Origin: Pinibacter soli
Lineage (GTDB): Bacteria; Bacteroidota; Bacteroidia; Chitinophagales; Chitinophagaceae
Length of the DNA stretch: 64,000 bases
Assembly: GCF_029961145.1 (NCBI RefSeq)
Contig: NZ_JASBRG010000007.1
Span: 598,155 to 662,154, forward strand
Reading direction: 5' to 3'
The notes under the pieces were generated by a model. That model made no database searches and was not told the DNA's origin. It saw only the letters and a program-made list of their open reading frames with translations. Both the position numbers and the translations under genes were made by a program. Below are positions 1 to 64,000 of the stretch, piece by piece (within the stretch, counting starts at the first letter, position 1; each line of letters opens with the position of its first letter).

Positions 1-1534
1 TTGCATCAAGGTTCACCCGGTTGAATTTATTGTAATTAGGAATGTTACCCATTGCGTTTACCGTGTCGAAAGTGATTGCTGAAAATACCTGGTCGGTATG
101 TTGTCTGAAATAATCTACACCACCCACAAAACGATTTTTCAAATTCCCTATTTTGTTTTCACCAATAAAATTCTGTTGCAATTCTATCACCTGGTCGCTA
201 CTGTTATCCGACCGGAAATCGTTCCTTGTAATATAGCCATTTCCAACATCGGACGGATTGCCACTGATGGCGGAGTTTGGTAATAAATATATGAATGTAG
301 AAGGCCCGTTAGATGCACTGTTGGTAATAGAGAAATTTGTTTGCGAACGCCATTTGCCAGAAAAATTGTAGTTCATCTGTCCAAAAAAGTTGGCAATATT
401 CGATGTCTGGTACAGATCGTTGGTCAGGTAAGAACGTTTGTAATCAACCTTCAACTGATCGGCTCTATTTGCTCCCAACGATGCGATGGGCGTGCCATAA
501 ATAAACGACCAAAGTGGTGCCGCGGTATTGCGTCCTGAATAAAACTCAGCATCAAATGAGAATGACAATTTATCATTCACTTTGTAGGAAAGACTTGGTG
601 CCAATACAATGTTTCTGCTGAAACCGGCATCCTGAAAACTGCCTTCATAGTTGTAAGCAGCGTTCACACGCAGCAACACATTGTGCGCAGAATCAAGCGG
701 AGTATTAACATCCGCACTAAAACGGTTGAAGTTATAGCTGCCACCTGCATAACTGATCTCACCACCAAACCTGTCATACGGTTTCTTGGTAATACGGTTG
801 ATCAAACCACCATACGAAGTCAACGTGCTACCAAACAATGTGGCAGAAGGCCCTTTGATCGCTTCTATTCTTTCAAGGTTCGCGGCATCTACCTGGTTGG
901 AAACATTGCCCGCAACACCATTGCGCAGTTTACTTTGCAATACAAAACCACGAGAATTGTAGTAAGTGCCCCCGTCGCCGCCGCGTCCTGTGGCCTGCCA
1001 CATCTTGCTGATGCCGGTTGCGTTTTTCATTCCCTCATCTACAGAAAAAATCAGCTGATCATCCATCAAAGCCTTTGTGATGGTAGTATAGACCTGGGGA
1101 TTCTCCATGTTTTTCAAAGGCATCTTTGAAACGTAATCGCTGGTTTTCCTGGTGAATTTATTTCTACCACCAACCACTATCACTTCCTGCAACTCTTTGC
1201 CGGAAGTAGTGAGTTGAATAGTTATGTGAACATCCTTATTCTCCACTTTTACCTGATGTGTAGCGGGACTGTGCCCAACCAATGAAACCTCCAGTTCGTA
1301 AGTGCCTGGAACTATATTGAAAAAAGAGAAAACACCATCGTCATCTGTAATGGCGCTTTTATTTGTCCCCTTCATTATTACGGTTACATAAGCGGCCGGC
1401 TTGTTGTCTGCTGTGGTAACCTTTCCTTTAATGGTTACTCCATTTTCGTTGCCCCCTGCATGGGCAAAAAGAAAGGCAAAAAGTAGTAAGCAGGCAGTTG
1501 ATAGTTTTGTGATAAATCGTGATACGGGGGTCAT
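1..1534 (-). CDS. TonB-dependent outer membrane receptor; 3' end runs off the window edge, so it is partial
   Basis: Own translation of the minus strand starts at the ATG whose reverse complement lies at 1532-1534: MTPVSRFITKLSTACLLLFAFLFAHAGG. This is a signal peptide. It is followed by a carboxypeptidase-regulatory-like segment (VTIKGKVTTADNKPAAYVTVIMKGTNKSAITDDDGVFSFFNIVPGTYELEVS) and a plug/barrel-like region (GFVLQSKLRNGV, IEAIKGPSATLFGS). It is absent from the ORF track because no stop falls inside the window. The plus-strand ORFs at 98-1129 are its antisense. Confidence 0.8.
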   Translation of the reverse strand, partial: MTPVSRFITKLSTACLLLFAFLFAHAGGNENGVTIKGKVTTADNKPAAYVTVIMKGTNKSAITDDDGVFSFFNIVPGTYELEVSLVGHSPATHQVKVENKDVHITIQLTTSGKELQEVIVVGGRNKFTRKTSDYVSKMPLKNMENPQVYTTITKALMDDQLIFSVDEGMKNATGISKMWQATGRGGDGGTYYNSRGFVLQSKLRNGVAGNVSNQVDAANLERIEAIKGPSATLFGSTLTSYGGLINRITKKPYDRFGGEISYAGGSYNFNRFSADVNTPLDSAHNVLLRVNAAYNYEGSFQDAGFSRNIVLAPSLSYKVNDKLSFSFDAEFYSGRNTAAPLWSFIYGTPIASLGANRADQLKVDYKRSYLTNDLYQTSNIANFFGQMNYNFSGKWRSQTNFSITNSASNGPSTFIYLLPNSAISGNPSDVGNGYITRNDFRSDNSSDQVIELQQNFIGENKIGNLKNRFVGGVDYFRQHTDQVFSAITFDTVNAMGNIPNYNKFNRVNLDA

Positions 1535-1757
1535 TCTTCTGAATTTGGGTGCAAAAGTCCTTAAAGTCAACTTATTACAACTCCGAAATAGGGAAAAAGG
1601 TTTTACGCAATGCGGAAAAAAGCAAACGCGTCAGGGTCAGGCGGCCTGACAATTAGCACCTACTCCTTTGATCGTTTTAAATTTTCGACAAAAACAATAG
1701 TAAATTGAAATTCAGTCTTTAGTGTGTGAGTGAAACATCTTTGGCTTTGCACATTCA

Positions 1758-1785
1758 GTAGAGACAAGGCACTGCCTTGTCTATG
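1758..1785. repeat. Palindromic repeat GACAAGGCA(N)TGCCTTGTC, copy 1
   Basis: gtagagacaaggcactgccttgtctatg. The core is a perfect palindrome. The same unit recurs at 1844-1872 and 12670-12697. Confidence 0.7.
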
Positions 1786-1843
1786 AAATTCAGGTTTTAA
1801 CCTTTGATCGCGATGTTATAGATATTTGCGCGAGGGTGCTGGC

Positions 1844-1872
1844 AAGACAAGGCAATGCCTTGTCTCTACTGG
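1844..1872. repeat. Palindromic repeat GACAAGGCAATGCCTTGTCTCTAC, copy 2; overlaps the coaE stop codon
   Basis: caagacaaggcaatgccttgtctctactgg. The CTA at 1866-1868 is the reverse-complemented TAG stop of coaE. It is in inverted orientation relative to copy 1, with about 60 bp between them. Confidence 0.7.
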
Positions 1873-2456
1873 CCACTGGCCGCCAAAAAATTCTCATGCA
1901 AACTTAGCACTTGCTCAATCACCGGATGCTGCTCATCGTTGATGATCACGTAGTCGCACAAACGCATTTTAATTTCTTCGTTGATTTGGTTTTGCATTCT
2001 TTTCAGCACTTCTTCGCGGGTTACATTATCACGCTGCATGATGCGGTGGATGCGCATTGCCTTGGGCGTGTACACTCCTATCATGATGTCGATACCTTCC
2101 TGAGAGCCGCTTTCGAAGAACAACGCGGCTTCTTTGATGGCGTACGGCGTGGTTTGTTTTTGCATCCATTCGCTGGCGTAGCGGATGGCTTCCGGATGCG
2201 TGACGCTGTTGAGGAAAGCTAGTTTTTCTTTATCGTTGAATACTTGGCTGGCAATGAATTTTCTATTGAGCACTTCGCCGGTATACGCTTCTGCTCCAAA
2301 ATATTCGCTGAGCTTTTGCCGGATAACCGGAGATTCGTTCATTATATTTTTTGTTGCATCATCTGCATAAAACACAGGAATACCAAGCACTTCGAAAATT
2401 TTCGAAGCAGTGCTTTTACCGCTTCCTATGCCACCAGTAATTCCGATTTTCAACAT
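1866..2456 (-). CDS. coaE: Dephospho-CoA kinase
   Basis: MLKIGITGGIGSGKST P-loop plus dephospho-CoA kinase fold (YADDATKNIM...; VTHPEAIRYA). The ORF track opens at 2534, but the conserved N-terminus begins at the internal Met, so start is about 2456. Confidence 0.85.
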   Translation of the reverse strand: MLKIGITGGIGSGKSTASKIFEVLGIPVFYADDATKNIMNESPVIRQKLSEYFGAEAYTGEVLNRKFIASQVFNDKEKLAFLNSVTHPEAIRYASEWMQKQTTPYAIKEAALFFESGSQEGIDIMIGVYTPKAMRIHRIMQRDNVTREEVLKRMQNQINEEIKMRLCDYVIINDEQHPVIEQVLSLHENFLAASGQ

Positions 2457-2651
2457 AGAATCTTTTTTAAAAGTTTGCCACTGAGACACAGAGAAAACTG
2501 AGAAATGATAATAAATATTACAGAACCCCAGCACGTCAACGGCATAAGCTTTCTGTTTTGAAAGTTTGCCAAGGAGGCACAGAGAAAAACGAATATGGAA
2601 TAAAGCTAAGAATATTAATAATTCCTCTGTTCCTCAGTGCTTCTGTGGCAA

Positions 2652-2684
2652 TAAAAAACCGGAACCACTCAAAGTAATTCCGGT
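2652..2684 (-). terminator. Rho-independent terminator downstream of yajC
   Basis: Minus strand reads ccggaattactttgagtggttccggttttttatt. Stem is ccggaa/ttccgg followed by a T-run. Confidence 0.5.
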
Positions 2685-2708
2685 CGATAATATAAAACTG
2701 CCGAGCAA

Positions 2709-3032
2709 TTATTTCGCTGGAGTTGGATTGTTCTGTTGTTTAGACCACTCAAGGCTGATAGCACTTTTCTCGATCTTCATAGTGCTTCCAGGGCTTGTTT
2801 CGATAATGATGGTGCCATCTTCGTTCACTTTATTTACAATACCGTGAATACCTGCAATGGTAACGATCTTGTCACCTTTCTGCATGCCTTCCTGGAATTT
2901 TTTTGCATCTTTTGCTTTTTTAGCCTGTGGGCGAATCATGAACAGCCAGAACACCAATATCATACCTCCCAATAAAACCAATTGAAGCGTGCCGCCTCCC
3001 GCTGGTGCCTGTAGTAAAGTCAGATTTGTCAT
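2709..3032 (-). CDS. yajC: Preprotein translocase subunit YajC
   Basis: 107 aa with one TM helix (LVLLGGMILVFWLFMIRPQ) and KKFQEGMQKGDKIVTIAGIHGIV, matching the YajC family. Confidence 0.85.
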   Translation of the reverse strand: MTNLTLLQAPAGGGTLQLVLLGGMILVFWLFMIRPQAKKAKDAKKFQEGMQKGDKIVTIAGIHGIVNKVNEDGTIIIETSPGSTMKIEKSAISLEWSKQQNNPTPAK

Positions 3033-3138
3033 TGTTTGTTTTATTTATTAATTCAAAATTCAAAAGTTAAAAGCCAAAATGTTGACCGCCTTGCAGCGAA
3101 ACACAGTTTTTGACTTCTTAATTTTTACTTTTTACTTT

Positions 3139-3603
3139 TTACTTTTTCTTTTCCACTTCTACTTCAAAAACCAACTCATGCTCCTGCGTGCCTTTCGTAT
3201 TTGCAGTTACATAAAGGGTTTTGTGTTGCATGCCGGATTTTCCTTCACTATTGAAAGAAGCTTTGATCAAACCTTCTGCTCCCGGAGCGATTGGCTCTTT
3301 CGGAGGGTCTGCCACTGTACAACCGCAGCTCGGCTGAACGCGTGAAATGACCAAAGGTTTGTCTCCTGTATTTTTAAAAGCGAAGCTTACATCCAGTTTT
3401 TGACCTTCTGTAATTTTGTCAAATTTCTTGTCCTGTTCTTTCCACTCTATAGTAGTAAACATCGCAGAATCCATTTTCAATGGGCCATTTTGTTTCATTC
3501 CGCCGGTCATATCGTGAGAGTGTGCCTCTTTCGATTTACAACCAACAGCCAGTAAGGTACAAACTGACATTATTAGCAAATAACGCATGGTGTTTTTTTG
3601 CAA
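3139..3603 (-). CDS. DUF1573-domain lipoprotein
   Basis: Signal peptide plus lipobox (LLAVGCKS) and PLVISRVQPSCGCTV, typical of DUF1573. The nusB/DUF1573/yajC neighbourhood is conserved in Bacteroidetes. Confidence 0.7.
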   Translation of the reverse strand: MQKNTMRYLLIMSVCTLLAVGCKSKEAHSHDMTGGMKQNGPLKMDSAMFTTIEWKEQDKKFDKITEGQKLDVSFAFKNTGDKPLVISRVQPSCGCTVADPPKEPIAPGAEGLIKASFNSEGKSGMQHKTLYVTANTKGTQEHELVFEVEVEKKK

Positions 3604-3626
3604 ATGTAATGGATTTGATTTTTCAA

Positions 3627-4550
3627 CTACTTCTTGAAGTTGACTTTGTGTAATTTGTTTTCCTTCACCAGATCTTTGTGAATATTGTCCAAAATACCGT
3701 TCACAAACTGGCCGCTTTGCGGGGTGCTGTATTCTTTCGCCAGGTCAATGTATTCATTGATTGTTACTTTGGCAGGAATGGTTTCAAAATACAAAAGTTC
3801 GCACACGCCCATCTGCATCATGATCATGTCCAAAGTGGCGATACGCTCAGGGTCCCAGTTCTTTAATTTTGGCGTGATAAGATCCATCGTCACGTCTTTT
3901 TTATCCAGAACAGTTTCGGTCAGACTCTTGGCATATTGCCATTTATCTTTCGAGAGCATTTCCTGAAAATTAAATGAACCAGGTTTTTGTATATAACTCA
4001 TAACTAGCATGTTGATCATATCACAATCATCATCCCAGTTGGAGAAAATCTCTTCTAAATGATCTGTATACGCTTCGTTTGGAAGCAATAAATCGCTGAA
4101 AATAAATTGCAGTATTTCTTTTTCAGACTTTGTTTGTCTGCCTTCTGCGTGAATATATTGTTGGTATTCCGGTTTTTCAACCAGCTCGAGGTAGAATTTG
4201 CGTACCACATTTTTATCCAGCATTGCAGCGATCATGTCTTCACTCAGTGCCTTTTGGTAGCTACTGTCCTCAATAATTTTCCAGATGATTTCGTTGCCCG
4301 CCAGCTTGGTATTTACATTCATGTCCTCTGCTGAAGGCAAATGTTTAGAAGCTTTTTGGTGAGCGTCTATTTCAGCATATCGCGCAAGTTCTGACAGGAA
4401 ATGGATGTTGTAAACTAATAATTGTCTCGTTAAATCAAATTGCTTTTGGAGTAGCCTCGCTGCTTCGCCGGGTTTAAGATCCTGATCTTTAGTATCTATC
4501 ACATAAAGCGTCTGCATGACTTTTACCCGGATATTTCTTCTACTGATCAT
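3627..4550 (-). CDS. nusB: Transcription antitermination factor NusB, long Bacteroidetes form
   Basis: MISRRNIRVKVMQTLYV... NusB N-terminal signature. The 307 aa length is typical of Bacteroidetes NusB. Confidence 0.8.
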   Translation of the reverse strand: MISRRNIRVKVMQTLYVIDTKDQDLKPGEAARLLQKQFDLTRQLLVYNIHFLSELARYAEIDAHQKASKHLPSAEDMNVNTKLAGNEIIWKIIEDSSYQKALSEDMIAAMLDKNVVRKFYLELVEKPEYQQYIHAEGRQTKSEKEILQFIFSDLLLPNEAYTDHLEEIFSNWDDDCDMINMLVMSYIQKPGSFNFQEMLSKDKWQYAKSLTETVLDKKDVTMDLITPKLKNWDPERIATLDMIMMQMGVCELLYFETIPAKVTINEYIDLAKEYSTPQSGQFVNGILDNIHKDLVKENKLHKVNFKK

Positions 4551-4600
4551 ATGCTGTAAGAACTATTTGAACGCGCAAAGCTAAGGCATAAAAGGCATAA

Positions 4601-4781
4601 TTTGAAAATGTGAAAATATGAAAATGTGAAAATGCTGAAAGTCCGATATTCATTATCCATGCTTGTACCCACACTATCATTTAATAATGACACCAAAGAA
4701 TAACCGCCATCTGAAGAAAATGACCAGCCTTCAGAATTTTCACATTTCTCACATTTTCATATTTCCACATTAACAGCAGGT
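4601..4781. repeat. Inverted arrays of the TGAAAAT(G/A) octamer flanking about 100 bp, in the nusB-groES divergent intergenic
   Basis: 4601-4637 reads tttgaaaatgtgaaaatatgaaaatgtgaaaatgctgaa. 4740-4781 reads tcagaattttcacatttctcacattttcatatttccacat. The two are reverse complements of each other with a few mismatches. Confidence 0.6.
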
Positions 4782-4950
4782 GCCAAAATTTCACATTCCC
4801 AAGTGCCTTTCCCACCCACAGAACTGCCAACTCTTCTTTTTTCCAACATTTTGAACCTATTGGCACGTAATTCGTTTAGTTTTGTGCCGAACCAAAAAAC
4901 AGGGCTAAACGGGCCCTTTGTAATAGTTTATCTATAAAAACACAAACATT

Positions 4951-5232
4951 ATGGCTAAGAAGCTAAGCATTACTCCTTTGCACGACAGAGTTGTTGTAAA
5001 ACCAGCTCCTGCTGAAGAAAAAACTGCCGGCGGCATCATTATCCCTGACACAGCGAAAGAAAAACCACAACGCGGAACCGTAGTGGCTGCGGGTCCTGGT
5101 AAAAAAGACGAGCCTGTAACTGTAAAAGTTGGCGATACTGTTTTGTATGGCAAATACGCAGGTACAGAATTGAGCGTGGAAGGTAATGACTACCTGATTA
5201 TGAGAGAGAGTGACATTTTGGCCATCGTTTAA
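4951..5232 (+). CDS. groES: Co-chaperonin GroES
   Basis: [50 protein letters not shown] is a canonical GroES sequence. Confidence 0.95.
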
Positions 5233-5255
5233 ACGATGCCCAAAAAATTGAAAAT

Positions 5256-5395
5256 GTGCTAATATGTAAATTTGAAAATGCTTTCTGTGTATCATTCCGG
5301 ATTCGTTCAAAGCTTCTCGAATTTCCAAAGCAATTTCAAATCATCTCGCACCTCAATTTTCAAATCTTCAAATTAAAAATTTTCAAATTACAAAT
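5256..5395. repeat. TGAAAAT/TTTCAAA repeat tract between groES and groEL
   Basis: Contains gaaaatgtgctaatatgtaaatttgaaaatgc, and further on ttttcaaatcttcaaattaaaaattttcaaattacaaat just before the groEL ATG. It carries the ATTAGCA-ATTTTCAA motif shared with the repeats that flank the RAYT. Confidence 0.5.
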
Positions 5396-7033
5396 ATGGC
5401 TAAGCAAATCTATTTCGATATCGAAGCTAGAAATAAAATGAAGAAAGGCGTTGACACTTTGGCCAACGCAGTTAAAGTAACACTTGGACCAAAAGGTCGC
5501 AACGTGGTAATCGAGAAAAAATTCGGTGCTCCTGCTATCACTAAAGATGGTGTAACGGTTGCAAAAGAAATTGAACTGGAAGACCCAATTGAAAACATGG
5601 GTGCTCAGATGGTGAAAGAAGTAGCATCTAAAACTGCTGATATTGCAGGTGACGGTACTACAACTGCTACTGTTCTTGCACAATCCATCATCAGCGAAGG
5701 TCTGAAAATGGTAGCTGCGGGTGCAAACCCAATGGACCTGAAACGCGGTATCGACAAAGCGGTGAAAGCTGTAGTTGAAAACCTCGTTAGCCAGAAAAAA
5801 GATGTTGGCAACAACAACAAAATGATCGAGCAGGTTGCTACTATTTCTGCTAACAATGATAGCGAAATTGGTAAGCTGATCGCTATGGCTATGCAGAAAG
5901 TAGGTAAAGAAGGCGTTATCACTGTAGAAGAAGCAAAAGGCACCGACACAACTGTAGACGTTGTAGAAGGTATGCAATTCGACCGTGGTTACATCTCTCC
6001 TTACTTCGTTACCAACAGCGAAAAAATGGAAGCTGAATTGCAGAACCCATACATTCTTATTTACGATAAGAAGATTGCTGCAATGAAAGACATCCTTCAC
6101 ATTTTGGAGAAAGTTGCACAAAGCGGTCGTCCGTTAGTGATCATCTCTGAAGATCTGGAAGGTGAAGCATTGGCTACATTGGTGGTAAACAAATTGCGTG
6201 GTACCATTAAGGTTGCTGCTGTTAAAGCTCCGGGCTTTGGCGACAGAAGAAAAGAAATGTTGAACGATATTGCTATCCTTACTGCAGGTACTGTAGTGAG
6301 CGAAGAGCAAGGCTTTAAACTGGAGAATGCTGACCTTACTTACTTGGGCCAGGCTTCTTCTATCACTATCGATAAAGACAACACTGTTATCGTAGGTGGC
6401 AAAGGTAAAAAAGCGGATATCACTTCTCGCATCAACCAAATTAAAGCGCAAATCGAAAACACAACATCTGACTACGATAAAGAAAAACTGCAAGAGCGTT
6501 TGGCTAAATTGAGTGGTGGTGTTGCTGTATTGTACGTAGGTGCTGCTACAGAGGTTGAAATGAAAGAAAAGAAAGACCGCGTAGACGACGCTTTACACGC
6601 TACACGTGCCGCTGTTGAAGAAGGCATCGTGCCAGGTGGTGGTGTTGCTTACATCCGTGCTATCGCAAGTTTGGAAAAACTGAAAGGTATTACCAACGCA
6701 GACGAAGCAACTGGTGTAAACATCGTTAAACGTGCTATTGAAGAGCCTCTTCGCCAGATCGTTTCTAACAGCGGTATCGAAGGTTCTATCGTGGTACAGG
6801 CGATTAAAGAAGGTGAAGCTGACTACGGTTTCAACGCTCGCACTGAAACTTATGAATATATGTTTAAAGCGGGTGTTATCGACCCAACTAAAGTGAGCCG
6901 CGTAGCATTGGAAAACGCTGCTTCTATCGCTGGTATGTTGCTGACTACAGAATGTGTAGTAGCTGACAAACCAGAACCTAAAGCTCCTGCTGGTCCTGCT
7001 ATGCCAGGCGGTATGGGTGACATGGGTTACTAA
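5396..7033 (+). CDS. groEL: Chaperonin GroEL
   Basis: 545 aa. [40 protein letters not shown], and a C-terminal GGM-type tail PGGMGDMGY. Confidence 0.97.
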
Positions 7034-7057
7034 GATTTACAGATTTGATTTTCATAT

Positions 7058-7090
7058 GGGCCGGATCCGAAAGGGTTCGGCTTTTTTTTG
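7058..7090 (+). terminator. Rho-independent terminator after groEL
   Basis: gggccggatccgaaagggttcggcttttttttg: a short GC hairpin followed by a T8 run. Confidence 0.6.
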
Positions 7091-7312
7091 TGGTCGACGG
7101 CACATCCGAATATTATTAGTACATTTTATTCTTCTTAAGGGTAAAACACTTATCTTCATCAAGTTAAAAGTTATCGCTTGCACGTGACTGTGACCATCAC
7201 CTACCGCCCAATTGAAATTTGTAAACACGAAAATTCTCCCATGACGATGTCGCGTGTTTAAAAATTCACCACGACACTACATTAAATTAACAACCTAAAT
7301 TTAACTTTAACC

Positions 7313-8107
7313 ATGGAATGCCTAAACTGCAACAATCAATTACCAGACAAAGGATTTTTTTGCCCGACCTGCTCGAATCAATTTAAGTGCAAAAGTTGCG
7401 ATGGATTACTGCTAAAAGATGCAAAAGTTTGTATCTTTTGTGGAGAACAAGTAAATGGAAATAAATCCACCATTTCGAACACCAACACTATAGAATTTTC
7501 AGAAACAGAAAACTCCAGAACGTTCAAAGCAAACTTCACAGATACAGTCGGTCAAAGTATAAGCGACTCCTTTGGAATGTTTATAATGAATAAAATTACT
7601 AGTAAAAAGCCAGCGACTTTAGGGCAACCCAAAAGCTACCCCAATAATAGACTGGATTTAAGTGAACAGGAAGAAGCAGAGATTATTGAAGAACCTTCTG
7701 ACACATTAGAATTAAGACAACTGAAAAGTATTTTTAAATCTGATGGTGACAAAACAACATTATCAGAAACTCGATTAAAAGCTACATCAAAAAGAGATTA
7801 TGGAATAAGACTCTCCATAATATTCCTTTATTATAAACTCGTATTAGGCACTGAAAACGTACCAAGAAAAGAACTCACAGCTATTTTAGACAATGCAAGT
7901 GTGGAAGATGGCAACTTACGATATTGGCTCACAAACAACCCATTAATTGGAGTGTCTGGAGACTTAGTCGAGTTAAAAGCCCCCGGGAAAGATGCTGCAA
8001 AAAAATATTTGTCAGAAATAGCTAATAAAGAACTAAAGGACAAATGGCAGATTGGCACCTATTCAAAGGTATCAAGAAAACCAAAGGAGAAAAAAGATAA
8101 AAAATGA
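7313..8107 (+). CDS. Double zinc-ribbon domain protein, function unknown; first gene of a two-gene cassette
   Basis: N-terminus carries CxxC pairs (CLNC...CPTC...CKSC...CIFC). Then comes an S/T/E-rich linker and an uncharacterised C-terminal domain of about 100 aa. The stop overlaps the downstream start by 4 bp (ATGA at 8104-8107). Local base composition is clearly more AT-rich than the flanking groEL and RAYT regions. Confidence 0.6.
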   Translation: MECLNCNNQLPDKGFFCPTCSNQFKCKSCDGLLLKDAKVCIFCGEQVNGNKSTISNTNTIEFSETENSRTFKANFTDTVGQSISDSFGMFIMNKITSKKPATLGQPKSYPNNRLDLSEQEEAEIIEEPSDTLELRQLKSIFKSDGDKTTLSETRLKATSKRDYGIRLSIIFLYYKLVLGTENVPRKELTAILDNASVEDGNLRYWLTNNPLIGVSGDLVELKAPGKDAAKKYLSEIANKELKDKWQIGTYSKVSRKPKEKKDKK

Positions 8108-8898
8108 GTGATTTCTTTAATGAATTCTGTGATATCGCCAAAATATCCGGAAAACCTAAGTTTGAGGTTGTTTTAGCATTTGTTTGGTTTAACCAATATA
8201 AAACTAAACAGCATGATATCTCAATGAAGCAAATTAATCAATACTTTGTGGATGCGCATTTATCTGCCTATAATCCGACGTATTTAAAGCGAGACCTCAA
8301 CAAAAGTTCTAAAATCACAAAAGGTACGCAGAGAGACACCTACAAACTTAATAGGAAAACACTTGATGAGTTAAATAAAATCTATTTGCCGCAAATCGAG
8401 ACCGAGGTCTCATTAACGGAGCGGGCAAACATTAAAGTCACCCCGTTTTTAAAATCAGCAGATATAGACGATGCCAAAAAAATGGCCGAATTGTATATAA
8501 TTCTACATTGTTTAGAAAATTCCGTGAGAAATTTTATAGATGATGTGCTAACAAAAAAACTAGGTCCAAATTGGTGGGACACGGCTAAAAATGCTGAATT
8601 AGAAAAAAAGTTTAAAGAAAGAAAAGAAAAAGAAGCAAAAAGCAAATGGCTGAGTCCGAGAGGAAAAGCGTCAGCTCTTTTTTACATAGACTGGGGAGAT
8701 CTGGTAAAAATTATTAGAAAGTTTGAAAATGACTTTAAGCCATATATCGATGAAATGAAATTTGTCGAACTTCGACTTGAAGAATTGGAAAAGGTAAGAA
8801 ATATCATTGCTCACAACGGAGTACTACCTTCCAGTGATGACTTTGATAGGTTAATCTTGCATTTTAAAGATTGGTGCAAACAAGTTAATGAGACCTAA
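8104..8898 (+). CDS. HEPN-domain protein (Swt1-like HEPN, R-x4-H motif); putative RNase or abortive-infection effector
   Basis: The C-terminal ...ELEKVRNIIAHNGVLPSSDDFDRL contains the RN-x3-H HEPN catalytic motif. Upstream helices (MAELYIILHCLENSVRNFIDDVLTKKLGPNWWD) resemble the Swt1/Abi-type HEPN fold. Translationally coupled to 7313-8107. Confidence 0.6.
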   Translation: MSDFFNEFCDIAKISGKPKFEVVLAFVWFNQYKTKQHDISMKQINQYFVDAHLSAYNPTYLKRDLNKSSKITKGTQRDTYKLNRKTLDELNKIYLPQIETEVSLTERANIKVTPFLKSADIDDAKKMAELYIILHCLENSVRNFIDDVLTKKLGPNWWDTAKNAELEKKFKERKEKEAKSKWLSPRGKASALFYIDWGDLVKIIRKFENDFKPYIDEMKFVELRLEELEKVRNIIAHNGVLPSSDDFDRLILHFKDWCKQVNET

Positions 8899-8955
8899 GC
8901 TTCAATGTATCAAGTTGTGAAGCAAATAAGATAAAATCATAATCAAATTAACTGC

Positions 8956-9225
8956 ATGAATAATATTCTAACTCAAGACGTACAGCAAATAGTAAAAAAC
9001 AGCAACGCTCGTTTTTTTCTTATCATTTGGTCTTCATCACAAGGAGCCTTTTTTATTTACGAAAATGGAAGCATTCAGAATATTGAGTGCGGCCACATGG
9101 CATCGCCGGCAATTCATCGAGAACAAGCAATTCTTGTTTATAAAAAAGCTGTAGCTAAAGCAGAAGATCACGCAGACATTAAAGACGGACAAATCGATAT
9201 CTTGCCTATCCCAAGCTTTAAATAA
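8956..9225 (+). CDS. Small hypothetical protein (89 aa), third co-directional gene of the low-GC islet
   Basis: ORF of 89 aa, 57 bp downstream of the HEPN gene, in the same AT-rich composition. No recognisable motif. Confidence 0.4.
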   Translation: MNNILTQDVQQIVKNSNARFFLIIWSSSQGAFFIYENGSIQNIECGHMASPAIHREQAILVYKKAVAKAEDHADIKDGQIDILPIPSFK

Positions 9226-9283
9226 TTGTCTTCATCAAGGTTATACAAGCATGAACTTTTGGAACTGGATCATGCTTGTATTT

Positions 9284-9472
9284 TTACATCAGCTGACCTC
9301 CCTCCATCAACTTCTCCAACCTCGCAATCATTTCCTCTTTCTCTTTAAGCATCCTTTCATAAAGAGCAATTTTCTCTTCATGCAGTTCAACTATTTTTTC
9401 AATGGGATGAAATGTAGGATTGTAATTGATGCCGTTTAAAATAGCACCATGATCAAAAGTATTGGAGATCAT
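9284..9472 (-). CDS. Small hypothetical coiled-coil protein (62 aa)
   Basis: ORF with heptad-like charged helix (KIVELHEEKIALYERMLKEKEEMIARLEKL). Convergent with the islet genes. Could be spurious. Confidence 0.3.
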   Translation of the reverse strand: MISNTFDHGAILNGINYNPTFHPIEKIVELHEEKIALYERMLKEKEEMIARLEKLMEGGQLM

Positions 9473-9516
9473 ATTTACCGCTTGCTCGTCATCCAGATTT
9501 TGTTACGCGAAATGAA

Positions 9517-9548
9517 CTTTCAAATTAGCATATTTTCAAATTTTCAAG
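9517..9548. repeat. Left copy of a roughly 28-bp direct repeat flanking the RAYT/REP module
   Basis: ctttcaaattagcatattttcaaattttcaag. Compare 10567-10596, attttcaaattagcgtattttcaatttcag. Confidence 0.6.
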
Positions 9549-9900
9549 TTTGGCTCGCAGGTGTGGCAGTCGGTAAGTTAGCGGGGCGGGTTTGTGTGCG
9601 AGGGGCGGGCGTTGGCACAGACACGCAGCGCTGCAAGGCTAAGCTGCATGTCTGCGCCAACGTGGCGACAGCGAGATCGTTCGCGGGCATTTTTGCAGGT
9701 GCAAGTTTCAAAAAAATGTCGCACGATACACACGACACGCTGCTGCACCTACACAATGTTGGCGCGGACATGCAGCCCAGCTTCCGTAGCCTGGCGTGTC
9801 TGTGCCGTGCACTTTCATCGTGGCAGCACTTTTCGCATGCATATCATAACCTATACCTATATTCGCAATTAACAATCTGCATTAGTAACCTGTGGCCAAC
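9549..9900. repeat. GC-rich cluster of imperfect palindromes (candidate REP/BIME-like cluster) directly upstream of the RAYT
   Basis: About 19-bp units in alternating orientation: gttggcacagacacgcagc (about 9612), gctgcatgtctgcgccaac (about 9640), gttggcgcggacatgcagc (about 9758), cgtgtctgtgccgtgcac (about 9800). This is a strongly GC-rich block in an AT-rich neighbourhood. Long ORFs are open in all frames here, which is typical of GC-rich non-coding DNA. Confidence 0.5.
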
Positions 9901-9930
9901 TTAAAAATCTACAATTAAGTTCAAAGCCAC

Positions 9931-10470
9931 ATGAGTAAAAAGTACAAATTCTTAGACAACGAAAAGCCTTACTTCGTCACATTTACTGTCGTTAATTGGA
10001 TCGATCTGTTTACAAGAAATATTTACAAAGACATCTTCCTGGATACCGTTAGATATTGCCAGCAAAACAAGGATCTCGACGTATTTGCGTGGGTCATTAT
10101 GACCAATCACGTGCACATGATAGTAGGCAGCAGAGGCAATCCATTAAGTAACATTATGCGAGATTTGAAACGGCACACATCAGAGAAATTGCATATCGCC
10201 CTTGAAGCTAACAAGAGGGAAAGCAGAAGAGAATGGATGCTGTGGCTGATGATGCGTGCAGGCAGTAAAATGGGTTTAAAATTTCAGCTTTGGCAGCCGG
10301 AAAGCCATCCAATGGAATTGAGCTCTCCTTTTATTGCAAATCAAAAGCTGCATTACCTGCATCAAAATCCTGTCAAAGCCGGCTTTGTTTCAAAAGAAGA
10401 AGAATGGACGTATAGTAGTGCAGGAGATTATCATGGCCGCAAGGGATTGCTGGAGGTAATACTAATTTGA
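9931..10470 (+). CDS. REP-associated tyrosine transposase (RAYT; IS200/IS605-like HuH TnpA family)
   Basis: HuH motif VIMTNHVHMIVG. C-terminal LWQPESHPMEL...HYLHQNPVKAGFVSKEEEWTYSS parallels E. coli YafM/RayT (IWQPRFWEH...YIYINPVKHGWV..W.FSS). Single gene, about 180 aa. Confidence 0.8.
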   Translation: MSKKYKFLDNEKPYFVTFTVVNWIDLFTRNIYKDIFLDTVRYCQQNKDLDVFAWVIMTNHVHMIVGSRGNPLSNIMRDLKRHTSEKLHIALEANKRESRREWMLWLMMRAGSKMGLKFQLWQPESHPMELSSPFIANQKLHYLHQNPVKAGFVSKEEEWTYSSAGDYHGRKGLLEVILI

Positions 10471-10566
10471 AAATTTTCAAATGCTTTGAGCGCAGGTTTC
10501 GTTATTGATTCTAAAATTGATCGAATGACAAGATAAATTTTATTGCGTAGAGCGATACACAGAATG

Positions 10567-10596
10567 CATTTTCAAATTAGCGTATTTTCAATTTCA
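10567..10596. repeat. Right copy of the direct repeat flanking the RAYT module
   Basis: attttcaaattagcgtattttcaatttcag. Confidence 0.6.
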
Positions 10597-10599
10597 GAT

Positions 10600-11082
10600 T
10601 TACGTCCTCGGCTTTGCAGAGATAAAAAATTCAACCCGCAATGCCGGATAGATATGCGAAGATTTATCCACGTTCTTGTAGTAAACGCCGGCATCTATAG
10701 TCATTCCATTTTTCTTTCTAAATACCAGGTCCTTGCCCACAGTTAGGTTAGCAGTGAATTGTTCGCCCGACACCTCATCCGGAAGATATGTACCACCCTG
10801 CCGGCAAAACCATGTTTTTTGTGCGAGTTTGGGATTCTTATTTCCAAAATATAACCTGTGCTCAAGGCTAATAGTCGGATATATTTCATCATAGGCAGGG
10901 GTCACCCCGGCATTTACCCCAAGTTGGCTCCAGCTGGCAAACCTGTAAGTTACACCCGCATGGATCAATTCAGGCAACGATAACCCGAGTACAAATCGTG
11001 TTTTGGATTCTTTTATTTCCTGCGCATAAGCGTGCTGTATAAAGGGGTATACCACCAAAACGAGTACAAATAGCGGCTTCAT
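10600..11082 (-). CDS. Hypothetical secreted protein, possibly a small beta-barrel or OMP-like fold
   Basis: Signal peptide MKPLFVLVLVVYPFIQHAYAQ, then alternating hydrophobic beta-strand-like segments. No recognised motif. Confidence 0.5.
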   Translation of the reverse strand: MKPLFVLVLVVYPFIQHAYAQEIKESKTRFVLGLSLPELIHAGVTYRFASWSQLGVNAGVTPAYDEIYPTISLEHRLYFGNKNPKLAQKTWFCRQGGTYLPDEVSGEQFTANLTVGKDLVFRKKNGMTIDAGVYYKNVDKSSHIYPALRVEFFISAKPRT

Positions 11083-11243
11083 ATAGACGGTTTTAGGATT
11101 TAATTATTGTTTTCACGACCCGGGGATTGGCGCTGTTGTATAAAACGCTGAGCTACGTTGAAGATATAAAAGTTCGGAGGCAATTGCAAAGCGATGGATG
11201 ATAATTTGAGGTTAATCTGGCAATTTTAAAATTCCCGGAACCT

Positions 11244-11486
11244 CTAATGTAAAGGAATCGTGTATATAATCTTGCCTTCCTGAATACCCTGATCCCATTT
11301 AATAATAAAAGCGCTTCTACCGTCCGATACGGCAAACACATCGGATGTGGTGTTATTTATTTTCGAGGGCAAATCCTTTGCCAGAGCAGTATTTGTCTTA
11401 ATTGCATAGATCAGAATTGCTACTGCAAATATTAATGACGAACAACTCATCATTAACTTGTACCAATTAGCGGATAAAAATTTCAT
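11244..11486 (-). CDS. Small hypothetical membrane protein (80 aa)
   Basis: One predicted TM helix (LMMSCSSLIFAVAILIYAI). Weak support. Confidence 0.3.
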   Translation of the reverse strand: MKFLSANWYKLMMSCSSLIFAVAILIYAIKTNTALAKDLPSKINNTTSDVFAVSDGRSAFIIKWDQGIQEGKIIYTIPLH

Positions 11487-11567
11487 GACTAAGTTTTTAA
11501 AAAATGATTAATCGTTCACCACATTTAGAAGGAATTGCGCATCTGGTGCATTTTCAATTTCTGCCCC

Positions 11568-12143
11568 TCACCCTACTTTCTCATCGAAAAAAACTTCAAA
11601 AGAATCCCGTACATAACGGCCGCAAGTTTTTTTGCTTTCGTTAATGGAAGTCACTTTGATGATATCATTATCACCATACCTCATCTCCAGGCAACATTTT
11701 TTGAAAGCTTTTTGCCATGTCATTAATGATGTTTTAACCCAGCTTCCATTCCTTGCAATTACTTCATGATTCTCTACATGGTCACCCAAATGATGCCAGA
11801 GACATCCGCTTGTTTTCCTGAATTCTTTCCTGATATTTTGCTTTACCTTATGAACTTTCACATAATAACCATCCCAATCAAAGGCATCAATATCTTCCTT
11901 TATTTTTTCTAATTCTTCAGCAGGTAATGTTTCGTCATACGCTGGCAATTTTGTTTTAGGAAACTGGTGAGGTTGAGTTTTAGGCAAACTTCCTATCAGG
12001 AAAAATTCCTGAACAGTATAAGGAAACGCATAGAATCCGCGAGGTGCGGGCGGTTTATGAAAGCCTCGTTCACCAAAACCTTGCTGCTTATTAAGATTTA
12101 ATGATCCAAAGCGAACAAAATGTGTGAGGTCCTTTTTCTTCAT
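11568..12143 (-). CDS. Hypothetical protein
   Basis: ORF runs to 12209. The likely start is the internal Met (MKKKDLTHF...) at 12143. Contains a His-rich segment WHHLGDHVENHEV. No recognised family. Confidence 0.45.
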   Translation of the reverse strand: MKKKDLTHFVRFGSLNLNKQQGFGERGFHKPPAPRGFYAFPYTVQEFFLIGSLPKTQPHQFPKTKLPAYDETLPAEELEKIKEDIDAFDWDGYYVKVHKVKQNIRKEFRKTSGCLWHHLGDHVENHEVIARNGSWVKTSLMTWQKAFKKCCLEMRYGDNDIIKVTSINESKKTCGRYVRDSFEVFFDEKVG

Positions 12144-12248
12144 GCAGAAAATAAACTTTAATATACAAAGGAAAGAACAAAAAATAAACGCACTTAATTT
12201 TGAAAGCATTAATTTGAAATGAAGAATAAAAATTATTAAAAGAGAATA

Positions 12249-12596
12249 ATGTTAGACAATAAGTTTTGCTGGTTTCTTGAACTCGAAATATCAAATGCCC
12301 TCGCTTCTTCTAAAGACGATAACTTAAAAGGCTTTTGGTGCGATGGTGTTTTGTTGCCAACTTTTGAAAATGACTATTCTAAAAAGTTTGTGAATGATAG
12401 CCGCCAAATAACTATGACTGCATTTATCGGTCTGACAGGTCAGGATCAATACGAGCTGATCCTGCGATTTGGCCCTACGGCACTAAGCAAGTATGCAAGA
12501 GATCTGGATATTTCTGAATGTATACCAAAAGACAAAACCGACGAGTGGTTTTACATCGACCTAAAGGAAAAGACAGTTATTATTCAAACGGATTAA
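12249..12596 (+). CDS. Hypothetical protein (115 aa)
   Basis: ORF only. No recognised motif. Confidence 0.35.
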   Translation: MLDNKFCWFLELEISNALASSKDDNLKGFWCDGVLLPTFENDYSKKFVNDSRQITMTAFIGLTGQDQYELILRFGPTALSKYARDLDISECIPKDKTDEWFYIDLKEKTVIIQTD

Positions 12597-12669
12597 AAGA
12601 AGAAAAAGCAATGGACGATGGACCGCCGAAATACAAAACGCTAAAGCAAAACGGCTATATTTATTACTC

Positions 12670-12697
12670 AGACAAGGCAATGCCTTGTCTCTACAGG
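12670..12697. repeat. Palindromic repeat GACAAGGCAATGCCTTGTCTCTAC, copy 3; supplies the stop codon of 12691-12900
   Basis: agacaaggcaatgccttgtctctacagg. The CTA at 12691-12693 is the reverse-complemented TAG stop of the minus-strand ORF. Confidence 0.7.
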
Positions 12698-12900
12698 ATT
12701 TCATCTTCCTCCAGTTCCTTGCCATTATAAACTGCATATTTCAATACCATTACCACCATCCATATTACCAGAAATGGAGCTAGTAAAAACATAATCATCA
12801 ACAGATTGACAGGAGTATTTTGGGCCTGTGTAAGTATGGTAAAAACCAACAAGTATAATGTTACAAACCCGGCGGCGAACTGATAATTTTTCATTACCAT
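12691..12900 (-). CDS. Small hypothetical two-TM membrane protein (69 aa)
   Basis: Two hydrophobic helices (FAAGFVTLYLLVFTILT; LMIMFLLAPFLVIWMVVMVL). Confidence 0.35.
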   Translation of the reverse strand: MVMKNYQFAAGFVTLYLLVFTILTQAQNTPVNLLMIMFLLAPFLVIWMVVMVLKYAVYNGKELEEDEIL

Positions 12901-13000
12901 AAGTTTGAACAGAAGATAATAAAATTGTGCCTCGAATCAAAGCGCTGCCTCTCCTTTTACCCAAAAAGATTACCGTAATTTTAGCGCGATTTTATCAGCT

Positions 13001-13852
13001 ATGAAACAAACAACGCAATCATTGCAGCCGGATAATACAGCAGTCAGAACAGCTTTATGGCGGGCATTACACGTGCAGGTGGACGCTACACCACACATCA
13101 TCGACGACAGACTCGGATTGCAGCTTGTGGCCCCTCCAGAGGGCTGGCAGGAACGTCCGGATATGAAGTTCACCAAACGCCTTCGAGCCTCTATTGTGGC
13201 CCGCGCAAGGTTTATCGAAGATCTGATCATTGAGCAAAGCAAAAAAGGCATTGAACAATATGTTATTCTTGGCGCAGGATTGGACACATTTGCGCAACGC
13301 AGGCCAGACATTTCCGCTCATTTGCAGATATTCGAAATCGATCAGCCGGATACATTGGCGTGGAAACAAATGCGGTTAACAGAACTCGGTTTCGGCGTTC
13401 CCGATTCTTTGCATTTTGTACAGGTAGATTTTGAAAAATCTTCATGGTGGACGGAATTATTGAAAGCGGGTTTCGCTAAAAACAAACCTGCTGTTGTTGC
13501 CTGCACCGGCGTTACGTTATATCTCACAAAAGATGCGATCATTTCCACTTTAAAACAAATCGCAGCGCTTGCAACCGGCTCAACACTTGCGATGACATTT
13601 TATCTACCCATAGATTTACTTGATGAGGAAGACCGGCCCATGCAGGAAATTGCAGACAAGGGCGCACGGGCTGCGGGCACGCCATTCGTGAGCTTTTTTG
13701 CACCGCAAGAAGTATTAGAACTCGCTCGTGAAGCTGGTTTTAAGGAAGCGAAGACTATCTCAACAAAAGACATGGAACAACTTTATTTTGCAGAAAGAAC
13801 GGATGGTTTAGTGCCGGCAAGCGGAGAATTGTTTCTTGTTGCAAACAGCTGA
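13001..13852 (+). CDS. Class I SAM-dependent methyltransferase (leucine carboxyl methyltransferase / TIGR00027-like family)
   Basis: YVILGAGLDTFAQR...IFEIDQPDTLAWK...VVACTGVTLYLTKDAI matches the LCM-type O-methyltransferase fold. Confidence 0.8.
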   Translation: MKQTTQSLQPDNTAVRTALWRALHVQVDATPHIIDDRLGLQLVAPPEGWQERPDMKFTKRLRASIVARARFIEDLIIEQSKKGIEQYVILGAGLDTFAQRRPDISAHLQIFEIDQPDTLAWKQMRLTELGFGVPDSLHFVQVDFEKSSWWTELLKAGFAKNKPAVVACTGVTLYLTKDAIISTLKQIAALATGSTLAMTFYLPIDLLDEEDRPMQEIADKGARAAGTPFVSFFAPQEVLELAREAGFKEAKTISTKDMEQLYFAERTDGLVPASGELFLVANS

Positions 13853-13957
13853 GTAAATGCGATCTACAGAAATCTTTTTTTATTTTGAACCAGTTTAATT
13901 TGAACAAGCATCATGAACCGAAATGTCGCGAAATAAAACATCAACCTAACATTTTTC

Positions 13958-14183
13958 GAGATTGCTTCGACCCATTCCCTAGACTTCAGAAATTGGTTTC
14001 CTTTTACAATCTCCATCCTCCGCGGGGTCTCGCAATGACGGCGCAACCATTTTGAGCTTTACCCAACAGCCTGTTACCTCAAAATTCGGGAATCAGCACG
14101 TCATTGCGAGCCCGAGCGGGGAATGAATGGTTGAATTATAACAAGTAAAATAAACAAACAAGAACCGGGCGAAGCAATCTCAT
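13958..14183. repeat. Nested inverted repeats forming a large potential stem-loop in a convergent intergenic
   Basis: Outer pair gagattgcttcg (13958-13969) and cgaagcaatctc (14172-14183). Inner pair ctcgcaatgacg (about 14024-14035) and cgtcattgcgag (about 14100-14111), flanking about 65 nt. Confidence 0.45.
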
Positions 14184-14219
14184 TCAAAAGAGGTGCTCTT
14201 AAGGAAACGACATTAATTC

Positions 14220-14708
14220 CTAATTCTTAATCACCTTCTTCTTTTTCATCTCCGCGATCACCAGTTTCAGCTTTCCTTCTGCAACCTGCCCTTCGACAAA
14301 TTTGCGATAGCCGGTTGCGTTATTTACAAACAAACTGGCGGGTATAGCACCGCTCCATTTTTTTTCGATAAGCGGGCAAAACAGATCGGCATTGGTTTCG
14401 TTAAGCCAGGCGATAGGTGCCGTGAACTTTTGTTTAGTGGCGAAATTGTCAATCTTCGCGGGATAGTAATCTGGCAAATCGAGGCTCACCAGTAGTAATT
14501 CTACGGTATCCTTTGCAGTCTGGGTTTGAAAGTATGGTATTTCCTTACAGCATGGAGTACAGAAAGTGGCCCAGAAACTCACGATTAGCGGCCCTTTCGA
14601 CTGCTGAATATAGTCCGCCAACTGTGTGATTCGTATTTTTTTGATTTTTTGAGCAAAAATGGCATCAAAAATGCAAAGCATCAAGATAAGGATAGTTACT
14701 TTTTTCAT
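14220..14708 (-). CDS. Thioredoxin-like (TlpA/redoxin family) protein
   Basis: Signal peptide, then an FWATFCTPCCKEIP CxxC redox motif in a thioredoxin-fold context. Confidence 0.75.
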   Translation of the reverse strand: MKKVTILILMLCIFDAIFAQKIKKIRITQLADYIQQSKGPLIVSFWATFCTPCCKEIPYFQTQTAKDTVELLLVSLDLPDYYPAKIDNFATKQKFTAPIAWLNETNADLFCPLIEKKWSGAIPASLFVNNATGYRKFVEGQVAEGKLKLVIAEMKKKKVIKN

Positions 14709-14856
14709 GATAGGTCAATTTACAAAATACTGAAACAAAATAATGTCCGTTTATGATATATTGTTTTCCATATTAGCATTTACTTGCAACGTTAGTGCCT
14801 TATTTTTGCGACTACTTAAAATTCAATTAAATAAAAACTAGAAAACCCGGATATCC

Positions 14857-17800
14857 ATGCTAAAGAAAACGCTAAAAATCGTTGGGATCATTTTGCTGGT
14901 ATTGATAGTGGTTGCCTTTGCGGCTCCGTTTATTTTTAAGAGTAAGATCCTTAAAATAGCAAAGACCGAGATCAACAAAACACTCAATGCGAAAACAGAA
15001 TTTTCCGATGTAGACATTTCGTTCTTCCGGCATTTCCCTCGCGTAGCAGTGGCGCTTGACAACCTCAGCATTACCGGCGTTGAAAGTTTCGAAAAAGACA
15101 CACTGATTGCTGCGAAAAGAATCGATCTGGCGCTAAACATCATGAGCGTTATCAAGGGCGACGAAATGAACATTTACTCCGTTACCATTGATGAACCGCG
15201 CATCCACGCCATTGTGAATAAAGATGGCAAGGCTAACTGGGATATTACTAAGCCTGATACGGCCAAAGTAGACACCAGCACCTCCCCTTCATCTTTTAAA
15301 ATGAAGCTGAACAAATACTCCATCAACAACGGTTACATCAGCTACAAAGATGAGCAGGGAAATATGAGCGCAGAGATCACAAATCTTAATCACGAAGGTA
15401 GCGGCGACTTCACGTCTGACCTTTTTACACTCGCAACAAAAACTGACGCAGACGAAGTAAACTTTAGCTACGGCGGCGTTCCATATTTAAACAGAACAAA
15501 AACTTCTATCGATCTGGATATACAGGTGGATAATAAAAACAGTAAATACACTTTTAAAACAGACAAGATCGCGTTGAATGATCTTAAGATCAGCTCAGAA
15601 GGTTTCTTTCAATTGGTGAATGACAGCACGTATGGAATGGATGTTAAATTCAATGCGCCTTCTACTGACTTCAAGTCAATTCTTTCTTTAATTCCTTCTA
15701 TTTATCAAACTGATTTTAATAAAATAAAAACCAGCGGTAGTGCACTTTTCAACGGTTTTGTAAAAGGGACTTATAGCCCTAAACAAATTCCTGCATACAA
15801 TCTTAACCTTGAGGTAAAGGATGGTTTCTTCCAATACCCTGACCTTCCAAAACCAGTTAAGAACATTAACCTTGCAGTAAAAATAGACAACCCTGATGGT
15901 GTTACAGACAACACGGTGGTTGATCTTTCCAGAGGTCATATTGAAATGGACAATATGCCGTTTGATTTCCGTTTGTTATTGAAGAAACCAATGACGGATC
16001 GCTATATCGATGCGGCAGCAAAAGGAAGACTTGATCTTTCACAGGTTACACAATTCGTAAAGCTGGATGGCTCTACAAAACTTGCAGGTGTGGTGGATGC
16101 AGATGTTGCAGGAAAAGGAAATCTCTCTGTGATCATGCAACAGAAACCAGGCGAATTCAGTGCAAAAGGATTTATTGATGTAAACAAATTGTACTATGCA
16201 TCAAAAGATTTTCCACAACCGATCCAAAATACCAGTGCGAAGATAATCATTGACAATCCTGATGGCGTACCGGATCACACAACAATACAAATTCCTGCGG
16301 CACACGTGGAAGTGGGCAAAGATTATGGCGATCTTACTTTGTCATTGAAAAATCCCGCTACCGATCCTGATTTTGATGGCACTGCAAAAATTGCATTCAA
16401 TCTGGCAAACGTTGCACAGTTCTACAAATTTGAACCGGGCACTTCTCTGGTGGGAAATTTGAATGCCAATGTGAGTTTTAAAGGGAAAAAATCATACATC
16501 GATAAATCGCAGTATGACGCTATTCAAATGGCGGGAACACTGGCAGCGAATAACATCGTGTACAAATCAAAAGATTACCCTGATGGCGTTGAACTGAAAA
16601 CATCTCAACTTACTTTCAATCCTAAAAACATAACGGTTAATAACCTTGCAGGAAATTTCCAGAAAACAAATTTCAATGCAAACGGCACGTTTGACAACCT
16701 GATTGGTTATTCGTTGAAAGACGAACCTTTGGCGGGAACATTAAATGTAGCTGCTGACAAAATTGATCTCAACAAATGGATGGGCACAACGCCGGCGACA
16801 GACACTGCTGCAGCTGCCGCTTCATCAGAACCCTTTGTTGTACCTGCGAACATTTCATTTGTATTAAATGCAAAAGCCGATCAGGTAAAATATGACAAAG
16901 TCGACTACAACAATGTTGCCGGAACGGTGATCATTAAAGATCAAACTGTAACATTGAAAAATGTAAGCACACAAGCATTGGATGGCTCTATCGCAATTGA
17001 CGGAAGCTATTCTACAAAAGCAAGTAAAAAGAATCCAGCGATCAGTCTTACATACGACGTAAACAATCTCGATATTCAAAAAACATTTTACGCTTTCAAT
17101 ACGGTACAGAAAATTATGCCTGTCGGCAAATTCATTTCCGGTAAAATGCAGTCTAAGCTGACCATGAATGGAACGTTGGGACAAGACATGATGCCAAATC
17201 TTGGAAGTCTTACAGGAAATGGCAATCTGTTATTATTGCAAGGTGTATTGAGCAAATTTGCGCCTGTAGACAAACTGGCTTCTACACTAAATGTAAGCGC
17301 TCTGCAAAACCTTTCGCTAAAAGACGTAAAAGCTTATTTTGATTTCGCCGGCGGTAAAGTATTGGTAAAACCGTTCAAGTTTAATGTAAGCAATATCGAC
17401 ATGGAAGTGGGTGGTACACACGGCCTTGATCAAACGATCGACTATGCGATCAATATGAAAGTACCGCGCAGCATGATGGGAAGCGCAGCCAATAACCTGA
17501 TCAACAACCTGTCCGCAGAAGCAGCGAAAAAAGGCGTTCCTGTTAACGTAGGTGACATTATTCCGCTGACAGTACACATGGGCGGCACTATAACAAACCC
17601 AACCATCAAAACGGACATGGCAAGCGGATCAAACAGTCTTGCCGACGAGATGAAAAAACAAGCAACCGACTTCGCTAAAGCAGCAGCTGATAGCGCGAAA
17701 ATTGCCATCAAAGATTCTGCAAAAGCGATCAAGAACCAGGTGATCAACGATGCGAAGAAAGAAATCACTGATAAGTTGTTTGGTCAAAAAGACACCACAA

Positions 17801-17895
17801 CAGCCACTCCAAATACAGTAGAAGACAACAAAAAGAGAATTGAAAACGCCGGCAAAAGTGTAATCAATGGTCTCTTCAAAAAGAAAGGCAGTTAA
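14857..17895 (+). CDS. AsmA-family outer-membrane assembly protein
   Basis: 1012 aa. N-terminal TM anchor MLKKTLKIVGIILLVLIVVAFAAPFIF, and a long repetitive beta-rich body (KIDLALNIMSVIKGDEMNIYSVTIDEPRIHAIVNKDGKANWDI) typical of AsmA/TamB-like proteins. Confidence 0.85.
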   Translation: MLKKTLKIVGIILLVLIVVAFAAPFIFKSKILKIAKTEINKTLNAKTEFSDVDISFFRHFPRVAVALDNLSITGVESFEKDTLIAAKRIDLALNIMSVIKGDEMNIYSVTIDEPRIHAIVNKDGKANWDITKPDTAKVDTSTSPSSFKMKLNKYSINNGYISYKDEQGNMSAEITNLNHEGSGDFTSDLFTLATKTDADEVNFSYGGVPYLNRTKTSIDLDIQVDNKNSKYTFKTDKIALNDLKISSEGFFQLVNDSTYGMDVKFNAPSTDFKSILSLIPSIYQTDFNKIKTSGSALFNGFVKGTYSPKQIPAYNLNLEVKDGFFQYPDLPKPVKNINLAVKIDNPDGVTDNTVVDLSRGHIEMDNMPFDFRLLLKKPMTDRYIDAAAKGRLDLSQVTQFVKLDGSTKLAGVVDADVAGKGNLSVIMQQKPGEFSAKGFIDVNKLYYASKDFPQPIQNTSAKIIIDNPDGVPDHTTIQIPAAHVEVGKDYGDLTLSLKNPATDPDFDGTAKIAFNLANVAQFYKFEPGTSLVGNLNANVSFKGKKSYIDKSQYDAIQMAGTLAANNIVYKSKDYPDGVELKTSQLTFNPKNITVNNLAGNFQKTNFNANGTFDNLIGYSLKDEPLAGTLNVAADKIDLNKWMGTTPATDTAAAAASSEPFVVPANISFVLNAKADQVKYDKVDYNNVAGTVIIKDQTVTLKNVSTQALDGSIAIDGSYSTKASKKNPAISLTYDVNNLDIQKTFYAFNTVQKIMPVGKFISGKMQSKLTMNGTLGQDMMPNLGSLTGNGNLLLLQGVLSKFAPVDKLASTLNVSALQNLSLKDVKAYFDFAGGKVLVKPFKFNVSNIDMEVGGTHGLDQTIDYAINMKVPRSMMGSAANNLINNLSAEAAKKGVPVNVGDIIPLTVHMGGTITNPTIKTDMASGSNSLADEMKKQATDFAKAAADSAKIAIKDSAKAIKNQVINDAKKEITDKLFGQKDTTTATPNTVEDNKKRIENAGKSVINGLFKKKGS

Positions 17896-17917
17896 TCAAA
17901 GACACTCAACATACTTC

Positions 17918-17955
17918 ACGACCCGTCGGCTTTCTGCTGGCGGGTCTTTTTATTT
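17918..17955 (+). terminator. Probable terminator after the asmA-family gene
   Basis: gacccgtcggctttctgctggcgggtcttttta: imperfect GC stem plus a T-run. Confidence 0.45.
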
Positions 17956-17956
17956 C

Positions 17957-18143
17957 ACGCAAAGGTGCAAAGGGAAAACAAAGGACGCAAAGGATATGAC
18001 GAATTCTGAAGAGCACTCTTGTAATCCAAAGCTTCTCAATTGTGCCTGAAACTTTTTTTATAGACGTTGCTGAGCCGAATATCAAAAATCCTTTGCGTCC
18101 TTTGTTTTCCCTTGGCGCCTTTGCGTGAAACCTTTGCATGAAA
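17957..18143. repeat. GCAAAGG-armed inverted-repeat element
   Basis: Left arm cacgcaaaggtgcaaagggaaaacaaaggacgcaaaggat. Right arm atcctttgcgtcctttgttttcccttggcgcctttgcgtg. These are reverse complements flanking about 90 bp. A related copy lies at 41321-41575. Confidence 0.65.
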
Positions 18144-18183
18144 TACCTGAAATCCTTATATTTAGTATTGAACACCCATTGAC

Positions 18184-18867
18184 ATGACCAGACTGCCGTT
18201 ATTATTTTTGCTTACTCTTGCAACCTCTGTCCACGCCCAAAGCAATTTCGTCACGCGGGACAGTGCGCATATTTTCTGGCAACCCGGAACCGTGCTCTCT
18301 CTTTCTGATTTTAAAGGAGACAGCACCGACAAATACAAAGAACCTCATGGCAGTTCCAATATAAAAGCCTTTGCCCATATTGTCATCTGGAGCATTTTGG
18401 ATGTACCAAAGAAAAAGAAAGACAGAGGCAGGAAACTGGAGAAAGCCTACATCGCTCCCGCTTTTGATATCACTGGGTCTTTTGCCCTTACAAGCGATGC
18501 CACGCAAATTGCCAAACAACAAATATATTTTGACATTGCAGAAGTCTGGGCAAGGTGGGGAAGGCAACAATTAAAATCATACCAGGAAACTGTTCCCGGT
18601 TATGGAATTGTTTTTAGCATGTACGCTACTGTTGTAAGAGATATGAAGGCCCAGCAGGCAAAAATGAACGACGATTACGCAAAAGAAATTTTTAACGGCA
18701 AATCGCCGGATGCGTTTACAAAATGGAGAAAATTGATTGATGACAAACTGGAAGAAACAAAGGCCTGGGCCACCACACCTCAAGAATGCTTCCGTTTCAT
18801 AAGTGACAAACCCGTTGAGGAGGATTACGAGCAATCACCGACAGTGATGAGCGCCATCCCACAATAA
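18184..18867 (+). CDS. Hypothetical secreted protein
   Basis: Signal peptide MTRLPLLFLLTLATSVHAQ. No recognised family. Confidence 0.5.
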   Translation: MTRLPLLFLLTLATSVHAQSNFVTRDSAHIFWQPGTVLSLSDFKGDSTDKYKEPHGSSNIKAFAHIVIWSILDVPKKKKDRGRKLEKAYIAPAFDITGSFALTSDATQIAKQQIYFDIAEVWARWGRQQLKSYQETVPGYGIVFSMYATVVRDMKAQQAKMNDDYAKEIFNGKSPDAFTKWRKLIDDKLEETKAWATTPQECFRFISDKPVEEDYEQSPTVMSAIPQ

Positions 18868-18878
18868 GAGAGCACGCA

Positions 18879-19158
18879 GATGACGCTGATTTAGCAGATT
18901 TACGCTGATTTTTAACCGCAAAGAACGCGAAGTGGACACAAAGACAACGAAGGTATTTTACAACTTCGAACATACTTTTAAATAGCTGCGTCATAAAAAG
19001 AAAGGGAACAAAGATATCTTACAACCTTCGCTCCCTTTACCGCCTGCTATCTATTTTGCTGCCAACTTCTTTGCCCTTTGCGGTTAGAAAAAGCAACTCC
19101 TGAATGCTATTACCCAGCAAACAAAAAATCAGCTCAAATCTGCTAAATCAGCGTCATC
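18879..19158. mobile_element. MITE-like element with 23-bp perfect terminal inverted repeats
   Basis: gatgacgctgatttagcagattt (18879-18901) is the exact reverse complement of aaatctgctaaatcagcgtcatc (about 19136-19158). The pair flanks about 235 bp with no ORF and internal CAAAGG-type subrepeats (aaccgcaaag ... ctttgccctttgcggtt). Confidence 0.6.
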
Positions 19159-19173
19159 TGTGTGCAAATCGTC

Positions 19174-19803
19174 TTATCCAATGTGCTTCTTAAACCACTC
19201 CACTGACAGCTGTATATCTTGTTGCGTTAAGCCATGACTTGTCTGTAAGTTGTAGTCTGCCACATCAAAGCCAGCTTTTTTCAATACATCAACATAACGT
19301 ACTGTTGCTGCTGGATCAATGGTTGGATCACTGGCACCATTGCTCATGAAGACAGGCGTTTTCTTTGTATTAACTACTGTGGCAGAAATTTCTTTAAACG
19401 GCTGCATGGGTCTGTACAATATTGCACCCGCTAAAAAATCGGGATATTGTAAAAGCGTGGAGCCTGCAATATTCGCTCCATTCGAATAGCCAAGTGCGAT
19501 GATTTTACCAGCATCAAAATTTTCCTTCACGGCCAAGTCCTTAATAAAATGCACCATTTCATCTGTTCTGAACGCAAGATCTTTCTCATCAAAAATGCCC
19601 ATTCCCAGACGTTTGAAAAACCTTGGCATTCCTCCTTCCGAAACATTCCCACGCAAACTGAGAATATTAAAATTGTCTCCGAAATATTTAGCTATCGGCA
19701 AAAGATCATTCTCATCTCCTCCGGTGCCATGTAAAAGTAACAGAGTGTTTTGTGTTTTCGTTTCGGCGGGTTGGTATATATATTTAAGTTCGCTATAGTT
19801 CAT
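19174..19803 (-). CDS. Alpha/beta hydrolase (phospholipase/carboxylesterase family)
   Basis: LLLLHGTGGDENDL...IIALGYSNGANIAGS (GxSxG nucleophile elbow)...FMSNGASDPTIDP. Confidence 0.8.
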   Translation of the reverse strand: MNYSELKYIYQPAETKTQNTLLLLHGTGGDENDLLPIAKYFGDNFNILSLRGNVSEGGMPRFFKRLGMGIFDEKDLAFRTDEMVHFIKDLAVKENFDAGKIIALGYSNGANIAGSTLLQYPDFLAGAILYRPMQPFKEISATVVNTKKTPVFMSNGASDPTIDPAATVRYVDVLKKAGFDVADYNLQTSHGLTQQDIQLSVEWFKKHIG

Positions 19804-19823
19804 GATTGTTTCCTTTTTTTTAA

Positions 19824-19924
19824 ATAACTGAATAATTGAATAATTGAATGTTCATATTCGAAAAGTCTCTTCGACTTTCAACCACTCAGTTTATTCAGTC
19901 ATTCAGTTATTCAATTATTAATTC
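19824..19924. repeat. AACTGAAT/AATTGAAT-armed inverted-repeat element; overlaps the stop of 19918-20856
   Basis: Left arm aactgaataattgaataattgaatg, right arm cattcagttattcaattattaatt, around the core hairpin aaagtctcttcgacttt. Family members also at 33605-33688 and 51541-51560. Confidence 0.6.
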
Positions 19925-20856
19925 AACGGCACTAAATGCGCTTCTATTTTCTTTCTCTGAGGTTCGTACTGAACAGGCAGTTTGAGGTTTTTACCCAATT
20001 CTTCTACCGGCTCATCTACTGTGAAACCAGGATTATCTGTGGCTATTTCAAACAACACACCACCAGGCTCTCTGAAGTATAATGAATGGAAATAGTTACG
20101 GTCTATTTGCGGTGTTATGTGTAAGCCAAGCGCTTCTATCTTCTCACGCAATTCCATTTGCGTAGCATCATCTTTTACACGGAAAGCGATGTGGTGTACT
20201 GTACCATTGGCGCCCAAGCCATGGTTTTCATTCGGCAGTTCCACGATATCTATTATGTTTGCTGTAGCTATTGCATCAGTAGCATAACGGTAGCGATTAC
20301 CTTCTTGCGCTATCAGTTTGTAGTCAAACACATTCGTCAATATTGACGCTGTTGGTTTAGCGTCATTCAATGTTAATGTAACATTATAAAAACCTTTTGT
20401 CGCAACATTCGCTTTTACTTCATCTGTTTCGAATGGCTTGCGGCTATCAGTGTCATCAGTTTCTATCAACTCAAGTTTCAAGCCATCCGGATCGAGGAAA
20501 GTAAGATAACGCGCACCGAATTTTTCTGCGATATTGTTATAAATAACGTTCTTTTCTTCAAAACGTTGTTTCCACCATTCTAGGCTTCCTTTTGGCACAG
20601 AATAACCGATCTCTGTTGCCATTCCTGCACCTCTGCGACCTTGTCTCACTGCACTTCCCCAAGGGAAGAATGTAAGGATGGTGCCGGGAGTTCCTTCGTA
20701 GTCACCGAAATAGAAGTGATATGTTTGTGGGTCGTCGAAATTTACTGTTTTCTTGATAAAACGTAGACCCAATACTTTGGTATAAAAATCAAAATTACGT
20801 TTTGCATCTCCAGCGATAGCTGTTATATGATGTAGTCCTAAAATTCTGTTTGTCAT
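19918..20856 (-). CDS. VOC-family ring-cleaving dioxygenase (glyoxalase/extradiol dioxygenase superfamily)
   Basis: Two tandem VOC modules (LGLHHITAIAGDAKRNFDFYTKVLGL; VHHIAFRVKDDATQMELREKIEALG). Confidence 0.8.
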   Translation of the reverse strand: MTNRILGLHHITAIAGDAKRNFDFYTKVLGLRFIKKTVNFDDPQTYHFYFGDYEGTPGTILTFFPWGSAVRQGRRGAGMATEIGYSVPKGSLEWWKQRFEEKNVIYNNIAEKFGARYLTFLDPDGLKLELIETDDTDSRKPFETDEVKANVATKGFYNVTLTLNDAKPTASILTNVFDYKLIAQEGNRYRYATDAIATANIIDIVELPNENHGLGANGTVHHIAFRVKDDATQMELREKIEALGLHITPQIDRNYFHSLYFREPGGVLFEIATDNPGFTVDEPVEELGKNLKLPVQYEPQRKKIEAHLVPLN

Positions 20857-20933
20857 ATAGTTTCCTTTTTTGATAACACAAAGTTCTAACAGCGATGAAA
20901 GATTTCCATTGAACTAGGACAAGAAATAAAGAA

Positions 20934-21242
20934 CTATTCTTTTTGGCTGAGTGCCTGCAGAATTTCCGTTTGTAGCAAGCCGCTTCCTCCGCCATAGTGC
21001 TGAATAACAATTACATCCTCGCAGCGGGAAGTAAAATACGAGCGTAGTCTTTTTTCGCTGGCCTCCTCTATTCCTGAGCCGAGCAAAATGATGTCGAAAT
21101 TATTCTCGCTGAATATCTCCATCGCCTGGTCGTCTGTCTGCACACCAACACCCTTCCAGTTTTCGGTTTTATTAATAACCCTCACCATAGTATCAACAAT
21201 ATCAGCGTTGCGGCAGATGTATAAAATGCTTATTTCTTTCAT
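20934..21242 (-). CDS. Hypothetical protein (102 aa)
   Basis: ORF only. Possible Rossmann-like small domain. No firm motif. Confidence 0.4.
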   Translation of the reverse strand: MKEISILYICRNADIVDTMVRVINKTENWKGVGVQTDDQAMEIFSENNFDIILLGSGIEEASEKRLRSYFTSRCEDVIVIQHYGGGSGLLQTEILQALSQKE

Positions 21243-21397
21243 GATTGTTATTTTGGTTACACTATAAAGAACACTTTACAGCGCTACAAAGTTGCTGCAC
21301 GAATAAGTTACAAACATTGAACCAGAACAAGAAATGGAGGAAGGTTAAATTTAAGGAAACAAAGAAAAAGGAATTCGTTTCTGCGCAGCATCAAGAT

Positions 21398-21516
21398 TTA
21401 CCACTAAGGCACTCAGGACACTAAGCTTCACTAAGAAATACCTTATAGATGACGACTATTCAAATAATTTAACTTCCCTTAGTGAAACTTAGTGTCCTCA
21501 GTGCCTTAGTGGTAAA
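21398..21516. repeat. CACTAAG-armed inverted-repeat element
   Basis: tttaccactaaggcactcaggacactaagcttcactaag and cttagtgaaacttagtgtcctcagtgccttagtggtaaa are reverse complements around about 40 bp. Confidence 0.65.
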
Positions 21517-21562
21517 GATTCGGGGCTTACCCAAAAGACCGCAGCACATCATACACTGGCAG

Positions 21563-22141
21563 TTATTTCCTAGACAGCTTAGTCCTCACCTTACTCAAAA
21601 ACTCAGGTGAAAAACCAAGGTAAGATGCAATATAATGCTGAGCCACCCGCTGGGGAATGGTCGGATAACGTTCAATAAAATCAAGGTATTTTTCTACCGC
21701 TGTTTTTGCAATGGTCTGAAAAAGCCGCTCCTGCAAACGTGATAAATTGCGCTGCACCATAATCCGAAACATCCTTTCAAAACATGGAGCTGCTCTAAGC
21801 AGTTTTTCTTTACTATCGGGAGTCAATATTAGCAGTTCACAATCTTCCAATGTCTCTATAAACATGCGACTCGGCTTTTGGTCGTGAAAACTTGCGATGT
21901 CGCTCACCCACCATTCTTCCGTTGCGAACTGAAGTGTAACCTCTGCTCCATTTTCATTAATGTAGTATGTTCTCGCACATCCCTTTTCAATGTACGCCTC
22001 GAAGCGGCAAATCTCACCCTCTTGTAAAAGCAACGTTTTTTTGGGAACAATTTTAGGCTGCAATAAAGAATTGAAGAGTGTCATTTCCTCCTTTGTAGCA
22101 GTAACGTATTTTGATGCATAGGAACTGATGTCGTGGGTCAT
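21563..22141 (-). CDS. Crp/Fnr-family transcriptional regulator
   Basis: cNMP-binding beta-roll (LLLQEGEICRFEAYIEKGCARTYYINENGAEVT) plus a C-terminal HTH (RVAQHYIASYLGFSPEFLSKVR). Start is probably the internal Met (MTHDISS). The ORF is open to 22177. Confidence 0.8.
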   Translation of the reverse strand: MTHDISSYASKYVTATKEEMTLFNSLLQPKIVPKKTLLLQEGEICRFEAYIEKGCARTYYINENGAEVTLQFATEEWWVSDIASFHDQKPSRMFIETLEDCELLILTPDSKEKLLRAAPCFERMFRIMVQRNLSRLQERLFQTIAKTAVEKYLDFIERYPTIPQRVAQHYIASYLGFSPEFLSKVRTKLSRK

Positions 22142-22248
22142 GGCACAAATATAGGGATGAACATGGAGATGTGGCATGTACGATGTAAGAAGTACGATTT
22201 GCGAAATTCGCTAGAATGATTCATCCTAAACACTATCGTACATCGCAA

Positions 22249-22857
22249 TCACTGATCAACAATTGTCCGAAAAGTCAGATTCACTCTCGGCGAAACAATC
22301 TTTTTAGATTTTGGCAAACTGTGCAGCCAATTGGTTTGCGTGGCGCCTTTCATTAAAAGCAGGCTACCGTTTTCAAGCAATATGGAATGCGATTCGCCGG
22401 TGCGTTTGTGTTTGAATGAAAATTTCCTCTCTGCACCAAAACTAAAAGAAGCAATACTCGTATTTACGCCAAGCGAGCTTTCATCATCGCTGTGCCAGGC
22501 CATGCCCTCGTTGCCATTGTGATATAAATTGAGCAGACAGGAATTATATTTGGTGCCAGTCAAATTCTCAGCGATAGTTTTTAATGCAAGTAATTCTTTT
22601 GTCCATGGCAAAGCTTGTTTTGTTGTGCCGGAATATGTGTATGAATAACTGGAATCGCCGTACCATGCTGCTTTTCGTTTTGTAATTATGTGCCTGCCAA
22701 AAATCACCGTCTCGTCATTCTTCCATTGAATTTCCTTTAAAAGCGTATGCAAATAATTGTTTGCTTCAGGTAACGGAATGATTCTTCCATAGTAAACTAC
22801 TTCACCATCATAAGGCAGAAGATTTTCTACGGTATCATTGTCAAACAAGGTTGTCAT
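22249..22857 (-). CDS. alkB: Alpha-ketoglutarate-dependent DNA dioxygenase AlkB
   Basis: 2OG-Fe(II) oxygenase motifs MAWHSDDE...HSILLENGSLLLMKGATQTNWLHSLPK...RVNLTFR. Confidence 0.85.
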   Translation of the reverse strand: MTTLFDNDTVENLLPYDGEVVYYGRIIPLPEANNYLHTLLKEIQWKNDETVIFGRHIITKRKAAWYGDSSYSYTYSGTTKQALPWTKELLALKTIAENLTGTKYNSCLLNLYHNGNEGMAWHSDDESSLGVNTSIASFSFGAERKFSFKHKRTGESHSILLENGSLLLMKGATQTNWLHSLPKSKKIVSPRVNLTFRTIVDQ

Positions 22858-23057
22858 AGTTTTTCAGCTTTCCATTTTTTATAGTCATCATACATGCATT
22901 GCGCACAGGGCCTGAAGCCATGGTCAATTGACTCTTCCACTGACTGGAAAAAAAATCTATTCGCTTTCTTCATCCGCTTTCCACTCTTGCAATCAAGCTT
23001 TCCATAAATTTTCAGCTTCACATTTCCACCGAAATTAATTTCATTCGCTCTTATCAT
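22854..23057 (-). CDS. Ada metal-binding (Ada_Zn_binding) domain protein
   Basis: KIYGKLDCKSGKRMKKANRFFFQSVEESIDHGFRPCAQCM is a Cys4 Ada N-terminal zinc motif. The ORF is open to 23189 and the true start is uncertain. A 4-bp overlap with alkB implies an operon. Confidence 0.55.
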   Translation of the reverse strand: MIRANEINFGGNVKLKIYGKLDCKSGKRMKKANRFFFQSVEESIDHGFRPCAQCMYDDYKKWKAEKL

Positions 23058-23223
23058 TTTGCGAAGATCAGAATCATTGACATCGCTATGTTTTATCAAA
23101 GCAGTTCTAATTATAGTTAATAAAGAATAATTAACAGGTGTAGCAAATAGAACGAGTGCAAACTTGCAGAAAATGCATGCTACAATCACCTTTAATCAGC
23201 AGCACAGAAAGCATTACTAATTT

Positions 23224-24075
23224 CTAATTTCTAATTCGCCTCCTCGCTGCTTCCCATCCAATCATCGCACTCTTTCTCGCACTTCCCCAATGATATTCGC
23301 CTGTTTCCCCGTTCATTCTGATTACGCGATGGCAGGGAATCAGAAATGCCACCGGGTTGCTGCCAATCGCCGAGCCTACAGCCCGTGACGCTGTTGGTGC
23401 GTCGATCAACTCTGCAATGCCTGAATATGTTTTCAATTCTCCAGCTGGTACTTTAATCAAAGCGTCCCATACTTTCAATTGAAATGCGGTGCCTTTCAGG
23501 TGCAATTTTATTTGCGACAATTTGCTCCAGTCTTGTGTAAAGATAAAAAGCGCCTGTTGCTGATTGGCGTCTACCAATTGGGAAAACTGTGCATTGGGAA
23601 AACTATTTTGCAATTCATTGAACGCCGCGCCTTGTCCATCATCCGCAAAAGCCATGTGGCAAATACCTTTTGGTGTAGATGCGACGATCATCTCACCAAA
23701 AGGCGTCTCTGCAAAACTATAATTGATTGTAAGTTCCCTCCCGCCGTTTTTAAATTCGCCCGGCGTCATCCCTTCTATTTTAATAAAAAGATCATGCAAT
23801 CTGCCTGTTCCTGAAAGTCCGGTATCGTAGGCTGTATCAATCAAAGACGATTTTGTCTCTTTCAAAATATCCTTCGCATACTCAATACTTAAATATTGTA
23901 AAAACTGCTTTGGAGTAATGCCTGCCCATTCTTTGAACATCTTTTGAAAATGAAAAGGGCTCAAATGCACATGTGCCGCTGCATCCTCAAGTGAAGGTTG
24001 CTGTTTGAAATTATCTTTATAGAAGTTGATTGCATCCGCAATTCTGTTGAAATTAATCTGCTCTTGCAATTCCAT
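23224..24075 (-). CDS. ada: Bifunctional Ada-like regulator: AraC-type HTH plus methylated-DNA-protein-cysteine methyltransferase
   Basis: AraC HTH (AAAHVHLSPFHFQKMFKEWAGITPKQFLQYL) and an MGMT active site (IPCHRVIRMNGETGEYHWG). Confidence 0.85.
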   Translation of the reverse strand: MELQEQINFNRIADAINFYKDNFKQQPSLEDAAAHVHLSPFHFQKMFKEWAGITPKQFLQYLSIEYAKDILKETKSSLIDTAYDTGLSGTGRLHDLFIKIEGMTPGEFKNGGRELTINYSFAETPFGEMIVASTPKGICHMAFADDGQGAAFNELQNSFPNAQFSQLVDANQQQALFIFTQDWSKLSQIKLHLKGTAFQLKVWDALIKVPAGELKTYSGIAELIDAPTASRAVGSAIGSNPVAFLIPCHRVIRMNGETGEYHWGSARKSAMIGWEAARRRIRN

Positions 24076-24233
24076 ACTTTTTTGTTTAATGGCTCAAAAT
24101 TACAAGCGGAATTGACGCCCGAAAACCCGATTCTTGCTTTGTTTATAAAATTATCTTTTTTTTGGAGACAAGCATTTGAACACTATTGAACATCCTTGCG
24201 TCGCACTCTTGAACTGATCAACAATGATGAGCA

Positions 24234-25124
24234 TTGAACTTTATTGCACAACTTTTGTTCAACAGAATAACAACCCAAACTCAGCGCCATATGCAAGCAA
24301 ACACCATTGATGAAGTCTTAACAACCCTTGAAGCAGTCATCGAAGAATCTATTACCACCAACAACCGAGCAGGCTACTTCGCAGCCCTGTATCACAAAGT
24401 AACCTATCAGGTGAAACTCGGCATCAAAAATGGAGAATTTGAAGATGGCGCAAGAATGGAACAGCTCGACGTAATGTTTGCAAATCGTTATCTCGCTGCA
24501 TATGAACAGTGGAAAAACAATATTAAACCAACGGGCTCCTGGGACATTGCTTTTACTACAGTCGGCAAGCGCCGAGCACTGGTATTGCAACATTTGTTAC
24601 TCGGCATTAACGCACACATCAATCTTGATCTTGGCGTTGCAGCAGTGCAAGCTTTAAATGGAGGGCCTTTGCCAAACATCCAAAAAGATTTCGCTGCTAT
24701 CAATAGCATCATTGCATCACTAACCTACGAGGTAATGAATGAAATAACACGCGTATCTCCACTGCTTTCATTGATGGGACTACATGCAACCAACTATAAC
24801 GCCATCATCATACAATTCAGCATTGCCAATGCTCGCGATGGTGCATGGTGCTTTGCGGAAGATCTTTATTCCAAACAGGGCGCGGTGTTCAACAGTTGTA
24901 TAACGGACCGCGACAAAACCATTACAAAACTTGCAGAAGGACTCGTAAGCGCAAAAGGTATTTTACGCTTCACGCTTTGGCTCATTCATTTGTTTGAATG
25001 GAAAAAACCATCAAGAGTTATCAAGGCTTTGTACACCTACAAAAAGAAAGACTTTAGTAAAATGGATATCGAGGCAAGTTCGAAGGTTGTCGCCAATAAA
25101 AAGGTTGTACCAAATCCGGCCTAG
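24234..25124 (+). CDS. Conserved hypothetical protein
   Basis: 296-aa ORF with ordinary composition. No motif I can name confidently. Confidence 0.5.
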   Translation: MNFIAQLLFNRITTQTQRHMQANTIDEVLTTLEAVIEESITTNNRAGYFAALYHKVTYQVKLGIKNGEFEDGARMEQLDVMFANRYLAAYEQWKNNIKPTGSWDIAFTTVGKRRALVLQHLLLGINAHINLDLGVAAVQALNGGPLPNIQKDFAAINSIIASLTYEVMNEITRVSPLLSLMGLHATNYNAIIIQFSIANARDGAWCFAEDLYSKQGAVFNSCITDRDKTITKLAEGLVSAKGILRFTLWLIHLFEWKKPSRVIKALYTYKKKDFSKMDIEASSKVVANKKVVPNPA

Positions 25125-25228
25125 TTTTTTCAACAACAGATGCAGCGAATACTCTATTTTAATCGATGATCAAGACCTGACAGGTTTTAAAACCTGTCAG
25201 ATCTATACAACATCCGAAATAAAACAGA

Positions 25229-25969
25229 CTAGTTTTTCTTTCCCGCTTCATATTCCTTTATCAACTCGATAGTATGATCAATTGACCGTTTATCTCTCCA
25301 GCCCTGATGCCCGGGAATTACAAATTGCGGATCAGGAAATTTTCGTTTAAGATTTTGCATTGTTGCCGGCCATGCTTTTACATTGGCGTCTTTGAGGTTT
25401 CCGAGATCAATAGCATCGGTGCTTTTGATCAGACATCCACCATACAATACTTTTTCTTTCGGAAACCAAATCACAATGTTATCGTTTGTATGACCTGCAC
25501 CGGCGTAGTAAGTTTGAATGGCGTATTCGCCTACATTAAACGTTGTATCTTTTGTGAAATAAAATTGCGGTTGTCGCCCTCCCCTCGTTTTGCATGAATC
25601 ATATGTCGTTCTGGAACAAAATGTCTTGACACCTTTTGTTTTCAAAAAATCAACACCAATGGTACGGTCATCATGAAAATGTGTTGATATACACAGTACC
25701 ACTTTTTTGTGATGCCTCGTTTGAATGCTTTCCAGCAATGGTTGAAACTGAGTTGTGTCCCAGGGCGTATCAATCATCACCACCCCTTTCGAAGTAACTA
25801 CATACATCGCGTTTGCGGGAAACCACGTATCACCTAACAGGCTATACGTGGTATAAACATACACGTTTCCCGCAAGGTGTTCTATTTGCAAAGGCTTGGG
25901 TTTTGCTTGCGAAAAAGCAAAACAATTTATTAAAACAAACAGACAGGCAACTGCAATTTTCCTGATCAT
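25229..25969 (-). CDS. Subclass B1 metallo-beta-lactamase
   Basis: Signal peptide, zinc-ligand motif ISTHFHDDRTIG (HxHxD), and later GHTNDNIVIWFPKEKVLYGGCLIKS (His and Cys ligands). Spacing and context match B1 enzymes such as BlaB/IND/CGB. Start is probably the Met at 25969; the ORF is open to 26014. Confidence 0.8.
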   Translation of the reverse strand: MIRKIAVACLFVLINCFAFSQAKPKPLQIEHLAGNVYVYTTYSLLGDTWFPANAMYVVTSKGVVMIDTPWDTTQFQPLLESIQTRHHKKVVLCISTHFHDDRTIGVDFLKTKGVKTFCSRTTYDSCKTRGGRQPQFYFTKDTTFNVGEYAIQTYYAGAGHTNDNIVIWFPKEKVLYGGCLIKSTDAIDLGNLKDANVKAWPATMQNLKRKFPDPQFVIPGHQGWRDKRSIDHTIELIKEYEAGKKN

Positions 25970-26109
25970 GGTGTAATTGATTTCAAGGCTCGAAGCAATA
26001 TAAGGACATTTCAAAACCGGAACAATTCTTATAAAAGATGCAATCGTCTACCGATTTTCATTTCGCGCCTTTTCGCTAATATTACATTGCAATTATAACA
26101 ACGCTTACT

Positions 26110-27069
26110 ATGGCCTTACATAAACTCAATCCTTTTTCCAAAACCAATAACGATACTGGTTTCGGAACAAATGCCAGTAACTATGGCGGTCGTTTTATTA
26201 ACAAAGATGGTAGTTTCAACCTGCAGAGAGAAGGAGTACCTTTTTTCAAACGCTTTAATGTTTATCACTTACTCATTAATATGCCCGGCTGGAAATTTGC
26301 AATTGTGCTCGTTGCATTTTTCATCACAATCAACCTGGCTTACACTCTGATATATGTGGCGATCGGCATCAATGGCTTGCAGGGATATTTAAGCGCAGAT
26401 AAATGGTCAAGGATAAAAGAGATTTTTTTCTTTAGTACCGAAACATTTACCACTGTTGGTTATGGCCGCGTAAATCCTATCAGCGACGGAACCAATATCG
26501 TTGCGGCTTTTGAGGCAATGACAGGTTTTCTTTCATTTGCCATAGCTACCGGTTTATTCTTTGGCCGTTTCGCCAAACCCAGGGCCTTTCTTTCATTTAG
26601 CGATAATGCTGTGATCGCTCCCTATCAGGATATTACAGGTTTAATGTTTCGCTTCGCGTGTTACAAAGACGGTCATACACTTACAAATGTGGAAGTAAGA
26701 GTTAGCCTCGCCTTGCTGTCGAATGAGAATGGCGAAAACGTCTACAAATTCTTCGACCTTCCATTGGAACGGAAACAGGCAGATTCTTTGCCGATGAATT
26801 TTACCGTGGTGCATCCCATCAACGACCAAAGTCCTATTTACGGTTTTACTTTAGATGATCTTAAGACTGCAGATTTTGAGATCTATGTGCACGTGAAAGC
26901 ATTCAACGATATTTATTCTACAAACGTTCTGCAACGTACTTCTTACACCTATGACGAAGTCAAATTTGACGTAAAATTTGTTCCAATGTATCGCGAAAGT
27001 AATGACGGGAAAAAAACCATTCTTGAAATGCATAAACTAAACACTTACGCAAAGGCAGCAAAAAAATAA
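26110..27069 (+). CDS. Inward-rectifier-type potassium channel (KirBac family)
   Basis: Two TM helices flank a pore helix with the selectivity filter TETFTTVGYG. Followed by a cytoplasmic Ig-like Kir C-terminal domain. Confidence 0.8.
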   Translation: MALHKLNPFSKTNNDTGFGTNASNYGGRFINKDGSFNLQREGVPFFKRFNVYHLLINMPGWKFAIVLVAFFITINLAYTLIYVAIGINGLQGYLSADKWSRIKEIFFFSTETFTTVGYGRVNPISDGTNIVAAFEAMTGFLSFAIATGLFFGRFAKPRAFLSFSDNAVIAPYQDITGLMFRFACYKDGHTLTNVEVRVSLALLSNENGENVYKFFDLPLERKQADSLPMNFTVVHPINDQSPIYGFTLDDLKTADFEIYVHVKAFNDIYSTNVLQRTSYTYDEVKFDVKFVPMYRESNDGKKTILEMHKLNTYAKAAKK

Positions 27070-27133
27070 AGGCCTTCAAATTACCTGCTGGCTTTCAAAA
27101 CATCTTAAATTGTGCGGATATCGCAAAACCAAC

Positions 27134-29410
27134 ATGATGAAAAACATTCTCGCTTCGGCAATCCTGACAATCAGTTTATTACAGTTACATGCACAAAGCA
27201 TCATTCCGGAACCCGCGGAAATCAAGGCTTCCAAGGCGGACTTTACAATCACTCCTTCCACAACCATCGTTATGCAAGGAACGGGTTTAGAGAATGCAGC
27301 TTCATTTTTCAACGCCTATCTGCAGAAATACTATGGCTTTCAACTGAAGGTTGCAAGCGGCAACAACACTGCTAAAAACAGCATTGTGCTGAACTATGAG
27401 AAAATGGAATATCCTGTTCCAGGAGCGTATGTCATGAATGTAAACAGCAAGAATGTCTACATCGCCGGCGATAATGCACAAGGCACTTTTTATGGCATAC
27501 AAACATTAATACAATTGCTTCCGCCGGTCGCATCAAAGTCTTTGAAAGTTCCGGCTGTTGATATCAACGATCATCCGCGCTTTGCTTATCGCGGAGCAAT
27601 GCTCGATGTTTGCCGTCACTTCTTCGATGTTGATTTTGTAAAACAGTACATCGATTATCTCGCTATGTACAAGATCAATACTTTTCACTGGCACTTAACA
27701 GATGATCAGGGTTGGCGCGTAGAAATAAAGAAATATCCAAAACTCACATCAGTGGGTGCATGGCGCGATGGCACCATCATTGGCCGTTATCCCGGCACCG
27801 GAAATGACAGCATTCATTATGGAGGATTCTATACACAAGAACAAATCAAAGAAGTAGTGAAATATGCTGCTGACCGCTACATCACCATCATTCCTGAAAT
27901 AGAAATGCCGGGTCACGCATCTGCAGCGCTAACAGCGTATCCAAATCTTGGCTGCACCGGCGGTCCTTACAAAGTGCAGCAGACATGGGGCGTTTTCGAT
28001 GATGTTTTTTGTGCGGGAAACGATAGCGTTTTTACATTCCTGCAGGATGTGTTGGATGAAGTCATTCCCTTGTTCCCCGCGGCATACGTGCATGTTGGTG
28101 GCGATGAATGCCCGAAAACAAGCTGGAAAAAATGTCCGAAATGTCAACAAAGAATCAAGGACCAACATTTAGCAGACGAGCATGCTTTACAAAGCTATTT
28201 TGTACAACGCATGGAAAAATACATCAACAGCAAAGGCAAAAAGATCATTGGCTGGGATGAAATTCTGGAAGGCGGCATCGCACCAAACGCAACCGTAATG
28301 AGCTGGCGCGGAGAAGAGGGCGGCATCAATGCAGCGAAGCAAAATCATGATGTGATCATGACGCCGAACACATATGTTTACTTTGATTACGCACAAACCA
28401 AAACTGAAGACTCAGTAACCATCGGCGGTTTTATTCCGTTGGAAAAAGTGTACAGTTACGAACCTATCCCAGCTGTTTTAGATGCATCACAACAAAAACA
28501 TGTATTGGGTGCACAGGCAAATTTGTGGACAGAATACATCGGCTATCCTTCAAAAGTTGAGTACCAGGAGTTCCCGCGTTATGCAGCACTAAGTGAAGTA
28601 CTATGGAGCCCTGCATCGAAAAGAGATTGGAAAAAATTCGAGCAAAAACTTCCTGATGTTTTTAAGAAACTGTCTTTTCAAAAAACAACCTTCAGCACAG
28701 CTTACTACGACATACAGACATCTGTTACGCCGGGTCCCGGAGGAAATGGCGTTTCATGGAAAGTATTCACCAATAACACAGCGGGAAAATTATTGGTGTA
28801 CAACGCAGACAAGACAACTGTTGAAAAAGCGACTGTGTACGAATCTCCTATTGTGGTAACGAATAATGCCACTATGGTCGCCGTAGTAAAAAACGCTGAT
28901 GGCACGCTTGGCAAAGAGGTGCGTCAAACTTTTTCTTTCAATAAAGCCACTGGCAAAAAAGTTACCATCACCAAAATACCTGACCCAAAATACAGTGGTA
29001 ATGGCGGAGCTTCCGGATTGGTGAACGGCGTGAAGGCACAACGAGACATCAACTCGCCTGAATGGCTCGGCTGGTTTGGTGGCGATTGTGACGCAACTAT
29101 AGATTTAGGAAAAACAGAAAACATTTCGAAAGTGAATGTTCACATATTGTATCAACCCGCGAGCTGGATCTATGCTCCCAAATATGTACAGGTACAGGTG
29201 AGCAGCGATGGAAAAAACTTCACCGATGCAGGACAATCTGCAAACGTTGTTTACGAAAGTTATAACATGGGCAACATCACCGTTAATTTTGCGAATACTA
29301 ATTGCCGTTATATACGGGTATTAGTAAAAAATTACGGCACCATCGAAGAAGGCAAACAAGGCGCGGGAAATAAGTCGTGGACGTTTGTTTCGGAGATAGA
29401 GGCGGATTAG
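27134..29410 (+). CDS. Beta-N-acetylhexosaminidase (GH20) with a C-terminal F5/8-type-C (discoidin) domain
   Basis: GH20 catalytic core: HWHLTDDQGWR...IIPEIEMPGHASAA...HVGGDECPK...WDE. Signal peptide MMKNILASAILTISLLQLHAQS. The ORF is open from 27110. Confidence 0.85.
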   Translation: MMKNILASAILTISLLQLHAQSIIPEPAEIKASKADFTITPSTTIVMQGTGLENAASFFNAYLQKYYGFQLKVASGNNTAKNSIVLNYEKMEYPVPGAYVMNVNSKNVYIAGDNAQGTFYGIQTLIQLLPPVASKSLKVPAVDINDHPRFAYRGAMLDVCRHFFDVDFVKQYIDYLAMYKINTFHWHLTDDQGWRVEIKKYPKLTSVGAWRDGTIIGRYPGTGNDSIHYGGFYTQEQIKEVVKYAADRYITIIPEIEMPGHASAALTAYPNLGCTGGPYKVQQTWGVFDDVFCAGNDSVFTFLQDVLDEVIPLFPAAYVHVGGDECPKTSWKKCPKCQQRIKDQHLADEHALQSYFVQRMEKYINSKGKKIIGWDEILEGGIAPNATVMSWRGEEGGINAAKQNHDVIMTPNTYVYFDYAQTKTEDSVTIGGFIPLEKVYSYEPIPAVLDASQQKHVLGAQANLWTEYIGYPSKVEYQEFPRYAALSEVLWSPASKRDWKKFEQKLPDVFKKLSFQKTTFSTAYYDIQTSVTPGPGGNGVSWKVFTNNTAGKLLVYNADKTTVEKATVYESPIVVTNNATMVAVVKNADGTLGKEVRQTFSFNKATGKKVTITKIPDPKYSGNGGASGLVNGVKAQRDINSPEWLGWFGGDCDATIDLGKTENISKVNVHILYQPASWIYAPKYVQVQVSSDGKNFTDAGQSANVVYESYNMGNITVNFANTNCRYIRVLVKNYGTIEEGKQGAGNKSWTFVSEIEAD

Positions 29411-29413
29411 AGC

Positions 29414-29497
29414 GATGAGTGATGAGTATGTTGCGAAACTCATCACTCATCACTCATCACTCATCACTCATCACTCATTACTCATTACTCATTACTC
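29414..29497. repeat. Heptanucleotide tandem repeat (CTCATCA)x5 then (CTCATTA)x3, with a short inverted arm
   Basis: gatgagtgatgagtatg ttgcgaa actcatcactcatcactcatcactcatcactcattactcattactcattactca. The arms are asymmetric, about 2.5 versus 8 units. It lies between convergent genes. Confidence 0.75.
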
Positions 29498-30203
29498 AAA
29501 CATAGCTCTCACTATAATTCTCAATACTCGCAAACAACTCCTCATAAGAGTTGATCACGTAATACACTTCCTGGTATTTGTCTTTGATATAAGGTGTATC
29601 TAAGATTGTATGCAGGTCATAAGGCACACGTTTAGGCTGATCAGAGAATAGCGAATATTTTGTTTCACCGATAGATGACAATATTCCGGCACCGTACGCT
29701 TTAAGCACACCGTTTTGTTTGATTAAACCAAACTCGACTGTGTACCAGTACAAGCGGCTCATTCTTTCGATGAAATCTTCGTCATCAATATTTTTCAAAG
29801 CAATTACTGCAAGATTGCTCAAGAAGCCTGTAAACTCATGATTGGTCAATAAAGGCACGTGACCGAATACATCATGGAACATATCTGGTTCTTCAAGATA
29901 ATCGAGTTGTTGCATGGTACGCAACCAGGTAGCACACGGGAATTTTTTAAGCGCCAGGTTTTCGAAGAAAAGTTTATTGTCGATCAAACCCGGTACAGCA
30001 TAGATCTCCCAGCCGGTAATGTGCGATAAATTTTCATTTACTTTTCTAAAGTCGGGAATTTCGTCTGCCCTGAAGCCGCATTGTTCCATACCATCAATAA
30101 CCGCTTGAGAAGCATACTGAACGATTTGTGGGTGCTGGCGTGTGTAAAGCTGTTTCCAAACTTCGCGATCTTCTGAAGTGTACAATTCATATTGTTGTTC
30201 CAT
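29496..30203 (-). CDS. phhA: Phenylalanine-4-hydroxylase (aromatic amino acid hydroxylase)
   Basis: Iron-ligand region EPDMFHDVFGHVPLL...ERMSRLYWYTVEFGL, characteristic of bacterial PhhA. Confidence 0.85.
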   Translation of the reverse strand: MEQQYELYTSEDREVWKQLYTRQHPQIVQYASQAVIDGMEQCGFRADEIPDFRKVNENLSHITGWEIYAVPGLIDNKLFFENLALKKFPCATWLRTMQQLDYLEEPDMFHDVFGHVPLLTNHEFTGFLSNLAVIALKNIDDEDFIERMSRLYWYTVEFGLIKQNGVLKAYGAGILSSIGETKYSLFSDQPKRVPYDLHTILDTPYIKDKYQEVYYVINSYEELFASIENYSESYV

Positions 30204-30962
30204 GGCAAGTTGTATTTTAATTATACTATCGTTTGTTAGTCAAATTAAAGATAGTTTTTGAGATGGCCCGGCAGCCTCATTATATGATATATTATAAAAG
30301 ATGAAATAGAAAAATAATTTCTAACAACCGCCATTTTCAACCATCAATTGTAAAACAAAAAGCAATTTATAATGGAAGAATAACAAATTTCAGGTCTGTT
30401 TTTCCTGCGATAATTATTGGTCAGGTGGAAAGCACGTTTTAGAGCCGGTACAGAAAAACGGGTGCATCGAGAAGACGCGTTCAACGAGTCTCTACAGGGC
30501 ACTCTAATTCCTATCTCCTAATTTCTAATTCCTATTGCTCCTCCCCGCTTATCCACCTATCACGCCCCCAACACCCCATATTTACCACTCATCACACATA
30601 CTTTTCCGCTCTTCACTAGGCGAGTCCCGCTGCTCCTTAAATCACTCACAATGAAGCGATAGCGCGATATATCTTTACATCATCAAACAAAAAAGGAGCA
30701 CCTCTCCTACGAATATGAAACATAATATTGCGGTTCTTTTCCCAAACGACGGTTCCCAAATACTACCTGCAATCACCTTCAGTTCCTGACAAAAATTTAA
30801 GGCAAAAAAAGTACAAGCTAGCTAACAACTATGCATAAGCGCATATGTGCAATGTTACCAAACAATGCATTATGTGGTGGGCAAGTTATTGCTGAAAGCC
30901 GAAACGCTGACTCTCATGATTTTGATTGTTGTCATGATTTTTAAACCCAATATTCAGGATCT

Positions 30963-30985
30963 TGACAAATCATGATAATCATGAT
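30963..30985. promoter_or_regulatory. Direct repeat ATCATGATAATCATGATAATC (Fur-box-like GATAAT hexamers) upstream of the flotillin gene
   Basis: caaatcatgataatcatgataatctg about 60 bp upstream of the ATG at 31044. The related tcatgattttgattgttgtcatgattttt sits just 5' of it. Confidence 0.3.
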
Positions 30986-31043
30986 AATCTGTGTTCCCAT
31001 CTCAATCAAACAATTATCAAACAATAAAAACAAAACACAAACA

Positions 31044-32957
31044 ATGAACATCCCAACCCTTTTTGCCAGTTATTGGTGGATAGCACTGATACTGATCTTT
31101 ATCCTGTTCTACAAGTTCATTTTACGAATGTTCTTCGGTATGGTAATCGTACCGGAAAACCGAATTGGATTGGTTACAAAAAAATTCGTGTTAGTGGGTG
31201 CCAACCGTGGCCTGCCAGACGGACGCATCATCGCCACAAAAGGTGAAGCCGGTTTCCAGGCGCAAACCCTCGCTCCCGGTCTTTACTGGGGCATGTGGCC
31301 ATGGCAGTACGGTGTCGAAATGCAACCCTTCATGATAATTCCGGAAGGCAAGATTGGCCTTGTGTTGGCAAACGACGGTGCGCAATTGCCTACAGGTAAC
31401 ATCCTTGGTCGCACAGTGGACAGCGATCACTTCCAGGATGCTGAGAAATTCCTTAGCAATGGTGGTCAGAAAGGTAGGCAGACAGCGCTGCTGACTGCAG
31501 GTACATATCGTATCAACAGCTATGCGTTCACTGTGACTATCGCCGACATGACCATCATCCATGAAAACAAAGTGGGTATCGTTACAACGCTGGACGGTGT
31601 GCCAATTAAAGCCGGACAAATCGCCGGTGAGCAAATTGAAGGTCACAACAACTTCCAGGACGTTGATGCCTTTTTGGTAAACGGAGGTAATCGTGGTCTG
31701 CAACCGCAGGTAATGCTGGCCGGTAGCTACTTTATCAACCAGTGGGCGATCCAGATCGAGGAGATACCAATGACCAACGTACCGATCGGTCAAGTAGGTG
31801 TTGTGATCTCTTACATCGGTGAAGATGGTAAGGATATGACGGGTGATACTTTTAAACATGGTAACATCGTAAGCAAAGGTTTCCGTGGTGTGTGGATGGA
31901 GCCGTTAGGTCCGGGCAAATATCCTGTTAACACTTATACGATGAAAGTTGAATTGGTACCAACGACCAACCTTGTGTTGAACTGGGCAAATGCGAGAAGT
32001 GAAGCGCATGACCTTGATAAAAATTTAAGTACGATCACTGTTCGTTCAAGAGACGGTTTCCCTTTTAATCTTGACGTGGCACAGATCATTCACGTTCCTG
32101 CGAATGAGGCCCCAAAAGTGATTGCACGATTCGGTAGCATGACTAACCTTGTGTCGCAAGTGCTGGAACCAACAATTGGTAACTATTTCCGTAACAGTGC
32201 GCAGGACAGCGATGTGATCAGTTTCTTAAGCACTCGTAAGGAGAGACAGAAGTCTGCAAGGGAACACATCAAAGAAGTGCTTGACGAGTACAACGTAAAC
32301 GCCGTGGATACTTTGATCGGAGACATTGTTCCTCCGGAAGCATTGATGAAAACCTTAACGGACAGAAAGATCGCGGAAGAGGAACAAAAAACCTATCAAA
32401 CGCAAAAGATGGCGCAGGAACAAAGACAGGGTATGGAAAAAGAAACGGCGATTGCAGACATGCAGAAAGAGATCGTAAAAGCGCAGCAAAGTGTTGAGAT
32501 CGCTCAACGCACCGCAGATGCGGCCGTTAAGAAAGCTGAGGGTGATGCGACTAGTTTGAAACTGCAGGTAAACGCAGAATCTGAAGCCACCAAAATGCGT
32601 GCAAATGCAGAAGCGGAAGCTACAAAAGCAAGAGCCGGTGCACAAGCCGAAGCGACAAAGATAAACGCCAGCGCCGATGCTGAAAAGATCAGTAAAACAG
32701 GTTTGGCGGAAGCTGAAAAAATCATGGCGATTGGTAAGTCTACCGCTGAAGCATATGAGTTGCAGGTTAAAGCCATGGGTGGCGACAACTTTACCAAATA
32801 TAAGATCACCGAGGAAATTGGTAAAGGCAACATCAAGATCATCCCTGACCTGATCGTAAGTGGTGGAAATGGCAGCGATGGAAGCTTGAGTGGATTGATG
32901 GGGTTGCAGTTGCTGCAGATGTTGAAGGAAAATAAGCAAGCTAATGGCAATAATTAA
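31044..32957 (+). CDS. SPFH/band-7 (flotillin-like, YqiK family) membrane protein
   Basis: N-terminal TM helix, SPFH domain, and a long Ala/Glu/Lys-rich coiled coil (AEAEATKARAGAQAEATKINASADAEK) typical of bacterial flotillins. The ORF is open from 30972. Confidence 0.8.
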   Translation: MNIPTLFASYWWIALILIFILFYKFILRMFFGMVIVPENRIGLVTKKFVLVGANRGLPDGRIIATKGEAGFQAQTLAPGLYWGMWPWQYGVEMQPFMIIPEGKIGLVLANDGAQLPTGNILGRTVDSDHFQDAEKFLSNGGQKGRQTALLTAGTYRINSYAFTVTIADMTIIHENKVGIVTTLDGVPIKAGQIAGEQIEGHNNFQDVDAFLVNGGNRGLQPQVMLAGSYFINQWAIQIEEIPMTNVPIGQVGVVISYIGEDGKDMTGDTFKHGNIVSKGFRGVWMEPLGPGKYPVNTYTMKVELVPTTNLVLNWANARSEAHDLDKNLSTITVRSRDGFPFNLDVAQIIHVPANEAPKVIARFGSMTNLVSQVLEPTIGNYFRNSAQDSDVISFLSTRKERQKSAREHIKEVLDEYNVNAVDTLIGDIVPPEALMKTLTDRKIAEEEQKTYQTQKMAQEQRQGMEKETAIADMQKEIVKAQQSVEIAQRTADAAVKKAEGDATSLKLQVNAESEATKMRANAEAEATKARAGAQAEATKINASADAEKISKTGLAEAEKIMAIGKSTAEAYELQVKAMGGDNFTKYKITEEIGKGNIKIIPDLIVSGGNGSDGSLSGLMGLQLLQMLKENKQANGNN

Positions 32958-33354
32958 TAATTAATAGGTGCGGCAGCGAGACAATAATCCCTACTCTAAT
33001 CTTGAAACCTTGCGGTTGCTTTTTCCAGAATAGCCCCTGTGAACGCAAGTGTTTATCATGTAGTAAACATTAGCCCCTAAATCCCCTTACCCAAGCCGGC
33101 AGCAATGCCGGCTTTTTTTAATTAATAATTAATAAGTACTGTTGCAAATGATATCTGCAAACTCAAAGTTCTCAAAATTGCAACTCTGTGCCGCTGCCCC
33201 GTCCATCTATATTCAAATGCTGAAGTGTGCGACGCAACGATGTTCACCTGAATTACCGATGCACACCTAACAAACAACGATGACCACATCTTTAGTTTGT
33301 TAAATTAAATAACGAATACAGCTCTATTAATTCTTAATTATTAATTATTAATTG
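32949..33354. repeat. Composite AATTAAT-armed element(s) overlapping the flotillin stop codon, with an embedded terminator
   Basis: Arms aataattaataattaatagg (32949-), aattaataattaataag (33120-33137) and tattaattcttaattattaattattaattg (33325-33354). The internal terminator is aagccggcagcaatgccggcttttttt. Confidence 0.55.
33094..33120 (+). terminator. Rho-independent terminator after the flotillin gene
   Basis: gccggc-agcaat-gccggc stem followed by T7. Confidence 0.65.
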
Positions 33355-33414
33355 TTTCTCACCCTGCCGACGGAATGAAGTTTGAAGTTATAGTTTGAAC
33401 AAAACTCATGGCAT

Positions 33415-33609
33415 ATGAAAAACGACAATAAGTTCCGGGTAAAGGATGAAAAACAGCCTACTTTACCGAATGAAGATTTTGAAGGTGAAGACAAAGCTCC
33501 TGGTGAAGAACAAGGCATGTCCGAACTAGTAACAGAACGAGATATTAAAGGCAAAAAGAACGACGGTGATCCTGAGTTAGAGAGCGATCAACCGGTGAAA
33601 CAACAATAA
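33415..33609 (+). CDS. Small acidic hypothetical protein (64 aa)
   Basis: Hydrophilic, charged ORF. Its stop TAA is overlapped by the AACTGAAT repeat arm. Weak support. Confidence 0.3.
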   Translation: MKNDNKFRVKDEKQPTLPNEDFEGEDKAPGEEQGMSELVTERDIKGKKNDGDPELESDQPVKQQ

Positions 33610-33688
33610 CTGAATAACTGATTAACTGAATAACTGAGTGGTCGAATGCTGAAGTGCATGATCGGATAGCTACCACTCAGTTATTCAA
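33605..33688. repeat. AACTGAAT-armed inverted-repeat element
   Basis: ataactgaataactgattaactgaataactgagtggt ... accactcagttattcaat. Confidence 0.6.
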
Positions 33689-33689
33689 T

Positions 33690-33722
33690 AAAAAAGGACA
33701 GTCCTAAGAGCTGTCCTTTTTA
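33690..33722. terminator. Bidirectional rho-independent terminator
   Basis: aaaaaaggacagtcctaagagctgtccttttt: a 6-8 bp stem with an A-run upstream and a T-run downstream. Confidence 0.65.
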
Positions 33723-34615
33723 TCACCAATAACCAACAAACTGCGATGAGGTTAATTTTCCATTGCTGAAAAATAGAATCCCTCCTCACTTAAAACAAAA
33801 CCAGTAGAGACATAGAAAAATAATGAACGATGCATGATATCTTTTGCAGCCTGTAAATATGAACCCCCTAATTCCGGAGTTCGTTGAGCATATTTCACGC
33901 TTTGTATTTTTAATAATCCGATCTGGCTATTGTATCTTACTTGAATCTCTTTCATTTGAAAATCGGCAGCCAGTTCCGCTTGTGAGTTTGTTAGAATAGC
34001 GTCCATAACGAGATATTGGTTTTAAATAGAATATTAATATTAGAACGTATGTTTTTTCAAAAAATTGTTTAAATAAAAAACCACGGTAAAACACGTTTTC
34101 AGCGTCGTACCATGGTTAATAGATGTGAGATGCGAGGTCTCCGTTGTATATGTATATGTTTACACTTACATATTAGCAGTTTTTAATAAATCATTTGCTT
34201 TTCTTCGGCTATGCATTGCTCTTTTTCAGCTACTTAAAAGAATGCCCGTGCTGAAATCGTTTCGCGGAATAAATAATGTGCCGGATCCCTCTGCTGCGGT
34301 CCATTACGCTTAAACTTCCGTTTTCTTCGCCGTTTTTTAGCCTTTTTATAAAATAATAAGAAGCGGCTCCGGCAGCGATAGCGCCTAAAGCTATGGCTGG
34401 AATTATTTTTCTTTTTTTCATAAATTTTCTTTAGTTATTAATAATCAATTCATATGCCGCGCCAAATGTGGTTTACAGTCTGTTTGCCAGCGGATGTTTT
34501 TACATTAAAAATCAATGCTTTTTGATAATAGTTGCTTTAGGCAATTTTTTATTTTCAGGGTTATACATTAAAATTGCACGACACTAAAACCGTTTTTGGT
34601 ATATAATAATATAGT

Positions 34616-37216
34616 ATGGCAAAGAATTTACTGATTGTGGAGAGCCCGGCAAAAGCTAAAACCATTGAAAAAATCCTGGGGAAAGATTTCGAGGTGAAGA
34701 GCTCTTTTGGTCATATTCGTGACCTGGAGAAGGACGATATGGGGATTGACATAAACAATAATTTTCAACCTAGATATATAGTTCCCGAAGATAAAGAGAG
34801 AGTGGTTCGCGACTTGAAGAGCCTTGCGAAGAAAGCCGATGAGGTTTGGCTCGCTTCGGATGAGGACCGCGAAGGTGAAAGCATCAGCTGGCACTTAGCG
34901 GAAGTTCTCGGCCTGGATCCTAAAACCACCAAACGTATTGTTTTCAACGAGATTACTGCACCTGCCATCAGAAAAGCGGTGCAAAATCCCCGCACCATAG
35001 ATATGAACCTGGTAGATGCGCAGCAGGCCCGCCGCGTACTCGACAGGATCGTAGGTTTTGAATTGAGCCCTGTGCTGTGGAGAAAGATCGGTATGCAGCG
35101 TAGTCTGAGTGCCGGCCGTGTACAAAGTGTGGCGGTAAGATTGATCGTGGAAAGAGAAAGAGAGATTAACCAGTTTAGCGCAGTAAGCAGCTATAAAATC
35201 GATGCCTATTTTGTAGCAAACGATATAACAGGCAAGAAAGTAACTTTCAAGGCAGAGGGCCCCTCAAAAATTGATAGCGCCCAGGATGCACAAAAGTTCC
35301 TGGAAAGCTGCAAAGGGGCCAACTATACGGTTACGGACATTACCGTAAGGCCAACCAAACGTTCTCCTGCCGCACCTTTTACCACTTCAACACTACAACA
35401 GGAAGCGAGCCGGAAACTGGGTTATGGTGTAAGCCGTACAATGTTACTCGCACAGCGTTTATACGAAAGCGGTAAGATAACGTATATGCGTACTGACAGT
35501 GTGAACCTTAGCGACACCGCGATGGGCGAAATCAGAAACGAGGTTACAAGCAGCTACGGAGCTAAATACCACCAGCCACGTAAATACAAGAACAAAAACG
35601 AAAGTGCACAGGAAGCGCACGAAGCGATACGACCCACTTATATGGAAAACCATACTGTGGATGATCCCGATGCAAAACGTTTGTATGAGCTGATCTGGAA
35701 ACGTACCATTGCATCGCAAATGAGCGACGCCGAGTTTGAAAAGACTACAGCTAAAATTGACATTTCTACCAATAAGGATACACTAACCGCAACCGGCGAA
35801 GTGATGAAGTTTGACGGCTTCCTGAAAGTGTACCTTGAAGGAAAAGACGAGGAAGACGGTGATGACGAAAACGACAGCATCCTGCCTCCATTGCAGGTAA
35901 AACAGCAACTTGAATTTAAAGAGATGCTGGCCGCCGAAAGGTATACCCGCCCTGCACCACGTTACACAGAAGCATCGCTTATCAAAAAACTAGAGGAATT
36001 GGGTATTGGCCGTCCGAGTACGTACGCCCCGACAATTTCTACCGTCCAAAAAAGAAATTACGTCGAGAAACGCGATAAAGACGGCGTTTTAAGACAACTG
36101 AATATTCTTCATCTCGATAAGAAGAACGATATCTCTAAAGAAACTAAAACCGAGACCACCGGTGCAGAAAAAGGAAAGCTGTTCCCTACCGATCTGGGTA
36201 TGCTGGTAACCGACTTTTTAAAGCAGCATTTTAAAACGGTAATGGACTACGGTTTTACGGCTGAAATAGAAAGCGACTTTGATAAAATTGCCGAAGGCAA
36301 AATGAAGTGGAATAAAATGATAGATGAATTCTATTCGCCATTTCATAACAGTATAGAAGTAACACTTGAAACAGCAGAAAGAGCAAAAGGTGAACGTGAA
36401 TTGGGTGTTGAATCTGCAAGCGGCAAACAAGTAATTGCACGTATGGGGCGTTATGGCCCAATGGTGCAAATTGGTAGCGCCGACGACGAAGAGAAACCTC
36501 GTTTTGCACGCCTGAAATCCAATCAAAGCATCGAGACCATTTCATTTGACGAGGCAATGGATCTCTTTAAACTACCACTTACATTGGGTGAGTTTGAAGG
36601 AAAAGAAGTATCGGTAAACGTTGGCCGCTTTGGTCCTTATGTAAAATGGGGTGAAGACTTTATCTCCATTCCAAAAGGCGAAGATCCGCTAACTGTTGAT
36701 ATGGACAGAGCAATGGCCATTATTAACGTAAAACAGGTTGCTGATGCTCCTATCGCTTCTTATGAAGGCAAGCCAGTTACAAAAGGCAAAGGTCGTTTTG
36801 GTCCGTTCATTAAGTGGAACGACATTTTTATTAACGTACCAAGAGCCTACAATTTCGATACGCTTACACAGGCGCAATGCGAGGAACTGATCCAAAAGAA
36901 AATGGAAAAAGAGGCCAACCGTTATATACAACAGTGGCCGGAAGAAAAGATTTCTATTGAAAATGGTCGCTGGGGCGCATTCATACGCTTCCAAAAGAAA
37001 ATGTTGAAGCTGGGCAGAAAGGCTGATGGCACAAAATATAGTGAAGAAGAAGCGGCAGCCATTTCATTGGAAGATGTAAAGAAAATGATCGTAGAGCAGG
37101 TACCTAATGCTTTTGCAAAGAAAGCTGCCGCAAAGAAAACCGCAGCGAAAAAAACGGCCGCCAAGACTGCCACTAAAAAAGCAGCACCGAAGAAGGCCGC
37201 GCCAAAGAAAAAATAG
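34616..37216 (+). CDS. topA: DNA topoisomerase I with a Lys/Ala-rich histone-H1-like C-terminal tail
   Basis: TOPRIM (LLIVESPAKAKTIEKILG...ASDEDREGE), an active-site Tyr region, and C-terminal Zn-ribbon-like repeats. Tail is KKAAAKKTAAKKTAAKTATKKAAPKKAAPKKK. Confidence 0.95.
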   Translation: MAKNLLIVESPAKAKTIEKILGKDFEVKSSFGHIRDLEKDDMGIDINNNFQPRYIVPEDKERVVRDLKSLAKKADEVWLASDEDREGESISWHLAEVLGLDPKTTKRIVFNEITAPAIRKAVQNPRTIDMNLVDAQQARRVLDRIVGFELSPVLWRKIGMQRSLSAGRVQSVAVRLIVEREREINQFSAVSSYKIDAYFVANDITGKKVTFKAEGPSKIDSAQDAQKFLESCKGANYTVTDITVRPTKRSPAAPFTTSTLQQEASRKLGYGVSRTMLLAQRLYESGKITYMRTDSVNLSDTAMGEIRNEVTSSYGAKYHQPRKYKNKNESAQEAHEAIRPTYMENHTVDDPDAKRLYELIWKRTIASQMSDAEFEKTTAKIDISTNKDTLTATGEVMKFDGFLKVYLEGKDEEDGDDENDSILPPLQVKQQLEFKEMLAAERYTRPAPRYTEASLIKKLEELGIGRPSTYAPTISTVQKRNYVEKRDKDGVLRQLNILHLDKKNDISKETKTETTGAEKGKLFPTDLGMLVTDFLKQHFKTVMDYGFTAEIESDFDKIAEGKMKWNKMIDEFYSPFHNSIEVTLETAERAKGERELGVESASGKQVIARMGRYGPMVQIGSADDEEKPRFARLKSNQSIETISFDEAMDLFKLPLTLGEFEGKEVSVNVGRFGPYVKWGEDFISIPKGEDPLTVDMDRAMAIINVKQVADAPIASYEGKPVTKGKGRFGPFIKWNDIFINVPRAYNFDTLTQAQCEELIQKKMEKEANRYIQQWPEEKISIENGRWGAFIRFQKKMLKLGRKADGTKYSEEEAAAISLEDVKKMIVEQVPNAFAKKAAAKKTAAKKTAAKTATKKAAPKKAAPKKK

Positions 37217-37333
37217 GAGAATTTGAAAATTTGAAGATTTGAAAATGGTTGGTGCTAGTCTCTAACACGCCTGAGTGACTTCAGTCGGGCAGGAACTAAG
37301 AACTTCGAACCAACAACTATCAACTAATTAAAC

Positions 37334-37918
37334 ATGGAACGCATTACTCAGGTAAAAGAGATCATTCAATCATCAATTGATACAAAACAGCAAATTCTAC
37401 AGGATCAGGCAATGCTTGAAAGAATGCTGGAAGTTGTTGATGCCATCGTAAACGCATTTCAAAACGGTAAACGCATTTATTTTTGTGGAAATGGTGGTAG
37501 TGCTGCAGACGCACAACACCTCGCTGCCGAGTTCAGCGGACGTTTTTATAAAAACAGGCGAGCATTACCTGCTGAAGCACTGCATTGCAATACCTCATAC
37601 TTGACAGCCGTAGCAAATGATTACAGCTATAACGATATTTATTCTCGCCTCGTTGACGGCATCATGGTGAAAGGCGATGTATTGATCGGTCTTTCTACAT
37701 CAGGCAATTCAGCCAACATAGTAAGTGCATTTGAAGTTGCGAGAGAGAAAGGCGTCATCACCGTTGGCTTCACTGGCATTACCGGCGGCATCATGCATTC
37801 ATTAAGTGATTATTTATTCAATGTACCATCTTCCATAACACCACGCATCCAGGAAAGCCATATTACCATAGGGCATATTATTTGTGAGCTGGTGGAAGAG
37901 AAATATTTCTCAATTTGA
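37334..37918 (+). CDS. gmhA: D-sedoheptulose-7-phosphate isomerase (SIS domain)
   Basis: FCGNGGSAADAQHLAAEF...GLSTSGNSANIV are GmhA SIS motifs. Confidence 0.85.
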   Translation: MERITQVKEIIQSSIDTKQQILQDQAMLERMLEVVDAIVNAFQNGKRIYFCGNGGSAADAQHLAAEFSGRFYKNRRALPAEALHCNTSYLTAVANDYSYNDIYSRLVDGIMVKGDVLIGLSTSGNSANIVSAFEVAREKGVITVGFTGITGGIMHSLSDYLFNVPSSITPRIQESHITIGHIICELVEEKYFSI

Positions 37919-38085
37919 AAATTTGAAAATTTGAAAATTCGTTTGGTGTATCATTCATGATTTATTGTTGGCAACCCAAGAGGCTGATAATTATTGATAA
38001 CAAATGTTCGGCCTAAAGCATTTTCAAATTCTCAAATCTTCAAATTTTCAAATTGCATCTCTCATTTTCATATTTTCAAATCATG
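37913..38085. repeat. TGAAAAT/TTTCAAA repeat tract between gmhA and gmhB
   Basis: tttgaaaatttgaaaatttgaaaattcg ... gcattttcaaattctcaaatcttcaaattttcaaattgcatctctcattttcatattttcaaatc. Confidence 0.55.
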
Positions 38086-38634
38086 TCTTTCACCCTTTCC
38101 GATATAGATAAAAACTGGACACTATTCCTGGACCGTGATGGTGTTATCAACCATGAAAAAGTGGAGGACTACATTTATCATTATGGAGAGTTTACTTTTT
38201 ATAAAGGGGCTATAGAGGCTATCAAAATACTTGCTCAGAAATTTCCACGAATCATTTTAGTGACCAATCAAAAAGGTGTTGGCAAGGGGTTGATGACAGA
38301 AGAAAGTCTACAGGATATTCATAAAAACATGCTGGAAGAAATAACAATAGCCGGCGGCCGCATCGACTCTATTTATTATTGCATTGCTTTGGATAGCAGT
38401 CACTCCCACCGCAAACCTAATCCCGGCATGGCTTTCCAGGCGAAGCAGGATTTTCCCGAAATTGATTTCTCCAAATCATTGATGGTGGGCAACAACATCA
38501 GCGATATGGAATTTGGAAGAAATGCGGGTATGCGCACAGTATTTGTAAAAACGACAAAGCCTGAACAAGTACTTCCCCACCCTGCTATTGATTTTGCGTT
38601 TGATGACCTGCTGGATTTTGCGAAGGCTCTGTAA
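38083..38634 (+). CDS. gmhB: D,D-heptose 1,7-bisphosphate phosphatase (HAD-IIIA)
   Basis: LFLDRDGVIN (HAD motif I)...LVTNQ...GNNISDMEFG. The ORF is open from 38053. Confidence 0.8.
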   Translation: MSFTLSDIDKNWTLFLDRDGVINHEKVEDYIYHYGEFTFYKGAIEAIKILAQKFPRIILVTNQKGVGKGLMTEESLQDIHKNMLEEITIAGGRIDSIYYCIALDSSHSHRKPNPGMAFQAKQDFPEIDFSKSLMVGNNISDMEFGRNAGMRTVFVKTTKPEQVLPHPAIDFAFDDLLDFAKAL

Positions 38635-38683
38635 TTACTATCCCATTACCTGATGACCATCTTTAAAAGCTTGCCTTTTTTAG

Positions 38684-38929
38684 ATGCAGCTTGATAAGTA
38701 TGAGATGAAGGTTTCTTCATCGTTACGGCGATTTGAGTTGGTGAGTACAGGCCCGAAAGGAGAAATACACAAAAAGATAGAATTTAATTTGTTCCCAACA
38801 ACACCGAACGTTTACAATCTCGGTTTTGGAGATGTCACCGGGCACGGCGACATAAACAATCTTATTGTTACTGACAATGGCGATAGCAAAAAGGTGTTCT
38901 CTGAACCTAAAAGTGTGCTGCTTTGTTAA
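38684..38929 (+). CDS. Hypothetical protein (81 aa)
   Basis: ORF only. Confidence 0.3.
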   Translation: MQLDKYEMKVSSSLRRFELVSTGPKGEIHKKIEFNLFPTTPNVYNLGFGDVTGHGDINNLIVTDNGDSKKVFSEPKSVLLC

Positions 38930-38977
38930 ATACCCATGTATAGCTGCTGAACGATTTTAGAACCAAGCCCTACATTT

Positions 38978-39418
38978 ATGCAAAAAACATTTTCCCTTTT
39001 CTTGTTTATAAGCATCTGTTTATTCGCAAAGGCACAAAAAGAACCTGTTGAAAGAGTGTGGTATAATCAGGAAAAGACATCAAAAATCCAAGTTTACAAA
39101 GGAACAGATGGCTTGTTTTATGGAAAACTGGTTTGGCTGGCTGAGCCAAAAGATGCGTCGGGTATTCCCAAAACTGATGTTAAAAATCCAGAAGAAAATA
39201 AGAGGAACACTCCCCTCCAAAATCTCCTTATACTTAAGTCTTTTAAAAAAAGCACGGGCAATGCCAACCAGTTTGAAGGCGGAACTGTGTACGATCCCGT
39301 CTCAGGGAAAACTTATTGCGGAAAGATCAATGTTTCCGGCAAAGAACTAAAACTTAAGGGGTATATATGCAGTTTTTCAATGCTTGGCCGAACAAGCACC
39401 TGGACGCTCGCCGAATAA
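38978..39418 (+). CDS. DUF2147-domain periplasmic protein
   Basis: Signal peptide, then GKLVWLAEPKD...NPEENKRNTPLQNLLILKSF...GGTVYDPVSGKTYCGKI matching the DUF2147 pattern. Confidence 0.7.
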   Translation: MQKTFSLFLFISICLFAKAQKEPVERVWYNQEKTSKIQVYKGTDGLFYGKLVWLAEPKDASGIPKTDVKNPEENKRNTPLQNLLILKSFKKSTGNANQFEGGTVYDPVSGKTYCGKINVSGKELKLKGYICSFSMLGRTSTWTLAE

Positions 39419-39559
39419 CTCGCAGGGCTAATTCAATCCGCCACTACATTTTAACTTTCTATTTTACAATAGATAAAATTTCCTACGGTTAATTTCGTTT
39501 AACATTTATTCGCTTAATATTTGCAGTTTTGCAATTCGGAATAACCGGCAGAGATAATT

Positions 39560-40522
39560 ATGTATAAATTAATCATTTCGATATCATTCGTCTTAATCGC
39601 ACGCCTTTCTTTTGGTCAACGTATTTCAAAATCTGACGTAAAAGCGCTTCATCTTAAGCAGGACACCTTAAGAAAATATGCAGATGATATGATCAATGCG
39701 CAGGAGCCGTCTGACCGTTTTATAGCCGACAGTCTTTTTGTGCGGGGTCTTGTGCGTGCATTGAAAACGCACAACTCATTCTACTACCCTTTTGATTCAC
39801 TCCAGACAGTTTCTAAATTGTATCCGCCGGATAGCACTTTCAGAATCTTTACGTGGCAGATGAAAAAGGATGAATATTTCTATTTGCAAAAAGGTGCCAT
39901 TCAATACTGCACCGCGAATGGCGAGTTAAAACTGGTTCCGCTGTTTGATCAATCGATGTTTACATCAAAACCGCAGGACTCCATACGCACCAACAGAAAC
40001 TGGATCGGTGCGGTCTATTATCGCATCATTGAAAAAACTTACAACAATAAAAAGTATTACACTTTGATTGGTTTTGACGGCTACACGGTGAGCAGTAACC
40101 GAAAATGGATCGATGTACTCACATTTGATGATAAAACAGGAGAACCAATATTTGGGGGCAGCTATTTTACCTTCAAAAATGATACTGCGAAGAAAGCGCC
40201 GCAAAGCCGTTTCTATATTGAATATAAAAAAGAGGCGGGAACAACTTTTAACTACAATCCGGAACTGGATATGATCATCTATGATCACCTGACCTCTGAA
40301 ACAGACGAGCCGGAAAGAAAAGAAACTTATGTTCCTGATGGCGATTTTGAAGGCTTTAAATGGGAAAAGGGCCAATGGGTGCATGTTGACAAAGTATTCA
40401 ACTTTAAACTAAAAGAGGGAGAAGAACCCGTTGAGCAAACCATTCGTGATGCCAACGGCAACATTAACGAACAAAAACTATTGGAACAATCCCAAAAGAA
40501 CGAAAAGAAAAAACCGCACTAG
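39560..40522 (+). CDS. Hypothetical secreted protein
   Basis: Signal peptide MYKLIISISFVLIARLSFGQ and ordinary composition. No named family. Confidence 0.55.
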   Translation: MYKLIISISFVLIARLSFGQRISKSDVKALHLKQDTLRKYADDMINAQEPSDRFIADSLFVRGLVRALKTHNSFYYPFDSLQTVSKLYPPDSTFRIFTWQMKKDEYFYLQKGAIQYCTANGELKLVPLFDQSMFTSKPQDSIRTNRNWIGAVYYRIIEKTYNNKKYYTLIGFDGYTVSSNRKWIDVLTFDDKTGEPIFGGSYFTFKNDTAKKAPQSRFYIEYKKEAGTTFNYNPELDMIIYDHLTSETDEPERKETYVPDGDFEGFKWEKGQWVHVDKVFNFKLKEGEEPVEQTIRDANGNINEQKLLEQSQKNEKKKPH

Positions 40523-40533
40523 ACATACGATGT

Positions 40534-40603
40534 AAGGTTTGCGGTGTACGAAAGTCATTAGAAGCAACACTCTAATGACTTTCGTACACCGTAAACCTTT
40601 TTT
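40534..40603. terminator. Very long near-perfect hairpin (29-bp stem) followed by a T-run
   Basis: aaggtttgcggtgtacgaaagtcattaga-agcaacac-tctaatgactttcgtacaccgtaaacctt tttt. One G/A mismatch in 29 bp. Confidence 0.7.
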
Positions 40604-40796
40604 AACGAGCTCTGTTCCCCCGCCTCTACTCCTCACTTTCTAAAAATTTTCTTCCTCTTAGTTAACAAAATGAAGGATTGCATTGTTATCCATTTGCTTA
40701 TGCAATAATGGCCCGGCTCGTTATGCATACGGGTGTATTATTTACCGTAACGTAACTCACAAAAACTTCTGATAATTTGAATTAAATCTCACTATT

Positions 40797-41297
40797 ATGA
40801 AAAAAACATTTTTTGTACTGGCGGCTTGTTTTATAACGGCAACAACTTTCGCGCAAGATGCTGTGTCAAAAGAAGACATCGATGTAATACAATCAGTTTT
40901 TGGAAAAGAAAAGAAAGAACTGGTTCAACAATACATGACTTTGCCAGCCGATCAAAGTGCCAAATTCTGGACACTTTATGATGAGTATGAAGTAAAACGC
41001 AAAGACCTGAACAGGGAAAGAATAGGCATCATACAGGACTATGCCAGTGCTTATGACAAACTCGATAATACAAAAGCTGATAATTTAGCAAAACGTGCAT
41101 TGGAGAATGAAATCAATCTGGACAAATTGCACTTACAATACTACAAGAAGATATCTACAGCTGTTGGCGGGGTAAATGCAGCGAAATTCTTTCAACTGGA
41201 AGGTTATCTGCAAACAATCATCAAGGCACATATCATGGATCAAATTCCATTCATAGGCGAACTCGACAAAACCAAAAAGCCTACAAACCAAATGTGA
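40797..41297 (+). CDS. Hypothetical periplasmic protein
   Basis: Signal peptide MKKTFFVLAACFITATTFAQ. Helical, charged. Confidence 0.5.
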   Translation: MKKTFFVLAACFITATTFAQDAVSKEDIDVIQSVFGKEKKELVQQYMTLPADQSAKFWTLYDEYEVKRKDLNRERIGIIQDYASAYDKLDNTKADNLAKRALENEINLDKLHLQYYKKISTAVGGVNAAKFFQLEGYLQTIIKAHIMDQIPFIGELDKTKKPTNQM

Positions 41298-41320
41298 GAC
41301 CGGTTTCGTGTGCCAGAAAT

Positions 41321-41575
41321 ATTTCACGCAAAGGCGCAAAGGGTATTTTTTCGTGCGGAGAAACTGAGTTGTTTCACACAGCGAACGCAGCGAATAAGCG
41401 ACGCAAAGAGTTCGCGAACGTCGGAATGTTATTTTAGGTTTTAAACAGATTGATGTGCACCTGATAAGAAAATTGCAGACCTAAACCAACAAGCTCCTGC
41501 CGCGCCGCCGCTTCATTGCGGTGACCGCGAGAAGTCTTTGCGTCCTTTGACTTTCCTTTGCGCCTTTGCGGGAAA
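41321..41575. repeat. GCAAAGG-armed inverted-repeat element, second copy of the family
   Basis: atttcacgcaaaggcgcaaagggtat ... gtctttgcgtcctttgactttcctttgcgcctttgcggg. Confidence 0.6.
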
Positions 41576-41623
41576 TTTTGCTAACTTCAGCGCTGAAACA
41601 TCTCTGACCACAAATAACGTGAC

Positions 41624-42832
41624 ATGAAAAGCCTACCGATTTTATATACTTACACACTTACTGCTTTTGCGTTTAGTTTTATATCGTGCAACAACTCGGC
41701 AGGTAATAACTCAGGACGTTCTATTTCGGAACTAACAAAAGCAAAAGTCGATGGCGCGGTTTCATGTACAGTTAATGGTCTCACAGTTGCCGACAGCTCA
41801 ATTTACGCCAACAATGGTGGCAATGAATTCAAACCTACGGTTGTCAACACAGTTAACTTTGATGCAGCCCCTGAAGGAATGGTAAAAATTCCCGGTGGTG
41901 AATTCAGCATGGGCGGTGTGAACCCCACCGGTATGCAGGATGGTGGCCACGAAGCGATGAATGACGCAAGGCCTATTCACAGGGTGTATGTGAATCCATT
42001 TTATATGGACGAAACAGAGGTTACCAATGCAGAATATGCAAAATTTGTTGCTTCAACCAGCTATATTACGGTGGCCGAAAAAAAGCCTACAAAAGAAGAA
42101 TTTCCGGATGCACCGGAAGAAAACCTGGTGGCCGGCTCAGTTGTATTTACCCCTCCTTCTCACGAAGTTCCATTGAACGACCATTATCAATGGTGGAACT
42201 ATGTGAAAGGAGCGAATTGGAGACATCCGACAGGCCCGGATAGTGATATTAAAGGCAAGGATAATTACCCCGTGGTACAAATAGCTTACGAAGATGCCGT
42301 TGCGTATGCAAACTGGGCGGGAAAAAGATTGCCAACAGAGGCAGAGTGGGAATTTGCTGCACGAGGCGGAAAAGCGGGAGAAATGTACGCATGGGGCAAC
42401 CAGCTAAAACCAAATGATAAATGGATGGCTAATACATTCCAGGGACATTTTCCAAACAATGACCAGGGTAGCGATGGCTTTGTAGGCATTGCGCCCATTA
42501 AACAATTTTCGCCGAACATATATGGTCTTTATGATGTGGCTGGCAACGTTTGGGAATGGTGCAATGACTGGTACAGATCAGATTATTACCAAGAACTTTC
42601 CAGACAAGCCGTTACAAGAAACCCACAAGGCCCCACAACATCTTTCGATCCTTCTGAGCCAGGCACCGAAAAGAAAGTGCAAAGAGGTGGCTCTTTTCTT
42701 TGTACAGATCAATATTGCACAAGATATATGGTAGGTACTCGCGGCAAAGGCGAGTTCAGTTCTGCCAGTAATCACATTGGTTTCCGCTGCGTAAAAGACG
42801 TTTCGAAGAAAACAATGCTGGCGAAAAAATAG
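41624..42832 (+). CDS. Formylglycine-generating enzyme family protein (SUMF1/FGE-sulfatase domain)
   Basis: RVYVNPFYMDETEVTNAEY...WAGKRLPTEAEWEFAARGG...YGLYDVAGNVWEWCNDWY...RGGSF are FGE hallmarks. Confidence 0.85.
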   Translation: MKSLPILYTYTLTAFAFSFISCNNSAGNNSGRSISELTKAKVDGAVSCTVNGLTVADSSIYANNGGNEFKPTVVNTVNFDAAPEGMVKIPGGEFSMGGVNPTGMQDGGHEAMNDARPIHRVYVNPFYMDETEVTNAEYAKFVASTSYITVAEKKPTKEEFPDAPEENLVAGSVVFTPPSHEVPLNDHYQWWNYVKGANWRHPTGPDSDIKGKDNYPVVQIAYEDAVAYANWAGKRLPTEAEWEFAARGGKAGEMYAWGNQLKPNDKWMANTFQGHFPNNDQGSDGFVGIAPIKQFSPNIYGLYDVAGNVWEWCNDWYRSDYYQELSRQAVTRNPQGPTTSFDPSEPGTEKKVQRGGSFLCTDQYCTRYMVGTRGKGEFSSASNHIGFRCVKDVSKKTMLAKK

Positions 42833-43001
42833 GAATCAGGAGTGTGGAACTAGGAATTAGAAGATGCTCGAACAAGTTATTAGTTAATAATTGCTGGTTT
42901 GTAGACTTTAGAGCTGGAATTTCTGCATTTCCCTACAACTAAATACCTACTAGCCTTCTACGACGCAGTCCTCCAAACTTCTAATTCCTAACCCTAGTTT
43001 C
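42832..43001. repeat. TAATTCC/AGGAATT-armed inverted-repeat element
   Basis: ggaactaggaattagaag ... cttctaattcctaaccctagtttcc. Related arms at 23215-23240, 30505-30535 and 45447-45475. Confidence 0.5.
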
Positions 43002-43044
43002 CCCGGCATAATTTTTTCAATACAGTAGAACAAAACTTACTTGT

Positions 43045-43812
43045 ATGAAAAAAGTACTCTCTGCATGCCTTGTATGTTTTACAGTCGTCGCTGTTATGTC
43101 ATGCGGCACAGGCAAAAAACTGAAATCAGCCAATGCTGAAATCCAGCGTCTCGATAGCGTAAACAACTCACTCAATCAGCAAATAGCAGGTCTTAAAGAC
43201 AACATGAATGATCTCAATGCACAAAAAGATGCATTGAACGCTAACCTTAATAATGCCAAACAGGGCATGGCAAATCAGCAGAAGCAAATGCAATCCTTGC
43301 AAAGTTCACTGCAATCACAAAGAAAAGCGATGGAAGATCTCCGCGCAAAGATCGCCGACGCTTTGAATGGGTTTAAGTCAGATGAGGTGCAGGTTACATA
43401 CAAGGACGGTCTGGTGTATGTATCTTTGCAGGACAAACTGTTATTCAAATCAGGTAGTGCGATTCTTGATGAACGCGGTAAACAAGCATTGGGAACGGTA
43501 GCATCGGTGCTCAACCAGGACACCAGCATTAAAATAATGGTAGTTGGTCACACAGACTCGGTTGCTTTTAAAAAATCCTATAAAGACAACTGGCAGTTGA
43601 GCACAGAAAGAGCCAATACCATTGTTCGCATTCTTCGTGATAGTTATAGCGTGGATCCAGCCCGTCTGACTGCAGCGGGCCGAAGCAAGTACTCTCCTGT
43701 CGCAGACAATGCTACACCAGAAGGGCGAGCCAGCAATCGCCGGACAGAAATAGTTTTAACACCGGATCTATCCGAGGTTTGGAACCTTGTGAATGCATCG
43801 TCGCAGCAGTAG
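43045..43812 (+). CDS. OmpA-family protein with an N-terminal coiled coil
   Basis: Lipoprotein-like signal (VMSCGT), Q/N-rich coiled coil, and a C-terminal OmpA/MotB domain (MVVGHTDSV...NWQLSTERANTIVRIL...NRRTEIVLTP). Confidence 0.85.
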   Translation: MKKVLSACLVCFTVVAVMSCGTGKKLKSANAEIQRLDSVNNSLNQQIAGLKDNMNDLNAQKDALNANLNNAKQGMANQQKQMQSLQSSLQSQRKAMEDLRAKIADALNGFKSDEVQVTYKDGLVYVSLQDKLLFKSGSAILDERGKQALGTVASVLNQDTSIKIMVVGHTDSVAFKKSYKDNWQLSTERANTIVRILRDSYSVDPARLTAAGRSKYSPVADNATPEGRASNRRTEIVLTPDLSEVWNLVNASSQQ

Positions 43813-44360
43813 AAAGCTTAACGCCTGATGCGAAATGCTTAACGCTTAAAGTGTAACTTTTGAGGTTATACTTTAAGCGTTTTATTAATCAACCCTTTAC
43901 ACATAAATTGTGTTAAGCTTTAGGCATTTAGCTTTAAACTCTTCCGGGCACAACATTTTCTGTAATAATCCCTCGAATAACAACCAGATAACATTTATTA
44001 CTGATTTTTGCCGCAGGCCTTATTTATACAGGCAGCAGTAAAACGATTTTCCAGAATCCGGCTCAGATATGGTCAAAGGAGCCACGGGTATAATTTCCGC
44101 TCATCCTAATGTTCAACCGTTAAAGGAGCAAAACTTTCTATATTTGGCCTCATCCGAAAAAACGGAAAAGTTTTTTTACCCGATGACGTCTAAGGGTTAA
44201 GAAAAAATAAAAAGTAAAAAAACTCCGGTGCAGCTAGTTCTATGTTCTGGAAAATGTAAATCAACAAAAAGCTGGAGTATTTTTTGGGGCAAATTTTTTA
44301 TTTTTTCCTTTTTGCTTATTGCCGATATTTTTCATTGAAATATTTCATAAATCTCAGTCA

Positions 44361-45446
44361 ATGTATTTGCTACCAAAAAAATTACATTTCTTCTGTTTCG
44401 TCACTTTTTCCGCTATTATGGTTGTTGCCTGCGGAGATAAAAAGCAGGAAGCAGCTTCGAAAGACAGACAAAAATCATCCGGTCCTGCCGAAGTGGATGT
44501 TATTATTGCCGCTTCCCAAAGCATCAGCAATATCGTGGAGGCAAACGGAACCGTTGTCGCGAATGAATATGTTGAACTGAGACCTGAGGTGACAGGCAGA
44601 CTTATCTACCTCAACGTACCAGAAGGGAAATTTGTAAACAAAGGAACTGTGATCGCCCGAATCAACGATGCGGACCTACAAGCCCAAATCGCAAAAAGCA
44701 AAGTACAACTCGACCTGGCTGAAAAAACCGTTGACCGATACAAGCAATTGCTCGCAGTGAACGGCATGAACCAAAGCGACTACGATGTGGCTTTGAATCA
44801 AATGAACGGATATAAAGCAGACATTGCATACTACCAGGCGTTAATTGATAAAACAGTTATCAAAGCACCATTTAGCGGCATTGTGGGCCTGCGCCAGGTG
44901 AGCCCCGGAGCTTATGTTTCTTCGACAAACATCATCGCCACAATTCAGCAACTGGATAAAATAAAAATTGATTTCACCATACCTGAGAACTATAACAGCA
45001 TTATTAAGATGGGCGGTACGGTTCGTATAAAGGTGGATGAAAATGAACAGAGCGATTTAAAAGCAACCATCATAGCGATCGAGCCGCAGGTAACCGCAGC
45101 AACACGCAATCTGAAAGTAAGAACGGTATTGCAAAATGGCAAACCGAATCCAGGCGCTTTCGTAAAAGTGTTCATCAACGCCAGTACCGAAAAAAAAGCG
45201 ATCATGGTGCCTACCAACTGCATCATACCGGATGACAAAAACAAACAACTGGTATTGGTAAAAAATGGTCATGCAAACTTTGTAAATGTTGAAACCGGCG
45301 ACAGAGAAGCCAGCAACGTAGAAATAACAAAAGGCGTAAATCCAGGAGACTCCGTTGTTGTTACCGGTGTACTGTTTGCCCGCCCGAAATCTCCGGTGCA
45401 TATACGTTCAGTTAAGAAACTGGACCAGTCGGTAGCGACTCAGTAA
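44361..45446 (+). CDS. RND efflux periplasmic adaptor (membrane fusion protein)
   Basis: Lipobox (VVACGD), then an HlyD-like fold (ELRPEVTGRLIYLNVPEGKFVNKGTVIARIND...KAPFSGIVGLRQVSPGAYV). The ORF is open from 44319. Confidence 0.85.
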   Translation: MYLLPKKLHFFCFVTFSAIMVVACGDKKQEAASKDRQKSSGPAEVDVIIAASQSISNIVEANGTVVANEYVELRPEVTGRLIYLNVPEGKFVNKGTVIARINDADLQAQIAKSKVQLDLAEKTVDRYKQLLAVNGMNQSDYDVALNQMNGYKADIAYYQALIDKTVIKAPFSGIVGLRQVSPGAYVSSTNIIATIQQLDKIKIDFTIPENYNSIIKMGGTVRIKVDENEQSDLKATIIAIEPQVTAATRNLKVRTVLQNGKPNPGAFVKVFINASTEKKAIMVPTNCIIPDDKNKQLVLVKNGHANFVNVETGDREASNVEITKGVNPGDSVVVTGVLFARPKSPVHIRSVKKLDQSVATQ

Positions 45447-45477
45447 TCAGGAGTTAGAAATTAGGAATTAAGATGGT

Positions 45478-45540
45478 GTACGATTCGTGATTCAAGTTTC
45501 TCGTCCAATTTTCAATTTTCAACTTTCAACTTTCAATTAG
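45478..45540. repeat. TTTCAA repeat tract between the MFP and RND permease genes
   Basis: caagtttctcgtccaattttcaattttcaactttcaactttcaattagattc directly upstream of the ATG at 45545. Confidence 0.5.
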
Positions 45541-45544
45541 ATTC

Positions 45545-48500
45545 ATGAACATATCTGAGTTATCGTTAAAGCGGCCGGTATTTGCTACGGTGATGAACCT
45601 TGCAATTATCCTGTTTGGTATAGTCGGATTCAACTTTCTTGCAGTAAGAGATTACCCTGCAATTGATCCGCCGATTATTACAGTTACGACTTCATACACA
45701 GGTGCCAATCCTGATATTATTGAGAGCCAGATCACAGAGCCATTGGAGAAACAGATCAATGGTATTCCCGGCATTCGTACCATTACTTCATCAAGCTCTC
45801 TGGGTTCCAGCCAGATCACCGTTGAGTTTAACCTTGGCGTGGAACTGGAAGCTGCTGCGAGTGACGTACGCGATAAAGTGAGCCAGGCGCAACGTAGCTT
45901 ACCACTGGATATCGACGCACCTCCTGTGGTTGCAAAAGCAGATGCCAACAGTGACCCGATTCTGATCCTTGCAGTGCAAAGCCGCTCCAAAGGTTTGATG
46001 GAGTTGAGCGAGTATGCTGAAAACGTTTTGCAACAACAATTGCAAACGGTAAACGATGTAAGCTCCGTGGGCATTTTTGGGCAGAAGCGTTATGCAATGC
46101 GCATTTGGTTGAACCCCGATAAAATGAGTGCATTCAATGTTTCATTCAATGATATACGTACTGCATTAAACAGCGAAAACGTAGAACTTCCTCCGGGAAA
46201 GATCTACGGTAATAACACAGAGCTTACCATTCGCACATTGGGTCGCCTTACATCAGAACAGCAATTCCGTGATCTGTTAATTCGCGAAGATTCCAGCGGC
46301 ATTGTCAGATTGAGCGATATCGCACGTGTAGAGCTTGGCCCGGAAGCATTGGAGCAAAGCTGGAAATACAATGGCGTGAATGCCGTTGGTCTTGCCGTGA
46401 TTCCACAACCGGGCGCCAATAACATTGCCATTGCAGATGAAGTGTACAAACGTCTGGATGAAATTAAAAAAGAAAACAAATCAGGTATAGAAGTAAGTGT
46501 CCTGATCGATAATACGCAAAACATCCGTAACTCACTAAGCGAGGTTGAAGAAACATTGCTGATTGCTTTTGCACTGGTGGTATTGGTCATCTTCTTCTTC
46601 TTCCGCAACTGGTTAATCGCCATCAGGCCACTGATCGATATTCCTATTTCACTCGTTGCTACTTTCTTCATCATGTATATAGCGGGCTTCTCCATCAACA
46701 TCCTTACCATGCTGGGTATTGTACTGGCAACGGGCCTTGTGGTGGATGACGGCATCGTTGTCACGGAAAATATTTTCCGCAAACTTGAAGAAGGCATGCC
46801 AATACACAAAGCGGCATTGGAAGGCAGTAAGGAAATTTTCTTTGCCGTTATTTCCACGTCTATCACATTGGCAGTTGTGTTCCTGCCTGTGATATTCCTT
46901 CAAGGATTCGTGGGACGATTGTTCCGTGAATTTGGTGTGGTATTGGCCGCAGCCGTATTGATCTCAGCCTTTGTATCACTTACCATCACTCCGGTACTGA
47001 ATGTCTATTTAACGCGTAAAAACAGTTCTCACGGTAAATTTTATCTGGCTACAGAACCCTTCTTTACCGGCATGGAAAATGGCTACAGAAGAATACTGGA
47101 AGGATTCTTAAAAATAAGATGGATGGCATGGGTGATCATTGTAGTGTGCGTTGGAATTATCATTTTCGTGTTTACACATCTTCAAAGTGAAATTGCCCCG
47201 CTGGAAGACAGAAGCAGCATTCGTTTCACAGCTACCGGCGCAGAAGGTATGAGCTTTGGAGCCATGAATGCTCTTACTGATAAGGTCTCTAACTATTTAT
47301 ACGATTCAGTTCCTGAAAGAGATTTCGTTTTCGCGAGAACTCCGGCAGGAACAAGCGTGAACACTTCACAACCTCGTATCGGCCTCGTCGATCCCCGTGA
47401 TCGCAAAAGAAGTCAGAACGAAATTGCAAACGATCTGCAAAAGAAATTATCACGCTTTAATGATGCGCGGATATTTGCCATCCAGGAGCAAACCATCTCC
47501 GTGGGTTCCGGTTCAAGAACAAGTTTGCCCGTACAGTTTGTATTGCAGAATCAGGATTTAAATAAACTTAAAGCTGCCATTCCAAAGTTCCTCGACGAAG
47601 CGAGAAAAGATAAAACTTTCTCTAACGTTGATGTGAATCTGAAATTTAACAAACCAGAATTGCAGATCACCGTGGATCGTATGAAAGTAAAAGATCTTGG
47701 TCTCTCTACCCAGGATGTTATTTCGGCTATGCAATCGGCATTCAGTGGTGGCCGTTTGGCATATTTCATCATGAATGGTTACCAGTACCAGGTAATAGCA
47801 CAGGTAGACAGGCAGGACAGAAACAAGCCAATTGACATTTCAAACCTGTATGTAAAAAATGCAAGTGGTCAAAATATACCATTGAGTGCAGTAGTGCACA
47901 TGGAAGAAAGCACCAACCCATCAACCTTGTTTCACTTCAACAGATATAAAGCTGCCACCATCCAGGCTTCTTTGTCAGAAGGCAGAACCATTGGCGATGG
48001 CATTAAAGCAATGGATTCAATTGCAGCCAAAGTACTGGACCCAACCTTCCAGACAGCATTGAGCGGGTCTTCACGTGATTATGCGGAAAGCTCCTCCAAC
48101 ATTCTGTTTGCGCTTGGGCTGGCAATTATATTGATCTATCTTGTGTTGTCTGCACAGTTCGAGAGCTTTATTGATCCGATAGGCATCATACTTACCGTTC
48201 CATTGGCATTCGCCGGCGCCTTGTTGAGCCTTTGGGCATTTCATCAGACACTCAACATATTCTCTGAGATTGGTATGATCATGCTGGTAGGTCTCGTTAC
48301 CAAAAACGGTATCCTGATCGTTGAGTTTGCCAACCAGAAAAGAGCGCTCGGGCTTCCAAAATTTGAAGCCGTAACTGAAGCGGCACAACAAAGGCTAAGA
48401 CCAATCCTGATGACGAGTCTTGCCACATCACTTGGAGCATTGCCAATTGCCATGAGTCTTGGTGCAGCTTCTACCAGCCGTATTCCTTTGGGTATTGTAG

Positions 48501-48610
48501 TAGTAGGAGGCATCTTGTTCTCGTTAATATTAACGTTGCTGGTAATTCCGGCGGTATACACATACTTGTCGGGTAAACACAAAGCACATGTTACGCAAAT
48601 TAACGAGTAG
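45545..48610 (+). CDS. RND efflux transporter permease (AcrB/CzcA superfamily)
   Basis: 1021 aa with 12-TM RND topology and a conserved N-terminus MNISELSLKRPVFATVMNLAIILFGIVGF...PAIDPP. Confidence 0.95.
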   Translation: MNISELSLKRPVFATVMNLAIILFGIVGFNFLAVRDYPAIDPPIITVTTSYTGANPDIIESQITEPLEKQINGIPGIRTITSSSSLGSSQITVEFNLGVELEAAASDVRDKVSQAQRSLPLDIDAPPVVAKADANSDPILILAVQSRSKGLMELSEYAENVLQQQLQTVNDVSSVGIFGQKRYAMRIWLNPDKMSAFNVSFNDIRTALNSENVELPPGKIYGNNTELTIRTLGRLTSEQQFRDLLIREDSSGIVRLSDIARVELGPEALEQSWKYNGVNAVGLAVIPQPGANNIAIADEVYKRLDEIKKENKSGIEVSVLIDNTQNIRNSLSEVEETLLIAFALVVLVIFFFFRNWLIAIRPLIDIPISLVATFFIMYIAGFSINILTMLGIVLATGLVVDDGIVVTENIFRKLEEGMPIHKAALEGSKEIFFAVISTSITLAVVFLPVIFLQGFVGRLFREFGVVLAAAVLISAFVSLTITPVLNVYLTRKNSSHGKFYLATEPFFTGMENGYRRILEGFLKIRWMAWVIIVVCVGIIIFVFTHLQSEIAPLEDRSSIRFTATGAEGMSFGAMNALTDKVSNYLYDSVPERDFVFARTPAGTSVNTSQPRIGLVDPRDRKRSQNEIANDLQKKLSRFNDARIFAIQEQTISVGSGSRTSLPVQFVLQNQDLNKLKAAIPKFLDEARKDKTFSNVDVNLKFNKPELQITVDRMKVKDLGLSTQDVISAMQSAFSGGRLAYFIMNGYQYQVIAQVDRQDRNKPIDISNLYVKNASGQNIPLSAVVHMEESTNPSTLFHFNRYKAATIQASLSEGRTIGDGIKAMDSIAAKVLDPTFQTALSGSSRDYAESSSNILFALGLAIILIYLVLSAQFESFIDPIGIILTVPLAFAGALLSLWAFHQTLNIFSEIGMIMLVGLVTKNGILIVEFANQKRALGLPKFEAVTEAAQQRLRPILMTSLATSLGALPIAMSLGAASTSRIPLGIVVVGGILFSLILTLLVIPAVYTYLSGKHKAHVTQINE

Positions 48611-48809
48611 TTGAAAATTGAAAATGATTCGCAGGGGCGAATTGCATTCGCACTCTTCGCATATCGCGAAACACGATTAACATTATCGCAAACGGACCAT
48701 CGTTAAATATTTTGTTTTAATTATGATGTCAGCAGTAGTACTTCTATTAAGCATTGGTTGCGTCGCACTCTTCAGCGGCAGGAAGTTGATTGAGCGTATT
48801 TTTATAAAC

Positions 48810-50126
48810 ATGAATGTGTCCCCTTTCATTAAAAAAGGTGTTGCAATTACTTGTACTCTTTTCATATGCGGCTATTCATTTTCCCAAAACCTTACATTGG
48901 AAGATGCCGTAAACATTGCGTTAAAAAATAGCCTTGATATACAGCTCGCTAAAAACAATGTAACCGTTAACGATATCAACAATTACATTGGCATCGCCGG
49001 AGGATTGCCGGTAATATCAGGGACGGCGACTGACGCAGAGCAGCTTTCCAACATTAATCAAAAGTATGCAGATCCGAAGCGTGATGTTGAAAAAAGAGGC
49101 GTTGCCACTAACAACCTTAGTGGAAACATACAAGCAAGCTATTTGTTATTTAACGGAATGCGTGTTGTTACGACCAGGAAAAGACTAAACGAATTGCTCA
49201 ACCAAAGTAAGGAGCAATTGAACTCACAGGTTCAAAACATCATCGCTTCAGTGATGACATCTTACTATGATGTCATTCGTCAGCAGAACTATATCAAAAC
49301 GATAGATCAATCACTAGTTGTATCTCAGCAAAAGCTCGACATCGTTAAAACACAACAGGCAGTTGGGATGGCAAACAATGCAGATCTGTTCCAGGCACAA
49401 GTAGATTATAACACGCTTTTACAATCGCACCAGTCACAGCAACTGGCAATTGACCAGGCTAAAACGGAATTGCTACGGTTACTTACCTTAAAAGCAGATT
49501 CTGTCATTACTATTTCAGATACTATTTTGGTGGATCATTCACTTGTATTGGGAACCGTTTTGGACAATCTTCCTAACAACCCTGATTTACGGGCGGCAGA
49601 GGACCAGGTGAGGATCAATGAATTTATCGTAAAAGAAACAGCGGCGCAGCGCTATCCTTCCCTGCGTTTGAATGGCGGTTACAGCTTCGTGTACAATAGC
49701 AGCGCCGCGGGTGACACCCGCTTGAACAACAGCTACGGTCCAACCATTGGCGTTGGGGTTGGCGTTCCTATTTACAATGGTTCTATATATAAACGGCAAC
49801 AAAAAATTGCAGAAATGAATGTTAACTCTGCAGAACTCAGTAAAGACATTATCGTAAGAGATTATTCTGCGAACATCATCAAAACATACCAGGCCTACAC
49901 TAGCACATTAAAGCAACTTGAAACGCAAAGAAAAAACTACGAGTTGTCAAAACAATTGGTTGATCTGATACTTCAAAAATTCCAATTGCACCAGGCAACT
50001 ATTATTGACGTAAGAACGGCACAACAAAGTTTTGAACTTGCAGGCTATAGCCTTATCAACTTGAGCTTCTCCGCCAAATCAGCAGAGATCGAATTGAAAA
50101 GAGTGAGCAATCAATTGAAACCATAG
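48810..50126 (+). CDS. TolC-family outer membrane efflux protein
   Basis: Signal peptide, then the TolC-like repeat structure (LTLEDAVNIALKNSLDIQLAKNN...). The ORF is open from 48723. Confidence 0.85.
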   Translation: MNVSPFIKKGVAITCTLFICGYSFSQNLTLEDAVNIALKNSLDIQLAKNNVTVNDINNYIGIAGGLPVISGTATDAEQLSNINQKYADPKRDVEKRGVATNNLSGNIQASYLLFNGMRVVTTRKRLNELLNQSKEQLNSQVQNIIASVMTSYYDVIRQQNYIKTIDQSLVVSQQKLDIVKTQQAVGMANNADLFQAQVDYNTLLQSHQSQQLAIDQAKTELLRLLTLKADSVITISDTILVDHSLVLGTVLDNLPNNPDLRAAEDQVRINEFIVKETAAQRYPSLRLNGGYSFVYNSSAAGDTRLNNSYGPTIGVGVGVPIYNGSIYKRQQKIAEMNVNSAELSKDIIVRDYSANIIKTYQAYTSTLKQLETQRKNYELSKQLVDLILQKFQLHQATIIDVRTAQQSFELAGYSLINLSFSAKSAEIELKRVSNQLKP

Positions 50127-50147
50127 TTAGTGCAGCGTTCGGAAATA

Positions 50148-50279
50148 GAAATTAATAATTAACAATTAATAGGTGTAGCATCTGGATAAGAACACTGCTT
50201 AACTATGTTCGACATACAATAGGGCAACATTCTGTCGTGAATGTTGCCCTATTAATTTTTAATTATTAATTATTAATTT
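50148..50279. repeat. AATTAAT-armed element with a conserved-structure hairpin-terminator core
   Basis: Left arm gaaattaataattaacaattaatagg. Then ggtgtagca plus about 45 nt. Then a perfect hairpin agggcaacattc-tgtcgt-gaatgttgccct. Then the right arm attaatttttaattattaattattaatt. Paralogous copies at 62853-62984, 52254-52390 and 51585-51677. Confidence 0.7.
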
Positions 50280-50285
50280 CCCGCA

Positions 50286-51065
50286 ATGCTTCCACATGAA
50301 CTCATCCTTCTTTGTTGCGCGGCTTTTGCGGCGGGTTTTATCGATGCTATTGTAGGCGGAGGCGGACTTGTACAAACGCCTGCAACACTGATCATTTTGC
50401 CGCAATATCCTGTTGCTACATTATTGGGCACTATAAAAATTCCTTCATTTTCCGGCACCAGTATTGCAGCATGGCAATATACAAGACGTGTAAAGCTTGA
50501 TATGCGCTTGCTGGCAGGCGTATCAATCTGTGCCTTTTTTGCGGCACTGTTCGGCTCAGCCATGGCCAGCAAATTAAGCAATGCTGTTTTTAAACCTGTC
50601 ATATTAATATTGCTGATTGGCGTTGCCATCTATACGTATAGTAACAAAAAATTCGGGCAAAGCGAACATGAGTTAAAGGAAACAAAAAATGCGCTGGCCT
50701 ATGGCATTTCATTTGGCCTCCTGCTAGGTTTCTATGATGGCTTCATCGGTCCGGGAACAGGTAGTTTTCTTATTCTCCTCTTTGTAAGTGTATTAGGTCA
50801 GGACTTTCTGCATGCCAGCGCTTACGCGAAAATCATTAACCTTGCCACGAATTGTGCATCGATCATCTACTTCAGCAGCACCGGTCATATTTTGTATCAT
50901 TATGCAATCCCCATGGCGGTATTTAATGTTTGCGGCTCATTCGTTGGTGCGAGGCTAGCCTTGCTAAAAGGTAATCGTTTTATACGCATCGTCTTTTTAA
51001 TCGTGGTAACGGGCATGATCATACGTTTTGCGTGGGATGTAGCGAAGCTGGCGATAAGAGGTTAG
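50286..51065 (+). CDS. Sulfite exporter TauE/SafE-family (TSUP) membrane protein
   Basis: Two 4-TM repeats each with Gly-rich motifs (AAGFIDAIVGGGG...; GFYDGFIGPGTGSFL). Confidence 0.8.
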   Translation: MLPHELILLCCAAFAAGFIDAIVGGGGLVQTPATLIILPQYPVATLLGTIKIPSFSGTSIAAWQYTRRVKLDMRLLAGVSICAFFAALFGSAMASKLSNAVFKPVILILLIGVAIYTYSNKKFGQSEHELKETKNALAYGISFGLLLGFYDGFIGPGTGSFLILLFVSVLGQDFLHASAYAKIINLATNCASIIYFSSTGHILYHYAIPMAVFNVCGSFVGARLALLKGNRFIRIVFLIVVTGMIIRFAWDVAKLAIRG

Positions 51066-51584
51066 CTGCTAGTTATTGGTTATTAGCCATCAATTTTGAC
51101 TAGCGGAGACTAAAGCAGAACAACCAACAATCCACTAAGTGTATCCCCTTAGATCCGAAAAATTTTCTTCAATAAAATTGGATTATATTATTTTGACATT
51201 TAATTTAACATATCCATAGCAGTTAGACTGCTTTTAAACCTTCTCCTTAGTTAACAAAGATGTAATACACAAACTGAACATTTCGTTGAAAGTTTCAAGA
51301 TATTTGCATTGTCAAGTTACAATATCCAATTAGAAAAAAACCAATAGTCCATTAGTCCAAAAAACCGAGTCCACGTCCAATGAACAAACAAGCATCACAA
51401 CCTTTTCTATGAAGTAATTATCCACCAATCCATGTGAAGACCAGGTAATATATCCGATCCTAGCAGTCAAGATTTATCCACCTTTATTATATTACCTAAT
51501 TTTAAAAAAGCTGTTCTAACGAACGGCTTTTTTTATTCTTAGTAACTGAATAACTGAGTTTTCAAGTCAAGATGTTCGAAAAAA

Positions 51585-51677
51585 AATTAATAATTAATAA
51601 TTAAAAATTAACAGGGCATTGTCGATTATAATTTTGAGGGCAACACTATTAATTCTTAATTATTAATTATTAATTGA
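51585..51677. repeat. AATTAAT-armed element, degenerate copy
   Basis: aaaaattaataattaataattaaaaattaacagggcattgtcg...gagggcaacactattaattcttaattattaattattaattg. Confidence 0.55.
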
Positions 51678-51855
51678 ATTGGTGCCAGGCGTTATCAGAC
51701 ATTCATTTTATAAAGCAAGTCTGACACTTACCTGGACTTAGTTATTTGTATTGGATGTTTTCGTTTTTGCCCATGCAAATTTATCAATCCTTGTACCACG
51801 CAGTATTAAGGAGTAGTTAACTTAGCGTTGTTGAATTGATTTTAACAAAATCAAT

Positions 51856-52173
51856 TTATGACTCCAGACCCTTATCATCAAAGAGAGCGAGTATCTGTTG
51901 TGATTTAATTTCTGTGTCGGCATTCTGCAGCATACAATGCAGATGCATCAGTTCTTTTTCAGTTAAAACAATGTGGACAATATTACCCGGTGTAGGAAGA
52001 ACGATATATTTCAACTTATCATCAATGGGAACAAGCGTTTCACAACGCGCCGTTACTAACTCAATAAAAGTTTCGAAATTATTTTTATCAAGTATCAGCA
52101 TCGTTGTGCCAAATGTTACCTGGTAAATGTTACAAGCATGATCGTCAAAATGCCATGATTTGAAATTGCACAT
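51856..52173 (-). CDS. Hypothetical protein (105 aa)
   Basis: ORF only. Confidence 0.35.
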   Translation of the reverse strand: MCNFKSWHFDDHACNIYQVTFGTTMLILDKNNFETFIELVTARCETLVPIDDKLKYIVLPTPGNIVHIVLTEKELMHLHCMLQNADTEIKSQQILALFDDKGLES

Positions 52174-52253
52174 ATTGGAAGTTTATGGTGCAAATGAAAT
52201 ACGGAGTGTTGAGAGATCGGTTATAGATTAGGGAATTCGGTTTGCGAGAGAGA

Positions 52254-52390
52254 AAAATTAATAATTAAGAATTAAGAATTAATAGTGTGCATTCGAAATC
52301 ATAGTCGCCGTTCATGACTAGTCAAAAAAATAGGGAATCATCGAATAAACGACTGATGCCCTATTAATTTTTAATTATTAATTATTAATT
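52254..52390. repeat. AATTAAT-armed element with a bidirectional terminator hairpin
   Basis: aaaattaataattaagaattaagaattaatagtg...aaaaaaatagggaatcatcgaataaacgactgatgccctattaatttttaattattaattattaatt. Ends 4 bp before the stop of the MFS gene. Confidence 0.65.
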
Positions 52391-52393
52391 ACC

Positions 52394-53653
52394 TCAATGT
52401 CTCACCGCCACCGCTTCACTCGCCACATGTTTATGTTTGAAAAATACGGCGAACAAAACCGCTACGATTAAGGCATATATAGAGAATGCCATCCAGATGC
52501 CGTGCCAGTTCTTGGTACCGTCCATTGAAGTGTAGTATTCCTGAATTATAAATCCGCTAATGGTACTTCCTGCAACGGCTCCTACTCCATTTGTCATCAT
52601 CATAAACATTCCCTGTGCACTTGACCTGATATGAGGTGTAGTGGACGTTTCCACAAATAGCGAACCGGAAACGTTGAAGAAATCGAATGCCATTCCATAA
52701 ACAATGCAGGACAAAATAATAAGACTTACTCCAACCGGTGAAGGATCGCCATACGCAAACAGCCCAAACCTGAACACCCAGGCCAGCATACTTATAAGCA
52801 TAACATTCTTAATACCAAAGCGTCTCAGGAAAAATGGAATCGCAAGAATGAAAGCTGTTTCAGAAAACTGAGAGATAGACATGATGATGGTTGACCTTTT
52901 CACCACGAATGAATTCGCATATTCGGGAACCTTACTGAACTCGCCCAGAAAAACGTCTCCATAAGCATTCGTCAGTTGCAACGCCGCTCCAAGAAACATG
53001 GAGAAAATAAAGAAGAGCGCCATTTTCTTATCCTTGAATAAAGCCAAAGCATCAAGACCCAATATCTGTCCCCAACTCTTTTTCCCGGTTTGTTTACCCA
53101 ATGGCGGACATGCCGGCAACGTAAATGAATACAGGCCCAGTATAAACGATGCTATTGCTGCGATATAAAATTGGTTGGCAGACGCCTTATTTCCGCTGAG
53201 ATTGGTGGTCCACATTGCTGCTATGAAGCCTATAGTTCCAAAAACACGAATTGGCGGAAAGTCAAGCACTACATCAAACTGGTTATTTTTTAACCCGGTA
53301 TAACCTATGGAATTGGCAAGCGCTATGGTAGGCATGTAGAAAATCATAGCCAATAAGATTCCCCAAAAAAACTGAGAAGGATCATTGATCTGCGGGATCA
53401 GGCATAAGGACATACCGCTTAATACGTGGAGAAATCCGTACAGTTTCTCGGCATTCACCCAGCGATCCGCCACCACTCCCATCAATGCCGGCATAAATAA
53501 GGATGCGATTCCCATTGTTGAAAAAATAACTCCAAACTTTCCTCCATCCCATCCTTTTGTGCTAAACCAGTAATTGCCAATTGTGATTAGCCATGAACCC
53601 CAAACAAAAAATTGCAGGAAACTCATTATCGTCAGGCGGAACTTAATACTCAT
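52394..53653 (-). CDS. MFS transporter, nucleoside:H+ symporter (NupG/XapB-like) family
   Basis: 12 TM helices. N-terminus MSIKFRLTIMSFLQFFVWGSWLITIGNYW is typical of the NHS family. Confidence 0.75.
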   Translation of the reverse strand: MSIKFRLTIMSFLQFFVWGSWLITIGNYWFSTKGWDGGKFGVIFSTMGIASLFMPALMGVVADRWVNAEKLYGFLHVLSGMSLCLIPQINDPSQFFWGILLAMIFYMPTIALANSIGYTGLKNNQFDVVLDFPPIRVFGTIGFIAAMWTTNLSGNKASANQFYIAAIASFILGLYSFTLPACPPLGKQTGKKSWGQILGLDALALFKDKKMALFFIFSMFLGAALQLTNAYGDVFLGEFSKVPEYANSFVVKRSTIIMSISQFSETAFILAIPFFLRRFGIKNVMLISMLAWVFRFGLFAYGDPSPVGVSLIILSCIVYGMAFDFFNVSGSLFVETSTTPHIRSSAQGMFMMMTNGVGAVAGSTISGFIIQEYYTSMDGTKNWHGIWMAFSIYALIVAVLFAVFFKHKHVASEAVAVRH

Positions 53654-53929
53654 GTATGCAGATTAATAGAATAAAGGGGTCAAGATAGTAAATAATGGGA
53701 AATGGGAAAAAAAAGACGATGTACGGTGCAAGAAAGCCGTCACGAGGCCGTTTTCAAAAGCATTTCGTAAATCGTATTTCGTATATCGTACTCAACAATC
53801 CACAGGCGGCTCTCTACTGCCTACCGGTAACCGGCTACTGGCTACTGACATTTGTCAACCCACCTGCCCTCAATAACCACCATCAACGATCAATTAAATC
53901 CCGTAATTTCGCCCCAGAAAAAGCTTTAC

Positions 53930-55117
53930 AAGATGATTATTACAGACTCAACAATTTCTATACAAAAGATTATAGAAGCAGAAAAAGAAAAAGCTCTTCG
54001 AAGCATTGGCGAGAAAATTATCCATAAGGAAAGAATAACCGGGGAAGAAGGCGTTTTACTTTTTGAAAAAGGGAGCCTGCCTTTTGTGGGCGCTTTGGCG
54101 AATCATGTTCGCGAAAGACTGCATGGCAATAAAACATATTTCAACCGCAATTTCCATATTGAACCAACAAACGTTTGCGTGTTCTCCTGCAAGTTCTGCT
54201 CCTACTCACGCTTGTATGCACATCGTGAAGAGGGTTGGGAACTGAGTACAGACGACATGCTGAACATCGTTAAAAAATACGATGGCAAACCGGTTACGGA
54301 AGTACACATCGTTGGTGGCGTTCACCCGAAATTGAATCTTAATTTCTTCGCAGACCTTTTGCAAAAAATAAAGGCTCATCGCCCGGACCTGCACGTAAAG
54401 GGCTTTACAGCTGTGGAGCTTGATTACATGTTCCGCAAGGCGAAAATGACGATCGACGAAGGAATGAAATTTCTTCATGAAGCAGGTTTGCAATCATTGC
54501 CGGGTGGTGGCGCAGAGATATTTGCCCCTGAGATACGCACACAGATCTGCGAGGACAAAGTTGACGCAGCGGGCTGGCTGGCTATTCATGAAGCAGCACA
54601 CAAACTGGGCATGCATTCGAATGCGACCATGTTATATGGTCACATTGAAAAATTCCATCACCGCATTGATCACATGGAAAGATTGCGCAGCCTGCAGGAC
54701 AAAACGGGTGGTTTCAACACCTTTATTCCGCTGAAGTTCCGCAATAAACAAAATGACATGAGCGATGTGCCGGAAAGCTCGGTAACGGAAGATATGAGGC
54801 TTTATGCGATTGCAAGATTATACATGGACAACTTCCCTCACCTGAAAGCATACTGGCCAATGCTGGGCCGCAAAAACGCCCAGTTAAGCCTAGCCTTCGG
54901 CGTAAACGATATCGATGGCACCATCGACGATTCTACAAAGATATATTCAATGGCAGGCAGCGAAGAGCAAACGCCTGTAATGAGCACCGCTGAAATGGTG
55001 GCGTTGATCAAACAGGTAAAACGTCAGCCTGTTGAGCGTGATACTTTATACAATGAAATCAGAGATTATTCTGACATTGATATCAAAGAGATTGAAGTAA
55101 ATCCGCTGTTGAATTAA
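53930..55117 (+). CDS. Radical SAM menaquinone-biosynthesis enzyme of the futalosine pathway (MqnE/MqnC family)
   Basis: CxxxCxxC cluster motif NVCVFSCKFCSYSR within the FO-synthase/MqnC/MqnE-like fold (VHIVGGVHP...). The ORF is open from 53852. Subtype not resolved. Confidence 0.7.
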   Translation, partial: KMIITDSTISIQKIIEAEKEKALRSIGEKIIHKERITGEEGVLLFEKGSLPFVGALANHVRERLHGNKTYFNRNFHIEPTNVCVFSCKFCSYSRLYAHREEGWELSTDDMLNIVKKYDGKPVTEVHIVGGVHPKLNLNFFADLLQKIKAHRPDLHVKGFTAVELDYMFRKAKMTIDEGMKFLHEAGLQSLPGGGAEIFAPEIRTQICEDKVDAAGWLAIHEAAHKLGMHSNATMLYGHIEKFHHRIDHMERLRSLQDKTGGFNTFIPLKFRNKQNDMSDVPESSVTEDMRLYAIARLYMDNFPHLKAYWPMLGRKNAQLSLAFGVNDIDGTIDDSTKIYSMAGSEEQTPVMSTAEMVALIKQVKRQPVERDTLYNEIRDYSDIDIKEIEVNPLLN

Positions 55118-55135
55118 AAGTAAAAAATAAAAAGT

Positions 55136-55171
55136 AAAAAGGGAGCCCGGCTTACATCGGGCTCCCTTTTT
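55136..55171 (+). terminator. Rho-independent terminator for the mqn gene
   Basis: aaaaagggagcccg-gcttacatc-gggctcccttttt. Confidence 0.75.
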
Positions 55172-55228
55172 ACTTTGAGGCTTTAAGAAAGTTTTGAGTA
55201 GTAAAACCCTCATAACGTTTATCAAATA

Positions 55229-55262
55229 AAAAAGCGTTCGATACATTTCGAACGCCTTTTTA
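55229..55262 (-). terminator. Rho-independent terminator for the 55285-57615 gene
   Basis: Minus strand: aggcgttcgaaatgtatcgaacgctttttt. Stem gcgttcga/tcgaacgc. Confidence 0.7.
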
Positions 55263-55284
55263 TTTTTTATTTTTTACTTATTCG

Positions 55285-57615
55285 CTACTGCTTTAAAAAC
55301 CTTATCAAACCTGTTCTTTCACCGTTCATATAACCGAACACCTGGTAAACACCTGCGCTCAGGTCAGACAGATCAAGCTGTTGCTCGTTGTTGCCGGTAG
55401 AAACCTGCACGCCGAATTTACGCCATACCTTTCCTGACATATCTGTAATATACAGATCCATCGTGCCACCAGAACCGCTATTAACACTCAGCTTCACACT
55501 TCTTGTAACCAATGTTGGTGCGAAACCTGTGATCGCAAATCCATTTGCCTGGTTAAGAATGGCGGCCACTTTACTATAAGTGACAGAACCGTCTTTATCG
55601 ATTAATCGCAAACGATAGTAATTATTGCCGTCACTTAAAGCATCGGCGTAGTTGTAGTTTGTAACCCCTTCACGACCCGGTACGCTGCCCACTTTGGTAA
55701 AGTCGCGACCATTGTTTGATTTCAATACTTCAACCGATTGAGGAATGTCAACCTCATCAACGGTCCATTTCAGGTTAGCAGAAGAACCCGATTTTGTGGC
55801 AGTGAAATCGAGTAATATAACTGGTAGCGGCGCACCGATAAGGCCGAACGTAAACAAGTTAAAACCGCTGAGTACGGCTGATGTTGCCGTTCCATTTACC
55901 GAATTACCCGGAGAAATAGAAATGCCGGTGCCACCCTGCGCACTGGTCCATTGTGAACCACTATTAGAGGCCACAACCAGTGCACTGTTGGCAGGAGCGC
56001 CGGGAACCGCCTGGCCAAACAATAAAAGCTGCACAGATGCATCACTTCCAAAAGCCCTTCCTATTGACCAGTATTCCGCACTGGAAATTCCCTGCAGCGG
56101 TGCCGCAACCGGAGAGCCGTTGGCTGTCCTGAAATAATTTGCAGTGTAAGAAGAAATCGTTGTTGAATTTGGAGCCACTTCAATTGGCCTGTAGAAGCCG
56201 TTGCTTCCAGTAGGGAACCTATATACGTTGGTTGTATTTGTGCTTCTTGTTACGGGTCCTGAAACATAACTGCTGTTATTGGCACTGGTCACACCCTGGG
56301 CGTATTCAGTACTCCTGACAGTAATCGTTCTGGCAACAGTGGTTGTAAGCACACCAGACGTCAAATCCAATCTTCCTACCTGAAGCGCATTATTTAAACT
56401 TACACCTCCAGATGTATTATTAAGGCGCAATGCCACTTGATTGTTGGCATTATCGATTACGCCGGAACTGCTGGTGATTGTTTGCGCTGCGTTGCCGTTA
56501 AGCTCCACAACAAACAGATTCTTTGATGAACTGGTTGCAATGCTGCTGCTTGTAAACTGTCCGCCTGTTTGATTAAAATTACCTTTGATACCCAGTTTAC
56601 TTGTCCCTGTTACATTATCATTTTCCTGTAAAGAAAATGTACCCGTAGACTGTACATAGTTGCCGTTTACCTGCAAAGTATAATCTGCGTCCTTGGTACC
56701 GTCATTTTCTGTCGAAGAAAGCTGCACGGTGGCGTTTGTACTAAGAACAAAATTCTTATTGACTGTAACTAAATTGGTCGGGCTACCCGAGTTGGCCAAT
56801 AAAATCACTGTAAGACTATTGAAACCCAATACCTGTAAATCACCCTTTATTGTTGTATTGTCATACAAATGCAAATTGTATGAGTAAGGGAAAGCATTAA
56901 GTATATTAGGGCAGTTAATATACAGATTTCCCAATGACAAATTGGTTCCGGGAAAAGTCGGCAAATCATTTATTGATCCGGTCACTTGTATCGTAGAAGC
57001 CACATCCCATGTAGCCTGGGGAATCAGTCCGCGGTCTCTGGCATGAATATAATTAGAACCTGCATTAAAAGAAACATTGGTCCCTGTAGTCTCAAGAAAC
57101 AGACCATGAGGATTCACTGTAACAGTACCATTTACTGCCAACGTAGCACCACTATTGACTGACAGGGTTGATCCAAAGTTAGCAACTGGATCTGTGTCAG
57201 CTTCCATGATAAAAGTTCCGTTGATAACACCGGATGCACCACTCACAAGACTTACATGCAGCTCGTTGTCGCCACTGGTAAATATTTTTAATGAAGAGCC
57301 ACTACCTACTGCCAAAGCGTTGGTACTAGCCGAAACATTGATATCGGTAATTGCGTTACTCGTAAAAACAACTGTGCTGTTACTCGTCACATTCAGTGAT
57401 GCAATATTAATTAACAGGCCATTCATAACAACCGTTACGCTTGTATTAAATGTAACATTGTCGCCTGAGCCGGGAACGCTTGCTGTTGACCAGTTTGAGG
57501 CAACATTCCAACTTCCGCCGGTGGCACCTGTCCACGTGATATTTGCAGCCAGCAGCGATGAGGAATGTAAAGTGAAAAATGATAAGCACAGTAGTAAGAA
57601 GTATAATTTCCTCAT
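55285..57615 (-). CDS. Large secreted repetitive beta-rich protein with a T9SS C-terminal sorting domain
   Basis: Signal peptide MRKLYFLLLCLSFFTLHSSSLLA, an S/T/N/G-rich body, and a C-terminal roughly 80 aa (...GVYQVFGYMNGERTGLIRFLKQ) typical of the Por/T9SS CTD. Confidence 0.8.
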   Translation of the reverse strand: MRKLYFLLLCLSFFTLHSSSLLAANITWTGATGGSWNVASNWSTASVPGSGDNVTFNTSVTVVMNGLLINIASLNVTSNSTVVFTSNAITDINVSASTNALAVGSGSSLKIFTSGDNELHVSLVSGASGVINGTFIMEADTDPVANFGSTLSVNSGATLAVNGTVTVNPHGLFLETTGTNVSFNAGSNYIHARDRGLIPQATWDVASTIQVTGSINDLPTFPGTNLSLGNLYINCPNILNAFPYSYNLHLYDNTTIKGDLQVLGFNSLTVILLANSGSPTNLVTVNKNFVLSTNATVQLSSTENDGTKDADYTLQVNGNYVQSTGTFSLQENDNVTGTSKLGIKGNFNQTGGQFTSSSIATSSSKNLFVVELNGNAAQTITSSSGVIDNANNQVALRLNNTSGGVSLNNALQVGRLDLTSGVLTTTVARTITVRSTEYAQGVTSANNSSYVSGPVTRSTNTTNVYRFPTGSNGFYRPIEVAPNSTTISSYTANYFRTANGSPVAAPLQGISSAEYWSIGRAFGSDASVQLLLFGQAVPGAPANSALVVASNSGSQWTSAQGGTGISISPGNSVNGTATSAVLSGFNLFTFGLIGAPLPVILLDFTATKSGSSANLKWTVDEVDIPQSVEVLKSNNGRDFTKVGSVPGREGVTNYNYADALSDGNNYYRLRLIDKDGSVTYSKVAAILNQANGFAITGFAPTLVTRSVKLSVNSGSGGTMDLYITDMSGKVWRKFGVQVSTGNNEQQLDLSDLSAGVYQVFGYMNGERTGLIRFLKQ

Positions 57616-58015
57616 ACCAAAAATTTTATAAGCATTAATAGGGACACAGGACGTGGATAAAGTTAAATTTTGGTTTTTTTACTAGGAAATTTGAAGCTGC
57701 TACAAAATACAATTTTTTGACCTACATCAAAATAGTTGAATTTTTATTTTACCCGTCGTAAACAATAAAAATCAATAGAAAAGTGTCAAACCGTGTAATG
57801 GTGACGCAAAAAAACAACAATTCATGTAAATGTTATTGTTTGGTTACGACAATATTTTTACAGTGGGTATTTTCAACTTTCCCAGCAACACAATACCCAC
57901 ATCTTAAATTCATCGAATCACAAGCTCCCATAAAAAAGCATACCCCTGTTAAAGGATATGCTTTATAAGTTGGAAAGGTTTAATGCCTAATCAGTATTAA
58001 TAAATGTTACACCGA

Positions 58016-58408
58016 CTACCAAAAAAGTTCGGGGCGTTCATCCTTTGCCCTGTTTATCTGCTTTCCATGTTCATTTTGCTCTTGAAGCGTCCACTTATTT
58101 GTTAGTGTGGTCTCGCGCCATAGCCTGCCTGCCTTGCGGAACACCTGTACGGGAAGACTGAAATCTTTTACAAGTGAAGACTCAAATTGTTCAACCGTCA
58201 TGCTGGAAGTAACTTCCAATTCCCCCTCTTCGTGCGATTTACGCACATCGCAAACACATTGGTTCCCTGTTTCGACAAGATGGGTTTTTGAAAGCTGCCT
58301 GTCACTATGCTTTTTCTTAAAAAACTCAATTTTCAAAAATGGAAATGTCTTGCTGAATTCGAGTTGCAAATCGTGCAACCTGCGGTTGTCATTAATTTGT
58401 ATAGTCAT
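58016..58408 (-). CDS. Hypothetical protein (130 aa)
   Basis: ORF only. No motif. Confidence 0.4.
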   Translation of the reverse strand: MTIQINDNRRLHDLQLEFSKTFPFLKIEFFKKKHSDRQLSKTHLVETGNQCVCDVRKSHEEGELEVTSSMTVEQFESSLVKDFSLPVQVFRKAGRLWRETTLTNKWTLQEQNEHGKQINRAKDERPELFW

Positions 58409-58592
58409 AGTGTTTATTTTTCACATTAAGAGAATAGAAAACGTCGTTTCCAAGACAGTACGGGTAAATAAAACAGGAGACTATAGCCGGCAAATCGTTA
58501 TTGTAAATGTTGTATGTAAATCTAGAAACTAAAGTGTGATAATTTGGTTAAACAGGCCGGTTTAACAATAGGTTTTACTAAGTTAATAAATC

Positions 58593-59162
58593 TTATTCAT
58601 GATGCACATGACTTTCGTAACTTTTAATATTTACCAAAGAAATTAACACTCCGACCATCAAAATGATCAATGCAACATAGCCTATCATAAACGGATAATT
58701 ATAAATGGATAAGGGCATTCTGTGCGGCACTTTTTTACCCGGACGGGCAAAAGGAGCTGCATCGGCTACCGGATTTTTTTCTTCCGTTTTTATATATTCC
58801 ACTATGCTTTCTATCTGGCTGTTATTTAAATCCGGGTGGTCGGGCATAACAATCTGGTTGTGCTTGTTAAACAGTTCCAGCGCTTCCTTATCCCCGCTTT
58901 TTACCATAGACTGGGAGCCCTTCACAAAGCTGATTATCCATGGCATGGTATGGCGCTCATACACTTTTGCCAGTGCGGGCCCCGTCAGCGTTTTGTTCAC
59001 ATTGTGACAGGATGCGCAGCGCCCCTGGAAGAGTTTTTTACCCTCATCGGCATTTACATCTTGTGCAACCGAATGCACTCTTACACAAAACAAAAAGCAA
59101 ACAGCCATTACTCTTAATGTTGCAAAATATTTGCGCGAAAAATACTTTGAAGCTTTAATCAT
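58593..59162 (-). CDS. Membrane-anchored c-type cytochrome
   Basis: Heme-binding CASCH motif (KKLFQGRCASCHNVN) and a C-terminal TM helix. Confidence 0.7.
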   Translation of the reverse strand: MIKASKYFSRKYFATLRVMAVCFLFCVRVHSVAQDVNADEGKKLFQGRCASCHNVNKTLTGPALAKVYERHTMPWIISFVKGSQSMVKSGDKEALELFNKHNQIVMPDHPDLNNSQIESIVEYIKTEEKNPVADAAPFARPGKKVPHRMPLSIYNYPFMIGYVALIILMVGVLISLVNIKSYESHVHHE

Positions 59163-59808
59163 TTTCCAGCTTTTTAATATCGTTAATCAGCAATTGGATG
59201 TCTTTGTCGGACGTTCCATCATAATAACCACGAATGAATTGATCCTTGTCCATCAGCACCAACCTGTCGCTATGAATAAAATCCTCCGGTCCCCCGTCCC
59301 CTTCCGTTGCTGTAATGTAGAAGCCTTTGCGTGCAAGGCGGTACAGCTCTTTTTTATCACCCGTTAATAATTTCCATTGACAGGGATCGATCCCGTTCAA
59401 TTTTCCGTAAACAGCCAGTTTTTCCGGCGTATCACGTTCGGGGTCCACTGTAAAGGAAATGAACCGCACATCATCAGTATTTGCATACGCCGTGCTCACC
59501 TTTTTAATGTGCCTGAACATATCCGGACATATGGTTGGGCAAGATGAAAAAAAGAAATTCGCCACAGTGATTTTTCCTTTGATCGCGCCGGAACCATAAA
59601 CTTGATGCTGTTGATCGCTGAATGAAAACGGCATTAAGGCAATGGCATTTTTCTTGCTTACCCAAGTATCGTTATAACCTTTGTATGGCAACGGACTGTA
59701 TTTATTTTCCAGCCAGTTTACAACGGTATAAGCCAGTAGCGGTACCACCAAAACCAGCACCAGAAAGGCTTTCCACGAACTTAATATGTACCTGAGCAAC
59801 TTTTTCAT
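59155..59808 (-). CDS. SCO1/SenC-family copper chaperone
   Basis: N-terminal TM helix and thioredoxin fold with CPTICP (CxxxC). Overlaps both neighbours by 4 to 8 bp, implying an operon. Confidence 0.8.
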   Translation of the reverse strand: MKKLLRYILSSWKAFLVLVLVVPLLAYTVVNWLENKYSPLPYKGYNDTWVSKKNAIALMPFSFSDQQHQVYGSGAIKGKITVANFFFSSCPTICPDMFRHIKKVSTAYANTDDVRFISFTVDPERDTPEKLAVYGKLNGIDPCQWKLLTGDKKELYRLARKGFYITATEGDGGPEDFIHSDRLVLMDKDQFIRGYYDGTSDKDIQLLINDIKKLEND

Positions 59809-61493
59809 TTCTTTTCACTCGTAGATATTACCGGTGCCGGATCCGTTGGCAAATATGGCGGCGCACCCTTTCGATTGTTATTCAACGTGTCCATAATGGC
59901 CGGCAGATAAGCCATAAACAATATGATCGCCATAGCTATGAGCCACGGACGGAAAGTATCGAATATGGGTATCCGTTTTTCTGTATGATAAACTTCACTA
60001 ACCGGAAAATCAATAACAGGCTCTGCCGTGCGTTTGCTAAAAAATGTGCCGAAGAAAACGACGAAATACAACAGTCCCGCAGTGAACATAATACCGCCGC
60101 CTGCAAGACCGAGCATTGTTGTGATCACCCAATAGGGATTGTACAATTCGCTTTCAGGATTGAGATAAGTGAGCCCAAGATTCGTTCTGCGCGGTTCGCC
60201 CAAAAGCCCACCCCACATGAGTCCTGTAGAGAAAATCAAAACGCCCACTGTCCATAAATAAGGAACGATTGTATTGATCTTTGGTAGAAAAATTTTCTTA
60301 CCTGTAAGTTGTGATGTCATGAAAATCGACATACCCAATATCGCCAGAAACACCGGTCCGGCAACAGTTAGGTGAAAGTGCCCCGGCACCCACGCCGTGT
60401 TATGAATAACGTTATTGAGCGAATAAGATGCGTTCACCAAACCTGTCAATCCACCAAAAATAAATAGTATCAAACCATTGATGAGATAGCCAAACAGGTA
60501 AACATTTTTATCGAAGAAAGGAAGTTTCCAAACCCAGTTCCACAAACCCTTTGCGCCTCTTTTCCTTCCTGCGTACTCAAGCGAAGCGGCAATGGTAAAA
60601 GCTGTGATAAAACTCGGAATGGCAACGCCAAATGTGAGAATACCTTGGGTAAGCTTGATGCCTCTTCCAATAGCGGGATCGCCAAACTGGTGATGCACCC
60701 CTATGGGAATCGACAATAACAAGAACACAAAAAAAGCAATGCGACCGGCAAGCTCAGAGTATAATTTGCCACCGGCTACTTTTGGTAAAATGGTATAGAA
60801 CATAATGTAAGCCGGTAACAACCAGAAGTATACTAATGCATGTCCGAAAAACCAGAACAATGTTCTTGTAAGCGAAACGTTGACTGTAGGCGTCCAACCC
60901 ATGGACCACGGAATTAGCAGGACGAGCACTTCGTACGCAACCGCCAGTGTACAAACAAACCATATGGTGAAGTTGATAAGGGTTCCCAAAACAGCCAGTG
61001 GCGTGTTTACTTCGCGATTATCTTTTTTCCATTTTAAATAAATGGTTACCCAGTCAAAAAATGCAACCCATGAACCAACAATAAGCAGAGCAGTTCCAAG
61101 ATAAAACAACGGGTGCGCTTTTAACGGAGCATAAAACGTATATAACACAGAAGCCTTGCCCGCAAGCATTGCCCACGCAGCCATTAATGTTCCACCTACC
61201 ATTAAACACAGTGACAACATGGAGGCTTTATAGTTCGGTTCTCTTTTTAAATGAAAGGCAACTGTGGCATGGCCAAATGCTACCGCAAAAAAAGTAGTCA
61301 GCACGATCGCATTGATCACGCCGTGCAAGGTTAATCCCTGGTAATAATCAAGTTTTGCAAATGAAGACTGGTGAATAACTCCCGCCCTGTATATTACCTG
61401 CATCAAGCCATGATAAATGCCGATGGTCAGCAACAAAACAGGAACAAAAAGCTCTATGAGAATAATGTTTCTAATAGGTTTACTTATGTGCAT
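59805..61493 (-). CDS. Heme-copper oxidase subunit I, B-family (ba3-like)
   Basis: 562 aa polytopic protein. His ligand regions (FGHALVYFWLLPAYIMFYTILPK; NTAWVPGHFHLTVAG). Confidence 0.8.
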   Translation of the reverse strand: MHISKPIRNIILIELFVPVLLLTIGIYHGLMQVIYRAGVIHQSSFAKLDYYQGLTLHGVINAIVLTTFFAVAFGHATVAFHLKREPNYKASMLSLCLMVGGTLMAAWAMLAGKASVLYTFYAPLKAHPLFYLGTALLIVGSWVAFFDWVTIYLKWKKDNREVNTPLAVLGTLINFTIWFVCTLAVAYEVLVLLIPWSMGWTPTVNVSLTRTLFWFFGHALVYFWLLPAYIMFYTILPKVAGGKLYSELAGRIAFFVFLLLSIPIGVHHQFGDPAIGRGIKLTQGILTFGVAIPSFITAFTIAASLEYAGRKRGAKGLWNWVWKLPFFDKNVYLFGYLINGLILFIFGGLTGLVNASYSLNNVIHNTAWVPGHFHLTVAGPVFLAILGMSIFMTSQLTGKKIFLPKINTIVPYLWTVGVLIFSTGLMWGGLLGEPRRTNLGLTYLNPESELYNPYWVITTMLGLAGGGIMFTAGLLYFVVFFGTFFSKRTAEPVIDFPVSEVYHTEKRIPIFDTFRPWLIAMAIILFMAYLPAIMDTLNNNRKGAPPYLPTDPAPVISTSEKK

Positions 61494-61500
61494 GATCGGA

Positions 61501-61953
61501 TTATTTTGTGGGATAGTTAACGATTACTTCGGCCTGCATGTTCTGGTGGCCGGTGCCACAGAATTCGTGACAGGTTATTTTGTATACGCCGGGTTTGTCA
61601 AACTTCACGGTTGTTTTCGCTACGGCGCCCTGTACGCCCATCAGGTTCACATTTTTCTCAGATATATCAAAGCCATGCACCACATCTTTTGATGTAACAA
61701 AAAAATCAACCTCACTGCCTACAGGAATGTAAACCACAGAAGGCTCGAAGTTCCACATGCGGGCAACATAAAAGATTTGGTAAGTGTTCTTATCTACCTG
61801 GTTCACCCTTGCATCTTCATATGATTTATCGTAAGGAAGGCATTCGGTCACATCTCCTTTTTTGGCGCCCATAGCATACAGAAGGCTAAATATGAACAGC
61901 GCCGATACCAGCAACGCCACTCCGATTACTGTTCTTTCAAATTTATCCAGCAT
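61501..61953 (-). CDS. Cytochrome c oxidase subunit II, cupredoxin CuA domain
   Basis: CuA motif HGFDI...CHEFCGTGHQNM, with a single N-terminal TM helix. The ORF is open to 62004. Confidence 0.8.
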   Translation of the reverse strand: MLDKFERTVIGVALLVSALFIFSLLYAMGAKKGDVTECLPYDKSYEDARVNQVDKNTYQIFYVARMWNFEPSVVYIPVGSEVDFFVTSKDVVHGFDISEKNVNLMGVQGAVAKTTVKFDKPGVYKITCHEFCGTGHQNMQAEVIVNYPTK

Positions 61954-61964
61954 AATAAATTGTT

Positions 61965-62093
61965 TTAGCTGCGGTAAAGCATAATAAAATATATGGTAAA
62001 CCAAATAATAAGGCCCAAAGCAACGAGCAGGGCAAAGAAAGCAACAGCGCCTCGGGGGACAAATTTTTCAGGCAGGTCTTGATTAGAATCCAT
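61965..62093 (-). CDS. Small single-TM peptide upstream of subunit II; possible ba3-type subunit IIa
   Basis: Own translation gives MDSNQDLPEKFVPRGAVAFFALLVALGLIIWFTIYFIMLYRS, 42 aa. It is missing from the ORF track, which only lists ORFs of 60 aa or more. It sits where subunit IIa sits in B-type oxidase operons. Confidence 0.4.
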   Translation of the reverse strand: MDSNQDLPEKFVPRGAVAFFALLVALGLIIWFTIYFIMLYRS

Positions 62094-62335
62094 AAGTAAG
62101 TTTTAAATTTTGAGTTCTTAGTTTTGACTTTTATAAGCCCTAAAACCAGTATCGGTATCCGATAATTGTACATTTTATTTTGGCTAAATTGCAACGCGAA
62201 TCGACTCCCCGTTTGACAGTAACAAAAAACCTCCCGAACAGTTCACAGTTTTTCAATTTTTTCTCAAAAAGATTAACGGATATAATAAACCTAAAATTTA
62301 CTTATTTGGTTATATTGTTTTATAAAAACTAACCC

Positions 62336-62848
62336 ATGCTATCACAAACAATGCAAGAGGCCCTAAACAGGCAGGTACAACTGGAAGCCGAAAGTTCACA
62401 GGCATATCTGGCAATGGCCAGCTGGGCAGAGATACAACCGGGACTTGACGGCGTTACAAACTTCTTTTACACCCAGTCCGATGAGGAAAGAATGCACATG
62501 TTAAAACTGATCCGTTACATTAATGAACGCGGCGGTTTTGCGATCGTTCCCGCACTGGAGCAACCTATCATTACCTTTCTCTCCCTTCAACGTGTGTTCG
62601 AAGAGTTTTTAAAACATGAGATCATTGTTTCGACAAATATTAACGAGCTGGTGGGAATGGCGCTCACTGAAAGGGATTACGCCACACACAACTTCCTGCA
62701 ATGGTACGTGAATGAGCAGATTGAAGAAGAGCATCTCGCCAGAACCTTAAATGACAAGCTGGTACTTGTAGGCGAAGACAAAGGCGGCATTTATCTTTTT
62801 GACAGAGATATTATGTTGCACAGAGGAAATGAGGGGAAGAAGAGGTAG
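62336..62848 (+). CDS. Ferritin-like protein (bacterial non-heme ferritin)
   Basis: Ferroxidase-centre residues in LEAESSQAYLAMASWA...EERMHMLKLIRYINERGG...ERDYATHNFLQWYVNEQIEEE. Confidence 0.85.
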   Translation: MLSQTMQEALNRQVQLEAESSQAYLAMASWAEIQPGLDGVTNFFYTQSDEERMHMLKLIRYINERGGFAIVPALEQPIITFLSLQRVFEEFLKHEIIVSTNINELVGMALTERDYATHNFLQWYVNEQIEEEHLARTLNDKLVLVGEDKGGIYLFDRDIMLHRGNEGKKR

Positions 62849-62852
62849 GGAG

Positions 62853-62984
62853 CAATTAATAATTAAAAATTAATAGGTGTAGCACAGTGATGAGAGAATA
62901 GCATATCATCTGCTCTACAAACAACAGGGCCGCATTCACTCAAGAATGTGGCCCTGTTAATTATCAATTATTAATTATTAATTT
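62853..62984. repeat. AATTAAT-armed element with a hairpin core showing compensatory changes relative to 50148-50279
   Basis: gcaattaataattaaaaattaataggtgtagca ... agggccgcattc-actcaa-gaatgtggccct gttaattatcaattattaattattaatt. Compare agggcaacattc...gaatgttgccct in the 50.2 kb copy. Confidence 0.7.
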
Positions 62985-62988
62985 TACA

Positions 62989-63420
62989 CTACTTCTTCCC
63001 ATTCACTTTATCAATCTTCATATTCTCTTTCACTGTATCCCAATATTCCTTTCCGTAAGACACGAAGATCTCTGAGCCTGCAGGAATATCTTTCAATGAT
63101 TTTATATAAACAGCTTTCCCTTGCTTCTCGTACTCGCTATTATTAATAATACCTTTTACGCGTTGCAAACCTTTTGCATCGTTGGCGTACCGTGCAAGTT
63201 CTTCTGGCGTTTCGCTGGCATCAATCACGTGATTGCGATTTACAAAAAATATATAACCGTTGTTTCCCTCGTCATGATCGACCTCTTTCCAGGTGGTGAA
63301 TTTGCCCCTGTATTCAATGATTCGGGTGCCTTTCGGTATCGGCTTTTTTGTATATAACCCTTTTCCGGCGTTAGGTAACCCGGATTTTTTTACCATTAAG
63401 TGCTCTTCTAGTAATGCCAT
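62989..63420 (-). CDS. SET-domain protein (putative lysine N-methyltransferase)
   Basis: GLPNAGKGLYTKKPIPKGTRIIEYRG...NHVIDAS...NHS...EIFVSYG pattern of the SET fold. Confidence 0.75.
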   Translation of the reverse strand: MALLEEHLMVKKSGLPNAGKGLYTKKPIPKGTRIIEYRGKFTTWKEVDHDEGNNGYIFFVNRNHVIDASETPEELARYANDAKGLQRVKGIINNSEYEKQGKAVYIKSLKDIPAGSEIFVSYGKEYWDTVKENMKIDKVNGKK

Positions 63421-63508
63421 ATAAATGTTATGAACTTATTTGAAGCAAGATAATTATTTTCAACATTCCTTTAAAATGCTGTTTTATTAATAAATAACTT
63501 TTTGACAA

Positions 63509-64000
63509 TTATTTTCTTTGCGCGAGCATTTTGATAATAGCATCGGTAGTATCAATCTCACTGATCCGCGGAAAGATGGTATGCACGCTATGTTCGTAAG
63601 CGGAGGCGATCCTGTCGGTTGTTGCGTCAGAAGCAAGGGTAATATTATAACCCAACTCGCTGGCAGCCCTTGCAGTACCCTCCACGCCCACACTTGTAGA
63701 AACGCCGCCCAATACAATGCCGGTAACATTTCTCTTTTGCAGCTCGTCGTGTAAGCCCGTTTCGAAGAAAGCGTTCCATGTTTTTTTAGTTACCAGCAAG
63801 TCGCCGGGTTGCAATACAATTTCGGGCACAATGGTAAAGAACCCATCCTCCTGCATTTTTGCCTCCGCCGCCTTTTGCCCCTCTTCGTCTGCCGGAATCA
63901 TACTCACCTGCTTCCGCGTCTTTGTCCAGGGCGCACCAAGGGGGTTCACATGCACGATCACTACCGGCAACCCTTCGTTTCTGAAAGCGTCTATGAGTTT
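63509..64000 (-). CDS. Isochorismatase-family cysteine hydrolase; N-terminus lies beyond the window end
   Basis: ...GLPVVIVHVN...VTGIVLGGVSTSVGVEGTARAASELGY is the isochorismatase fold. The reading frame continues past position 64000. Confidence 0.7.
   Translation of the reverse strand, partial: KLIDAFRNEGLPVVIVHVNPLGAPWTKTRKQVSMIPADEEGQKAAEAKMQEDGFFTIVPEIVLQPGDLLVTKKTWNAFFETGLHDELQKRNVTGIVLGGVSTSVGVEGTARAASELGYNITLASDATTDRIASAYEHSVHTIFPRISEIDTTDAIIKMLAQRK

Follow-up and report, generated by a model that had tools for sequence, protein, structure and literature searches.

A two-ended, heptamer-armed intergenic repeat family in Chitinophagaceae that probably carries a gene-end terminator

Introduction

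In Neisseria, the Correia elements (NEMIS/CREE) occupy intergenic DNA as repeats some 100-155 nt long whose inverted ends measure about 26-31 bp; they are co-transcribed with their neighbours, form long hairpins and have reported effects on termination and RNA processing. The AATTAAT-armed element described here is likewise intergenic and lies in the same range of total length and of inverted-end length, and, like the bacterial MITEs (overview in PMC3184786), it is short, non-coding and multi-copy, with 31-nt inverted repeats at its termini. Unlike Correia elements and MITEs, it has ends made of four tandem heptamers around a variable core, shows no TA or other target duplication, and belongs to a family in which neither insertion polymorphism nor near-identical copies were found; its orientation is biased relative to genes, and a dozen sister families follow the same plan with other arm units.

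A comparable likeness exists with eukaryotic Foldback transposons, in which inverted arms of short tandem repeats also enclose a heterogeneous middle. In those elements, however, the arms reach the kilobase scale and transposition is established; evidence of homology with the AATTAAT element is lacking. Integron attC sites are imperfect inverted repeats of 57-141 nt, conserved at the ends and variable in the centre, that start at or in the preceding stop codon. The AATTAAT element shares the conserved ends, the variable centre and the start at or in a stop codon, but an attC identity was rejected, as the R/L core is missing, the ends are AATTAAT heptamers, neither an integrase nor a one-directional cassette array is present, and copies occur genome-wide.

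Abundant palindromic repeats of the REP/BIME/REPIN type occupy 3′ UTRs, where a role in termination and mRNA stabilisation has been proposed, and in REPINs two such units lie inverted and fold into hairpins (PMC3116915, PMC3733652, PMC3333891). A REP is a GC-rich palindrome 20-40 nt long that carries GTAG at the foot of its stem and has an associated RAYT transposase, whereas the arms of the AATTAAT element are AT-only tandem heptamers. The box at its A-end does include GTAG, but the conserved palindrome lies at the opposite end and begins AGGGC, so a REP/REPIN assignment was also discarded. Arrays of the heptamer TAACTGA have been described in Beggiatoaceae, Cyanobacteria and Bacteroidetes, in intergenic DNA near gene ends and with no known mechanism (PMC4679880). 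The AATTAAT arms resemble these repeats and the cyanobacterial STRR in being intergenic arrays of a 7-nt unit; the known arrays are variable-number direct repeats found mostly upstream of starts, whereas AATTAAT elements lie mostly at stops and their units are assembled into inverted arms of constant length that enclose a conserved interior.

Finally, the element resembles intrinsic terminators, with an 11-15 bp GC-rich stem, a 6-nt loop and a U-run located after stops, preceded by an A/T-rich stretch. Ordinary intrinsic terminators, including bidirectional ones, are not sequence families, whereas here a GGGCnnCATTC stem is conserved across loci and genera and is embedded between 31-nt inverted arms. 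The family is regarded here as a variant of the MITE/REP-like intergenic repeats inside a superfamily of heptamer-armed elements, and the AATTAAT-armed terminator repeat seems not to have been described before.

Architecture and distribution of the element

The presence of a family of ~135-nt AATTAAT-armed intergenic repeats in this Chitinophagaceae (Bacteroidota) genome is confirmed. Within the window, which denotes the whole 64,000-nt stretch of Pinibacter soli DNA analysed, the arm pattern AATTAATAATTAANAATTAAT with up to three mismatches matched 18 times against 0.08 expected from shuffles, and comparison of the arm pairs revealed that the right arm repeats the left one in inverted orientation. 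Briefly, the B-end consists, in order, of a 31-nt arm ((AATTAAT)4+AGG), a hairpin GGGCnnCATTC/GAATGnnGCCC that has a 6-nt loop and a stem reaching into the arm's last heptamer, and then a T-run with the motif GAACAT after it; a middle of about 25-30 nt of variable sequence follows, and at the A-end the box TGCyrCACC is joined by the arm in inverted orientation. A/B combinations of ends (n=19) far outnumber A/A (n=1) and B/B (n=2).

A set of 32 oriented copies falls into one common register with a consensus spanning ~80% of the length; element length has a median of 135 nt, with 30 of 59 copies measuring 130-140 nt. The window contains six copies, and 450 kb of sequence from two related genomes contain about 55. 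Pinibacter aurantiacus and Chitinophagaceae bacterium 26-R-25 harbour the element abundantly, full-length copies included, and the identical 31-nt arm recurs across different genera at unrelated loci. Loci of the relatives were retrieved by exact match to one arm, and the conservation of that arm and the four-unit minimum are therefore partly built into the sample.

Copies in the window

An initial sequence-only reading had proposed at least five loci sharing one architecture, next to flotillin-like, TolC, MFS nucleoside permease, ferritin and SET-domain genes. All five carry the described arms and elements and the neighbours are as named, while the uniform architecture holds for the canonical copies at 50150-50278 and 62854-62983 but not for those at 51585-51675, which lacks the hairpin, and 32949-33353, which is composite.

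The first canonical copy (50150-50278, +) runs from A-end to B-end in the gap that separates the TolC stop (50126) from the TauE/TSUP start (50286), with a whole-element fold of -45.8 kcal/mol (z = -8.2). Its A-arm (AATTAATAATTAACAATTAATAGG; 50150-50173, +) shares its last three bases with the A-box AGGTGTAGCA (50171-50180). Fold and covariation place the B-end hairpin, AATAGGGCAACATTC-TGTCGT-GAATGTTGCCCTATT with 15 bp followed by AATTTTTAAT, at 50218-50253 (+), and the B-arm (CCTATTAATTTTTAATTATTAATTATTAATT) occupies 50248-50278 (+). This hairpin was flagged as terminator-like in a simple terminator scan; the hairpin end points to the start of the next gene across a gap of only 7 nt, and no promoter is visible for that gene. 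The second canonical copy (62854-62983, +) lies between the convergent ferritin (stop 62848) and SET-domain (stop 62989) genes, with the A-box at 62875-62884, the hairpin at 62925-62956 and the B-arm at 62953-62983.

On the minus strand, the copy at 52256-52390 directs its B-end toward the stop of the nucleoside permease gene (52394), leaving a 3-nt gap. The motif GGTGYAGCA, which had been claimed to follow every left arm, does so in the canonical copies, but here AGTGTGCA takes its place. The hairpin (52332-52362) is imperfect and bulged, at -14.7 kcal/mol. The A-run noted before it is real (52324-52330, +) and equals a U7 run after the hairpin on the minus strand; judged from its sequence, it is the U-run of a predicted minus-strand terminator for the permease gene. 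The short copy at 51585-51675 (+, 91 nt) extends from a B-like to an A-like end and has lost most of the interior along with the hairpin. The composite locus (32949-33353, +) has an A-type end at 32949-32975 (AGGTGCGGCA), which overlaps the flotillin-like stop at 32955-32957; further along come a terminator of ordinary type (33095-33119), an additional incomplete arm (33120-33137) and, at 33324-33353, an arm of B type. Copies in the window are located at operon ends, and none falls inside the RND/TolC operon.

Two further occurrences had been overlooked, a degenerate sixth copy at about 23105-23236 (+), with AGGTGTAGCA at the left arm and a right arm of AATTAGA type, and a solo arm of AATTAAG/AATTAGG type at 14212-14232 (-) that adjoins the stop end of ORF 14220-14708(-). 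The mutual inversion of the arms, the two distinct ends and the membership in a larger superfamily had likewise escaped notice.

Hairpin and gene ends

These loci are probably copies of an old, dispersed, two-ended intergenic repeat of ~135 nt, of foldback/MITE/REP-like character, which would carry a terminator to the ends of genes. Between the 50.2 and 62.9 kb hairpins, one A-T pair is replaced by C-G in a double change and another by G-T in a single change. In an alignment of 21 hairpins from three genomes, 89% of the cells are paired compared with 80% after shuffling and 37-50% with slid partners; since the copies were chosen because they fold, this percentage is inflated, but the count of double changes is not. 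Changes on both sides were detected at 8 of the 15 pairs, in agreement with the claim that pairing is kept despite sequence differences, and the multi-copy alignment called for as a check of covariation displayed all four Watson-Crick types at pair 13-33 (AU5/GC5/CG4/UA3). G-U (17) and A-C (13) cells are similarly common and hence give no strand signal, and the covariation might still reflect a DNA-level palindrome or two-way use. The interpretation of covariation as selection on RNA structure is weakened by the parity of G-U and A-C and by the uncompensated arms.

Placement relative to genes is also non-random. B-ends face stops at 24:8 and A-ends face starts at 21:13 (Fisher p = 0.003), and strong hairpins are directed toward stops at 14:2 (p = 0.002). 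At 52 of 60 stop-facing ends the arm starts between -20 and +8 nt from the stop; the stop codon itself lies inside the arm in 23 of 60 cases (~38%), and the arms contain stop codons in all six frames. Copies are found beside housekeeping genes and in all four gene-pair orientations, and 10 of 58 lie between divergent genes, a setting without need for a terminator. One tandem paralogue array of Pinibacter bears one element after each gene.

Hairpin covariation, the stop-facing bias and the position of the arm at the stop together make the hairpin best read as a putative intrinsic terminator of the adjacent gene, as the sequence-only reading had suggested. The anatomy agrees, with an 11-15 bp GC-rich stem followed, on its inner side, by the T-rich tail that had been reported; about half of the copies are without a good hairpin. 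The hairpin and U-run would act as a Rho-independent terminator for the gene reading into the B-arm, and between convergent genes termination would be expected in both directions because the arm supplies a U-rich tail on the other strand. Hairpins would stay intact where they face a gene end and decay elsewhere. Against the terminator reading stands the 50.2 kb copy, where transcription from the upstream TolC gene would have to cross the entire element before it ended.

Conservation of the arms

In every copy the arms keep near a single consensus. Most ends carry exactly four inverted tandem units plus AGG, and a single arm position (N) is free and differs between A- and B-ends; one orthologous arm has 5 versus 6 units. 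In orthologues of P. aurantiacus and 26-R-25, non-selected arms share 92% identity, as against 74% for interiors (p = 0.0004), while the excess of arm conservation over coding flanks, with the selected arm set aside, is not significant (p = 0.15). No compensatory change was found between the two arms within an element. Arm variants are therefore uncompensated, which places the constraint on arm sequence and spacing and not on arm-arm pairing. The arms might conceivably be recognised by some factor; otherwise slippage or conversion could keep them uniform, and their pairing may be confined to read-through RNA. The family as a whole would stem from ancient dispersal of a common ancestor and appears not to be visibly mobile now. 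The sequence kept without pairing compensation, the many arm types and the replacement at orthologous sites without an empty site remain puzzling.

Alternative explanations

A purely selfish, non-autonomous MITE, with arms serving as TIRs for a transposase encoded elsewhere, hairpin and boxes as transposition signals and an incidental terminator effect, is rather unlikely. It would account for inverted, sequence-conserved ends of defined length without compensation, as is usual for protein-recognised repeats, for dispersed copies with a common consensus, for the at least 12 sister families, and for the two of eight orthologous sites where, between species ~90% identical, the element belongs to another arm family. 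However, these eight sites (a small sample, ~5% of a genome) comprise six retained, two replaced and no empty ones, so that presence/absence polymorphism was not seen, whereas a conventional MITE of 75 nt in these same sequences shows a clean insertion with an 11-nt duplication. Arms are conserved at orthologous sites while interiors drift. No target-site duplication was seen at the element flanks, which are C-poor on both sides, although the AT-rich ends could mask one of 2-4 nt. Near-identical copies within a genome are absent (best interior identity 0.74 versus a shuffled maximum of 0.65), and no larger, coding partner was seen among the paired arms, those 1-3 kb apart being neighbouring elements. 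The orientation bias relative to genes also argues against a MITE, and a dozen arm families would require a dozen cognate transposases. Propagation of the elements as mobile modules is thus unproven.

A host protein or recombinase could instead use the arms as its DNA target sites, in nucleoid organisation or insulation, as an attC-like recombination site or as an invertible switch, with two groups of heptamer sites, four in each, kept a constant ~80 bp apart. A constraint on arm sequence and not on pairing, the fixed arm length with one free position differing between ends, the total length tightly peaked at 135 nt, the attC-like start at or in the stop codon and the one-per-gene arrangement in the Pinibacter paralogue array would all suit such sites. 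This explanation is nevertheless highly doubtful, given that no integrase or recombinase context was seen, that copies lie genome-wide by housekeeping genes and in every gene-pair orientation, that none of the orthologous copies compared is inverted, that the GTTRRRY/RYYYAAC core is absent and that the arm families are too many and too unlike for one binder.

Neutral growth of heptamer microsatellites around ordinary terminators, with the arms as functionless slippage products, is very improbable. Plain (ATTAATT)4-7 arrays do occur in many phyla, heptamer arrays are known from Bacteroidetes and Cyanobacteria (PMC4679880), an orthologous arm varies in unit number as described above, and the arm units of an element at 55118-55279 double as the A and U tracts of its terminator. 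Slippage would not readily yield exactly four units plus AGG at most ends, two distinct ends with conserved boxes, the same 31-nt arm at unrelated loci of different genera or a constrained element length. A family of independently transcribed, trans-acting small regulatory RNAs, the other reading offered at the outset, is unsupported and extremely improbable despite covarying hairpins and folds stable on both strands (z = -5 to -9), since the AT arms contribute most of the fold energy, the core varies between copies, promoter-like sites show no enrichment, the elements follow neighbouring gene ends in both position and orientation, and Rfam returned no match in the whole window at the gathering threshold and only chance-level matches to terminator parts of sRNA models in region 50100-52450 at E up to 5.

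Sister families and implications

If the terminator-repeat reading is true, a large part of the gene ends in these soil Bacteroidota are set by a reusable module, which brings an all-frame stop, spacer sequence, a terminator and another arm, and not by separately evolved sequence. Gene-end annotation would be affected, as ~38% of adjacent ORFs stop inside an arm, and so would terminator prediction in Bacteroidota and, because contigs break at these repeats, metagenome assembly. Cultured Pinibacter aurantiacus MAH-26 offers a system for the accumulation and uniformity of heptamers in intergenic DNA of Bacteroidetes and Cyanobacteria.

A broader and unlikely proposal is that the AATTAAT family forms part of a genome-wide gene-end punctuation system in Chitinophagaceae, run by a sequence-directed process. 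Its elements may start at stops, end translation in every frame, carry a terminator and hold a family consensus, and the agent may be a factor devoted to this task or a mechanism that writes or converts repeats. Such a system, if true, could explain the heptamer arrays common to Bacteroidetes, Cyanobacteria and Beggiatoaceae and the swaps of arm family at orthologous sites without empty sites. The sister families have heptamer or octamer arms of different units on a common plan and together occur in about one third of intergenic gaps; in the window, arms of TAACTGA type are found at 19823-19911 and 33605-33690.

AATTAAT Elements and Their Ends

Within the window, the arm pattern AATTAATAATTAANAATTAAT is matched 18 times with up to three mismatches, against 0.08 matches expected from dinucleotide-preserving shuffles, and the observation made in the sequence-only reading is confirmed. 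The left arm recurs in inverted form on the right, a point absent from that reading. The single architecture that it had assigned to five loci is present at all of them, but only the copies at 50150-50278 (50.2 kb) and 62854-62983 (62.9 kb) are canonical; at 52256-52390 (52.3 kb) the hairpin is bulged, the 91-nt copy at 51585-51675 (51.6 kb) has no hairpin, and the locus at 32949-33353 is composite. Two further sites are a sixth, degenerate copy (~23105-23236) and a solo arm (14212-14232).

Comparison of ~59 AATTAAT copies revealed that the element ends are of two distinct types. The B-end reads AATTAATAATTAATAATTAA[t/a/c]AATTAAT-AGGGCnGCATTC-loop6-GAATGCnGCCCT and continues into a T-rich run and GAACAT, the A-end reads TGCyrCACC-TATTAATT[c]TTAATTATTAATTATTAATT, and the core between them is variable and about 25-30 nt long; the combinations A/B, A/A, and B/B occur in a ratio of 19:1:2. 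At most ends the arm spans 31 nt, consisting of four heptamers plus AGG, with a single free position at which the base is set by the end in question. The median element length is 135 nt (130-140 nt in 30 of the 59 copies), and each arm carries stop codons in all six frames. When whole elements are folded as single strands, the GC hairpin is enclosed by an arm-arm stem of 21-28 bp, and z-scores lie between -5 and -9 on either strand.

Position Relative to Genes and the Terminator Reading

The elements almost fill the intergenic gaps in which they lie. B-ends are directed toward stop codons (24:8) and A-ends toward starts (21:13; Fisher p = 0.003), and strong arm-adjacent hairpins likewise face stops (14:2, p = 0.002). 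The distance to the stop is -20 to +8 nt for 52 of 60 stop-facing ends, and 23 of the 60 have the stop codon inside the arm itself; start-facing gaps hold a G-poor leader, typically of 20-45 nt. The T-run comes after the stem on its inner side, and a simple terminator scan picks out the 50.2 kb hairpin. As for contexts in the window, the 50.2 kb copy comes after the final gene of an RND/TolC operon, the 62.9 kb copy sits between convergent ferritin and SET-domain genes, and the 52.3 kb hairpin is followed by a U7 run serving the minus-strand nucleoside permease. Orientation, stop distance, T-run, scan, and these contexts together support a role of the hairpin as a putative intrinsic terminator, a function deduced from sequence rather than demonstrated. 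The 50.2 kb copy breaks the orientation rule, its hairpin end pointing at the start of the next gene, 7 nt off.

The terminator was one of two functions proposed in the sequence-only reading, and the stop-facing bias, the T-run, and the scan of the 50.2 kb hairpin all argue for it. The other, a small RNA, found no support: Rfam gave 0 matches at gathering level across the whole window and, at E up to 5 in region 50100-52450, nothing beyond chance-level hits to terminator parts of sRNA models, and a search of the A-end and arm for TAnnTTTG/TTTG and sigma-70 promoters returned no consistent match.

Pairing in the hairpin is kept despite sequence differences, as had been claimed. In an alignment of 21 hairpin-bearing copies from three genomes, 89% of cells pair, compared with 80% after shuffling and 37-50% with slid partners, the percentage being inflated because copies were picked for folding. 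Double changes are not inflated in this way; both-sided change is seen in 8 of the 15 pairs, and all four Watson-Crick types occur at one of them. G-U cells (17) and A-C cells (13) of the hairpin alignment are equally common and give no strand signal, so that the pairing may matter on either strand and in RNA or in DNA.

Arm Constraint and Replacement at Orthologous Sites

Orthologous DNA of Pinibacter aurantiacus and Chitinophagaceae bacterium 26-R-25 is ~90% identical, and across three retained element pairs identity reaches 96% in arms, 74% in interiors, and 86% in flanks. The search pattern had selected one arm per locus, and the comparison was redone with that arm set aside: unselected arms are 92% identical versus 74% for interiors (p = 0.0004), with no significant difference from coding flanks (p = 0.15). 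Compensatory evolution between the two arms was rejected, as 3 double changes were counted within the family against 8.6 expected, and arm-arm pairing (91.2%) showed no excess over shuffled partners (92.2%). The constraint is thus on the sequence of each arm, not on arm-arm pairing, and some sequence-reading agent may keep the arms near consensus.

One of the two options in the sequence-only reading was that the terminators had propagated as mobile modules. At orthologous intergenic regions of the two genomes, none of eight armed sites is empty; six are retained, and two hold a wholly different element within the same boundaries, AATTAAT arms being exchanged for AATTAAG/AATTAGG arms in one case and GCTTAAC-type for AATAACTGA-type arms in the other. 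Interior identities within a genome never exceed 0.74 (shuffled maximum 0.65) and give no sign of recent copying. A control is provided in the same DNA by a 75-nt MITE of ordinary type, with ends GCCGYGGTTCGTGTC (L048:5376-5451 in P. aurantiacus versus L027:700-800 in 26-R-25). It is a clean insertion in one species with an 11-nt target duplication (AAGCCYAACA) and illustrates how a genuine insertion polymorphism appears in these genomes; its landing site is inside an arm of an AGTTGTT-armed element. Mobility of the AATTAAT family is unproven.

On the best-supported reading, the AATTAAT family would be an old dispersed repeat from which the neighbouring gene obtains both an intrinsic terminator and a region with stops in every frame. 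Competing with this are a MITE that is purely selfish, a site for a protein or recombinase, a by-product of slippage, and the small RNA. The family is similar in kind to MITE/REP-like intergenic repeats; it is unusual in its tandem-heptamer arms, its many sister families, arms constrained in sequence without a pairing constraint, element swaps between orthologues that leave no site empty, and tight abutment on stop codons.

Distribution and Relatives

A right-arm scan with one genome per species found at least 99 loci. The majority of the matches listed come from P. aurantiacus MAH-26 and Chitinophagaceae bacterium 26-R-25, whose copies are 72-78% identical to the window elements at full length; the only other inverted examples among those listed are from Bacteroides ndongoniae (L053) and Chitinophaga (L012). 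Several further repeat families of the window match these same Pinibacter/Chitinophagaceae loci. Matches in other phyla were rejected as true elements, being plain (ATTAATT)4-7 arrays, as were five viral matches, likewise (ATTAATT)n, and a search for plasmid and phage carriers of the element found none. In Clostridium ragsdalei (Firmicute, 32% GC), an (AATTAAT)5 array at L033:2860-2990 passes straight into (AGTTGAG)n, joining two units that define separate arm families in Chitinophagaceae.

The TauE/TSUP gene (50286-51065) is flanked by the 50.2 kb copy, at 7 nt on its upstream side, and by the 51.6 kb copy, at ~520 nt downstream. The closest relatives of its protein are Filimonas and Chitinophagaceae proteins (72-78%). 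A cyanobacterial origin, as an STRR or Nezha-type MITE, was rejected on this affinity and on the matching of whole elements to Pinibacter/Chitinophagaceae loci only, and the window is assigned to a Chitinophagaceae bacterium. TauE relatives at 76% identity show no synteny with the window locus, and in Filimonas-like relatives (L100, L101, L103) the neighbours differ, with a radical SAM gene upstream, a hint that armed elements mark rearrangement boundaries.

None of the papers searched contains the arm sequence. In print, the closest parallel is a set of unexplained direct arrays (PMC4679880), those of the heptamer TAACTGA in Beggiatoaceae, Cyanobacteria, and a few Bacteroidetes; the same unit is present in window arms at 19823-19911 and 33605-33690, within octamers (AATAACTG).

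Sister Families with Other Arms

A total of 186 short inverted-repeat elements came to light in 512 kb of DNA from Chitinophagaceae; most have arms built of 3-5 units in tandem, each unit being 7-9 nt long and of one of at least 12 types. The window, an unbiased sample, has an armed element in 17 of 53 intergenic gaps and in 1 of 8 divergent gaps. Other arm families occur in convergent or tandem contexts (53/54), at a median gap of 2 nt to the stop and 43 nt to the start; their strong arm-adjacent hairpins showed no significant difference toward stops. An internal box common to all arm families was rejected, as GGTGyrrC shows up only weakly, at 8 of 150 ends versus 1.3% of controls, a 4-fold enrichment.

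Between convergent genes, the AAAGTAAAAA-armed element at 55118-55279 bears two terminator-like hairpins, one beside each arm, and its arm units double as the A and U tracts of both. Arms of CGCAAAGG-type units (TTTCACGCAAAGGTGCAAAGG...), 43 nt long, 95% complementary, and 92 nt apart, are found at 17953-18130 and 41321-41576, and this family also occurs in Pinibacter loci. A 294-nt element (18872-19165), its 42-nt arms made up of GCTGATTTA-type units, holds in its interior TTCGAACATAC, a motif also seen in the AATTAAT family. The 120-nt element at 21397-21516, with 39-nt, 95% complementary arms of CACTAAG units, is 72-95% identical to Pinibacter and 26-R-25 loci. The (A)TTTGAAAA octamer-armed family is represented at 4580-4771, 5234-5375, 9501-9550, 10464-10602, 37201-37250, and 37893-38090, some copies having a sub-terminal box GTGTATCATTC similar to the AATTAAT-family A-box.

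On P. aurantiacus contig 15 (424-440 kb, L009+L032), five tandem ancient paralogues of ~800 aa, 27-46% identical, are accompanied by elements at ~2.55 kb spacing: genes one to four are each followed by one, and another lies just upstream of the array. Two of these belong to the AATTAAG subfamily, and in all five, as in the next element downstream, the A-type end is directed toward the start of the following gene.

Other Repeats

A tandem (CACTCAT)n array of ~10 units (29430-29503), with no inverted partner detected, immediately precedes the stop end of ORF 29496-30203(-). The short perfect palindrome AGACAAGGCAATGCCTTGTCT (1753-1789, 1845-1872, 12663-12699) resembles REP-type repeats and has no apparent relation to the heptamer arms. 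The GC-rich palindromic repeat TGTCATCCCGACGAAGGAGGGATCTG (L034:3106-3196, L010:3042-3135, L085:7667-7758, L088:1466-1554) is found repeatedly in both Chitinophagaceae genomes and represents a different, REP-like family. Upstream of the TauE orthologue in Filimonas sp., a ~180-nt unit is repeated three times in tandem (L101:3360-3955), and this triplet is bounded by inverted CGTGAAT/CGTGAAA heptamer arms.
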